Part shown: in pieces, positions 1 to 64,000 of the stretch
Position numbering within the stretch: position 1 is the first letter of the stretch
How the letters are laid out: the number at the start of each line of letters is the position of its first letter
NCBI GenBank assembly: GCA_043228905.1
Contig: JBHGNT010000008.1
Coordinates: forward strand, 19,468,001 to 19,532,000
Direction of reading: 5' to 3'
Length of the DNA: 64,000 nt
Origin: Azolla caroliniana
Taxonomy: Eukaryota; Plantae; Polypodiophyta
Notes under the pieces: model-generated
Database searches by the model: none
The model's input: the letters and a program-made list of their open reading frames with translations, nothing else
What the model was told of the DNA's origin: nothing
Position numbers and translations under genes: made by a program

Positions 1-278
1 AACTCGTCCAAAAGAGTTAGGACTTAGTATATAAGCAATAACCTAACATTGTAAAGAGTGAGAACTTCTTGATCATCTTGTATAGCGATCTCAGAGAGAG
101 AGAGAGAGAACGAATGCAATAACAAAGACTCCATTAAAGCTTAAACCGTGTCTATCTTCTATTGTATCTTCTTACCTCCATTCTATGTAGTTTGTTGAGC
201 ACATACGACAGGTCCTCATATAACACACACATACATTTCCACGCATATTTGAACAAAAGAACCACTCTTGGTGTGACA
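1..278 (+). mobile_element. Possible 3' part of an LTR, cut by the window edge
   Basis: TATA-like TATATAAG near 28, a GA tract, and a GTGTGACA end at about 278. No partner LTR or TSD is visible. Confidence 0.3.
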
Positions 279-709
279 TCATATGATGTGAGGCACCGGA
301 GTTGACAAACCACACGTCTTCCTAGTTGGAGGTGCTTGTGGAGTCGAAGGCCGACATAGTCACATAGACTTCACTCTACATCTCATTACTAATAGTCCAC
401 CATAGTCGTCATATTCAGAGTTGGTGGCGTAGTTTGTGAGTTGTCGGTTTGTCAAAGCCGACTCACTTCTCTTTTTTCGGCACTCCTCTTCATGGTGGAT
501 GATTTTTCCGCAATAGTTGCAAGTCGTGGGCCTCGTTTGCTTACCTTGTTCGGCATGGAAGCTCCCCTTTCTTCCGAAGGTTCCTCAATGGCTTCCGTCT
601 TGTTGTCAAAGGTTTGAGTTCCCCTCGTGAGATGGGTCAAATCAACCTCTTCTACCACCATGAGCTCGTCCTCAGCCACCATCCAAATTCGAGAAGAACA
701 TTTGTCAAT

Positions 710-930
710 TGTGAGGAATAGCGCTCGGTCACAAACCGAATTTCAATCATTCAGTGGAAGAAACAAAAAATAGAAATAAGACGACACACAGTATTAATGT
801 GGAAAACCCAGATCGGAAAAAACCACGGGAGCCCATAGACTCCAACTATCACTATGAGAGGAATACAAACATGAGAATCAAAGGCAACAACTTCGAGCTC
901 TATCTCTTCGCCAACTGGCGGTTACAACAG

Positions 931-934
<4 letters not shown>
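710..934 (-). mobile_element. Copia-family LTR, R/U5 part (left piece of a split LTR)
   Basis: The reverse complement (CTCTGTTGTAACCGCC..GGCGAAGA..CATAGTGATAGTT..CCGTGGTTTTTTCC..GGGTTTTTCCAC) aligns by eye to the 3' half of the Copia LTR at 6378-7190. It ends CA at 710 with no PBS beyond it. Confidence 0.75.

Positions 935-995
<61 letters not shown>
935..995. repeat. (CT)n microsatellite
   Basis: About 30 perfect CT units at the 5' junction of the LINE. Confidence 0.98.
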
Positions 996-1000
<5 letters not shown>

Positions 1001-1575
1001 CTATCAAAGATAAGTGTATGGGCTGAAAAAAGTGGTAAGAGAGCTTATGGACAAGCTAGCTTTCGGAAACACCATAGCACCATTGATCACCTTATCACCC
1101 TTCGAGTATTAATGGAGGAAAGTCACCTTAGAGGTAAAAGTTTATATTGTTGCTTTGTAGACTTCAAGAAAGCTTTTGATATGGTACCTCGTGAGCATCT
1201 TTGGAGGCGAATGGAAGAACTTGAGGTGCCAAGTGAATATATGCTTGCAATTTCCCGAATTTATGAGAAGGTTATATGTTGTGTGCGCATGAGAGATAAA
1301 CTTTCAGATTTTTTCAAAAGCACTATTAGTGTTAAGCAAGGATGCCCACTCTCACCAACACTATTTGTTCTATGCATTGATGAATTGGAAGAAATGGTTA
1401 CCAAGTTTGCAAAGGAAGAATGTGTTGATTCAGAAGTTGCCATTGGGAATGTTGTGATTATGCTTTTGCTATATGCAGATGATTTAGTGCTTTTTGCAAA
1501 TACTTTAGGAGATGCACAAAAGCTTATGAAGGCATTGGAAAAATTTTGCATGCATACTAAATTAAGTGTCAATAG
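996..1575 (+). mobile_element. 5'-truncated RTE-group (RTEX-like) LINE, N-terminal part of RT
   Basis: RT motifs Q.SFR..HSTIDH, FVDFKKAFD, KQGCPLSPTLF and LLYADD. The frame is broken at 1576 by an LTR element and resumes after 17886. Confidence 0.9.
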
Positions 1576-2039
1576 TGTTAATCCTTAGGGCCAGACAACA
1601 GCCTAACACAAGGTGTCCACTTAAGACACTTCACCAAAGGGTGTTACGGCGAGATAACTTACGACACAACGCTTAATTGGACCTTAATCGATTACTTAGC
1701 AATACATCATTAACACGCGTAAGATATACAATAAGCACAGAACGGTGAACAATACTCAATGATTAGATAAAAGGTTTATATTACTCTCCGTTAATGACTA
1801 CATTATAACCAGGCCTTTATATAGGTAACCGGTGCGAAGTACAAAACGGTGTCAACCGGCACCTATTCGGGATCGGTCCGGATCCGGATCAGCATACCGA
1901 TTCCGGTCTGTCCGTCCACATCTTCTCATATATTAATCTATATATTAAGACTAGTAATTTCAACAGATTCCTAAATAACAATTCCCCTTTTCACACCCTG
2001 GTTTTTGCCGTCCTTAGCTCCTTTGTCGGCCGGGTAACA
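1576..2039 (-). repeat. Gypsy 3' LTR (464 bp)
   Basis: Direct repeat of 17425-17886, about 18 substitutions plus a 2-bp indel by eye (~4%). Confidence 0.95.
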
Positions 2040-2091
2040 CATGGCATGCCCGTGGGACAGTACCTTGTACGTCGAATCCCACAACGGCCCC

Positions 2092-4863
2092 TTACTGTTC
2101 GTACAAGATATCCAGGATGCTTTGCTCCAGGGTCTCCAGTGGTTCTATGAGAATCTGTTGTGGCTGTTGTTGTTGCTACGGCTGCTCTGGTTGTGGCTGG
2201 GGTTGCTTCTCCGTTTGTGGCTCCGACTCTGGCTGCGGCTCCAATGGTTGCTCTGGCACCGGCGTTTCCTTCGTTGTTTCCTCCGTCAGAGTTGTCTCTG
2301 GTTGACTTACCCCGGCCTGGTCTCCGTCTGGTCCTTGTACCGGTGACGGTTCCTCATCACTGAGGTTGACCATTGCCGCCTGCCTTGCTTTTTCTTCCCT
2401 AAGCCGGGACTGCTCATAGCTCTCAAACTGGATTTGAGCATCCATCTGATCGTCGTCCAGTTGAGCTATGAGTTGCCGGACCTACACCAATTGCTCATCT
2501 GCCACAGCTGTGAAATCTTCTGCTAGCTCATGTCCTTTATGGCGGTGAAGTCCTCCGATGTGAGCATGTAACAGTCGTCACCTTCCTTCCGCCGGTTTTC
2601 GGCGTCCGCCCTGAGCAACTGGAGTTTAGCCAAATTCTACGCCCATTTCTTCCACCATCGCACGGAGCTCTCGTCAATCAAGCGTTTGGTCTTGTTTAGC
2701 CATGCCCGGAGGATGCACTGGATCCGTTCCATTCCCATCTATGATTTGTTCTCCGCGGCTTGTCGCTCCTCTTTCAATTGCTTGATGATTCTGACCGTGT
2801 CCGCCTCCTGCTCCCTATAATGCGACAATTGACTTTGATAGATTGTTTGCAACCTCTGTGACACCATTGTCGCCCTCTCCCTTTCTTCATTGTGCTGCTT
2901 GTGGAGCTCCATCCGGTCCCTCGCCGCTTCCTCCAATAGCTTTGTATTCTCAGCCCATTCGTCGACGAGTGCTGTTCTGGCCCTATCAGCTTCTTGCCGG
3001 AGCTCGGCCATCCTTTCCTGTTGTTGCTTATACTCTGTGTCCAAACTCTTAAAGTTCCGGTGCAAGTGGTCGAAGTTCTCATTCTTCTACTTCAACTTCT
3101 GGTTGATTTGCTGGCGAGCGCAGTCTTCCCAGTCCTTTTGTTGACGGAGTTCTTCTTTCAACCTTTCGATTTCCGTTTCCACCATCCGTCGCAGCAATTT
3201 TTCTTTTTCCTCCTTTAGCCGGTTGTAAGCTTGATGCCCTTTCCGCAGATTTTCTTCTGCCCGGCGGAGGTTTTCAGCAGTCTTCCTTAACTCCTCTTCT
3301 GCCGCTTTCTTCAAATCTCGTTCACGACTCCGTAGTGCTTCTTGTGCGGCAAGTTCGTCCCTTAATTCAGCAAGCTCTTGGGCTTGTGCCGCATCTTTCT
3401 CCGGGACGGTTTCTGTCTCTTGGGTCTTATTCGTATGTACAGGCGTGGTTGTTTCTTTATTTTGTACATCCAAGGGAGTCACCGATGCTTGGATCTGTGT
3501 TGCGGTTAAGGCCATTTTGGCCATGTCTTCTGTGACCTAATCCAAGTCTTGTTCAAGGCACCGGATCCTTGACCAAGCCGTCTCTAGTTCATCGGTTGTG
3601 ACTAGCAACCGTTACATCTGCGCTCGTTCTTCCGTCTCTACATACAGTATCACTCCGGCAACCGGCTTTCCTATCCACCGGAGCCATTGGCTGCCAGTAC
3701 CCTCTTGTTGCGTCTGCACGGAGGGTTGGCTGATGGGTTCACTTGCCAATGGCCGGTCCCGCCTAACTGCATCGAGTTGCACTTCCTGCTCTACCTGCTA
3801 ACCACTTTGCCGTTCAGGTTCCGGTTGTGTTTCGGCTTGTTCTTGGCCGGCTGAGGAAGGTGGCACATGACTTACCGACGCTTGCGTTTCGGGGCTTGCC
3901 GGTATTGCCTGTTGTGCAGGGGCTTCTGAGACCGGCTCCATCCGAACCGGTTCCGGTTCCTCCCTTGGCGTGGGATTCTCAGTTTGGGGTAAAGGCGTTC
4001 CATCCTTCTATGGGTTCGAACGCTTCCTGGCTGATTCTGCGGTGCCCCGTAGGTTCCTCTGTTTCCTCCTCCTGAGTCTCGGCATTCATTCTTGCCGCCA
4101 GGGTGTCCGTTTCTTGCTGCATCAGTCGGCGGAGTGTGCTCTTCAAGGGCCGTGCCGGTGTCTCCTCCTGCGTGTCCGTCGGCTGCTTCCAGATGGCGTG
4201 CTCCTTCGCCGCCTGCTCCGTGTTGGTTGTTTTCCCCTTAGTGGTCTTGGTGGCCAACAGCTACTGTCGTTTTGAAGCAGCTTTCGGGGTGTCGTCCGTT
4301 GCTCTTCCCTGCTTCTTGGTCTGGACGGGCTCGACAGGTGGCGCCAATAGGGTGAGCCATTGCGCCACTGCATGCCATATTTTGTGGCCTTCTTTGGCTT
4401 CCTTACCTCTTACGGTGTCGATAGCCGCACACAATCCGTCGGCGATCAGCACCGGCCAATCCACCTTGACCCCTTCGTATGTTGCAATGATCAAGCCTGC
4501 TCGGTTCTGAGGCATGACGGGGGGTCGAGGGTATACGTGGCCGAACTCATGGAGTACACGGGCAATTTCTCATAATAACATATCTTCTCCGCCCTGTGTC
4601 TTGTAGCCCTTGCTGGCCAAAGAATACTCGCCGAAGTATTTGATGAGCTATTCGGAGGTAGGGTTGTCAATCGTATAGATGCCCCCCTCCGGAAGGCCTG
4701 TTAGTGCACGAATCGCTTCCTCCGTGATCAACTTGGTGTCAATTTCTTTCATGATCTTGTCGGCTTCTCTGTGTGGTGGTGCTTCCATGATTGTGAGGAA
4801 CCCCTCCAATCCGTGTTGTCGTAACCATTTCTTGGCGGCCTCATAGAGAGTCTAGCAGTCCAT
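2092..4863 (-). pseudogene. Extra (env-position) ORF of the Gypsy element, ~920 codons, disrupted
   Basis: ATG at 4863 is in frame with ORFs 4261-4515 and 3979-4257. After a frameshift it continues through 3087-3524 and 2739-3065, and after a second frameshift through 2176-2445 to TAA at 2092. It has an N-terminal globular part, then an E/R/Q-rich coiled coil and a P/Q/E tail. Confidence 0.75.
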
Positions 4864-5224
4864 GTCTGCGTCGAGGTCGGGCAGCGTTGGTGAGAGTTGT
4901 GTATGAGGAAGCTCTGTGTGAGGAAGCTCTGTGTGTGTTGGCTCTGTTCTGATGATCTTCAAGCGCCTGTGTGCGTCTGTGCTCCTTGGTTTCTCTCTGC
5001 ATCTTGGCGCCTTTTTCGAGCCTACGCATGTGCAGGTCGTGTACTATAATAGCATTATGTGCCATGTGGCGATGGTTTAATGCCCTATTCATAGCCCCCT
5101 CGTACCTTTTCGAAGTGCCTCTTTACTCCTCGTTTGCATGGCCGTTCCCACCACTCCTTTGCATGATTTCTTTGCTTCGTTTCGTTTCTTTTTTCTTTTT
5201 CTTTTTTTATTATCAATTGTTAGG

Positions 5225-5918
5225 TTAATTCGCCTCCAGTCCTATCGGACCCTTACCCGAATGAGGAATCTTGTCGGCCTCGTGACGGTTTGCCGTCCTC
5301 TTATCCAACCCGTCTACCGGCTCTTTGTCCCCCTTATCGGCTTCATTGTTGCCGATTGCTAATCGGGTTGCCGTTGTTTCCGGTATTCCGGTATCTGGTT
5401 CGGCATCGACCTTTCCTTGTTCAAATGGGTTCCTCGGCATGGGTCCCTTGTATGGCTTTAGTCGCAATCCGTTGACCCACTTACCCAGGACTTCGCCAAC
5501 AAGTGTCCCTAATTGGTAGGATCCATTGAACTCGCGTGTGATCCAGTACGGTCCGGTCCACCGAAACCGTAGTTTCCCCGGCATCTTTCCCATCCAGGTC
5601 TGGAACACTAGTACCGGCTTGCCGATTCCAAACATCTTTTCATTTCCTATTCGGTGGCGATCCACAAACGCCTTTCATCGCCGCTACTCCAGTTCCAGGT
5701 GCATGATACTCGCTAGTCAGTGTTCTTCTAGTTCACATAGAGGCGCTAACCGAATTGCCTCCGATTCCTTCTCGTTTAACTGTTCCCTAATCTGAATCCA
5801 TAAGCTCGGGACCTGGAACTCTACCGGCATGACGGCCTCCAATCTGAATGCTAGCTGGAACGGTGTGGTTTGGATGCTTGTTTTGTGGGCTGTCCGGTAA
5901 GCCCAGAGTGCGTTGTGC
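5225..5918 (-). pseudogene. Gypsy integrase, C-terminal part
   Basis: HNALWAYRTAHKT..TPFQL and the GPY/F motif GKLRFRWTGPY..WVNGLRLKPY. No chromodomain. Confidence 0.9.
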
Positions 5919-6377
5919 CGGCTGATGTGGATACCAGCCGGTCTACATCCGGGTATGTAATGACATATGCAGGGGGAGCTGTTTCATGGCAGTCGAGGCT
6001 GCAGAAGACGGTTGCATTGTCAACCACAGAGACGGAGTACATGGCGGTTGTGGAAGCCGGCAAGGAAATCTTATGGATGAAGGACTTCATCGGAGAGCTC
6101 GGTATCCGGCAAGATGAATACCGAATCTATTGCGACAGTCAAAGTGCCATCCACCTTGCTAAGAATGCGGCCTACCATTCCCGAACGAAGCATATCCAGC
6201 GGAGGTATCACTGGATCCGGGAAAGAGTAGATGACCAGGAGTTCGCGCTGATGAAGATCCACACGACCGAGAATGGGTCAGATATGCTGACCAAAGTGCT
6301 GATACCCGACAAGCTGGATGCATGACAGAAGAGAATCGGACTGGTAAGACACCCCATGCCGAAGTGAAGGGGGAGTC
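5919..6377 (+). mobile_element. Truncated upstream Copia copy (RNase H + PPT) sharing the LTR at 6378
   Basis: Near-identical to 10818-11276 (ADVDTSRSTSGY..SWQSRLQ..CDSQSAI..RTKHI). Ends in PPT GAAGGGGGAG directly before the LTR. Confidence 0.92.
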
Positions 6378-7190
6378 TGTTGGGAGACAGGTCCCTCCGA
6401 ATGGGAAGGGAGAAGAACAGTGCCGATGAACAAACTCAGCCGAGGCCGAAACCGTATGAGGAGGACCCGGCTACGGAGAGCCGGATGGTGCAGACCCGGT
6501 ATGAACCGGATGAGGAGTACCCGGCTACGGAGAGCCGGATGGTGCAGACCCGGTGAAGACCGGATGAGGAGTACCCGGCTACGGAGAGCCGGATGATACA
6601 GACCCGGTGAAGACCGGATGAGGAGTACCCGGCTACGGAGAGCCGGATGATACAGACCCGGTGAAGACCGGATGAGGAGTACCCGGCTACGGAGAACCGG
6701 ATGGTGCAGACCCGGTGAGAACCGGATGAAGAGACATATTCGTAAATATGTTTCTGAGAGTCCATCGAGGCTATATTTGTAAATAGCCGAAAAGTCATAT
6801 TAGTATAAATATGACTTAGGGCAAACTTTTAATGACTGTTGTTGTGGTTGTCATTTCTTGTTGGTGCAAGAAAAGAGAGTGTGCGTAACTGTACAGAGAG
6901 TGAGAGAGAGAAAGAGATCGTTGCCTCTGTTGTAACCGCCGCCTGTGGCGAAGATCGTGAGCATGAGGTCGTTGCCTCCGTGAACTCACTGTTTGTACAT
7001 TCCAACATAGTGATAGTTTGCAGCCTGTGGGCTGCCGTGGTTTTTTCCCCTAGTTTGGGGTTTTCCACGTAAACATCCTGTGTACCTTTTCTCCCCTTTT
7101 GTGTCGTGCATTTACTTCCCGTTTTCTGTGTATGATTCTAAGCTCGGTTGTGGCCGAGCGTTGAGCATAAGGAACGACAAGTTCCCGTCA
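6378..7190 (+). repeat. Copia LTR with an internal 54-bp tandem repeat
   Basis: TGTTGGGA...TCCCGTCA. About 5 copies of a 54-bp unit at ~6455-6730 (anchors 6558, 6612, 6666). Confidence 0.95.
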
Positions 7191-7219
7191 AGTGGTATCA
7201 GAGCGAAACGACACAGAAA

Positions 7220-10200
7220 ATGGACGAATCGTTGGGCGGCATGTTCAAGCTCACCGGCTCCAACTATTCAGTGTGGAAGTCGAAGATGAGGGATATGCTC
7301 ATGGTAAAAGATCTTTGGCTGCCGGTTCAGTTTGGGGACAAGAGACCGGACAAAATCGATGCCACGATATGGGAGGTGATGCACATGAAGACAACGGCGT
7401 ACATACGGTGCCTCATCGACATGAGCCTGTACAACAACTTCAATGAAGAGAGCAAGGCTCATGAGCTCTGGGAGAAGATCGGCATAATGTTTCAAAACAA
7501 AAATGATGTTAATCAGGTTTCGGTATTCCGGAAGCTAGTAAGACTACGGTACCAAGATGGCTCCAGCATGGCGGAGCACATGAATGACTTCCAGGGGCTG
7601 ATCCACCAGGCAACTCCATTGGAAGTACCTCTCGCTGATGAGGTACTAGCGCTACTCCTGCTCAGTTCCCTCTCGGATAGCTGGGAGACGTTGGTTGTCA
7701 CTTTGGGCAACCCCGGGCCGGAAGGAAAACGGTTATCCCTAGCAAGAGTAAAGTCGAGCTTGCTAGATGACGAGGCGCGTCGGAAAGATAAAGATATGAG
7801 CTCCGACTCCAAAGCGCTCCTTACCAAATCGGAACGCGGAAGACATAGAAACCGTAGTCCCCAGAACCGGGAGAAGTCGGGGACACGGTCAAAGTCAAGG
7901 GGGAGGCCCACTTGCTTCTATTGCGGCAAGCCGGGACACTTCCAAAAGAACTGTCGGCATTTCCGAAAAGATAAGGAGACCGACAATACCGATTCGAAGC
8001 GGACCCCAGACCGGAACGGTAAAGACCGGAGGGGGCCGGACCGGAAGGGAACGACGGCAATCGTGGCAAGTGAAGAAGAGTTGATGCTCATCACCGAGGA
8101 GAGTGAGATAAACCTTGCCGCCGACGAGATGACCTGGGTGGTAGACTCCAGAGCATCGTTCCACCTTACCCCGGACCAGAAATGCTTCTCATCCTACTCA
8201 ACCGGTGATCACGGCTGTGTCCGGATGGGGAATGAAGGTACATGCCGAATTGTCGGCATAGGAGACGTGTGGCTGTCAACACCAACCGGATGCAAGTTGC
8301 TGTTGAAGGATGTCCGACACGTTCCGAAGGTTCGACTGAACCTGATATCAGCCGGTCGGCTAGATGATGAGGGCTACACGAGTAGCATCCGGAACGGTGT
8401 CATGAAGTTCAGCAAAGGGAGCCTGATTGTGGCTAGAGCCCGGAAGGTCAACACCCTGTACCTGATGAATGCCCGGTTATGTCTGGAAGAAGTGAACCTG
8501 GTATCCGACACTGCCGGTGAGTTGTGGCACAAGAGGTTGTGTCATATGAGCGAGAAGGGGATGAAGAGGCTTGCAGACGACAACCTCATTCCAGTGAAGA
8601 ACGTGCACTTGGAGAAGTGCACTGATTGTCTGGCCGGTAAGCAAAACCAGACCTCCTTCCGACCAAGGCCACCGATGAGACGTAATGCACCACTGGAGTT
8701 GGTGCATACGGATGTGTGTCAAGTAGACACGAAGTCACATGCCGGAGCGCAGTACTTCATGACGTTCATAGATAACCACAGCCGGAATCTGTGGGCCACA
8801 CCGTTGAAGACGAAGGATCAGGTGTTATCCGTCTTCAAAGAGCTCCACGCAAGAGTGGAAAGAGAAACCAGCCGGAAGCTGAAGGCGGTTCGAGCAGATA
8901 ACGGAGGTGAATACCGGGGGCAATTCGAGGAGTACTGCCGCTCGAAGGGAATCCGGCTTGAATTTACCGTGCCGAAGACGCCGGAACTAAACGGACTGGC
9001 CGAGAGGATGAACCGGACCATAATGGAGAGGGTCCGGAATATGCTAGCGCATGCAAAACTACCCAAGAAGTTTTGGGCTGAGGCACTATCGACGACAACA
9101 TATGTGATAAATAGATCACCCTCAGTACCCTTGGACGGAGACACACCACAGAGAGTGTGGACCGGTAAAGAAGTGTCCTACCGGCACCTGAAGGTATTCG
9201 GGTGTCTCGCGTACGTGCATGTAGCTAAGGACCGGAGAGGAAAGTTAGATCCAAAGACCTGGCCATGCATATTCCTCGGTTACGGTGACAATGAGTTCAG
9301 CTACCGAGTGTGGGACCTGGTCGACAAGAAGGGATTCCGGAGTCGAGATATTATCTTCATGGAGGACAAGACACTCGCCGACTGGGAGTCGGAGAAGAAG
9401 ATAATGAACTCCGAGTCGACCGGTAAGGATAGACTCTACGATGAGCAGACCCAACCGACAAGAGACCGGCTAGCACTCGAGGAACCAGCCGGTTACGATG
9501 AGGATACCGAACCGGCAGAAGAAGAAGTAGAGGAAGCTGAGACCGGAACCGGCCAAGACCCCGAATCGGATTCAGATGAAGAGCAAATGGAGGAACCGGT
9601 TACCGAAGCCCGAAGACGGAGATATCCTCTCAGAGAGAGAAGGGCCCCCCGGAGATTTCCGGATGCAGAGCATGTTCTGTTGACCAATGAGGGGGAGCCG
9701 GAAATCTTCGAAGAAGCGAAGGAAGACACCCACAGCCGAAAATGGTTAAGTGCCATGCAAGATGAGATGGATTCCCTGCATGAGAACCATACGTACGAAT
9801 TGATGGAGTTGCCGAAAGGAAATAAGGCACTCCGAAACAAGTGGGTGTACAAGTTGAAACCGGGAGATGTCGGCAACCCCCCGAGATACAAAGCCAGGAT
9901 CGTGGTGAAGGGGTTCCAGCAGAAGAAGGGCGTGGACTTCGACGAGATATTTGCCCCGGTAGTAAAGATGACCTCCATCCGGACGGTGCTGAGTATAGCG
10001 GCAAGCATGGACCTTGAGGTAGAGCAGTTAGACGTGAAGACGGCATTCCTTCACAGTGACCTCGAAGAAGAGATCTACATGCAGCAACCGGAAGGATTCG
10101 TGGAGAAAGGGAAGGAGCACCTGGTTTGCCGGTTGAAGAAGAGCCTCTACGGGTTAAAGCAGGCCCCCCGGCAATGGTACCGGAAGTTCGACTCCTTCAT

Positions 10201-11266
10201 GACCGATCAAGGGTACCACAAGACGCAGGCCGATCACTGCGTGTTTGTGAAGAAGTTTGAAGGAGGCGACTTCCTGATACTCCTTCTTTACGTGGATGAC
10301 ATGTTGATTGTCGGACGTGACCAAGTCAAAATACGAATGTTGAAGAAGGCTCTCAACCAGACCTTCTCAATGAAAGACTTGGGTCCGGCAAGACAGATGC
10401 TGGGGATGCACATCATTCGGGACCGGTCAACAAAGCAATTATGGCTGTCACAGGAGAAGTACGTGACAAAGGTGCTTCACCGGTTCAACAAGTCTGATGC
10501 GAAACCGGTCGGATCGACACTTCCGGCAAACTACAAGCTATCCGGTAAGCAAAGCCCGAAGACGAGAGCAGAGAAGGCGGATATGATGAAGATTCCATAT
10601 GCCTCTGTCGTCGGGAGCTTGATGTACGCAATGGTTTGTACCCGACCGAACATAGGATACGCAGTCGGAGTGGTGAGCCGGTTTATGAGCAATCCTGGCA
10701 AGGAGCACTGGAACGCGGTCAAATGGACACTCCGGTATTTGAAGGGCACTTCAAATATGTGACTCCGATTCGGCTCCGGAAAACCTCAATTTGACGGTTT
10801 CACTGATTCGGACATGTCGGCTGACGTGGATACCAGCCGGTCTACATCCGGATATGTAATGACATATGCAGGGGGAGTTGTTTCGTGGCAATCGAGGCTG
10901 CAGAAGACGGTTGCATTGTCAACCACAGAGGCGGAGTACATGGCGGTTGTGGAAGCCGGCAAGGAAATCTTATGGATGAAGGACTTCATCGAAGAGCTCG
11001 GTATCCGGCAAGATGAATACCGACTCTATTGCGACAGTCAAAGTGCCATCCACCTTGCTAAGAATGCGGCCTACCATTCCCGAACGAAGCATATCCAGCG
11101 GAGGTATCACTGGATCCGGGAAAGAGTAGATGACCAGGAGTTCGCGCTGATGAAGATCCACACGACCGAGAACGAGTCAGATATGCTGACCAAAGTGCTG
11201 ATACCCGACAAGCTGGATGCATGCCAGAAGAGAATCGGACTGGTAAGACACCCCATGCTGAAGTGA
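7220..11266 (+). pseudogene. Copia gag-pol polyprotein with one in-frame stop (10760-10762)
   Basis: CFYCGKPGHFQKNC knuckle, WVVDSRAS (DSG altered), GAG-pre-integrase WHKRLCH, integrase HTD/ADNGGE/AERMN, RT LYVDD, RNase H. The frame continues after the TGA. Confidence 0.95.
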
Positions 11267-11276
11267 AGGGGAAGTC

Positions 11277-12089
11277 TGTTGGGAGACAGGTCCCTCCGGA
11301 TGGGAAGGGAGAAGAACAGTGCCGATGAACAAACTCGGCCGAGGCCGAAACCGTATGAGGAGGACCCGGCTACGGAGAGCCGGATGGTGCAGACCCGGTA
11401 TGAACCGGATGAGGAGTACCCGGCTACGGAGAGCCGGATGGTGCAGACCCGGTGAAGACCGGATGAGGAGTACCCGGCTACGGAGAGCCGGATGATACAG
11501 ACCCGGTGAAGACCGGATGAGGAGTACCCGGCTACGGAGAGCCGGATGATACAGACCCGGTGAAGACCAGATGAGGAGTACCCGGCTACGGAGAACCGGA
11601 TGGTGCAGACCCGGTGAGAACCGGATGAATAGACATATTCGTAAATATGTTTCTGAGAGTCCATCGAGGCTATATTTGTAAATAGCCGAAAAGTCATATT
11701 AGTATAAATAGGACTTAGGGCAAACTTTTAATGACTGTTGTTGTGGTTGTCATTTCTTGTTGGTGCAAGACAAGAGAGTGTGCGTAACTGTACAGAGAGT
11801 GTAAGAGAGAAAGAGGTCGCTGCCTCTGTTGTAACCGCCGCCTGTGGCGAAGATCATGAGCACAAGGTCATTGCCTCCGTGAACTCACTGTTTGTACATT
11901 CCAACATAGTGATAGTTTGCAGCTTGTGGGCTGTCGTGGTTTTTTCCCGTAGTTTGGGGTTTTCCACGTAAACATCCTGTGTACCTTTTCTCCCCTTTTG
12001 TGTCGTGCATTTACTTCCCGTTTTCTGTGTATGATTCTAAGCTCGGTTGTGGCCGAGCGTTGAGCATAAGGAACGACTAGTTCCCGTCA
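11277..12089 (+). repeat. Copia 3' LTR
   Basis: Direct repeat of 6378-7190. Confidence 0.95.
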
Positions 12090-15000
12090 GCGACAATTAC
12101 ATACTGGTTACCGGTTCGCATTGTCGGTGGTTTAAATGGACCCACAAAATCCAGCCCCCATTTCTGAAATGGTTCTAACGGCAATATTGGCTAGTGCGGC
12201 ATCCTAGCTTGTTCGGTTGGTTGGCCCATTCGCTGACATAGATCGCATTCTTTAGCGTACCGGACCACGTCTTTCAATGTTGTCGGCCACCATAGGCCAC
12301 TCTGCCATATCTTCCTTGTCGTAGCATCTCCGGCGTAATGGCCTCCGGCAACTCCGCAGTATGCTTCTCGTAGTATTATATCCTTCTGTTGTCTGCCGGA
12401 ATAGAAACCAACGGACAAAAGCGTAGGAATAAGAAATTATATAAGAGCATAACGCATGTAACGGTTCACGCAGGAAGCGTGAACGGCTAATTAGACCCTG
12501 CATATATAAAGGGCAGAAAACCTCTGATGGAGGTGCGTGTAATTTTGGGTATGTAAAGAAACACCTGATAATAGAATTCTATCTTCTCTGATTTTCTATG
12601 TATAGTTGCGGCTAATTCAGTTTCGGTGTCTTGGATACTTAAGCGTGGTAGTACGTAAGTGTAACCCTTGGTAGGGATTCGGTTGTAGCCGTCTTCCCTT
12701 ATACGCGGATAGGTTACAGGGGTTCTCCCCTTACGCATTACGCTTAAACCCCTGTTCGTTGTTCCACACCCACCTTGAGGTCTAGGTCGAAGGACTGACC
12801 ACGGACCGTGTTCCTAAACGGCAACACCTTCTTGTCATTGCGCACTGCCCGTCGCCATATACCATCCGCGCCTTTGTGGTATAGCGTGTCCCGTACTAAA
12901 CAGAAGTGCCGGCTTTGTACCGCCAGGCGTTTCCTCTCGTCCCGGTTCATCTCCTCCGGAGGCAATCCGGTGCTCAGAAATTGTTGCATATTCGTTAGCC
13001 ACTTATCTTCTTGTGCCACCGTTTCATCTGTTGTTGTTTCCGCGGTGACTCGAAATAGCTCAGCATCCAGAAACTCGTCTGAGACTCCGTCACCAGTCTC
13101 ACCGGAATCTAACCAGCTCAAATAGTCTGCTACTGCATGCTGTATGCCGGGTCGGTGGAATATTTCGAACTCAAATTCCTGCAACAGTAACGTCCACCAT
13201 GCCAACTTACCGGTTAGTGACGCTTTGGAAACTAAGTAGAGGAGTGCCAAATGATCTACGTGGAAGGAAAATTTCCTTCCCAACAAATAATGTCTGAATT
13301 TTGTCATGCTATAGATCATGCCCAAAGCATCCCTTTCCGTGGTGGAATAATTTCGTTCTGCTTGGGATAACTTTCGGCTTGCGTAATATATGGGCCGGTA
13401 CCACCTTGGCTCCGTAAGTTGCATCAGCGCACTTCCGATTGCAATGTCGGACGGATCCACGAACACATGAAACTCCTCAGCCCAATCCGGGGGTTGCACT
13501 ACCGGCGTTTGCGACAATAGTATTTTGAGTGCCCGGTATGCCTTGTCTTCGGTGTCCGTCCACTGGAACGGTGTTCGGTGTACCGCAGCATGCAGTGGTG
13601 TAGCTAGGTCCGCCAGATACCGGAGCATTCGGCTATGCCACCAGATTTGACCTAAGAAACGGCTTAATGCTTTCGCCATTGTTGGTGCCGGTGCCTCCAA
13701 TATTGCTTTTACTTTGTCCGGGTCCACGGCAATTCCTTCCTTGCTCACAATGTGTCCTAATAGCGCCCCGCTTGACACTCCGAATACACATTTTGCCGGA
13801 TTCAAGCTTAGCCAGTAAGCCCGACATTTCTCTAGACACAGTCGGAGGTGCTAAAAGTGATCTCCTTCCCGGCTATAGACGGCGAAGTCATCCAGAAACA
13901 CCTGCATGAATGTCGGTATGAACTCTCCGAATATTTCCATGATGATCCTCTGGAACGTTGCCGGCACCGTTTTTAGTCCAAACATCATTACTACGGCAAC
14001 AAACACTCCCCATTCGGTGACGAAAGCCATTTTCTCCTGGTCATCGGTGTGCATCCAGATCTGGTTGTATCCGTTGAATCCGTCTAAGAAACTGTATACC
14101 TCATGGTCGGCGACTGCGTCCAAAACTCCATCCATAAATGGGAGTGGGAATGCATCTATTACCGTCGCCGCATTAAGCTTACAGTAGTCGACACAAACTC
14201 TAATTTTGCCGTTTTTCTTTGGTACGACTACTATCGGGCTCAGCCATGTAGATTTCTTTATTGGGCGGATAAAGCCAACCCTCAACAACTTGTCGATTTC
14301 CTCCTTGACTTTGGCGGCGTAATTTGGATTCATCTGGTAGCGCCGTTGTGCTACCGGTTTGGCGTCTTTACTCAAATGTATCTGATCTGATATAGCTGAG
14401 GATCGAGCCTCACATATCCTCGTAAGACCAGGCAAATACATCCCGAAATTCTTTGAGAAGTGCAATCATCGCCGTTTTGTTCTCTGGAGTCATTTCCTTG
14501 GCGATGTGCACCGGTCTCGCCTCTTCCGTAGTTCCTAGATTTACCTCCTCTAGTTGGGATGCTTTAACCCGTTGCGATACGGCCATTTCTCTTTCCAGGG
14601 CCTCCTGTGCTTGCCGTAGATCTCGGATCACTTCTTTATTTGGTTCCTCGTCGGCTCCGTCCGGTTGCAGTATGTATGGTGATACGGCTTCGGCTACGTC
14701 GATTTCGAACAGAGGTACAATCTTCGGATTATCCTGCAAATATTGATCTACCTCTTCGTCTGCTAATCCGTCCAGCATATTGACGCATTCGGCATATAGG
14801 GGTGTCAATTCCTTCCCGGTACCCGTCCGTGGTTGTGTCAGTACCTGTACTTTTGCTTTTCCCCACCGGAAGGTGATTATATTCTTCCTCCAGTTTTGTT
14901 AAATGTGCGTCGTTTTCAACCACGGCCGCCCCAACAATAGTGGGTAAGCTCCTTGTGCCTGTAGTTGTAGCACTACTGCCAAAATGCGAAATGTGTGGCC

Positions 15001-17369
15001 GTCGATCGTTACTTCCAAATCTCGTATCAAGCAGGTCGGTCGCACTGAGCTTGTATCCGCCATCCGCAGCCAGAACGGGCATGGTTCCCACTCTTGGATT
15101 CCCAAGGTTTTGCACGTTCGGAGGCTAATCACATTGACGTCGGATCCTCCATCTATTACTGTTCCGGGTAACTCCTTTCCCTTCACGATGGTTGTGATTG
15201 CCAGACTGTTTGTGTCTATTACCGGTCGTCCCTCCTCCGGATTTGAGAAGAATGTTGGAGCCGGTGGTGTTTCTCCTGCCGTCATGCCTGTCTTGAGTCC
15301 TTCTGTGAATCTGGGGACTAGCTGCAGGAGTCGTCCTAATGGCAACATGATTTGGCATTCCTGCAATGCCTGCCATGTCGCATTTTCGGGCTGACTGCCG
15401 CCGACGAGCTCTTCGGTATTTTGCTTTTGTTGCGCAAGCTCTGCCATGTTTCGCGCATTCGCCTTTTCTACCCATTCTGTTGCCTGCTTGTGGATGGCGT
15501 CTTGCGCCTCCCATTCCGTCGCCTTACCCTTCGATCTTGTGGTTACCTACTGCAGGTCTGCGACTTCGGCGATTACCATGTTCACCGCCGGTCGTTTATC
15601 ATAGCTCTTTGCCGGTCATTGATTACTATAATGTCCTTCTTGTCGGCAATAGTAGCAATATGCTTTCCGGGTAGTGCTGGATTCGGCGTTGTTTCATGCC
15701 CCCGGTGGAGGACCTGTGGTAACGGCGGGGCTTTGATCTGGTTGGTTGTTTGAGGCGCCCTTTTCCGGTTCCCGTAGGTAACCCCTTTCCTTGAAATGGC
15801 GTTTCTTTTTATTCTGATACTCTTAACGGGGCTGGTCATCATGTCTCCCGTAGGCTTCCTGTCGTTGGTTGTAACCGGGGGATTGGTCTCGATTGTATCT
15901 TTCATACCATCCATTATGATCCCGGTACCGATCATATCTATCATACCGGTCATAGTTGTCCCTGTACCGGACATCCTGTGTCGGTCGGTATCGCTCTTCT
16001 CGCCTCCAACGTTCTTCTTCCTCCTCCTTGGTACTCCATGGTTCGATTTGCCGAACCGGTGGTGCTTGGCGATTCAACAAATTGTACTCGCATTGCTCCA
16101 TTGTGTGGTTCCTGGAATGGCACAGTAGACATTACGACCGCATGGTACATTCTAGTGCTGAGTGTCCGGCATTTAGGCGTGTTGTCCATTGAATGGCCTA
16201 TCAAAACCGGAGATCCTCATCGGTTGGTAACCTCGTTGGAGTGCTCCCATTGTTAGCCACGAGCTTGTTTTCTCCATTTCTCTAACCTGGTCGATGACCT
16301 GGTCAACGGTACTTGTGCGAAAGTCGATGATCGTGCATACTGTACGTAGAGGTTCCCGAAGTGCGGCTAAGAATATAGCCCGTGTTTCTTCCTCCGGAGG
16401 TGTTCGGGTAAGCTGACTGTGCATCCGTTGAAACCGGATGACAAAATGCGGAATGCTCTCCCCAGGGTCCTGCCAGATGGTATAAAATAGGCCCACCATT
16501 TCTCTCTAGTCCACCTCCTTCTGAAAGAAGTGCAAGAATTTAGCTTTCAGGTCCGCAAAGGTGGTGATGGTGCTGGGGTCCTGCGTCCGGTGCCATCTGG
16601 CGGCCGGTCCTTCCAATGTCACGCCGAATTCGGCTATCTTAGATCGTTCCTCTTCGGTCGCGGTTAACCATTGTGACACATGGTTCGCCTCCCATGTTTG
16701 TTGAAACGCGTGAACATGAGTCTCCGCGTCCGGGTCATCCCTATACTTGGGGTACTAGAACCGCATGTCGTCGTCCGGTGTCGGTGCGCGGTCTGGCGGT
16801 GTCGGTGGTCTTTCCTGCTCTTCCGTCGGCGTCGGAGGTCGTGGTTGGTCCTCTGTCGGAGGTCTTTGCCGGTCCTCCTTCGGTGTTGTCGGCTCGACTT
16901 CCAGTGTCGGAGGTCTTTCTTTGTCCTCTTCTGTCTCCGGAGGTTGCTCCACGTCTAGTGTCAGGGGTTCCCGGTCTTACAATTTTGGATCTGGTGTCGG
17001 TAATGTATCCGACTCCTCGTCCTCCGGTCCTCTTGGGGTGTCGTTACTGCTGCGATAGTTCGTGTGCGCGCTGTAACCCCCTTCCGAATCTGATTCCAGC
17101 GTCGAAAATGCTTCGGATTCGCAGCCTCTTCCGGCCAAGGCCTGGAGAAGGGATTCCGCTTCCCGGAGACTGCTTAAGCTACTTCCTTCGTCCGGGTAGG
17201 CGTTTTGTTGCAGACGGAGCGACTCCTCCGCCACTTTCCGGATCACTTTGGAAAATGATCGATCCGATCGGATTTCATCTGCCGCTTACTGGAAAGCCTC
17301 TCGCTGCCTTCGCCGTTCAGCAAGTCTTCGTGCTCTCTCCGTAACCGGGTCGTCTGTTGGCCTAGTCAT
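12090..17369 (-). pseudogene. Gypsy gag-pol (gag, protease, RT, RNase H, N-terminal integrase), many stops and frameshifts
   Basis: Probable ATG at 17369. Gag Q.PGESI..F..RF, CCHC-type knuckles, protease VIDGGS, RT LDGFNGYNQI/FLDD, RH YYASR..ERNYSTTE, integrase zinc-binding region GGHYAG..CDLCQR and core start KWGLDFVGP. Confidence 0.92.
12387..12826. mobile_element. Solo LTR (440 bp) of an unrelated family inside Gypsy pol
   Basis: Ends TGTTG...CAACA with 5-bp TSD CCTTC (12382-12386 and 12827-12831). Removing it rejoins RRAVRNDK to KDIILREA. Confidence 0.9.
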
Positions 17370-17406
17370 CCATTCCCGTCGTTGTTCACTACGATTATGC
17401 AGGAAT

Positions 17407-17417
17407 CGTGGTCGCCA
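17407..17417 (-). promoter_or_regulatory. Gypsy primer-binding site, probably tRNA-Arg
   Basis: TGGCGACCACG lies 7 nt after the 5' LTR and is complementary to a tRNA 3' end ..GTGGTCG-CCA. The tRNA-Arg(UCG) assignment is from memory. Confidence 0.65.
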
Positions 17418-17424
17418 AAAACTT

Positions 17425-17886
17425 TGTTAATCCTTAGGGCCGGACAACAGCCTAACACAGGGTGTCCACTTAAGACACTTCATGAAAGGGTGTTACGGCG
17501 AGATAACTTACGACACAACGCTTAATTGGACCTTAATCGGTTACTTAGCAATACATCATTAACACGCGTAAGATACAATAAGCACAGAACGGTAAACAAT
17601 ACTCAATGATTAGACAAAAGGTTTATATTACTCTCCGTTAATGACTACATTATAACCGGGCCTTTATATAGGTCACCAGTGCGAAGTACAAAACGGTGCC
17701 AACCGGCACCTATTCGGGATCGGTCCGGATCCGGATCGGCATACCGATTCCGGTCCATCCGTCCACATCTTCTCATATATTAATCTATATATTAAGACTA
17801 GTAATTTCAACAGATTCCTAAATAACAATTCCCCTTTTCACACCCTGGTCTTTGTCGTCCTTAGCTCCTTTGCCGGTCGGGTAACA
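17425..17886 (-). repeat. Gypsy 5' LTR (462 bp)
   Basis: Direct repeat of 1576-2039, adjacent to the PBS. Confidence 0.95.
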
Positions 17887-17891
17887 AATAG

Positions 17892-19066
17892 CGCTAAAAC
17901 AAAGATTATGCTTGTGAAGAGGCAAAAAAGAGATAAACCACGCATTATGTACAACAATGAGCCACTTGAATGTATGGAAAGCTTCAAATATCTTGGCCTT
18001 GAAGTTCCTTCAAATCATAGATGGAATGAATGTGTTACACGCCGCTTAGAGGCGGGCAAGCGAGCATACTATACATTTGAGAACACATGCAACCTTGGAG
18101 ATATTAAGTGTTGGGTCCTCAAGAAATATCTTTTCGACACTTTGGTGACACCGGTTCTTCCCTATGGGGTGGAAGTATGGGGCGGTAGCATCCCTAAATC
18201 TATGTGGAAAGAGTTTGAAAATGTCCAAAAACATTTTCTTACAAAGTTTCTACAAGTTAAGAAACAAACGCCCTACACCCTCCTCCTCCTCCTTGAGACG
18301 GGATCGCTTCCCATTGAGACCATGGCCATGGAAAGGGTTGTTGAATACATGCTTAAGGTTCAAAAAAGTCCCTCACATCGACTTCCTAGAATTGCGTGGG
18401 AAGCAAGCAAAAAGATCCAAAAGACACATAAAAGCAAAATTTTGTGTTCCGGTTGGATGCAAGATATAGAAAAATGGTTTGGTATATGGGATGCGAGACA
18501 CTTGCTTCATGATGCATCATTAGATTCCTATGTAAATGAGGCCTTTTTGCAACGCCAATGTATCATGACATGGGACAAATGTGGAGGCTCGCGCATCACA
18601 CATTATACTACACATGTTGCACCTAACTACAAAACCATATTCTTTGCGGAATGGGGAAATCTTACACATCGATACATGTTAGAGCCCATACCGTTATCTG
18701 CCATTTGAACCATTGCTTCCATGCGACTTAGCTCACATGCATTGCGATGTGAAACAGGGTGTTGGGGCACAAGTGATGAGAGTGGTCTGCTATGCACACT
18801 TTGCCATAAACAAGTTCGCGATTTTGAGTATCACACTTTGATACAATGCTCTGCCTTTGATCATATTCGACCATGCTTTCCACATCTCTTCGACCGAGCC
18901 CAATCTTTGCATGAATTCCTCTCACAAACACAATGTGCACTCTCGATTGCAACATTCATTGGTAAAGTTCTTGAACATCGAGAGTCACTACTCACTTTCA
19001 CACATATCACGTGAAATGTAATATTTTTGGTCTCATAGGTCATATTTGACCTCCGAAGATGATAAT

Positions 19067-19070
<4 letters not shown>
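17892..19070 (+). mobile_element. RTE-group (RTEX-like) LINE, 3' part
   Basis: KTKIM..FKYLG thumb, LFDTLVTPVLPYGVEVWG, RLSSHALRCETG and a CxxC..H....C finger. Stop at 19014, then a short 3' UTR that abuts (TC)n. Confidence 0.9.

Positions 19071-19135
<65 letters not shown>
19071..19135. repeat. (TC)n microsatellite between the two LINEs
   Basis: About 32 perfect units. Confidence 0.98.
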
Positions 19136-19138
<3 letters not shown>

Positions 19139-21598
19139 GTAAATCAATGTTTTGTTATTAAAACAAGATGATAATACAACCCTTGCTATCTTCACTACAT
19201 CATGAGTAGTGATAATGCATGGGAAACCCTCTCAAGTGTTGCAAAACTAGATGGCATACCTCTATCTCCTCTCGGGACAATGTCCCCAAAGAACATAGTT
19301 GCGAAAATTGCCACATCAATTTCCCTCTCATCCTACGAAGTTGTTGTGTTACCCCATGAAGTCCATCAAACAAGAACCCATTTCTCATGGTCCAATTAAA
19401 CCACATCCCCCAATACCTAAGGTAGTCAAACACGATCTTATATGATGGTGTAGGCATGCCTTTATTGTCATCAATAAAATCCCAATTAAAAGGTGACAAA
19501 ATATTGCCTGTTATCGATGCCCAAATCTGTGATATAACCACTCAAATGGCTTTAGCAACCGGACATGTAATGAACCTATGTCTGGCATCTTCCTCAACCA
19601 CTGTGCAAAAAAAACATGTCCCATTTGAAATATTTCGCCGTTTTAAAGCCATCGCCAATGGCAACCCACCAACAATCACACGCCAAAGAAACACCTTAGC
19701 ACGAAACGGAAGATGAGACTGACATCCTGCATCCAGAACTCTAGTCCACCACTTTGCATGTCGAGTAATATACCATGTGTTTGCAACCTTGGTTGCTAAC
19801 CAAGCTCTATCTTCAACCAACTTATGGTATACATCATTAGTGTTCACCACAAAATTGATTGTCCAATACCAAACGACCAATCTTTCCATGAGTCCGCAAC
19901 CAACAACATTGGAATCGGGAAAACTAATCTAGGCAATGCCAATATTGATTCCCAAATGTACCCATATCCCCGTGGTATATGAAACTTATTTCTAATTGTC
20001 CTAAAGGCCATCATTTTCCTACATGACTGTAATATACCATCTTCCACCGTTACCAATCCCAGCCTGGCCATTCTATTAAACTGTGTATTTAGGTTTTCTT
20101 TTCCATCCCAATGTAGTAGCCTTGAAGATGCCAATACCTCTGCTACCAAGGAATTAGTATCTTTTCTACACGTAGGGGGGCTCCAATGAAATAATTCCAA
20201 GCATCGCTGCCAAGAAAGCACTAATTGTTGGACCATAATAGATTCTGAACATTTAAATGCACGGGTACTATTAACAACATGCCACCACGATGTTCTAATT
20301 CTGGTTTTCCCATGGTATATACCAACCTTTTCCACAAAATAACGAATTATTTCTGCCCAAGGTTGGGTACCTATGCACATACCTTTCAACAGATTGAATC
20401 TTCGAGCCACCATATGATCCTCCAAGTTTAGTAATGCAACTCCCCCTAACCGTTTTGGAGTACAAATATTGTTCCATGATACCCAACTCATACCCAATCT
20501 TGATTCTTTCTTCCACAATGTATATTTAAGTGAACGAGCTAATTGATCAAGTGATTTCTTTGTCCAAGGTAATAATGGCAAAAAATAAGAAATCATTGGA
20601 ATCATTATAGCTTGTACCACTTTGAGACGAGTACTAAATGGCCATGCTTGAGACTTCCAATACATAAATTTGTCTAAAATGGTCCCCGATATCCAATTCA
20701 AACTTTGAGACATTGAGATATCAACACCAATAGGGTAACCTAAGTGCCGACACACATTGCCTTGATCCAATATTTGGCCACACCATCCAAGATCCACCAA
20801 ATCACTCTCAGTGCATCAGTAATGAGCATCAACTTTCGCATATTTATATGTAATCCTGACGCCAATGCAAACACATTCCACACCTCCATGGCTTTTGCTA
20901 TATTATCGGGTACTGCTTTGAGGAATAAGAACGAATCATCGGCCAATGCTTGTGCTATCAATTGTTTTCCTGATGGCAGAGCTAGTCCAACTATTTCCCC
21001 ACATGTTGCCAACTCATGCATCTTCACCAAAATCGGGTGTGTAGCAATTGCAAATAACAATGGACTCAATGGGCATCCTTGTCGAAGTGATCTTGTCAAT
21101 GGTATTGCTTTAGTTACTCCACCATTTAACATAATGTGTGACACTGCACCTAATCCCACCAACAAGGGGATGTGAGACATCCTTTCCCCAAAACCCATAT
21201 GGGACAAGAGTTGATTAATAAAAGACCAACTTACATGATCATATGCCTTCTCGATATCTAGTTGTACCATTACAATTTGTTGTTTGGATTCTTTTGCATA
21301 ATCCACTGCCATTTGCACATTCAAAATATTATGCAAGATATCCCTTCCTTTAATAAACCCATATTGCATTGGATGAACCACAGACGACAATACCTTTTGA
21401 AGTCTATTTGCAATTACTTTGGCAAAAATCTTATACAACCCACCCATTAATGATATCGGTCTCCATTGAGCAAAAGACGTAGGAGATGCCACTTTTGGTA
21501 TAAGCTTAACTAGGCCTATTTTCCATGAATCGGGCATTTTACCAGAACTCCACACTTCTTGGAATAACATTGTTAGAGGCCCTTTGAGTTCTTTTACA

Positions 21599-21601
<3 letters not shown>
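19136..21601 (-). mobile_element. 5'-truncated L1/Tx1-type LINE (RT + zf-RVT), frameshifted
   Basis: WRPISL, QYGFIKGR, LDIEKAYD, RQGCPLSP, LADD, HLGYP, and the C-terminal KVFLWR..CFFC..H.FITC. Confidence 0.92.

Positions 21602-21650
<49 letters not shown>
21602..21650. repeat. (CT)n microsatellite
   Basis: About 24 units at the 5' junction of the L1. Confidence 0.98.
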
Positions 21651-21653
<3 letters not shown>

Positions 21654-21746
21654 GCTCTGTACAACAATGATGATAATCTCTACATATAACAGTGTTGCCC
21701 TAGTTATATTTATACTTATATAACTTTGGGGCTATTTACAAATATT
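21651..21746 (-). mobile_element. Copia-family LTR, TATA region (right piece of the split LTR)
   Basis: The reverse complement ATATTTGTAAATAGCC..AAAGT..AGTATAAATAT.AC.TAGGGCAA..TGTACAGAG matches the segment just upstream of the GA tract in LTR 6378-7190. Confidence 0.8.
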
Positions 21747-24700
21747 GATTATTGACTCGGAAGCCTCGTATCACATTACTCTATATCGGGAGATGTTCTC
21801 GTCATATGCCGGTGGTGACTTTGGCAAAGTCAAAATAGCTAACCACGGCATAACAGAGGTTGTTGGCATAGAAAATATAATTCTAACCATGGACACCGGT
21901 TGCAAACTAGTATTAAACGATGTTAGGCATGTACTGGACATTCGCTTGAATATTATTTTGGCCGGTAAGCTTGATGATGAGGGTTACACAAATTCCTTTG
22001 GTGAAAGAAAATGGAAGCTCATCAAAGGCTCGCTAGTATTAGGAAGATGCCTAAAACAAAATTCCCTCTATGTAATGTGTGATATGGTGTCCGGCGGAGA
22101 GGTGAATGTAGCCGATAAGGAAGTCCCTATTGAATTGTGGCACAAGAGACTTGGGCACATGAGTCAAAAAGGACTCGAGGTGCTAGCTAGAAAGAACATC
22201 CTACCTGAGATAAGAGGTATGCACTTGGAGACTTGTGTTGATTGCTTGGCCGGCAGACAACACAGAGTCGCTTTTCAGCATTTGTCCCCAAAAAGAAAAT
22301 CTCAGCCACTAGAATTGGTGCACACTAACTTGTGTTATATGAAAGATAAGACTCTAGGGGGGGCATTGTACTTTGCCACATTTATTGATGACTTCTCAAG
22401 GAATTTGTGGTGTTTTGCATTGAGGACTAAATAACAAGTCTTTGAGATCTTTAATAACAAGTGTGGAAAGGGAAACTGGGAGAAAACTTAAATGCATCCG
22501 TGTGGATAACAGGGGTGAGTACCGAGGACAATTTGAACAATATTGTCATGAGCATGGGATCAAGCTTGAGAGGAGTGTTCCCAAAACACCTCAGCACAAT
22601 GGCGTGGCTGAGAGGATGAATAGGAAAATTTGTGAGCGGATAAGATGTATGTTATCCCACTCAAAATTGTCGAAATCTTTTTGGGGTGAAGCAATGAGGA
22701 CTATCTTTGACCTCATTAATCAGTCCCTTTGGATGGTGATGTACCCGAGAGGGTGTGGACAGGTAAGGAGGTGTCATACAAACACTTAAGAGTGTTTGGT
22801 TGCAAGGCTTATGTCCACATCCCAAAAGATGAAAGATCCAAGCTTGATGAAAAATGCAAACCATGCATATTTTTAGGATATGACCATGAGGAATTCGGCT
22901 ATAGACTTTATGACCCATTAGAGAAGAAGGTCATTAGAAGCAGGGATGTGGTATTCCTTGAGGATCTGACCTTGCAAGATCCGGATCCGAAGGAGATGCC
23001 AAAAAACACCCATGATCCTACGGTCAACAACAATCCAACTCCTACCCAAGACATACAAGGTCAAGGGGGAGACATAGAGGATTATCAGGATACGGTTGAT
23101 GATGTAGTTGATGATGCTCTTGATGAGGAAAATGAACACAAGCATGATCATCAAATCCTAGGTGACTAGACTGATGATGTTTCGGTGGCACCACCGGAAG
23201 TGGGCGGGGTGAGAAGGTCTATAAGACAAAGACAACCTTCAACCAGATATAGTCCACATGAGTATGTATTGCTTACAGATGTAGGAGAGCCACAGAGCTT
23301 TCGAGAAGCTATGGCACATGATCAAAAGGAGAAATGACTTGAGGCCATGAAGGATGAGATGAGGTCTTTGCAAAACAATCATACCTATGATCTAGTAAAG
23401 TTGCCTAAGGGAAAGAGAGCACTGAAAAACAAAAAGGTTTTCAGGCTCAAAGCCGAGGAACATTGCTCACAACCAAGATACAAGGCAAGATTGGTTGTGA
23501 TTCAGAAGCGGTTTAGCCAGAAAAATGGCGTTGATTTCGAGGATATTTTCTCACCATTAGTAAAGATGTCCTCTATTAGAGTTGTGCTCGGGATTGTTGC
23601 CAGTCTCAATCCAGAAATCGAACAACTTGATGTAAAAATTGCCTTCCTTCACAATGAGTTGGAAGAGGAAATCTACGTGGAGCAACCCGAGGGATTTGGA
23701 GTCAAAGGAAAGTAAAACCTGGTATGCAGGTTAAAGAAGAGCTTGTATGGCCTAAAACAAGCTCCTAGACTCTGGTATAAAAAGTTTGACTCCTTCATGC
23801 TGAGCCATGGGTATAATAGGACAAACACAGATCATTGTGTGTTTTTTAAGAAGTTCTCAAATAATGACTTTGTTATTCTACTTCTATATGTAGATGATAT
23901 GTTGATTGTTGGTTGAAACACCAACAAGATTGAAAAGCTAAAAAGCTAAAAAGAGAGTTGAGTCAATCTTTCGCTATGAAAGACTTGGTGTCACGACACA
24001 GCGGCATAAAATACTTAGTTGGTGAGGATTGAACCTACAACCTCATTTCATTCCATCTTGTCTCCTTCTTCATCTCTGTCTTCATGCTCTTGTGTCATTC
24101 CTAGCTTCTTAAGTTCCACGCTCGTAACCCATCATCTATGCTTCGTCCGAGTGCGCGGTTGGTGTGTCCATGACACTTGGGACTAGCCAAGCAAATCATT
24201 GGGATGAAGATAACCAAGGATAGAGTGAGCAAAAGGTTGTGGCTATCTCAAGAACAGTATATTGAGAAAGTTCTTGAGAGATTTAACATGGCCAAGTGTA
24301 AGCCGGTTAACACTCCACTCGCGGGCCACTTTAAACTCAGTTCAGCTCAATGCCCTACGAGTGAGGAAGAGCAAGAGAGAATGAAACAAATACCATATGC
24401 ATCTGCAGTCGGCAGTTTGATGTATGATATGGTATGCACAAGGTCAGACATTGCTCATACAATCAGTGTAGTAAGCCGTTTTCTCTCGAACCCTCGAAAA
24501 GATCATTGGGAAGCAGTGAAATGGATCCTACAATATCTGAGGGGTACCTCAAGAGTCTTCTAAAATTTGGTGAGAACCAAACTATATTAGACGGATATAC
24601 AGATTTCGATATGGCTAGTGATGTTGACTCTCGAAAGTCTACATCAGAGTATTTAATGATCTTTGTATGGGGAGCGGTCTCTTGGCAGTCAAGACTGCAA

Positions 24701-25052
24701 AAATGTGTGGCATTATCCACAACAGAGGCTGCCACGGAGGCCAGTAAGGAATTGCTATGGCTGAAGAAATTCCTACAAGAGTTGGGATTAATGCAAGAAA
24801 AGTACATTTTGTATTGTGATAGCCAAGGTGTTATACATTTAAGCAAAAAGTCTTCCTTCCACTCTAAGTCAAAACACATAGATGTTAGGTACCATTGGAT
24901 TAGAGATGTGCTTGAAGAAAAACATATGCACATTGAAAACATTCACACCAATAAGAATGGCTTTGACAAAATGTTTGTCAAGAGAGAAGCTTGAAGTTTG
25001 CAAACAAAAAGCAAACCTAGTTATGCCCACACTTGAGATAGAGGGGGAGAAT
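21745..25052 (+). pseudogene. Decayed Ty1/Copia pol (PR-INT-RT-RH), 5' end deleted
   Basis: IIDSEAS, WHKRLGH, AERMN, FGCKAY, LYVDD and SWQSRLQ, with many stops and frameshifts. PPT GAGGGGGAG at 25041. Confidence 0.92.
23989..24175. mobile_element. 187-bp solo LTR or TRIM-like insertion
   Basis: TGTCA...TGACA ends with an imperfect ~12-bp inverted repeat. 5-bp TSD CTTGG (23984-23988 and 24176-24180). Splits the MKDLG motif. Confidence 0.85.
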
Positions 25053-25305
25053 TGTTGGGTCTATCCACTCAAGTGGAGCCCATGACATGGAGTTGGTTGA
25101 GAGCCAACTACCAACTCAGTGTTGAATCAGTTGGGTACTGATTCAGGCTAAGTGTTGAATCGGTTGGGCGTCGATTCAGGCTGAGTGTTGAGTGTTGATT
25201 CGACTGAACGCCGAATCAGCTCAAAGCTAAAGAAAGGAAAAGGTTATATTTGTTTATAACTATATGTGTGCGTGTGTGCGTGTGCGTGTGCGTGTGCGTG
25301 TGTGT

Positions 25306-25354
<49 letters not shown>

Positions 25355-25727
25355 CGTTTTTTATGTGTCCTTTTTTCTTCTTGTGTGTGTGTGTGTGCCT
25401 TTTCGTATGTTAATGTGTGAATGCAGATACGAAAAGAGGAGACGTTACCCCAAAAAGGCTGATAAAGAGAAGGTATAGACAGAAAAACGGGTAGAGAAAA
25501 AATTCAGAGACAGATAGAGAAAACAGAGCGTGATATAGAGAAAAATTGCACATGAGTAAACAGAACTAAGGCTGAAAAACAGAGATTTGAGAAGGAGAGG
25601 TGTGTGAGAGAACACAACAAAGCTTTTGCAAGAAAACAGAAACAAGTAAGAGAGCTCGAGAAAGGGGTGATCGAGAGCGAGAACTCGTTGCAAGAGTGAA
25701 GATGGAGATCTAGCGAGGTGTTGTCTG

Positions 25728-25815
25728 TGTTGGAGACGAGGTCGTCTATGCGGAAGATCAAGAAGCATTCGATTCTGTTCTGAATACCTGCGTATGACAG
25801 TTTCTAGTCGTTGCA

Positions 25816-25847
<32 letters not shown>

Positions 25848-28800
25848 CACAAAATACTTCTTCTTTCTTCAAAGCAATAATACAACACCCAACCTTACAA
25901 AAAGGTTACAAGGTCACTATATATAGTGACCGACTTAGGGCAACTACCCTTTATGCTAATTACATAAATGGCCAAAACGGGATAGTGTGAATACGTCCAT
26001 TATACACATGTATTCGACACTCCCCCGTAATGGGCGTATACATGGGTTATCTAAGATTACAGGTATAGACTTAGGTTCTCGGACATATCAGCTTTGTTCG
26101 AGTCGGCAGGGTCCGAAGGCAGAAGACCGAACTGGTCGGGTCGGAGCAGTTGAAGCCGATCATTAAGGAACTGATGTCGGTTGTCGGGAACCATCCTGCT
26201 CTGTGTCCGGCTCTAACCGGACTGGTTTGTCGTTACGCCCATCTGATGCCGAAGAGACCGAAAACGGTCTGCCGAAAGACACTTGGTCATTCCATCTGCG
26301 ACATTGTCGGTTGTGGATATTTTCTCTAGACTGATTTTCCCTGAAATGACGCAGTCCCGAACGAAGTGATATCGAACGTCGATATGTTTGGAGGCGTTGT
26401 GGTGAACCGGATTTTTCGACAAGGCAACAGCACCTTGACTGTCGCTGTAGACAACTGGAGCCGAGTCATGGTCGACTTGTCGAAACGTGTGCGCCAGCCG
26501 ACCGAGCCACAAAGCTTCTTTTGCTGCGTCGGACGCAGCTACATATTCTGCTTCGGTCGTTGAGGTCGCTGTGCACTCCTGAAGTTTCGACTTCCACGAG
26601 ATTGCTCCATTGCCGAATTTGAAGCAGTATCCGGTTGTTGATTTCCGACTGTCTATACAGCCGGCGAAGTCCGAGTCGGTGTAACCGACTACGCCTGAGG
26701 TTCGGTTCGGACCAAAAAGAATGTCGTGGTCTTTTGTGCCAGCCAGATATCTGAACACATGCTTGACTGCGTTCCAATGCGATCGGCCAGGATTGTGCAT
26801 AAATCTGCTAACGACTCCTACGGCATGAGAAATATCAGGCCGTGTCGCGACCATCAGGTACATAAGGGAGCCGACTGCCGGTGCATACGGTACCGACTTC
26901 ATATCTTCCCCCTCCGGGCCGGATGTCGGGCAGTCTCGCTGAGAGAGCCGAAGATTCATTGGGAGCGGGGTTGAAGCAGATTTGGCTGATTGCATGTTGA
27001 AGCGTTCCAAGACACGTCGGATATAGTCGGTCTGAGACAAAAAAAGATGTCGTTTATCGCGATGCCGACTAATCTTCATGCCGAGTATGTGTCGTGCCGG
27101 ACCGAGGTCCTTCATGGCAAACTTCAACCGCAGTTGCCGAATGAGATCGGCAAGTTCGCCCGCGTGGCGTCCAGAAATTAGCATGTCGTCCACGTAAATG
27201 ATGAGGAAGATGGGTGATCCATCTTGAGCTGTGTTGGTGAAGAGACAATGGTCCTCATCGCTTTTGGAGAAGCCGATCGATTGGATGAAGTCGTCGAACT
27301 TCTTGTACCATTGTCGTGGTGCCTGTTTGAGGCCGTATAGACTCTTCCTGAGTCGGCAGACTAGATGTTCTTGGCCAGTTGCCACGAAGCCTTTTGGCTG
27401 CTCCATATAAATTTCCTCGTCAAGATCACCATGGAGGAAGGCTGTTTTGACATCTAGCTGAATCAGCTCCAAGTTGTCGGCTGCCACTACGCCGAGTAGG
27501 AAACGAAGGGTTGTCATTTTCACCACTGGTGAAAAAATCTCGTCGAAGTCGACGCCATATTCTTGTCAGAAGCCCTTCGCAACTAATCTGGCCTTGTACT
27601 TTGGGGTGGTCGAATCAGACGTCTCTTTTAGTCGATAAACCCACTTGCAAGGAAGAGCACGTCGGTTCCTAGGTAATTCGACCAGATCCCAAGTCTTGTT
27701 TGCCCGAATGGAGTGCATTTCCGACTCCATCGCCAGATGCCAGGTGGCTGAATCGACAGATGTCGATGCTTCTTCGTAAGACGTCGGTTCGCCGGCGTCG
27801 ATGAAGAAAATTCCAGGAGAATACCTCTCCGGAGGTTGCGACAGTCTCTCGGATCGTCGAGGTATGATTGGACTGGTCGCATCGGGTATCGAGGTCGGAT
27901 GGTCCGAAAGCGGATTGTTCTGCTGTGCCGAGTCGGGGTTGTCCGAGTCGGTAGTGTAAGGTTCAGCTACCCGTGAAGCTGACCGTGTGTTAAGAGCGGG
28001 GCCTTCTTGAAGGGTCGGTACATCTGAAAATGTGACCCTTCGGACTTCGATCGGTGTTTTGACTGATGGATTCATAGCCGACTCATTGAACACAACGTCC
28101 GAACTTCGGACGATTTGTCTGCGTTCGGGATCCCAGAGTCGGTATCCCATTTCGCCGTCGGATCCATATCCAAGGAAAATGCATTTCCTGGACCGAGGTG
28201 CAAGTTTTCGGCGATCATCTTTCGGAATAAGGGCGTACGCCTCGCATCCGAAGATCCTCAGCTTGTCGTAATTCGGCTTACTGCCGATCCATAGTTCCTG
28301 AGGAATTTGAAGTCCTAGAGGTCTACTTGGCGACATATTGATTATGTGTACTGCCGTGAGTAGAGCCTCTGCCCAGAAGCCATCCGACAGTCCGGAGTGT
28401 TGGAGCATGGAAACTATCCGTTCTTGGATTGTCCGATTCATGCGTTCGGCAATCCCGTTTTGCTCCGGACTGTGTGGTGCCGTAAATTCACGTCGGATGC
28501 CGCGTTGTCGGCAGAATTTGACGAATTCTTCTGATTTGAACTCTCCCCCATTGTCGGTCCGAAGGCATTTCAGCTTTCGGTCGGTTTGATTTTCTACCAT
28601 AGCGAGCCAATCGGTGAAGATCGAGAAGACACGATCTTTGGTGCGAATTGGATAAGCCCACACCTTTCGAGTCGAATCGTCAATAAAACTGACGAAGTAA
28701 GAGGCACCGCCAAGAGACTGATGCGGCATTGGGCCACAGACGTCCGAGTGGACTAAATCGAGAGGTCTCGTTTCTCTTGGTGCTGATGTCGGGTGTGATG

Positions 28801-31171
28801 CGGCTACTTGTTTGCCATACTGGCAATGCTCGCAGAATTGATGGTCGGAGAAGGAGAGTTTGGGGATGTATCCGGCTCTAGATAGGTGCGTGATGCCGGC
28901 CTTGCTGAGGTGTCCTAATCTTCTGTGCCATAGTGATGACACAGGAATATCCACCAAAAACAGGTTACCCTCTCTGAGCGTAACATGTAACGAATACAGG
29001 GAGTGTATCTTGGGTCCTCTAGCAAGCAGGAGGTTCCCCCTGTGGAGTGTCCACCCTCCCGAAGAAAAACCGGCACGAATGCCGTCTTCATCTAGTTGTC
29101 CGACTGAGATCAATGGCCTTGAGAGCTCGGGTACATGTCGGACATTGTGGAGTACAAGTGTAGAGCCACCTGCAAGGTTGAGCTCTACTGTGCCGATTCC
29201 GATGATGTCACAGTGTTGTGAGTTGCCGACTCGAACTGAGTCGGAGTGACGGATCGTATATTGCCGAAATTGGGATCGATGAGGAGTCACGTGAAATGAC
29301 GCACCCGAATCTAAGAGCCATGTGCTCGATTCTTCAGTCGTGAGTAGAACTTCTGATCCGACTGGATTTTCGATTGATAGTATATTCGGGTCGTCCGGTA
29401 GTACATCAGCTGAGAAACTGACGTAATTGATCTCCTCATGCCGGCCACTCTTCTTGTTGTTCTTGTTCTTGAGTGCGCGGCAGTCGGCTTTGATGTGTCC
29501 GGGTTTCTTGCAATAGTTGCAGATTCGGTTATCCCGTGACTGGCTCCGTCTTCGCTGATTGTTCGGCGGTCGTGAGGAATCTCTTCCTCGTATGTTCGAT
29601 CGGTCTGTCGAACCTTGTACTACATAAGCGTCGTCTGTTGAGTCTTTGGCGAAAGACTTTCTCCGAGCTGCTTCGGTCAGGATTGCGCTCGTGACTTCGG
29701 AGTACTTAACAGCCGTGGTTGACGCGTTGCACACGGTTGTGACGAAAGTTTCCCATGATGAGGGAAGGCTACTCATGAGTATCATTGCTCTGAGTTCATC
29801 CTCGATTGCCGTCCCCTGTGACGAGATTTGGGAGCTTATGCTTTCGTACTCATTGAGGTGTGCTTGAACCGAATCGGATTCTTTCATCCGCAAGTTGTAG
29901 AGGCGCCGGATCAGAAACATCTTCGTTGCGGCGACCTTCTTTTCGTAAGTGTCCGACAGTGTTTTCCACAGTTCGAATGCTGTCGTACACGATTGCACCG
30001 TAAAGTATACCGATTCCGATAGGTGCATCCGAATCGTGGCGCGGACGATTCTGTCCAGCTTCTGCCACTCAATTGGTTTGTATCCTTCTGGAGGTTCTTC
30101 ATTTTCGATGGGATCGATTTGCCCCTTGACTATGAGATAGTCCTGCATTTGCTCCTTCCAGAAGTTGAAGTTCGATCCATCGAACTTTCGTAGACTCATT
30201 TCTGACGAGCCGGATGTTGATGCCATCAAATTCGGTTTCGGTTGACGAAGCTCGGTTCGAAGTTGACTACGAACCTTGTTGGAGTGCAGCCGGTTGGCTC
30301 ACCCGATATCGTTCTAGTCGGATTTGAACCCGAGTCGGTTCGGCTTCGGAACTTGCTCGAATTGACTCCGGTAGCTTGAGGGACAGAACCGACTGGTCTT
30401 CCCGAATGTTGCCGAGTCGGAGTGAGCCCGGTTCGCTTCAGATATATATGCCGAATACCGATTATTAAAACCGATTATCTGGACCGATTCTGCTTCGGTT
30501 GACTACAGCAACGAGAGAGACGGATCCAACTGATCCTCCCGAATGTCGATCAGCCAGATGAAGCACGAATTTGGGGTTGTTGTCTTAAGACCGATCTGCA
30601 CCGAGTGGTTACAATGAGCGGCGTTTGATTACCTCTTCGGATGCCGTTTAACCGAATGGAGCACGATCGTGTCAAAGTTGCACAAGGGGATTTCGCGCCG
30701 AGCGGTTACGATCACAAGGAACGGAGTGCAACCTGCTGGCTTACTCCAAGCAAAGATGATCTAACGCGATGAGATGCAGGCCTCGTTTTTCTTCTTCGAA
30801 TGACACAGGAAACCGAATGCTGTGACGACGACCGACAGCGGATTGAAGGACCGACTACTGTGCACGCTCTGATACCAGATGTTGGAGACGAGGTCGTCTA
30901 TGCGGAAGATCAAGAAGCATTCGATTCTGTTCTGAATACCTGCGTATGACAGTTTCTAGTCGTTGCACAGAGAGAGAGAGGGAGAGAGGGAGAGAGAGAC
31001 ACAAAATACTTCTTCTTTCTTCAAAGCAATAATACAACACCCAACCTTACAAAAAGGTTACAAGGTCACTATATATAGTGACCGACTTAGGGCAACTACC
31101 CTTTATGCTAATTACATAAATGGCCAAAACGGGATAGTGTGAATACGTCCATTATACACATGTATTCGACA
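25728..31171 (-). mobile_element. Young full-length Ty1/Copia retrotransposon
   Basis: 292-bp LTRs at 25728-26019 and 30880-31171 with one visible mismatch. TSD GTCTG, tRNA-iMet PBS at 30866-30877, PPT GGGGGAG next to 26019. Confidence 0.97.
26213..30226 (-). pseudogene. Copia gag-pol with a single nonsense codon (27566-27568)
   Basis: The 887-aa and 437-aa ORFs are in the same frame, reading KGF*QEYGVDF. Zinc knuckle, DSGAS, DDE, YVDD and RNase H motifs are intact. Confidence 0.95.
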
Positions 31172-33244
31172 GTCTGGACTACCCAAAGAGTCATAGCAAC
31201 TCTTTTGTCCACTTGTAACAAGTTTATTTGTTCTGTGTTTTTTTCGGTTTTTTTTTTCTGTTGTTTATCCCATCCGGTAGGGTGAATATTGTAACCAAGG
31301 TTGTAGCCTTGAAATATATGTGCATACCTCTAGTGTAAGCTCTAGGGGTTGCCAACACCTTGTATACTCAGAAAATAGTGAATCTGTTCTGGAACCTAAG
31401 GTTCCTGTGGTTTTTCCCATTTTTGGGTTTTCCACGTTAAATTTCGGCATACTCTCATTTTGTCTTGTGGTTTCGTCTATTTGGAAACTTGTGTTGGTAG
31501 TGTAAATCATCTCGATTCGGATCCATATTCCTAACACTAACATAGGGTATAGATCATTAAGATGATGAGACATCAAACAAAAAAATAGTGTGTCAAGGGG
31601 AGATTCTCAAGTTTCGGCGTAGTGAGTCCATTATTGACATCCACATCACCCCTTGTCATGGTAGGCCTCTTGAACACCCGCTTGATTCACTATATTGTAA
31701 CAATCAATTTACCGATGAAGCGTAAGTGTGTCTCTCAAAACATTGATCCTTGGCAATGACCTCTTCTTTTCCATTTATAGGTTTCATGAGGGTCCTCACC
31801 AAAAATAGTCACTTACCCCGACAATCAATTTTTGCAAAAGCAAATTCCCACTTTCGTTTTACCACATTCCTCCTTATTATATGGTGAACATTGCAAATCA
31901 CTATTTCACTCCCATCATCCATTACAAGTTTCGAATCATTACACCCTGTCATCCCAAGAGGTAGCTCCGGCCAATTGAGCTATATCTTTTTGTTGGTTTG
32001 ATCCGCATCAAAATATGACTCCTCATTGGGGCTTGTTTTACCATCAACCTAAGCTATCATAAATTCAATTTCAGACATTTTCTTCCTTTGTACATGTCTC
32101 ATCTTGGCAGTTATCTTCAACTTGAACAATATACAAGATGCAATTTCTTGTTGCTAGTCCAGGTGTCTTTAGTTTATTTCCCTAAACTAAATCTCTACTT
32201 AATACTCCCCAAATGAAAACTTTCACTATACATTTCAAGATTTGCCACCATTGATAATCATATTTACATATAATCCATTCTGAGAGCCATCAAAGAGACT
32301 AAATGGAGCAATTGTACAAGAGATTAGTAGTTACTTGTGAAAACTGAGTCTCACCACCCTTTCAATGTTGAACCCATGGTTTCTCTTCAATTTGTATAGG
32401 TAACGGACTTGCATCAATGTTTTACTCCATAGTTGCTACCAAATAAACATATAACTAGGTAGGATGTCTAATAATCATCAAACTTCAATAAAGTCCAAAA
32501 ATCTCCAATATCAAAAGTAAACTACATCTCCCACCTCTTTGACCCCCACAAATTAAATTTGGAGTCATATAGAGTTTTTAGTACAGAGAAGTAATTAGGA
32601 GTCACATGAAAGATTATATGTTTATTTGGTTTCATCGATCAAACTTGGCTTCATGAACCATAAAAGATACATTCTATTGAGAAATACCCATTATCTTGGC
32701 CCTAGATAAGAACGTCACAACCTATCAAATCATGGAAATCCAAAACCAAATTTTATGAGGAATGAAACGATGAGAACTATAATACGATTGCATAAACAGC
32801 TTTTTCCCGCGTTACACCTGAAGATAGGCTTCCAATCACCACTCTCAAAATAAAGACCTTGATTGGAAAAGGCAATTGAGAATGCTACAACCCATAACCA
32901 CTTATTTACAAGTCATCCTTGTTGAACCATATACAGTAACCATACAAGTTGCCACATATAAATGAAGATGGCTTGTATGACCGTGGAACCCTAAAATTTG
33001 GCTGGGAAAGTTGTTTCTTGGGAAGATCCCCCTTGCAAACATCACACTACATAGCCATCATCCTATTCTTGAATGAAATGTAAATTACTAGTGAGTAATC
33101 AAGCAAACAATCTGAACTCTTCACTTTTTAAGCACTAGCACTCGATTCCTTCCATTACATCCTCATCCTGCAATCTAGGAGCAGCTGTTTCTCGATTATT
33201 TAGCTTTGAAAACACATTCCGCTGAGATCAAATGGATTTGCTTT

Positions 33245-33560
33245 ACCATGGATTGTGCAAAGAACTGGATGCAACATTATGAACCAAAACCATGTCATCA
33301 TTACCAATATGGAGGATTACAAATTAATACATTTTACAGAAGGGATACTGCCCTCCATTATCATTGATTGCTCCTTGAAAGTCATGTTGCTTGGTTTCAA
33401 GAGACTTTGCTGTTCCATGGATTTTTACAATTGGATGCAATACCATGAGCCAAGCTCACTTCATGGTTACAACAAGAATTGAGGATTACAGAGCATGCAT
33501 TATGCAAAAGGGATAATCCTCCTTTATCCTTATTCCCCCTTGAAAGTTGTGTTGACTTTA
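33245..33560. repeat. Diverged ~170-bp tandem duplication downstream of CRY
   Basis: GAGGATTACA..AAGGGATA..CCTTGAAAGT recurs near 33312 and 33481. Confidence 0.55.
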
Positions 33561-34025
33561 TTGGCTGATTGATTTGACATTCGGTTTATACTTTGCTCCC
33601 TACATTATTGAAATTTCTAAGAGAAGAAAAAACAATTTTTCACTATCATTACACTTCTGTACAAAGCTAACCAACATACTTGTGAGCATGGCCTATAATA
33701 GTGAACAGTTATCCATCAAGGAATCAACATCAATGTGTACAAAGAAGACCTTATTCTACACATCGGTTTGTAGATCAAACCCGTCAAGCTATATAAACTC
33801 CATCCAGTAGCTTACAATCACCTTGTTCCACTGAATCAAAGCTCTTAAAAACTGCATGTGTTCTAAATAAGCATCATGTACTCAGATATAGTACCACCAT
33901 GCCAGCTACCATTTTTGAACACCCAGTTGTCTACATGTGATACCATATTTCCTGACAAAACAGTGTCGTTTCTGACATCCAAACGATCTACGGCTGCCAA
34001 AATCTCCTCTCCTCAATGTGATCGC

Positions 34026-36727
34026 TCATGCCGAGAGCGAGCTAGTCTGGGGTATAAGATTAAAACCCATTTTGAGGATAAAACAAATGCATAAAGAACT
34101 AGAGAAAAGCACGGAAATAATTTGTGACCCTACTTTGTTGAGTATATGCACAAGAATAACCCTAAGTTTTCATCCATTACCAGAATACCTATGTAAGAAA
34201 AGTTAGTACTACATAGTTTTCTGCTAATTTTTTTAACCTTGGGGACTTCTGGCAAATACTCAACAAGTTACGGTATTTCCCAAATGTCATGTGCTAGCTA
34301 GTAGTACTACCTTAGTTGCACGAATAACATCAAGGTTCATCATTGGTTGGGCATGGTGGTTTCGCATCCGAGATAAGACTCCCTGCCGCAACTCGGGCAC
34401 CAGAGGCACCTGGGAGTCAACAGACTGTGATGAGGCATAACGACGCCAGTTCGAGTAACCACTAGCATGATGCCGCCTTGCCGAGGACGATTCTGCAGTC
34501 GAGTTTGCATCTTCATTTCCTAGTCGGGGTGCAGCTGAGTTCACATCTTCATGTCCATCTTGCATTGGTATGGGTGACGGTAGTGGCAATGGACGCTTGT
34601 GTCCATTTTGCCGCTCATTTTGGGCAGCAACAACATTATCCTGATCTCCCGTGCCTTTGTCAGATGAAGAGCCACCCTCCGTCCTTCGTGCTGATTCTCT
34701 GCCCATGCTCGGAACCATTTGATCATAACGTGATCGGCCATCCGATGATGTGTTCCTATGGTGTGAACCCACATCCATATCCATGTTTTCAACCTCAGCA
34801 CCTCTACCGGCCTGCACTTCTACTGTCTCTCCTAGACCTTCTTCTAGGCCCACTTCCAAAGCAGCCTTTTCTGCAGCATCTTTCTCCCACATAACTGATA
34901 GTGCTTGTTGGAGCCTTTGTCTAGCAGCTACTTCTTCTACTATAGGTCTTGGATAGTTGGTGCCGAGCTCTATGCCAGCTGCACGAAGCACATTGGGAGG
35001 GGCATCCCATGGATGATGGATCCATTTCGACGGCAAGCGAGAGAGCTCAGGTAGCCAGCGCCGCACATACTCTCCATCAGGATCATATTTATAACCTTCT
35101 GCCTGCAAAAAAATCGTGAAAATAAGCCCTAATCTATCATGGGAATAGAAATATAGGACCAGAATTTCAAAGGGGGTGACTCATAATTATGCAGCCATAT
35201 CAAATTCGAGAGAATAAGTTTTTTCAGTATTCACGTTTAAAGATTATTTGCATTCATTCAGGATACTATCTAAAAGGGGTATACATATATTAGATGGGAA
35301 AAGGGTAAATTTTCTTAATGAAAAATCTAAAATAGGCCTCAACTGCGAGTGCTATATGGTTTAGATAAAGTGAATCCCTGAGGTGAATGAGATAACGAGT
35401 TTTGAAAGTCTTCCTTCTACCAATCATTTACATACACAAAGGGTTCTATCAAAAGGGGGTATACATAGATTGGAAAAAAAGGTGACATCAATTCATGAGT
35501 AGTTCACATACATTGAATTTTTAAATAGGCTGTAAACTCATGTGATGTAGATGGTTTACATTTGTAAATATAATGAAACCACGAGCAAACAATACCTGAG
35601 GATTGTCTATGTGATCAAGTTCATGACCATCCGGCAAACTTCCAGATATATATTGCCATCCCAAGACATCACACTCCAGGTCAGCATCAAGAAGTGTGTC
35701 CCAAAAATATTTCATGCCCCAACGCCAGGGAAGCTGAAGAAATTTAACAAAGAAACATGATACGATCACGCGGACACAATTATGCAACCATCCAGTCGCC
35801 CAAAGCTCCCTCATACCTGCATCCACTAGAGGATACCCGGTCCGTCCCTGCCTCCATATCTTAAAATACCCTTCGTCAATGCGCCAAGGGAAAAATTTCA
35901 AGTTTGAGAGCAATGATCGTTCGTGTGTGAAAGGGAAGTTGAAGCTGAGATATCTTGAGTATTCTCTTAACCCAATAGACCTGAGAAAGAGGTTCACACT
36001 TTCTTCGCCTTTTTCATTCCCTTCTTGGACCCATAGCACCTGCTTCATGCTCACACCGCGGAAAACTTTCCTCACACTTAACTCACCATAGTGAAGGTGG
36101 GGAGAAAGCAATGAAGTCGTTGCACTATCAATTTTTTGTCTATTGCTTACATACTCCAATAGCGGTCCGTTTAAGAAGACCTCAAACGCCTTGTCAGCAT
36201 TCGCCCATCCAGGGGCCCATGCTCTTGCTAGCAAATCATTGCTTCCTTTCTCAGACTCATCCTCGAGCTCGAGATTCTCTACAGATGAGCTAAATAGAGG
36301 CCCTAGATAGCAATGAAGAGAAAAACAAAATCCATCAGTCTGTACTTGTATTATCAGAGCTTCCCACTGATAGAATGTACAAAATAAAACAAAAAGATAC
36401 CTTGATACTTTATAAGTCTTTTTGGAGGTATAAGGGATGCCTCTGGTTGCATTGGCATGTCCATACATTTCGACCAAAACTCAGCAAACGTTGTGAACGG
36501 GGTCTCGTCATCATTATTAATCTCCCAAGGCTCATAAAGAAGGTCCGCATTGAATGTACTTACCTCGATCCCAGCCCGAATAAGCCCTTGTTTCACTTTA
36601 TGATCTCGCACAAGTGAGACAGGATCTGGAGAGACCAAAGCCAATTTTCACTATCCATTATTTATATATATATATATATATATTTATTTATTTATTTATT
36701 TTTTATTTTATTTTTTATATATATACA

Positions 36728-36761
<34 letters not shown>

Positions 36762-37956
36762 ATCAAGGTGCTACTCATAATTAGAAGGCACATGGGCTAG
36801 TTAAGGCATGTACATCAATAAACGCAGACATTTTTGTAAATCAGCATCAAAAGAAACACAATGGATAGCAGACAACCAAAAACGCAGTTTAAGTTCAACA
36901 CCTAAACCTTGTGTATATGATGCCAAAAGTTTGTTATTAAAAACTCAGCAGAAACTGTTATGCCTGAGCTCATAATGGTGATTGATCATTGTAAAAGCAT
37001 AGCTCAACTTTTCTGCAGAAACGCAGTATAAGTGCAACACCTAAACCTTGTGCATATGACACCAAAAGTGTGTATCACAAACTCTGCACAAACTGATATG
37101 TCTGAGCTCATCATGGTGATTAGTGCATGAAAATGCCTCTATGTCTCTGCTACGATGCAGCTCAGATCAGAGCAAAATATGTGTGCTCACAATGAGGATG
37201 CAACTCATATTAGAGTAAAAACTCTCCATTCCTGAAGTCTCAAATTAGAGTAAACTGTCTCTCTGTTCATAATGAAGAAATAGAGCTCAAATTAGGGTAA
37301 AATTATGCTGCTTCATGACATGGGCAGATCTCTTACTGTTCATACTGAGGTAAAATTTCTCCCTTCGTGATGAGGATAAATCAAGCTTACATCAATGCTT
37401 ATATCAAATCAAAATTTAAATAAAACCTGATATAAAGCTTATACCAACACTTAAATCAAACCTTGATACAAAGTTTTTTCAAACCAGTGATGCTCATACC
37501 ATAACCCTTAAGACCAAACCAAAGTATCATAACCCTAATTAAAAAAAACCCGTGATGAAAAGGCACTACCCTAACCACCATAAGTAGATGGGATTTTATT
37601 ATGGTCCATGAAGATCAAATAAAGAGAAAGAGAGAGAGGATAAACTTACCATAGAGGTGATTATAGAAGACTCGTGAAGCTCCGGTGGTTTCGATGATTT
37701 GAAGGAGAACAGAGAGGGCATCGGGCGCACGGCGCAAGATGAGAGGGGCTCCGAGGCTAGCCAAGGACTGTTGTAGATGGATAAGGCTCTGTTTGAGCCA
37801 CCATCTGGAGACTCGGCCTGGCAAGAAATGGCCTTCCTCTTCGGGTGCCCAAATGAAGACAGGGATGACCATGCCGCCCGACCGAGCCGCAGCCACCAGT
37901 GCCGGATTGTCTTCCAACCGTAGATCTCTTCGGAACCATACCACCGTGCACACCAT
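34026..37956 (-). CDS. CRY: Plant cryptochrome (PHR domain + C-terminal extension with DAS motifs), ~683 aa
   Basis: GT-AG exons 37956-37650, 36625-36401, 36302-35596 and 35102-34311, plus a probable last exon 34046-34026 (alternatively read-through to the stop at 34287). Motifs VWFRRDLRLEDNPAL, LSPHLHYGE, TGYPLVDAGMRELW, DADLECDVLGWQY, DQMVP and STAESSS. Confidence 0.95.
36880..37122. repeat. ~140-bp tandem duplication in CRY intron 1
   Basis: AAACGCAGT.TAAGT.CAACACCTAAACCTTGTG..TGAGCTCAT.ATGGTGATT occurs twice. Confidence 0.8.
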
Positions 37957-38109
37957 ATCTTCTCAGCTGCTTTTTCTGCTCTTTTTCCTCCTTTGTTTTA
38001 TTTCTTCCTCACTCTCCTCTTCTCTATATCTCTTGTCTTCTCCTCTTCTGCTGTTGTTTGTTTTTCCTTTCTCTTTGTGTGAGTAGATGAAGCAGCAGCA
38101 GAGCAGCTA

Positions 38110-38700
38110 GAGACCCCAACGCTAAAATCAGGGCAGGAGAACCCTAAATTTGGAGTGGTGTAGAAGCCCTAGCCCTGATTTAGATTTGGTAGAAACTCGG
38201 CCTGAATTCCAGATCAGGATCAGAAGCCTAGCCTAATCGCAGGGCAAGAACAAAACCCTGCCCTGATTTAGAGCGGGATGAAACCCTAACCCTAATTCAG
38301 AACAATAACAGACCAGGCAGATTTCCTAACGCTAATTGAGAGAGCCGTGTACAAACCCTAAGCTAAATTAGAGAATGAGGAAGCCCCTGAGCGTCATCCA
38401 GCTAACTCCAAAAATCTAAATCCTAAAGGAACCCTAATCCTTACCCGGAGCAGGCGGAACCCCAAATCTCCCTAACATAGAGCAAGAGGGAACTGCTGAA
38501 CCCAATCTCAGAGAGCAGGATGAATCGCTGAATCTTAATTCAACCCAATTTCAGAGCAGGAGGGATCGCTGAACCTTAATTCAACCCAATTTCAGAGAAG
38601 GAGGAATCGCTGAACCTTAAATTCAGAGCTGGATGGAACCGCGGTAAAACCCTATTTCAGAGCGGGGGGGGGGGGGGGGGGGAGGGGGCAGGGAAACCTA
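38110..38700 (-). promoter_or_regulatory. Telobox-rich putative 5'-UTR intron of CRY
   Basis: Many AAACCCTA/ACCCTAA variants, three 41-bp repeats (38513-38630) and a G-run (38663-38688). Candidate acceptor TCTCTAG near 38110. Confidence 0.5.
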
Positions 38701-38960
38701 ATCGGTACCGATGAGTGTGCAGAGAAGAAGAGCCCAAAATGAAATTTGAGGGGAGGGGAGGGAGAGATAATGGTGGATGTGCAGAAGAAAAAGAAGAGAA
38801 GAAAGGAACCCTAATGAGAAAAGCCATGGATGGAGCCCATAGAGCAAAGGGAGGGGCCTCTGTTGACAGGAGCCATGCAAAGGCGAAGAGAGAGAGAGGG
38901 AGCAGAAGATATGTACACACAGAGAGCTGGAAAATCAGGTTTCGAACCCAAGACCTACGC

Positions 38961-40230
38961 AAACCGGTTTAGGAACCGGTTCAAGTTTGGAAATTCCCAA
39001 ACCGGTTTTGGATCAACCGGTCTAGCTTGGTTTTGGACAAGGCCAAACCGAAACCAACCCACTGGTAAACCGGTTTTAGGAACCGGTTCGAGTTTGGAAA
39101 CTCCCAACCCGGTTTAGGCTTAACTAGTTTGGCTTGGTATTTTGGACAAGGCCAAACCGAAACCAAACCGCTGGTAAACCAGTTTTAAGAATCGGTTCAA
39201 GTTTGGAAACTCCCAACCCGGTTTAGGCTTAACCGGTTTGTCTTGGATTTGGACAAGGCCAAACCGAAACCAAACTGTTGGTAAACCGGTTTTAGGAACC
39301 GGTTCAAGTTTGGAAACTCCCAACCCGGTTTAGGTTTAACCGATTTGGCTTGGTATTTTGGACAAGGCCAAACCGAAACCAAACCGCTGGTAAACCGGTT
39401 TTAGGAATCGGTTCAAGTTTGGAAACTCCCAAACCGGTTTAGGTTTAACCGATTTGGCTTGGTATTTTGGACAAGGCCAAACCGAAACCAAACCGCTGGT
39501 AAACTGGTTTTAGGAACCGGTTCAAGTTTGGAAACTCCCAAACCGGTTTAGGTTTAACCGATTTGGCTTGGTATTTTGGACAAGGCCAAACCGAAACCAA
39601 CCCGCTGGTAAACTGGTTTTAGGAACCGGTTCAAGTTTGGAAACTCCCAAACCGGTTTAGGTTTAACCGATTTGGCTTGGTATTTTGGACAAGGCCAAAC
39701 CGAAACCAACCCGCTGGTAAACTGGTTTTAGGAACCGGTTCAAGTTTGGAAACTCCCAAACCGGTTTAGGTTTAACCGATTTGGCTTGGTATTTTGGACA
39801 AGGCCAAACCGAAACCAAACCGCTGGTAAACTGGTTTTAGGAACCGGTTCAAGTTTGGAAACTCCCAAACCGGTTTAGGTTTAACCGATTTGGCTTGGTA
39901 TTTTGGACAAGGCCAAACCGAAACCAAACCGCTGGTAAACTGGTTTTAGGAACCGGTTCAAGTTTGGAAACTCCCAAACCGGTTTAGGTTTAACCGATTT
40001 GGCTTGGTATTTTGGACAAGGCCAAACCGAAACCAAACCGCTGGTAAACTGGTTTTAGGAACCGGTTCAAGTTTGGAAACTCCCAACCCGGTTTAGGCTT
40101 AACCGGTTTGTCTTGGATTCGGACAAGGCCAAACCGCTAGTAAACCGGTTTTAGGAACTGGTTCAAGTTTGGAAACTCCCAAACCGGTTTGGCTTGGATT
40201 TGGACAAGTCCAAACCGTTGCCGATTCCTA
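38961..40230 (-). repeat. 109-bp tandem array (~12 units) derived from a hAT-MITE end, one TIR at 40230
   Basis: GACAAG anchors at 39036, 39145, 39252, 39361, 39470, 39579, 39688, 39797, 39906, 40015, 40122 and 40203. Ends GTTGCCGATTCCTA, matching the TIR of the element at 42326-42628. Confidence 0.92.
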
Positions 40231-42325
40231 GTAATTACCGGAGAGAAAGAGGTTTCTGCGGCCCTCGCCTCATCCTAGATCCGTCCACCTCGAACCCCTC
40301 TCTTGCTGACTAACTTTGTCGTATGAATCGTCGAGGTTATTGAGGCTCGCAAAGGGTAGCTTTACTTAATGTCTGGCCCACGCCTGCTCCTTGGACAAAC
40401 TGTTAATGAGGGCCTAATGAAATTGCAATAGTCATTGGTGAAGTTCTTCGCTATTTAGGTGTACTCTCTGGACGGGAATGAGGTTCAATGTTGTTGTAAA
40501 TCATTGAAGGAGGAAAACAAGGGGGTGGATTCAAGCAATGGAGTTGTAAGAGTTGCATATTGTAGTTTGTACACCTAGGCATCACACGTAAATATCTTGG
40601 TCAACTATGTGAGTCGGATCTTGGAGCATCTGAGAATGTGCATCTCCAGACATCTGCCCTATGGCTTCCAAATATGCAATAATCAGACATCGCAAAGAGA
40701 ATGTAGCAAACTTAACAAGAAAACTAAACGGCGTGGTGTGGCTACTCCATATATCAATCATCGGTCTAAAAGTGTGCACATCATTGGTGTCATGGAATGT
40801 TATAATTTGAATGCAGTAGTGATGGAGCCTCGAGTGTTTCTTCGCAACAACCATGTGAAGGATAAGGACAAATCACATAGAATGCACATTAGTGGCCTTC
40901 CCTACACACATATACACATCATGACCTCAAACTTGTTGAATTCCCTAATTGCGCACAGAATGAACAAATTGTCGAGGTTGAGGTCATGTTCTTATCATGT
41001 TTGAACTTGTTATAATTCGTCTCGACTCTTATTCACAAAGAAAGGGAGCGTGTGTGTAGACATATTATAGTATGGGGCAATGTGCGACCATAAATGCAAT
41101 CTCCGAGCTTCCTTTCAAGCAACAATAGTGGGGGCATGAAGCATACAACATGTAGAGACGCATAAGTATAATATAATCACAAAGTTAATAATGAACATGC
41201 AATCATGGCAATTCGTTAATGTTAGCGGTACCTTTCATTTTTACCATAACCATCAATAGTCAACTACTCAATGTCAACTCGTGACGTACTTACTCATCAT
41301 GTGACCTATCAGTGCTCTGAATTATACTCTTTCATCGACCTCAACCTCGACAGTTTGTCAACCCCCATTATGGAAGGATCCCTAGTTTAGAGAAATGTGG
41401 ACAAAGGCAGAGGTCTTCACCTCTTTTGGGGAGAGAATAAAGTGGAGATATGCTCCACCAAGGTGGCTTTTTCCGCCCCCCATAATGGAAGGTAGATACG
41501 CAATGGCTTTTGCTATTCGACATGTTGGTTGATGTGGGTATGGTGGTTGTGTTTTCATGTATGAGTTCTTTTCAACTTTTTGGCATCTTTCCATTAATAC
41601 CAAGTTGGATCTTCAAAGAAAAATAAAATCAATTCTTCACCCCTCACCCCTTTTGTGAGCCCATGGTAAGTGATGGTGATTCATAAAGTGTAAAGCAATG
41701 AGGCTTGAGGAGTCTACACTAATGATTGGTCACACCATATCTCGAGACTTGATGTATATTCGTTTGTCCTAAGAGTGTATGAATCAACACTTATAGAGGG
41801 CCATTTGTTAATGTAGATGGACATTTGATCAAATTTTACATTCAAATATGCCAAATCTAGCCACAACCACCACCAAAGACTAAATAGCTATGTTCTAAAC
41901 ATACACACTAGAATGAGTTGATGGGCTTATTTATAGCCCAATTCATGCCATGAATATATAGATACTTTCCAATGAAACATATGTTTCTAACATTGGTAAA
42001 GTCTGCACGATCATGGGTTTATAAAGTGTTAAACTTAGAAATTTTTTTAATTGTATGAAAAGCTTTCTCACCCACACAAACAACCCATTATTTGACGAAT
42101 TAATACATGGCAAATCGTCACCCCAACTTAATGGAGCATATCATACCATTTGTTGTCAAAATAGTTTGTAAGAATTTAATATAAAAAACCTTCATAGCTT
42201 GCCACATCAACGTTTTGTGGAATTTAAAGACTCTTCGATGAAAATTGGCATCATGGGCATGACACAATGCATTGTCGCTTAAAAATTAATTTATCAATGA
42301 TTCGTGCCCATTCATCTGTATCGAG

Positions 42326-42628
42326 TAGGAATCAGCAACTGTTTGGTTTCGGCTTAACTGATTTGTCCTTGTCTGAACCAAACCGGTTAAACCTAAACCG
42401 GTTGGGGGTTTCCAAACTTGAACCGAACCGATTCCTAAACCGGTTTAGGAACCAAATTAGCCAAGCTGATTAAGCCTTAACCGGCCTGGTAATCGATTTA
42501 GGCTTATCCGATTTGAGCAATCCCCAACTAAGCTCAAACCAGTTAAGTAAGCTCAAGCTTAAACCGAACCGAACCGAACCGCTATACCGTTTCGGTTTAG
42601 GCTTGAGCCGAGCCGTTGTCGATTCCTA
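42326..42628 (+). mobile_element. hAT-type MITE (303 bp)
   Basis: TIRs TAGGAATCAGCAAC / GTTGTCGATTCCTA. Decayed 8-bp TSD GTATCGAG / GCACCGAG. (AACCG)n subterminal repeats. Confidence 0.85.
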
Positions 42629-45600
42629 GCACCGAGCTACAAAACATGCAACGACTTATAAGGGGGAAAAGGAATAAATGCTCAATCTACTGATAACTAT
42701 ATTCTTAAAAATAAATGGTTGCAAATACGTTTGTAAAAAACTACCGGGGTTGTAGGAGTAATGGTATAAACCAATGTTTGTTGACAATGAATGTGAATCT
42801 CACTTGAACATGTGGCAACAAATAATTGGAGAAGGGGAAAGTGAAATTATAAGCATCCAACGAATCAACTTTTCGTGAATATAAGTACGTTCGTATGCAT
42901 TTACTTTCTGTGACTGCCAGCCGATGTGAAAGCCAAAGCCTATGACACTTTTATAGAGAGTAAGATAAACAATTGAGCCGAAAAGGAATGCATATTAAAT
43001 AAGCTATAAGACACTATGTACATGACAAAATACATCAATGTAAGGACTACCTTTTATACATCATATAAGATAGTCAGTCCAAACATTCCTACCTTAAACA
43101 AAGGCTAAGCATGTTTATGCCATGCAACCTTAAGATTATGCTTTCAAGTCTCTCTTAAGATTGTGGGTTAAAGCATCGGACATCATAATTTTGGTTACAT
43201 CCTATATGACAAATGCACAAATCAAGACATATTGTCTCTCTACATGCAAGACAATATCGCTTCAGCCTTCTACTATGTCCATCTTTACGAGGTAGGTCCT
43301 AAATAATGACTTTTCGAATCAATATAGGTCACGTATTTGTTTGAGTGGCATCTTTATAAATCTATTTCAACACCCCAGGTGCCAAAAAAAATGTAGGAAA
43401 GGTAGTTCATACGTGAATTAGTAAAATAAAGAAATAAATGATTAGTTTATAAAAACTCAAAAGTGCAAATCTGACATCGTCTCTTTTTTAATTAAAAACC
43501 CAATGGCTAGTTTTCCATCATGAATAGTTTTTCATGCCATTATCTTCATTGGAATATGTTGTCTCTCTATCTAAGTGACATTGCATGAAAATACTACGAG
43601 AGTCGACATCTTTGAGAATTTTGAAAATTTAATTGATTCGAGTTTCAAGAGCACCAAGGAGAGAAAGCCTTTGTATGATTATCAGGCCATCGAAGAGGAA
43701 TATGTGTAATATCATCATCAAGTTCAAGTCTTGGTACAAATGCAAGGATGCATTTTTGTGTTGGAGGGTCAATAATTGATTTGTTGCCAACAGACAATTG
43801 TGGATAGATTGAAATTTATGTCTGCAACTTGATATGTTCTCATTAACTCAATATTGTCATGTGGATATAAACACAATAGCATAAGTTATCGAGACATTAT
43901 GCACATAAAGCAATGTGGTGCAATCTCACCTATTTTGCATCGATACTGAAAAAACATTGAAATAGGCAAACATGTGTCATTTTCAATAAGCAAAACAAAA
44001 CCTTTGCTATTTTTAAAAAGCAAGGTCCAATTGTTCTTAGTTCAAAGATCACAACTAAATTTTGATTGTGAAGCATGCGCTTTACAATGGACACTTCAAA
44101 CTAGGTTTCTCAAAACAATAAATTGTCTCTCTGGAGAGGCAAAATACATGTGAAAGCAAATCATGACCTAAACCAATGACAAATTCTATTGAGTCAAAAC
44201 AGAGGCCGATTGGGAAAATAAGTATTCTTTGTACTTATGCCTTAATTGAAATGATGAATAGACATAAAGCGATTATAAAGTATTATACCTTACCTTGTCA
44301 ATAGATATGAGGATGTGAGTGAAAATTAATCACTATACTTTGTGTAGACAAAGGAAACAAGCTTTTCTATGACAGGACAAGCCTTGAATACATTTGTACA
44401 TGGAATAAGTTCTCTATATATAGTGTACGTTGATTCCACATACTGTACATATATTTTTGAGATTGTTTTCATATCCCAATTCCCAACATGCGTTATTTTG
44501 TCAATTGTATGAGCCTCTAAAGTATACACATCACATGTGAATGTCATGTTCTCTTTATGGATGCCCATTAGTTTGGAATAAGTTAAGCTAACAACAAGTT
44601 TCATTTGTTTTTTGGTTAGATGTTAGCAATTCTCTTGCACATGATTCGACAAGCCAATCCACCCCTCTTTTACATAGGGATTTGACAATGGCTATGATGT
44701 ATTAAAGTTTCCAAGTACTACGGAACCATTATAAACTTACGATAGGTCTAGCCCAAGATAAACATTCGAAAGAGATTGTAAACTTTTTTAATCGATATCG
44801 TATTCTCATGAAACATGCATGTAACATCATTGATGATGCATCAATGGTAAGTGACATTTCAAATAGTAAAAGCGACTATGAATGCAATATATGTGTGAGT
44901 AGAAATTTGAAACATACATAGTAAATCAATACATGTCTAAGTATTAAAAGACATATGATCTCTAAGTATTCTTAAAGTCTAAAGCATGACCTATATTTTA
45001 ATTCTTAGTTATATCATGAAAGGATTATATTTCTCATTGCTAATATTAGCATATCGTAAACTTAGGTTGGGTTCAAACTACGCCAATGAAAAAACATACC
45101 TTTTCACTTGTTTTGGGTTTGTGGAACTTGGTCTTCCACCAGTATAACACTCCTCACAAATCAATAGAAAAATAACACATTTTCTATTATCCATCTCGAG
45201 CATTCGTATTTATTGCTACTTTTGTCTACATAAACAAATTAATCAAGGAAAAATGTACAATTCTTCTTTCACCGAAAGGTTCTCACTTGGAGTATCCTTG
45301 ATGTAAAATGGCGGGATCATAGGCATCTAAAGAGGGAACAATCTACTTGATTTGCCAAAAGTGGACGGAGCTTATGAAATAATGTGACTTCTCTATTGGA
45401 TAATCATATATTTTTTGCCCTTGCATTAAATCTTTGCGAATCTAAAGTTATAGTTATTGTTAGGATATATGCGTATTAGCTAACATTTCACCATAAACTT
45501 CTAGTCGCTACAATACTCATGTATTTGCTATCAGTCATATATTGTGCTCGAGTTAAGGTTTAATGAAAGCGTTCTAAATCTTAGTTTTTTGGTTCAAGTC

Positions 45601-47444
45601 CCATAGATGGACAAGTCATTTGGCTTGTAGACATCTATGTTGCTTGCAGAGCATTCGTATCTCCTACTTTTGCATGCATTGATGACAAATGTTGGTATAG
45701 TTCAGTTCAATGTACACATTCAATGCAACACCCCTTAGATAAAAGATAGCATGCAATAATCAATATGTATGTATAGCATTTGCGGATTTAAATTGGTGTA
45801 GTAAAAAAAAACATATCCTCATAAATGTTGTGCACCCTTGTTTCTTTCTCACGTTGAAACAATTGTTCGATGACAATAGAAGACTACATTTTTTGTTCCT
45901 CCAACTGTCCATAATTCATAGAAAAATATCATACAAGGAAATATAGAAAGGTTCTATTGTGAATGATATCAAGAGAAAACAAGAATTCTAAGCATATATA
46001 TTTGAAGAGAGCATGCTTTAAAGTTGTGTACGTTCATATTAGTGGGTGTGCATACAAGTGGATGCACTTTCCTATGCTTTTTTCAAGGTTGTGCAAATGT
46101 TTATTTGAGCTTTGTTGCCTCGTACGGGCTAAGAAAGAGACATAGTAGACGTATGATTGGCTATGAAAGTCAAATATTTCCATTTATTATTAGTATTATT
46201 ACATGTTATAGTTCTCTAACATTGCATGCTAAAGCATGATGCGAAAATATTGCCTCCACAAATTGCACATGGAAGCAATACAATATTACAAATACACACA
46301 TATCGACATACACATCAGTTCCCAATTGGAATTCAAGTTTTTATTCTTAGTGGATGCTAGGAAATCCAATTTTCCTATGATTTTTTCTATTTATTAAAGA
46401 ATAAGTTCTCCACAACAACAATATATATCCACCATTCTCCTTGTAAGCAATAAAGATATGAGTATGCATGAAAAGATTGAAGATACGAGGAGAAAGTTTT
46501 GAGGATTCGCAACAGGTAAAGTGTTCACGTATGTCCTGACAAATTGTTATCTAGATAATGCTTCTCGGATTGGTCTTCTCATTAAACAATTATCATGTAT
46601 TCCCATTTCTTTGGTTTGTGCTTTTGCTCGATAAGAAAAATGCAATGATTTGACACGACGTTCATTTGAAACTTTTGTTTATCTCCATATTTTAGAGAGG
46701 CAAATTGTAAGGGTCATGACAAAGTTCTCATCCAACCTACATATATGCATTATACATTAGAGTTCAAATGAGTAAGGCAAGGAAAGGATGACGATAAATT
46801 GATTTGTACGTGTTTATGACCATGCCATGTTGATATGAGAATTTCTTTCAATTGTGCGGTCTCACTTGACCCCAAGGGCAATAAACAAATCCCCAATTTC
46901 TTGAAATTTAAAAACCATATGAATTAACTCCAAAAAGAAAGACCAATTATAATAAAAACAATGTGTGACCTCAATTTTACTTTAGAATTTGGTTTTGGCC
47001 AAAAATCTATGAAAGATGAGATGGGTCCACTATGGAGTGGTGGGATAATCTTTGTGACAAGCATATAGAGAAAGTATAAGATGATATAGAAGACATCAAT
47101 TTCAAGAAAATATCCACCGTGAGAATTTGGAGCAAGTAGAAGTAGGAAGTCTTAATGTGGCTTCTGTATGCTTCCACCAAAACGTCTCTATACATCGATG
47201 AAATTGTACATTTTCTTCAATATCATTGGCCTAAGATTTGGATCAATGTGTACCCCATTGGTGGCAAACCTAGAAATGGTGGTTGTTGAGCATCCTTGAG
47301 CTATTAGATTACTTAACTTTAGTGATTAACACCTACACACACACACACACTTGCATCACTCTCTTTTGCAATGGAAGTACATGCATACACAAAGAAGACA
47401 ATAAGAAGAAACACAACACGTCTTATTAACAAAGTGATTGAATT

Positions 47445-48123
47445 GCATGATAAATATCTGCAATATGTGAGTGAATGCTTTGTACATCTTTCCCTCTATA
47501 AAGGTTTTTCAGCTTTGCACAGCCATGGCCCATGACATATGATATGTGCATGTATTTTACATGTGGAAACCTGGAAGAAACATTCACTATCTTAGTAAAG
47601 GCATTAGTAAAGCAAGCAGAATATACATCAAGCAATAAAAGGCTGAGAAGAAGGATGTTATAACTGGATTAGACCAGGCATTTGTACGGAATGTGATTGA
47701 TGATAAATATCTGCAATAGGTGAGTGAATGCTTTGGACATCATTCCCTCTATAAAGGTTTTTTCGCTTTGCACAACCATGACATATGATATGTGCATGTA
47801 TTTTACATGTGGAAACCTGGAAGAAACATTCATTGTCTTGCAACATAATCGCGAGGTGGTGTCTTACAACGCAATGATCTCTAGGTATGTGCGGAATAGT
47901 GAAGGTTTTTCAGCTCTGAAACATTTGAGCAACAAATGTGGGTAGTTGGTTGACCTTATTGATAGCATGTACATGCTTTGGCTATATAGATAGGGGGAAA
48001 TTATGCTCGAATGAAATTATGAAATTGGATCATGATACAATAGTAGGATATGCACTGATGTCAAGCGTGTATGCTGAAAGTCACATAGTGGCGGCTTTTC
48101 CTAATAATCTCTCATTTTTGTAA
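47445..48123 (+). pseudogene. PLS/E-class PPR gene fragment with an internal ~145-bp duplication
   Basis: MYFTCGNLEETF..REVVSYNAMISRY resembles PPR motifs, and LLIAC..G..GYALMSSVYA resembles the E domain. It is frameshifted, and 47448-47590 is repeated at 47700-47835. Confidence 0.65.
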
Positions 48124-51089
48124 AATAAGTGGGTTGTATTTTGTAGCATATATGTTTTTTAAAACTAATGGAAGGATATATTGTCTAGAAAAAGAAGAAG
48201 AAGAGGTTTAGCACAATACAAAAGTGGAGATATTACGGTTTGGCTTAACTAGCTCTTAACCCTAATGACTCTTGGCTCTAATAGAAAATTAGGAGGATAG
48301 ATTGAAAGCTTTGGATACACTAATTGAAAGGAGAACATTCAAGATGGGAGAAAAGCTTCAAAAATAACCAAAAGGTGGGTTTTATAACTTTTTACAAGGT
48401 TAATTGGTTCCTTTCACACTAGGTTGCCCATTATCTCATTCTTTCCTATTTGGGTTTACTCTATCCCCCATTTCCCACGATTTGTTGACGTCGATGTCTC
48501 CACAACCGGTGTCTCGAGTGTCAGATACTTAACACTTAACATTGAAGACAATGAGAATTTGTGTTGATACTCACAAAACTCGTTGCGATTAAATAAAGCC
48601 AAGGGAAGATGTTTTGTTCAATAGGTGCTAAACCGTTTTTTTTCAATATTTTACATGTCTCTAATATATTTTCAATAGGTGCTAAACCGCCTCCACTTGC
48701 ACATCCCTCACATGTAACTTCTTTGTCACATTTCTCATTTTCCTATAAGTAATAGAGCTAGCCTTAATGTATGAATCTTCAATACAACTTCCATGTATCG
48801 CCAATAATGAAGCTCGTCAACTCATGGACAACGATAATACAACAATATTGAATATCAAACACACGATAACTTGATTTGCCTTGAGTACCTTGTCGAAAAG
48901 TCCCACCAATGAGTTGGACAAGAACCACAACGACCTCCTTGAAGGGCAAATGAGGATTGCTATGTCAACATCTACTAAGGGCATTAGTGAATCGGAAAGG
49001 ATCAATGAGTAACCATGCTCATTAGGTTTATACATAGGTGCCACAACATATATTACACCTCATGTATAAATGTATCTAAATATTGAATGCTTGAGTGTTG
49101 TCTCATGTGAAATAAGGGGCTCCTTATGGCAATGTCCTTAAAGCTAAATTGGGACGTAACACACAACGAGGACTTATTTTTAGCAAGTTTAAGCAGGAGC
49201 CATGAAGAAATTTTGTTAACTATGTCTAAAGCAAACAACTTGAATGAATTCTCTGGTATGCATTGCAATATCTTGATCATTTGTTTTAATGATGACAACA
49301 TAATGCTCAAGAAACTATAGATGAGTCTAATTTCTCTAAGTTATCTCACATATCTTATGGCTATGAGAAAATGAATGAGGAAGTATCAAGTCGTGAAGAT
49401 GAATCGTCGTCCTTTTGCTTTTGCATTGTCCATCAAAGTTAGTTGTGTAATTTGTTTATTGAAACATTCCAATCGTCGTTGGCAAACCACTCGAGGTCTT
49501 ATTTAACCACATACAATGTAATGCATGATCATATTTGAGTACTCCAATTAACTCAACTTCACTATATGTGTGTTTATACATAGAAATGCTCAAAGAAATT
49601 GTTTGCTAAGATATACCAGAGAGTCCAAGGTTTCAACCTAACAAAGTGAGGTTTCAACATTACCAATTTTCTTTAGTTTGATGTGATAATGGGTAATCAA
49701 TTTCAAGCCAATAAACAACTCTTCGTTGATTTTTTAATTCATGTTAATGTGCCTTACACTCGATGCTTATATGGTTTAAAAAAAAGAGATTCCAATGAAT
49801 GAGCACACAAATTAGTTGCATCTGGTGCGATATATCAATTTGATCACGAGAAGAAGAAGATTCTAATTTGAGGCAATATTGGCATTCCACACATGACATC
49901 AATTAATTCCACAACCTGTTGGATGAATACACATCGTGCCTACGGTTATCAAACACACATTGTGCCTACGGTTACCAGTGTTTGATACAAGACCCCCTTT
50001 GCGTAATGGTTCATTGTTCTTGACAACCGAGCTAAAATATACCTTCATGTTAATGATGCACAACTCTTAGTTCCTAGGATGTGCCCAACAATTATCTAGC
50101 AAGGAAAAACGATGTGTATATGTTACACGCCCATATAGGGAAATGGATCGATGTGTGTATAGACTTAAAAGTTGGAGCAGAGGGACACATTACTAAGGTA
50201 TCTCAAAACATTATGAACCCCCCATGCATGATGTTATTTTTTGAATGGTAGGGTGGAACTTTGAGTATCTCTTTAGATTCGGTTGAAGGTTTCCGTACAT
50301 TGTTAGTGTTGTCAGTTGAGAATCAAGCTCAAGTCATGTGCACATGTGCTTATGAAGAAAAGCACAATGTGTGAAAAAAGTACGTGAGCACACTTTTATT
50401 GTAATATGTGTGAACTATCTAGTTACACGAAGAACTAGATTATGATATTTGGTTAGTTGTCAAGTGTAAATGTGGTCAAAGAAGATTAGACATTCTTATG
50501 ATAGAATCGTACTCAAGTGGATATCTTGATTAGATTCCACCAACCACATTTAATGTGGCATTCCCGTGAGACTTGTATATAAAAACCCCTTGGCCCATCG
50601 TGTTTAGTTCATGAACTTTAGTTTATTAATGTAGTTTTCTCTTCGGTGCATCAACTGTCATCCTCCTAATGTGTATTTTATTATTTCTGGTTATTTTCTC
50701 CAATTCTTTCTCTTGCTCACAGACCCACTCTCACATACACACTATGATTTCGCATACCCCAACACTACGAGAGTTAGATTCTTTACAATTAGCGACCTGT
50801 CATTACAACGACGACTGATGTTTTAATTACCCAGATTCCAGAATGAGCATGCTGACATATATGAATACAACATGAGAGCATCCATGAAAGGAGGAGTACT
50901 TATTTACACATGAGACCTGTACGCAAAGTGATCTATTGACCGATCATTAGGATGAGTATTTTTCATGGTTCTACGTCGTAGAGCCAGTGTTAGAGCGATC
51001 GATGGCCGAAGCAGTTTCATACCTATGTTGAAGCTTGAAGCAGGCAAGCATGAAAGGCAGATAAGTTGGAATGCAAAAGCAGGCAAGAT

Positions 51090-51450
51090 GGATCAGATTC
51101 AGACCATTTGATAAACCCATGGCTGCATGTAGTGGATTTGGTTTCAGACACTATTGACAAACCCATGGCTGCATGTAATGGATCGGTTTCAGACACTATT
51201 GACAAACCCATAATTGCATGTAGTGGATCAGTTTCAGAACTATTGACAAACCGAAGGCTGCATGCCGAATGGCAAGGCCGAAAAACATTGCACTCTGCAA
51301 GATGAGAAACAAAGGGGTATTTTGGGGAATCTAAAAACAATAGGGTTATTTTGGGGATTATAAAAATACGAAGGGTATTTTGGGAATTATAAAAATACGA
51401 AGGGTATTTTGGGAATTATAGAAAAGGTTAGAAGTATTTTGGGAATTAGC
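51090..51450. repeat. Two minisatellites (4 x 45 bp and 5 x ~29 bp) directly upstream of the kinase gene
   Basis: TTTCAGACACTATTGACAAACCCAT unit at 51097, 51142, 51187 and 51232. AAGGGTATTTTGGGAATTAT unit across 51311-51450. Confidence 0.85.
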
Positions 51451-51482
51451 ATGTGTATGGAAGGCAGCTCTTTCATGCTCAA

Positions 51483-54400
51483 ATGGCGTTGATGGGCAGC
51501 AGAAAATGTGGATTGGATTCTGTGTTTCTACCACCGCCCACTTCCACAAAGTTCAGGTGTGTTCAGTTTCTCATCGTTTCCCTCAGACCCACAAATTTCT
51601 TTTTGCTATGTTGGATTCGTCTCCTATCTACCTCATTCAGTGTATATGGTATCAAAATCAGCGATCATTTTCCCCACCCGATTGGTTGTCTATCCTCAAT
51701 CTGTCCAGATTCAGTGGGGTCTCAGATGTGATGAATCTAACTGTGTCTGGTCTTTCCAAATTTTTGCGTACATTTTTTGCTGGTTTTGGTAAAAGAGCTT
51801 AGAATTAAGGAGAAACCCTAAATCTGCTGCCACTTTCAACAATGATAGTTAGATAGGTTAATCAAACTGTTCCCATATTCACTTAATGTTATTTGAAATA
51901 TACAAGTTTTCGATGAGGAAAAACTATAGTGTAATATTTATATGTTACCCTCTTCATGTAATGTTGTTCAAAACATAGTATTTTTTTTGTCAATCCTTGG
52001 GTGCCCATTCGTGTGGTCTAAATATGCACCAGTTCCATGGAGAAATTTGATTCAGTGGGTCTATTGGATATTACTCAATGATGTTATATTTTGAGATGGA
52101 CACTTATTTTGGAGGTGTGGAATCACCGTTTTGGACCTTTTTAGCACATTTATGAAATCATAGATTTATATCCAAAGTTTTCCCACACTTACCTAATCTT
52201 TAATGCTGTTTGAAGTGCAAAAATGTTGATATTGTCTATAGATTCAACAATCTCCCCTGAGAAAGGGATTTTCTTGGAAGTTCCATACGGATATAAAAAC
52301 TTCACCATCACATGCTCTAGTATATCCTTGAGGTGGGCATTTTGGAAGGGAGATTGCACTAACAAGAACTGGAATTCACAGGAGGAAAAAAAAGGCTCAA
52401 TTACCCAATAGATTAACAATATTGTGCTTAAAATGGTCAAGAATACATTTCAAAGTTTAATGAACTTAAATAAAAGTAGTACATGATACTTGGATCTATG
52501 TAGATCATCAAAAGCACTAAGAATAACCTTCTGAAACAAGCATTTATCAGGAGGGAGATCCAAAATACCCCTGAGTTTTTCTTTATTTTTCCAAATGCGT
52601 TTTTCTTTTTCCCTCAATGCTATTGTTCAACCCTGAAATAACAATTATATGGTTAATGGATCCCTGATTTTTAAATTATATGTGCTATTTGAGTAACTAA
52701 ATGTATATTTCATCCTATTCCTGTCTCTTTCAAAGGCTGAGCAACAGTGTTTAGTGAAATGACCAAAAGTTAGCGTCATGCATTTGGGGAAATAATGAAA
52801 ACTCAGCGGCATTTTTATTTATTTATATTTAATCAGCTTTCTCAGAATTCATCCTTGCAAACTTGTTTGTTTTCCTTCTGAAAAATTGTAGGGATTTGCC
52901 TGGAGTTCAGCATAAAAGACGAACTGTTTTCTGCTGTCAGGGATGGTTTGAATTCAATTCAGATCTATCTGAAGGGTTAAAAAGTCAGTTGAATTCAGGA
53001 GACTTCAAAGTTTTATCTCACTTGAAACAGTTAGGATGTGGTGACTTGATTTCAAAACCAAAAACCGTACATTTTCGTGGATGTATCAATGAGTCATACA
53101 CATTTGATTGTGTGGGAGGAAAATTCTTTGTTAAAATCAACAGGTAATTTATTTCTATTGCCAAAATCTCACCATGTTAAAACATGTGAACTGGCTCTAT
53201 ATACCTTCCTAAGCATAATAATATTTGTAGATGTTTGAAGGGGATAGGACGATCAATATGTGTTGCACAATAACATGCAACGAATTCTTTTATAACATTG
53301 ATCATTCATCAAGTAGGTATATCTAGTGTTTTAGTCAAACCTCTGTAGAAGGATGACCATTAATCAGCTTCTATTTGTCTTCATGCGAATCCTCTCTTCA
53401 TTTCTCCCATCCGTAAAATAGCTTGAGAAAGGAAAACAGTTTCCTATAATCATTGAATCAATATGATTAGTAGCTGGTGGCATTAATGATCTTATTTTAT
53501 TTTGTTTCAATCAGGTCTCTTGCTGCAAAAGATATGTTTTTGGGTGAACATGAGGCGTACGTATTGATTATATCTGTATCCCTCCTCAAATCTAGTTTTC
53601 ATAAAATTAAAATTTCTGGTTTTTTGTTAATTGTTTTGTGGAACAATAGTATATTTGTTGAAATGAATAAAGAGAAGTAGAAAGAAAAATGGGAAAAAGT
53701 TCTGAAATCCATGTGGTTACCAAGCTTTTCAATATTCTGATATTGCAAATTTTATGTTTGTATTAAGGAATCATTAATAAAGATCTTATGAAATTCTAAA
53801 CATAACACACACACACACACATGTGCATGCATGTGCATGTTTTTTATCAGGTTGCTGAGATTAAATATATCTCAAGGAGTACGGGTTCCTCAGCCTTTTG
53901 GATATGGAGATTTGCCTGATGGTGGGTCCTATATCATACTGGAACATCTACAGTTTCGTCCTTTTGGCATGGTAAGAATAATGCGTTTAAATATACTCTT
54001 AACCTATCAGGGGCAATGAATTCTAATGCTGATTCATACTAAATGGGAACTTAGAGATGAGATGTATGTATGCAAGGTTTGTTGTAAAGTACCTTGAAAT
54101 TATTCAGCCAAAATATATATTTTTTTATAAAAAAATGGGTTCTAGTTGATTCTGTGACCTTGGCATTTTGAAAGATAGACTGTCCTTGATACGATGAGCA
54201 TAGCATTTGAAACTATCTTGATGCTATTTCATACTTACATAGGAACTTAAACATGCACAGCTCTGAAGCATAGGAAAGGTTTCATGTAAAACTAGTTGAA
54301 AATTATTTGGCCGAAAAGTCACTTTTTTCATCAAAAATTTGGAATTACAGGCCAAAAAATAAAATGTCTTTTCCACAATATGCATGATTGAGAAATGATA

Positions 54401-56083
54401 TACTTACTGCAATATTGTTTTGTTAGATGCAAAAGAAAAGCCAAGCAGATCTTGGGAAGAATTTAGCAATGCTGCATCAGTATGAAGTTGGAGATTTGTT
54501 TGGGTTTCCGTCAAACACAAGGTTTTTTTTTTTTTTTGATGCACGAGGTTTTTGAGGTTTTAATTGGAATGTTATTGTTACTGTAAATCCAAGCTAACAA
54601 ATTTATGAAACCTGATTGGAATGATTTTTCATTTATTGTGTTTAGGCTTGGAGTTGTTCCTTTGGAAAATACATGGATGTCATCTTGGGAAAACTTTTTT
54701 GTGGAGAGGCGGTTAAAAGATCGTCTCATGGTACGTGAAAGGTATTTAGTATTTTCAGTGTCTCAAAGTTGAAATATATACGAAATACATTCGATGAAAT
54801 GAATGTCACTTGAATTTGTTCAGAAATATAAAAAAATGATACTATTCTTAGCATAATTCTAGAGATATGCCTAATGTTAATATGGCACTTGAGCTGTCTT
54901 TTATAAATTTGAAACTTCTTTTGAAGCTCCACTTGATATACAAAATTTCAGAGGGTTTATGATGTTCTAGGAGAGAATGCTAAAGAACTGCAAGCAAAAG
55001 AAAGCATGCTATTAAATAGAGCAAGAGATATCTTGGGTGAGCATAAGTGCAAGCCAAGCATTTTACACGGAGATCTATGGGTAAGGTTTACATATTTACA
55101 TATGATTGATTCCTAAGAGTTATGAATATAGGTTGAAATTGCAAATGGCTCTCAAGGTTAATCATGTTTGTTGGAGATTTTATGTTTTTTTTTTGTTCCT
55201 ATTTTGGCTGTACCCTAGTGGTAAGCCAAGTTTTTACTAACCCATGCAAGCATGTTGGTTCAAATTTCACAATATGCACTACTCTGCTAGATGTCACTAC
55301 AGAATGTAGGGATTGCACATGCATAGCCTTCTGGTCTCTGCGGAACAACCGTATGAACTGAGCTACAGCCATCTGAGTTTTCTTTCTTAACATTGTGCAA
55401 TATTTCTGTGTAGATGGGAAACACAGGTTTATTAGCAACGGGAGAGGTCGCCATGTTTGATCCTGCGACCTTCATTGGGGATGCTGAATTTGGTAAACTC
55501 TACTTTTTTCGTGTTCTACCAAAATTTACATACTTAGTTAACTGTAGTTATGTCAACATTTTTCTTGACTTGTGGACCATATGATACTATTAATATTGGT
55601 GTTTTCACAGACCTAGCATTTCAAGATTGGTCACCAATTCCAGGTTTCCCAGGTTTTTGTAAGTGGTTTTTCCTTTTCTGCATATGTCTTATTAATGGTT
55701 TTCTTGTTTTACTTCAATAAGATTTTTTTCCTGTGAGCCCATGTAAGCATTTAAACAGTATAATTTCAAGACTATGCTGAGGTGAAAATTGGTTTTGCCT
55801 ATCTCTATTACACGATTGAAAGCAAATTTGCTTCATTTTTCAGCCGATGCCTTCTATGATTCATACCATGAGATACTTCCAAGGACACCTAAATTTTCGG
55901 ACCGGCATAAGATCTATCAACTTTTTCATCTCTTAAATCACCTCCTCATTTGTAAGAATGCAGTTTTCTTTCTTGGTGTCCTGTATGATATTTTAGTCGT
56001 TATTTAAGAAAATTTAATTCCTTCTCCCAGATGGGGTGGAATACTACAACCATGTCATAGCTATGGTGGATTCGGTGCTATAA
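51483..56083 (+). CDS. FN3K: Fructosamine/ketosamine-3-kinase family protein (divergent), ~361 aa, probable organelle transit peptide
   Basis: Eleven GT-AG exons splice in frame: 51483-51556, 52892-53143, 53515-53556, 53851-53971, 54427-54521, 54646-54730, 54952-55080, 55414-55492, 55611-55658, 55844-55951, 56031-56083. Motifs GCIN, FFVK, MF.GE, RVPQP, LAMLH, FGF, PSILHGDLW.GN, FDPA and LNH. Exon 1 is the least certain. Confidence 0.9.
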
Positions 56084-56904
56084 AGAAGAAGAGTAGAACA
56101 ATTTCACGCAAGTCTTACTACGCTCTTATGTATGATGTGCTGTAAAATTTTGCCTAATTGGGTCCAAGTGTAAATCACAAAGAACACACTCTTACTAGGG
56201 TGCTAACCGGAACATAATGTTTTCCTCTAAATAGGGGCTCGGTGTCCTGTTGCAGAAAACTGAGAAAATGTATTTGTTTCATGTACTACATAATGGGTGT
56301 AACTTTTGTCTCATAAATCATTTTGGCCTTTTGCTCAGAATTGTATAATGTCTCAGATGATGATTGTAAGCTGGTCTCATAAGTCATTTTTTTGTGTAGA
56401 TTTCTATCATGTACTACTAGATGACATTTGTAACTTTGGCTATTTTTGACTCTTTTTGTCGATTTGTATAAAGTATCGGATTGTAACTTTGTTTTCATAT
56501 GTACCCTTTCCTGTAGATTTGTATCATGTGACACGCATCACATGATGATCATAATCGTGGTATTGTTTGTAAGTTTGTAGATGCATGTTATTTACAGTAA
56601 ATTTCATTCGGTTCTTCATCTTTACGGGCGTATGTTAGAGATATTTAGTCTTATTAATTCATGGATTTTTAGTCCCACGACAATAGACACAATGTGCAAG
56701 AACTATTCTACATCTTGTAATGCATCTCATTTCATTATATGCCGAAGGTGTCAGCTTTACAGATTATATTAATTGTAAATATAGCGATACGAATTTACAA
56801 AGAATTACATACGCAACCCAAAACTTCAAATAAAAGTAATATACTAAAAGGCGTGAAATAGGCCATTGAAAAGCGAAGTTCAATACAAGGGGATGACCAT
56901 TTGA

Positions 56905-57127
56905 CAAGTCTCTTTTTGTGGCAAAATTCAGTGCATGCGATGAAGAAGGCATCAAATGAGGGAGATAAGAGCATTGTGTTGTTGTGCTTAATGTTTGTAA
57001 ATGTCAAATAATTTCTAACAAGTCTCTTTTTGTGGCAAAATTCAGTGCGATGAAGAAGACATCAAACGAGGGAGATAAGAGCATTGTGTTGGTGTGCTTA
57101 ATGTCAGTAAATGTCAAATAATTTCTA
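56905..57127. repeat. ~113-bp tandem duplication
   Basis: ACAAGTCTCTTTTTGTGGCAAAATTCAGTGC..AATGTCAAATAATTTCTA occurs twice. Confidence 0.9.
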
Positions 57128-58369
57128 GAAGCAACAAGCAAACAGGATGACAAAACAAGGGTCCCAATTAAGTAGGAAGAATAACGTATCGAAGAAGTAA
57201 CTATAGGAGACTTTGGGAGCGGGAATAATGTATTGGGATGGGGTTTTGTCAATACTTTCTTGCATGATGAAATCGAATCATTTGAAAATATATTGGTATT
57301 AATAATTGGTTACGTTTTAATTGCAATTGAAGTTGTACTCTTATGCCTTCATTTTCTTCTATTTTGTCATAATATAACAGAATTATTGGTATGATAATAG
57401 ATAGAGAACATTATTGATGCTTGTTAGACGATGACATAGAAAAGTTGTATGGCTAACTAACAATTTGAACCAATCTCATGCATGCATCAAATTGGTCTCC
57501 ATCAAAAAACTCAACAACTTTTCGCAATTCAACCAATCTCGTGCACGTTTTTGATTGGGCTAAATGAAAAAGTTCTACAGCTTTTCATGATCCAGGGCCA
57601 TTATCAGCAAAAAACAAAATTTTAGTATCCCTACTTGGAGCATGATACATCCATGTTGAAATTATTTGCATGGTATGGCTACACCATATGGAGGACACTT
57701 TGATGGCTCTTCATGGAGGTGCAAGTAACTCCATCATGGGAGTATACCAAATGAGATATATTTAAGCTTGGAACTCTATATACCATGACTAGATCTTCTG
57801 TTGAGAGGCTATTGACAACTAGAGACACAAAACAAGCAATGAATGTGACAGTAGGAAATGCTTTTAGCATGGGAATGACTAAAAGCCTGCCTCATAATGG
57901 TTTGACTCATGGACATTTGTTGTCATTATCTGTCATGGATAGGGTACCATATTTAGAAGGAGATATCCAAACACAAGTAATTGTGATGTTAATAGTGGGA
58001 TTTAATATCAATGTGCCTCACAATGTTGTAATCCATCACGAATATGCAAACCCATGCAATTGAGGTAACGTTTCTTAAGCACATCAACATATTGAATGGC
58101 GGATGTTAATTTGGCAATGAATCAGAATGGTAACTGCCACTAATGTGCAGAACCACATAGATTTTGTAATGTGATTAGGCCAAAAGGACATCCTAATCAA
58201 CCAATGTGACACGAAGAAGTCAGTTAGTTAACCGGGAGGGGTGAATCAGGTCCGGTGAGGGCCATGGAAAGTGGGTCAACGCTTCTTTCAAAGGCAGGGA
58301 GAGAGCGAGGAGGTGCAAGTAGGGACTTCAACCCGACATACCCAATATGTCGAGAGCCATGGAGTCATA

Positions 58370-58732
<363 letters not shown>

Positions 58733-58908
58733 AAAAAAAGCACACAAAAAGAATGAATGAGAGAGGGATTTGAACTTTGAACTTTTCATTACATATTTAT
58801 AAGACATAATAAGAGCAGTTTCTCTTCTTCTTCTTCTTCTTCTTCTTCATTACCATTCATCTGTTCTCTTCTGCATCAAATACAGAGGGAGAGAGAGACA
58901 CACACAGA

Positions 58909-58940
<32 letters not shown>

Positions 58941-58956
58941 GAAGGTGCAGAAGGCC

Positions 58957-60213
58957 ATGGCGGCCTCGTGGGTCTTCCTCCCCTGCCTTGCTCTTGCCCT
59001 CTTGGCCTCGGCCGCTACCGCCCACAACACCCTCCTTCACTACTCCCCTTCTGACCTAGCCTCTGAAGCTTCTCTCATCGGTTTGTTTGATGCTTGGAAT
59101 GTGAAACACAACAAGCACTATGCCAGTTCCGACCCCCTGCAGAAAGCCGAGAAGCGCAAGAGGTTCCATATCTTCCGAAGGAACCTTATGTTCATTGATT
59201 CCCACAACAGCAAGCAATCCTCCGCGTCTTTTCGCCTTGGTCTCAATCGGTTTGCTGACCTTACACATGAAGAATTCCTTCAGAGCCGCCGGTTTGGTCT
59301 TAAGGTTACTGTTCCGAGGGTTGGCTTGGGAAATCAGAAGAATCGAATGGTGTCTCGGGAGACTAGCAGCTATGGTGATCTTCCAGAATCTATCGATTGG
59401 CGTGCACTTGGCGCAGTTACTGCTCCCAAAGACCAGGGCATGTGTGGTAAGACTCTTGATAAAAATTCTCTTGAAATTATTTGTTTCTTACAAGGAAAGT
59501 TGGATTTGATCATATATGCGTGTATGCATGTATTTGATTATGTGTGTGTATTTGATTATGTATTGTATTGCACACACAAAGTAAATAATAAATTCGTTGT
59601 TTATACGCACACACACTTGTTTATATGAGTATATGTATATATTTCAATCTAACATGCACAGGGTGTTAATATCTTGTAATATTTATATCCATGTCTTTTG
59701 CATGTATATCTAGCGTGTATGTATATGTGTATGTCATGCAGGCAGGAGTATGAATATTGTCAATATACATATCCATACTTTGGCTCGATTGATATCAGTT
59801 ATTTTGGTTTTTCCTCTTACTATTCATCTTTACCTTGTCTATCATGATGTTGGTGGATACCCTATTATTTTTAGTGTTTATAATCTGACATGTTGTAAAT
59901 ATTAATTGAGGTTCCCCATCAACGCTATATTGCATTGCTAAAAAATAAGTGTGTGTATGGGTCATCTCTATGTTCAGTTATGTATGGATCATGTTTAGGT
60001 GTAGAGTGTGTGTACATGGGGGTATATGATATTATACCTGTGGATGGGAGCTACTTGACTTGTTAAAATATGCGTATAATTCCACTCACAATGTGCAAGA
60101 CTGTAGAGACCTGATGCCAGATATATCATGTGCAAGCCCTTAAGTGAAAATCTGATTCTAGAGATACATCATGTGAAATATCTTATGTGAGTATATGTGC
60201 TGTATTAGAGTCC

Positions 60214-60254
<41 letters not shown>

Positions 60255-61830
60255 CTTATGTTTGATGTTAAAGTCTTTTGGTGCTAGGAAATTGCTAATG
60301 TTTGGAAACCCCACACATGATGGAGAAATCTTATTGTTAAAAGCCTTGATTTCTCTCCTAAATTGTTATGGGATGTCATTTTTAATGTACTTTATCCAGG
60401 GAGCTGCTGGGCTTTCTCAGCAACAGGCGCCATAGAAGGAGCAAATGCCATTGCTACAGGTACTCTTGTCAGTGTCTCAGAGCAAGAGCTTGTGACATGT
60501 GATGTGGGTGGTATGAGCTCAGGATGCAATGGAGGCATCATGGATGATGCTTTTCAATGGGTTATCAATAATGGAGGTATAGCCACTGAAGAAACATACC
60601 CTTATGAAAGTTCTACTGGTCAAGCTGGATCTTGCAATACTAAGCTTGTAAGTAAACCTTTCTTTTCTTCTTTTTAACTTTGCGATTTCTTGTTTCATTT
60701 TTTTCAAACTTTTAAATTTCTGTTCTACGTAGTTTTCATGTTGATTGGCTCATTTTTATTAATTTTTATGTTAGGATATTGTTTGTTACGAAACCTTGGG
60801 TGTTTTTTTTTTGGACAGCAAGGAGAGGAGAAAACAGTCACAATTGATGAGTATGTTGATGTAGAGTCATATAGTGAGGAAGCCTTAATGGCTGCGGTTG
60901 CAAAGCAACCAGTAAGTGTTGCCATTGAGGCTTCAGCATATGATTTCCAGCTATATTCAGAGGTATGCAATCTCGTTTTTGTTCTTTTTCTAAATTCCTC
61001 ATAATGATCATTTATTTTTCTCGGGCTTTTTGAACACTTTACTTCCATGGTTTGCATATTTTGGACCAGTGATAGTCACAATTGGCAACTTACCTTGATA
61101 TGGTGGAATGGTATTTGTTTAATAAGAAACATATCATGATGGTAGACTGTAGTGATCATAGTTCTTTTATAGGCAACAGATCATGGCTTGGTTTCTTACG
61201 CTAATGAACCATTCTCCAATCATGGCGTGATCTTTGTGGTCATGGAAATGAAAGTGGTGTTAACTAAGTCCATTGTTTGTATTTTGGATCAACTATAGAA
61301 GATGTAAGAAGTGGAGTTGAACTTGTTTAATAAATAATGTATCATATTGGTGGTGGATCGTTGAATTTAATTGTTGAATAGAAAATATACCAATATATCA
61401 TGAAGTTGTTTAATGGTCAACGTGTCATGAGGGCAATGGAAATTTAACTGTTTGAAGTTAGGGTTTCATGAATGGTTTGTTTTGTAGGGTATTTACAATG
61501 GTTCCTGCTCCAATGACCCATACTCCATCAATCATGGAGTACTCTTGGTTGGCTATGGAACTGAAAATGGTGTCAACTATTGGATTGTGAAGAATTCATG
61601 GAGTGAATCATGGGGAGATGGAGGTTATATTCGTATGGTCCGCAATGGCAGCCCTTTTGGAATTTGTGCTATTCATTCATTAGCATCCTACCCTGTCAAG
61701 GTAGTTATACGTTTTATATTATTTGATGAAAGGTGAATTCTTTGTTTCTGTTCTATGTGCCATTCTTTACCATTATATTTTCTGTTCTCTTTGCCAGATC
61801 TCTTCAAGTCTCCTCGTTTCCGATGCTTGA
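58957..61830 (+). CDS. Papain-family (C1A) cysteine protease, ~375 aa, signal peptide + I29 prodomain, no granulin
   Basis: Exons 58957-59446, 60400-60647, 60819-60962, 61488-61700 and 61798-61830 are in frame. ERFNIN-like [40 protein letters not shown] (catalytic Cys), INHGV (His) and KNSW (Asn). Confidence 0.95.
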
Positions 61831-63082
61831 AGGATTATCTTGCTTGTTGTAGCAGGTCAATTGTACATAATATTGAACAGTATTCGACTTTTGTGTAGTG
61901 TGCGAAAATTTGACTTTCATGATTGAAAATCTTTCATAGAAAGTCCATTGGACATTTTTAGCAGATTGCTATTCTGATGTATATACATATATTGTGACTC
62001 AAAAAGTCCATTTGACATTTTTATTAGACTGCCATTTCAAATGTATATATATTAGTGGCATTGTCAACAGATGTGACAATGTTATGTTTAATTATTCATA
62101 GTGAAAATTCCACTTGCTTGGTTAAGGTGGTCTTTTATGCATGTAGGATAATAAGCTTTCAAGTAGCTAGCCAAAGCTATTGATTTATGATGTTATTAGA
62201 CTTAAACAAAAGAGTTTGCACACTTTTCATCAGCTACCATTAACGCATTTATCATCAGCCATAATTAATGCTTTTTATGGGTTGTGTCAATGGACATAAT
62301 CAATACCATCATTGCTGTCTAATAAAGATCAAGTCAAGTCACACCCTGTAGAATAATATGGCCATGAGATCTTTCATCCAGTATCTCAAGACTTTGAATA
62401 ATAGATCTTAGTCTTCTATTTGCCAGAATGAGTGATATATTCTTTAGAGATCTTAAAACTGTGTTGATCTCTTTTGGACCACTTTGCTAAGTGCCAAACA
62501 TCTAGTTAATTTTCTATTATAGAGAATGTGGATGTTAGCACAGATACATGAATCAAGAAGGTTTGAAAATGTATTGCTCTCATAAGCTTCTAGCAGTTTA
62601 TTACAATTTCTCTTTTTAGATGTGTGTATGGTTGGGTTAAATCTATATGTTGGTCTAATTTGATACAATGGTTGTGGACAATTTACCGGATCTCCTCGTA
62701 TGTATCAGGTTTAAATACTATAATGGCATAGCTCAGAACCATATGGAGTTTAAATCATCTTGAACTCTCTTGTTGCACACCCAAATTAGTTACATAAAAC
62801 TACACAAGGGACACAAAATTTTTAGTTTGACTAATGTGTTCTTATTAAAATTGTGTACAAAACATTTGAATGAATAAGACCAATTTTAACCGAGGTGAAG
62901 CAATGATTGAAAGTAGTGAGTAGAATAGAAATTGTATCATCCATGAAGAGGCCAAATTTGACCTATGGAATGAAATCAACATATCATCTTGTATGTGACT
63001 CCTTCCTAAGAAGGGAGGTTTTCATTGCATACCTTAGATATCTTCAAGTATCAATTTGGTTGCATTGATACTCAAACATATA

Positions 63083-63312
63083 ATAACTATTCCAACCTAC
63101 TTGAAGTCAAGACTCATAGCATACATTCCACCTATTTACCAATGGAACATTAATACCAAAATATTTGAAACTTGGCACCACTTGCATTAGTTCTCCAATA
63201 ACTATTCCAACCCACTTGCAGTCAAGACTCATAGGCATAGATTCCACCTATTTATCAATGGAACATTAATTACCAAGATATTTGAAACTTGGCACCACTT
63301 GCATTAGTTCTT
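63083..63312. repeat. ~114-bp tandem duplication
   Basis: AATAACTATTCCAACC..CTTGGCACCACTTGCATTAGTTCT occurs twice. Confidence 0.9.
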
Positions 63313-64000
63313 TGTATGTAAATGTGGGGTAGTGTCTTGGTTGTATTGCCTTTATTGCCACCATTTTTGTTTTGTCCGTGTTAATAGTTAGTCCACTAAT
63401 TTAATACAATGTGTCCAATACATTGAGTAAGTGTTGCATATCATCAAACAACATCAACGTCTAGGAGTATAAAAATAAGCTTATGCATCAATTTTGGACA
63501 ATCCAATCCTTCTTCAAGTTTATCAATGGATAAACCAAAGAACGTGGGAGAGAGATGGCACCATTGCTTAACCCCCATGTTGCTGAAAAAGTACTTCAAA
63601 CCATAGTATGAACCATGCATACATTCGCATCCGAGAAAGTTTTAATCATTCGAGTATGGTAAACACCCTCGAAGTATACTTTTGTATTCATTATTTATTA
63701 CAAGGTATTTTTTTTTTAAGGTAAGAAAGTTACGATAAAAAGTGAAAAAAAAACACAAGAATGTTTTGATAACATATGCATTCGTATGACAAAGAACGTT
63801 TGGCAATGCATTCCAGACTCCAGTATATTACGTACTAAGCTTCAAACCACTATCCATTTTCAATTAGCACGTAACTTGATCACACTATCATGTGATAGCT
63901 CCATATACTCATAATGGCATTCAAATCTGTATTATTCTTTTCCAAAGCTCACTCCTTTGTATGATGTCGAAGGACTTCTAAAGTCCAAAATATAGCGTTT

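Follow-up and report, generated by a model that had tools for sequence, protein, structure and literature searches.

Introduction

The reverse transcriptases of eel UnaL2 and avian CR1 recognise a specific 3' end together with its repeat tail, and for these elements initiation has been suggested to involve repeat slippage and pairing. Microsatellite-specific LINEs are represented by the fish elements Kibi, found in (TC)n, and Koshi, found in (TTC)n, both of the Tx1 clade, by Waldo and Mino of the R1 clade and by Dong, found in (TAA)n (PMC3812793; PMC4640811). The target-specific APE LINEs reported belong to the Tx1 and R1 clades (PMC4640811). For RTE-clade LINEs and Au-like SINEs, a correlation between the tail repeats and the nucleotide at which the TSD begins has been described, along with a model based on pairing (Nishiyama and Ohshima 2018, PMC6007223); plant RTE tails are reported in that study to be (GTT)n, showing a T-stretch signature and microhomology that spans one or a few bases. 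In Lepidoptera, microsatellite families have arisen from RTE tails (Tay et al. 2010, PMC2887409). In the part of the literature that was covered, no report was found of LINEs integrating in association with microsatellites in any plant, ferns included.

The locus described here lies in a 64,000-nt stretch of Azolla caroliniana DNA (the window). The evidence on its two LINE families was taken from 91 fern loci, labelled from L001 upwards, of which 78 are RTE-like. These loci are short-read contigs picked by protein similarity; because such contigs break at long repeats and are biased against long tracts, the repeat frequencies at 5' junctions given below are lower bounds.

Results

Three (CT)n tracts were located with TRF, each of them 100% pure, at the junctions where the original prediction had placed them. 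The first, (CT)30.5 on the plus strand (935-995), forms the 5' flank of an RTE-like LINE. The middle tract, (TC)32.5 (19071-19135, plus strand), lies between the 3' ends of both LINEs, and the last, (TC)24.5 (21602-21650, plus strand), is the 5' flank of an L1-type LINE, reading (GA)n on the sense strand of that LINE. The middle tract stands at the tail position of the RTE-like LINE on the plus strand and, as (AG)n, at the tail position of the L1-type LINE on the minus strand. Since the 3' end of the minus-strand LINE faces this tract, the two LINEs, both of them 5'-truncated, are arranged tail-to-tail (antiparallel). All four of their ends fall in CT/GA tracts, yet CT/GA runs of at least 16 nt make up about 0.4% of the window, as estimated from the tract coordinates, which makes chance a poor explanation.

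The outer flanks were found to be contiguous parts of one Copia-type LTR, as had been proposed. The left part (710-934, minus strand) is inverted relative to the LTR at 5916-7190, with a blastn match of 78% identity at 815-934 and homology extending back to about 720 by eye. The right part of the same fragment (21651-21746, minus strand) shows 86% identity over 64 nt (21683-21745). In the Copia LTR (5916-7190), the two matched parts adjoin each other; both match in reverse orientation, at 78-86% identity. The homology of the right flank stops at about 21745, where a 5'-truncated Copia on the plus strand starts, with the domains Pol_BBD, gag_pre-integrs and rve and a tblastn match to residues 331-1204 of the Copia polyprotein. 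The related LTR does carry a short repeat at the homologous spot (6895-6925, minus strand), an imperfect CT-rich stretch of about 28 nt that includes (GA)5 at 6902-6911 on the plus strand, and it is at this point of the LTR fragment that the first tract lies. Such a stretch is likely the kind of starting tract into which the LINEs were inserted. The anatomy of the window upholds two independent insertions into a single LTR-borne tract.

The RTE-like LINE was split by a later insertion, a Gypsy LTR retrotransposon (1576-17886, minus strand) with RT_RNaseH and RVT_1 on the minus strand, 464-bp LTRs of 95.7% identity and a perfect 5-bp TSD, AATAG, at 1571-1575 and 17887-17891. Nested in the Gypsy is a Copia (5916-12089, plus strand), of which the polyprotein contains RVT_2, rve and gag domains. 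The 5' piece of the LINE (996-1575, plus strand) starts inside the RT (RVT_1, E 8e-23) and its translation is continuous with that from 17892 onward. The 3' piece (17892-19070, plus strand) completes the RT and encodes a C-terminal Cys/His motif; its stop lies near 19012 and is followed by a 3' UTR of about 55 nt with the family terminus. Upstream of the start of the window copy (996), the family copies L006, L012 and L016 run on. A second, degenerate RTE-like copy is present at 62925-63977 on the minus strand, with tblastx matches at 63059-63977 and the terminus and tail read at 62925-62990; what comes after its 3' terminus is not a long CT tract but a short tail resembling TCTA.

Elements of the RTE clade have an unusually short 3' UTR with short simple repeats at its end (PMC1291365), and the plus-strand family has both the very short 3' UTR and simple-repeat tails, (TCTA)n/(TC)n. 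Its RT matches human L1 ORF2p (E 1e-17) and R2 (6e-13) in the core RT only. At locus L004, APE-like motifs were seen upstream of the RT, where Pfam called no domain; Pfam gave no domain beyond RVT_1 in the C-terminal region or in the upstream ORF of L004, a match to DUF5477 being weak, below the cut-off and ignored. A protein-cluster search with the RT returned generic RVT_1 clusters only, which carry no clade information. The label RTE-like is provisional.

The minus-strand LINE (19136-21601) encodes RVT_1 and zf-RVT, is truncated at the start of the RT and contains several frameshifts and stops; its 3' UTR of about 65 nt ends in ...GATTTACGAA. The copy shows 79% nucleotide identity to fern locus L003 and has its 3' terminus in common with L082-L085. 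L003 encodes an APE and RT (Exo_endo_phos, RVT_1) and an ORF1 with DUF4283 and CCHC, and residues 3-823 of its ORF2 align colinearly with human L1 ORF2p (E 1e-48). The marks of the L1 clade, an N-terminal APE, an RT colinear with L1 ORF2p and a C-terminal zinc-binding domain, were thus found in L003 together with the zf-RVT of the window copy. By domains and ORF colinearity, the element looks like a plant L1 rather than the Tx1 of the earlier label, the signs being indirect: the zf-RVT, the DUF4283-CCHC ORF1 and the L1-colinear ORF2. Judged by their matches to L1 ORF2p, over residues 3-823 for the ORF2 of L003 and in the core RT only for the RTE-like element, the two LINEs are of two different clades. 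A search of the genome contigs with the C-terminus of the L1-type element found no relative. The motif GATGATAAT was considered as a template-switch signature and rejected: near the RTE-like end and in the L1 3' UTR, on the opposite strand, it is conserved family sequence, and in the LTR flank its presence is most simply due to chance.

The 3' ends of the RTE-like family share a conserved terminus of about 45 nt, aligned in 15 copies including Adiantum L089 and kept between the window, L004 and L089. Directly after this terminus, 16 of 21 distinct 3' ends have at least two TCTA units and/or a CT run of at least 6 nt. The sole Adiantum copy of this family that was examined, L089, is without repeat tail. 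Folding of the aligned termini predicted a 6-bp hairpin, a possible structure only, with zero compensatory changes and no covariation.

A 5' junction was scored as positive if the final 20 nt of its sense-strand flank held a perfect CT run of at least 7 nt. Twelve out of 52 RTE-like junctions had such a run, against a background of 0.79% in 97,530 control windows, which is a 30-fold enrichment (binomial p about 9e-15); a GA run was present at one of the 52. The remaining 40 were without repeat, some of them being alignment breaks or later insertions. CT was found at the 5' junction in 8/24 copies of at least 85% identity versus 4/39 of the older copies. RTE-like copies were also stacked in one another's tails (L033, L040, L074 and L075/76), and extremely 5'-truncated copies of 60 nt occur in L040. 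Some 5' junctions are preceded by tRNA-like stretches, in which ARAGORN found nothing, so that a SINE reading of them is tentative. Across four public runs from four organisms, all in the form of Logan contigs, the RTE-like part had a summed contig depth 30-100x as high as the L1 part.

Few L1-type copies were sampled, and they come from two fern lineages, the second genus being Adiantum. At all ten 3' ends (window, L082-L087, Adiantum L001, L002 and L090), an A run leads into (GA)n or A/G-rich sequence. The A run measures 0-9 nt and the window copy passes almost directly into (AG)32. That the A run comes before the GA fits the GA being target sequence. A GA tract was found at three of six visible 5' junctions, those of the window copy, L002 ((GA)25) and L085, while the other three (L001, L090 and L088) are without repeat. 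L001 and L090 have (GA)n at the 3' end only; the L002 and window copies have tracts of 50-65 nt on both sides. The Adiantum loci also contain further long GA tracts that do not adjoin LINE ends. A search for TSDs in the complete copies L009, L068, L090 and L001 gave no convincing duplication.

Discussion

The preference of both LINE families for GA/TC repeats is real but not strict. Orientation with respect to the repeat strand is fixed, with CT outnumbering GA by 12 to 1 at RTE-like 5' junctions and pyrimidine tails in 16/21 of that family, versus purine tails in 10/10 L1-type copies. The tie of each family to one strand of the repeat explains the antiparallel pair and, since both families are tied strand-specifically to GA/TC repeats, the double hit in the window is not a coincidence. 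Of the TC-targeting in two clades put forward in the original prediction, this strand-specific tie at family level stands, in independent contigs and, for the L1 type, in a second fern genus; a specificity as strict as that of Kibi is not supported, because a repeat is present at only 12/52 RTE-like and 3/6 L1-type 5' junctions and the elements themselves supply some of the 3' repeat. In the flanks of the fern loci, tabulated for (TC)n/(GA)n and orientation, the repeat is enriched and fixed in strand, but most RTE-like 5' junctions lack it. One finding that had been named in advance as speaking against targeting was encountered in part: the 3' repeat of the RTE-like family is for the most part an element tail, with (TCTA)n running into (TC)n. 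Most of the sampled copies are not embedded in long tracts.

Probably, the two LINE families entered one LTR-borne CT tract by target-primed reverse transcription (TPRT), with pairing between tail and target favouring GA/TC sites. The Copia-type LTR would have borne the CT-rich stretch that served as starting site, and the two unrelated families would have inserted there separately, both copies becoming 5'-truncated. Each insertion would have divided the tract and left repeat on both sides, which would give three tracts around a tail-to-tail pair. The RTE-like family would land preferentially where the sense strand reads (CT)n and the L1-type family where it reads (GA)n, the 3' end of the RNA pairing with the nicked strand of the tract, so that the start of reverse transcription would be favoured there; the primer strand would be the purine strand for the RTE-like family and the pyrimidine strand for the L1-type. 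Tails and duplicated target may then seed new tracts, which would act as further landing sites and let copies stack. Inside repeats the limits of a TSD cannot be drawn, so that what the target and the tail contributed is not separable, and we infer the share of target, tail and later slippage in each tract, as we do the order of the two insertions and pairing as the cause. Pairing of tail and target during TPRT accounts for the data at least as well as recognition of (TC)n by an endonuclease and is the likeliest mechanism.

Such recognition would make both families true sequence-specific LINEs, their APE-type endonucleases nicking (TC)n/(GA)n as proposed for Kibi and Waldo, with the tails as a by-product. 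The association is indeed strand-specific in both families, the position of GA after the A run in L1-type tails suggests that it was derived from the target, the L002 and window copies sit in long tracts on both sides, and copies in long tracts are under-sampled by short-read contigs. We nevertheless hold this reading to be unlikely, considering the many copies with unique 5' flanks, among them L001, L090 and L088 of the L1 type, and the RTE-like tail unit TCTA, which differs from the target unit.

It is more doubtful still that targeting is lacking altogether, the repeats being element tails that grew later by slippage and the two insertions into the LTR a coincidence or the mark of a permissive region. 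RTE-like tails are present whatever the flank, (GA)n is confined to the 3' end in L001 and L090, and RTE tails are known microsatellite progenitors (PMC2887409). A tail, however, cannot make the repeat of a 5' flank, where CT is enriched 30-fold in the RTE-like family and GA is found at three L1-type junctions; moreover, a CT stretch occupies exactly the same site in the related LTR, and all four LINE ends of the window lie in tracts that cover so little of it. Endonuclease-independent capture, by which complementary-tailed LINE RNAs would prime on lesions in broken tracts, we regard as very improbable. GA/TC mirror repeats form H-DNA and are fragile. Capture at such lesions would account for the use of one kind of site by two clades, and the strand rule could still come from pairing with a free 3' end, but nearly all copies have intact 3' ends exactly at the family terminus, whereas insertions of this type are typically 3'-truncated, and at many copies the CT run is so short that H-DNA is unlikely to form there. 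That unrelated sequences were joined over the repeats in assembly is hardly credible: perfect dinucleotide tracts of 49-65 nt are difficult to assemble and short-read contigs from four runs, compared over 17892-21800, bridge neither of the two tracts there, yet the outer flanks rebuild one contiguous LTR, removal of the Gypsy with its perfect TSD restores the LINE reading frame, and the same kind of LINE-microsatellite junction is present in independent assemblies.

If the preference proves genome-wide, a repeat tail can steer target choice in ordinary LINE clades, outside Tx1 and R1, and the two families would be a natural case of two clades splitting the two strands of one microsatellite. 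Part of the fern GA/TC microsatellite landscape, along with the stacked retroelement arrays, would be accounted for, which bears on marker design and repeat annotation, and tail-guided integration would be relevant to the engineering of retrotransposon-based insertion tools. GA/TC tracts are frequent in plant promoters and 5' UTRs. In Adiantum, a called Syja_N gene of the opposite strand ends about 0.5 kb away from the L002 copy in its (GA)25 tract, so that the preference could affect gene regulation; such tracts are not simply the safe landing pads that had been suggested for LTR-borne microsatellites. More tentatively, it is possible that ferns hold true microsatellite-homing LINEs, arisen independently in plant-L1 and RTE-like lineages, each recognising one (GA/TC)n strand by endonuclease or RNA tail, conserved since the split of Azolla-type ferns and Adiantum and building stacked LINE/SINE arrays in GA/TC tracts. 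These would be the first target-specific APE LINEs outside Tx1/R1 and the first in plants.

Among the known systems, UnaL2 and CR1 resemble the fern elements in that short tandem repeats come after a conserved 3' terminus, but belong to other clades and hosts, and the hairpin of the fern terminus is without covariation support. With RTE LINEs and Au-like SINEs, the RTE-like family shares the very short 3' UTR, the simple-repeat tail and the conserved 3' terminus, and in both cases the tail has been proposed to help choose or prime the target; it differs in its tail, (TCTA)n/(TC)n, in a target that is a multi-unit CT run and in its C-terminal Cys/His motif. In lepidopteran RTE elements, too, fragments of the LINE 3' end spread together with their simple-repeat tails, giving rise to many microsatellite loci, and 5' truncation is often extreme, comparable to the 60-nt copies of L040; there, however, the repeats were put down to tails and slippage only, with no 5'-flank repeat and no second clade on the complementary strand (PMC2887409). 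Kibi and the other microsatellite-specific elements are likewise APE-type LINEs that lie in microsatellites in a fixed orientation, and (TC)n/(GA)n is the very repeat of Kibi. Their insertion is described as sequence-specific, whereas in the fern families only some 25-50% of the 5' junctions sampled have the repeat, and they are Tx1, R1 and R4 elements of animal hosts, whereas those described here are plant-L1-type and RTE-like elements of a fern.

Structure of the double insertion

Aligning the window to itself and scanning it with Pfam revealed a nest of elements. The three pure tracts noted at the LINE junctions, (CT)30.5 at 935-995, (TC)32.5 at 19071-19135 and (TC)24.5 at 21602-21650 (all on the forward strand), were recovered by repeat finding and in the sequence itself, and all are real. 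The RTE-like LINE on the plus strand starts within the RT directly after the first tract. Its 5' piece (996-1575) and 3' piece (17892-19070) are in the same frame and are separated by a Gypsy LTR retrotransposon on the minus strand (1576-17886; 464-bp LTRs, 96% identity), inserted at 1575/1576 with a perfect TSD, AATAG. The Gypsy element carries a younger, nested Copia (5916-12089; 1275-bp LTRs, 97.5% identity), of which both LTRs contain a 54-bp tandem repeat of 5.2 copies (6451-6733 and 11350-11628). A stop near 19012 leaves the RTE-like LINE a 3' UTR of just ~55 nt. The L1-type LINE (19136-21601, minus strand; RVT_1 and zf-RVT by Pfam) has lost its 5' part up to the start of the RT and is frameshifted, with a 3' UTR of ~65 nt. 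From their positions and strands, the LINEs are antiparallel and meet tail-to-tail at the middle tract, with one outer tract adjoining the 5' end of each. The minus strand of the window also holds a second, degenerate RTE-like copy (~62925-63977), which has a short TCTA-like tail at its end.

The outer flanks match adjacent parts of the Copia LTR at 5916-7190 in reverse orientation (78% and 86% identity), which upholds the view that they are contiguous halves of a single Copia LTR. At the homologous point, the related LTR holds an imperfect CT-rich stretch of ~28 nt. An assembly join at the junctions might produce such an arrangement, but the self-consistency of the sequence argues against it: the LTR is made whole across 20 kb and the LINE reading frame across the Gypsy.

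The host LTR is fragmentary and lies among rearranged Copia sequences, its two halves being contiguous nonetheless. A gag CCHC knuckle was seen at 480-560 (minus strand), ~170 nt left of the fragment, with no recognisable primer-binding site by it. Right of 21746 begins a 5'-truncated Copia on the plus strand, identified by Pfam domains and protein comparison; the stretch from the right edge of the fragment (21745-24560, plus strand) reads as a Copia without gag. Two 292-bp direct repeats with 99.7% identity (25728-26019 and 30880-31171) are probably LTRs that belong to a young element; both contain a (GA)9-type microsatellite (25818-25847 and 30970-30999) with no LINE inserted.

The RTE-like family

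Loci of both families were picked by protein similarity from short-read assemblies, and one relative search gave 78 loci for the RTE-like family. The nearest named protein relatives of the RTE-like piece are from the fern Adiantum nelumboides (73-78% identical). Contigs in the ENA assemblies ERZ10343xx/ERZ10344xx and ERZ272272xx show identities of 84-94%. The stretch is represented in sequencing runs of five organisms and of 'leaf' and 'plant' metagenomes; four of the five organisms belong to a single 2018 study, in agreement with the Azolla resequencing of PMC6786969 and with a fern, probably Azolla, as the source of the window. Summed contig depth, which is not a copy number, was 1e5 to 3.5e5 and climbed toward the 3' end in four runs of four organisms, with 1.3e3 to 2.2e4 for the L1 part in the same runs; it shows the RTE-like family to be very abundant, its 3' parts more so than its 5' parts. 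One 228-aa protein (P0014), listed under Enterobacter cloacae complex sp. 2DZ2F2B, shares 77% identity with the fern RTE-like LINE; it probably stems from plant DNA that contaminated a bacterial assembly.

The 21 distinct readable 3' ends have a terminus of ~45 nt in common, also kept in locus L004 and in Adiantum L089. A (TCTA)n and/or (TC)n run follows it directly in 16, usually as 2-5 TCTA units, then TCTC and unique sequence; long tails are (TCTA)5(TC)20 in L009 and ~17 TCTA units in L074. A short 3' UTR with simple repeats at the end is a hallmark of the RTE clade (PMC1291365), and the label RTE is given here on 3'-end features only. Since these ends carry repeat tails like those of that clade, the repeat on the 3' side is partly an element-type tail. 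The alternative that the repeats are element-encoded 3' tails holds to this extent; the repeat in the 5' flank cannot be explained by it.

The 5' junctions scored were those with upstream sequence unlike the RTE-like family (n = 52). In 12 of them, a perfect CT run of at least 7 nt was present in the last 20 nt upstream, mostly up to the junction itself, against 0.79% of the 97,530 control windows taken across these loci (binomial p ~9e-15). The complementary GA run was found at one of the 52. A CT run flanked eight of 24 copies with at least 85% identity versus four of 39 older copies. Because short-read contigs seldom cross long dinucleotide tracts, these 5'-flank counts are lower bounds.

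RTE-like copies were also found stacked in one another's tails (L033, L074, L075/76 and L040). At L040:1470-1615, two tandem RTE-like terminal fragments of ~60 nt with a common start position each have a CT run before and a TCTA/TC tail after them; they represent extreme 5' truncation or else duplication of a unit. Stretches like tRNA-derived SINE heads, with a GGTTCAAAACCC-like box, were seen directly upstream of RTE-like 5' junctions (L047:40-125, L044:~2930-3004, L015:~2130-2203 and L031:~430-502), in some cases with a (CT)n run after them; ARAGORN found no tRNA in these putative heads.

The L1-type family

The nearest named protein relatives of the L1-type family, also from Adiantum nelumboides, are ~50% identical. 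In a close relative, L003 (79% nucleotide identity), ORF1 contains DUF4283 and a CCHC knuckle and ORF2 contains APE and RT; this ORF2 aligns with human L1 ORF2p over residues 3-823 (E 1e-48). The RTE-like RT aligns with L1 ORF2p in the core RT only (E 1e-17), R2 being an almost equally good match, and by these differing matches the LINEs of the window fall in separate groups. On such sequence features, the minus-strand LINE appears to be a plant L1 and not a Tx1 element.

All ten independent L1-type 3' ends (the window, L082-L087 and Adiantum L001, L002 and L090; L091 was left out as a duplicate) had ...ACG(G)AA, or something close to it, as their terminus; next came an A run of 0-9 nt, and behind it (GA)n or sequence rich in A and G. 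As the A run precedes the GA, the best reading of the latter is that the target begins there and that it is not templated 3' UTR. In this small sample, a GA tract was present at three of six visible 5' junctions, with (AG)24 in the window, (GA)25 in L002 and a 15-nt GA-rich run in L085; the junctions of L088, L001 and L090 were without one, L001 and L090 sharing a 5' start. A called Syja_N gene, on the other strand, ends ~0.5 kb away from the L002 tract (4943-4992) with its Adiantum L1-type copy, so L1-type insertions are not necessarily in neutral DNA.

An Adiantum element of ~500 nt, with (GA)n at its own end, begins immediately behind L1-type tails. Its first ~45 nt were seen again after an L1-type tail in an Azolla-type contig and, inverted, after an RTE-like tail; the loci concerned are L001:7022-7527, L002:1-424 and 7360-7424, L084:~700-990 and L038:3896-3950 (reverse). 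The end of L084 is a second ...CTACGAA(GA)17 terminus. The element may be a non-autonomous partner on the same GA tracts.

Strand preference and proposed history

Each LINE family is bound to one GA/TC strand, with CT in the sense of the RTE-like family and GA in that of the L1-type family; two such elements in one tract are therefore necessarily antiparallel, as seen. In the simplest account, a CT stretch would already have been present in the LTR and two separate TPRT insertions would have followed in either order, each primed at a point that allows base pairing between the RNA 3' end and the nicked strand. The tracts would later have grown through tails, duplication of the target and slippage; they now total 175 nt versus ~28 nt in the related LTR, and TSDs are not delimitable inside them. 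The Gypsy insertion, and then the Copia nested within it, would have come last.

Of the predicted TC-targeting in two LINE clades, a real, family-level and strand-specific GA/TC preference stands; the preference is not strict, and element tails add to the repeats. It is rather doubtful that these LINEs are true homing elements.

Comparison with known systems

The proposal that a repeat tail pairs with its target is well established for elements related to RTE and for others (PMC6007223), and RTE tails seed microsatellites (PMC2887409). The fern match differs from known tail-target pairing in spanning multi-unit CT/GA runs. Further differences from tail pairing and seeding are the enrichment at 5' junctions, the self-stacking of copies, the second, unrelated clade on the complementary strand and the L1-type behaviour common to two distant fern lineages. 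The microsatellite-specific APE LINEs Kibi, Koshi, Waldo and Mino come from animals and belong to the Tx1 and R1 clades (PMC3812793, PMC4640811), and no plant case of microsatellite-associated LINE integration was found in the literature searched. The fern pair is best placed as a variant of tail-guided or microsatellite-associated LINE integration.
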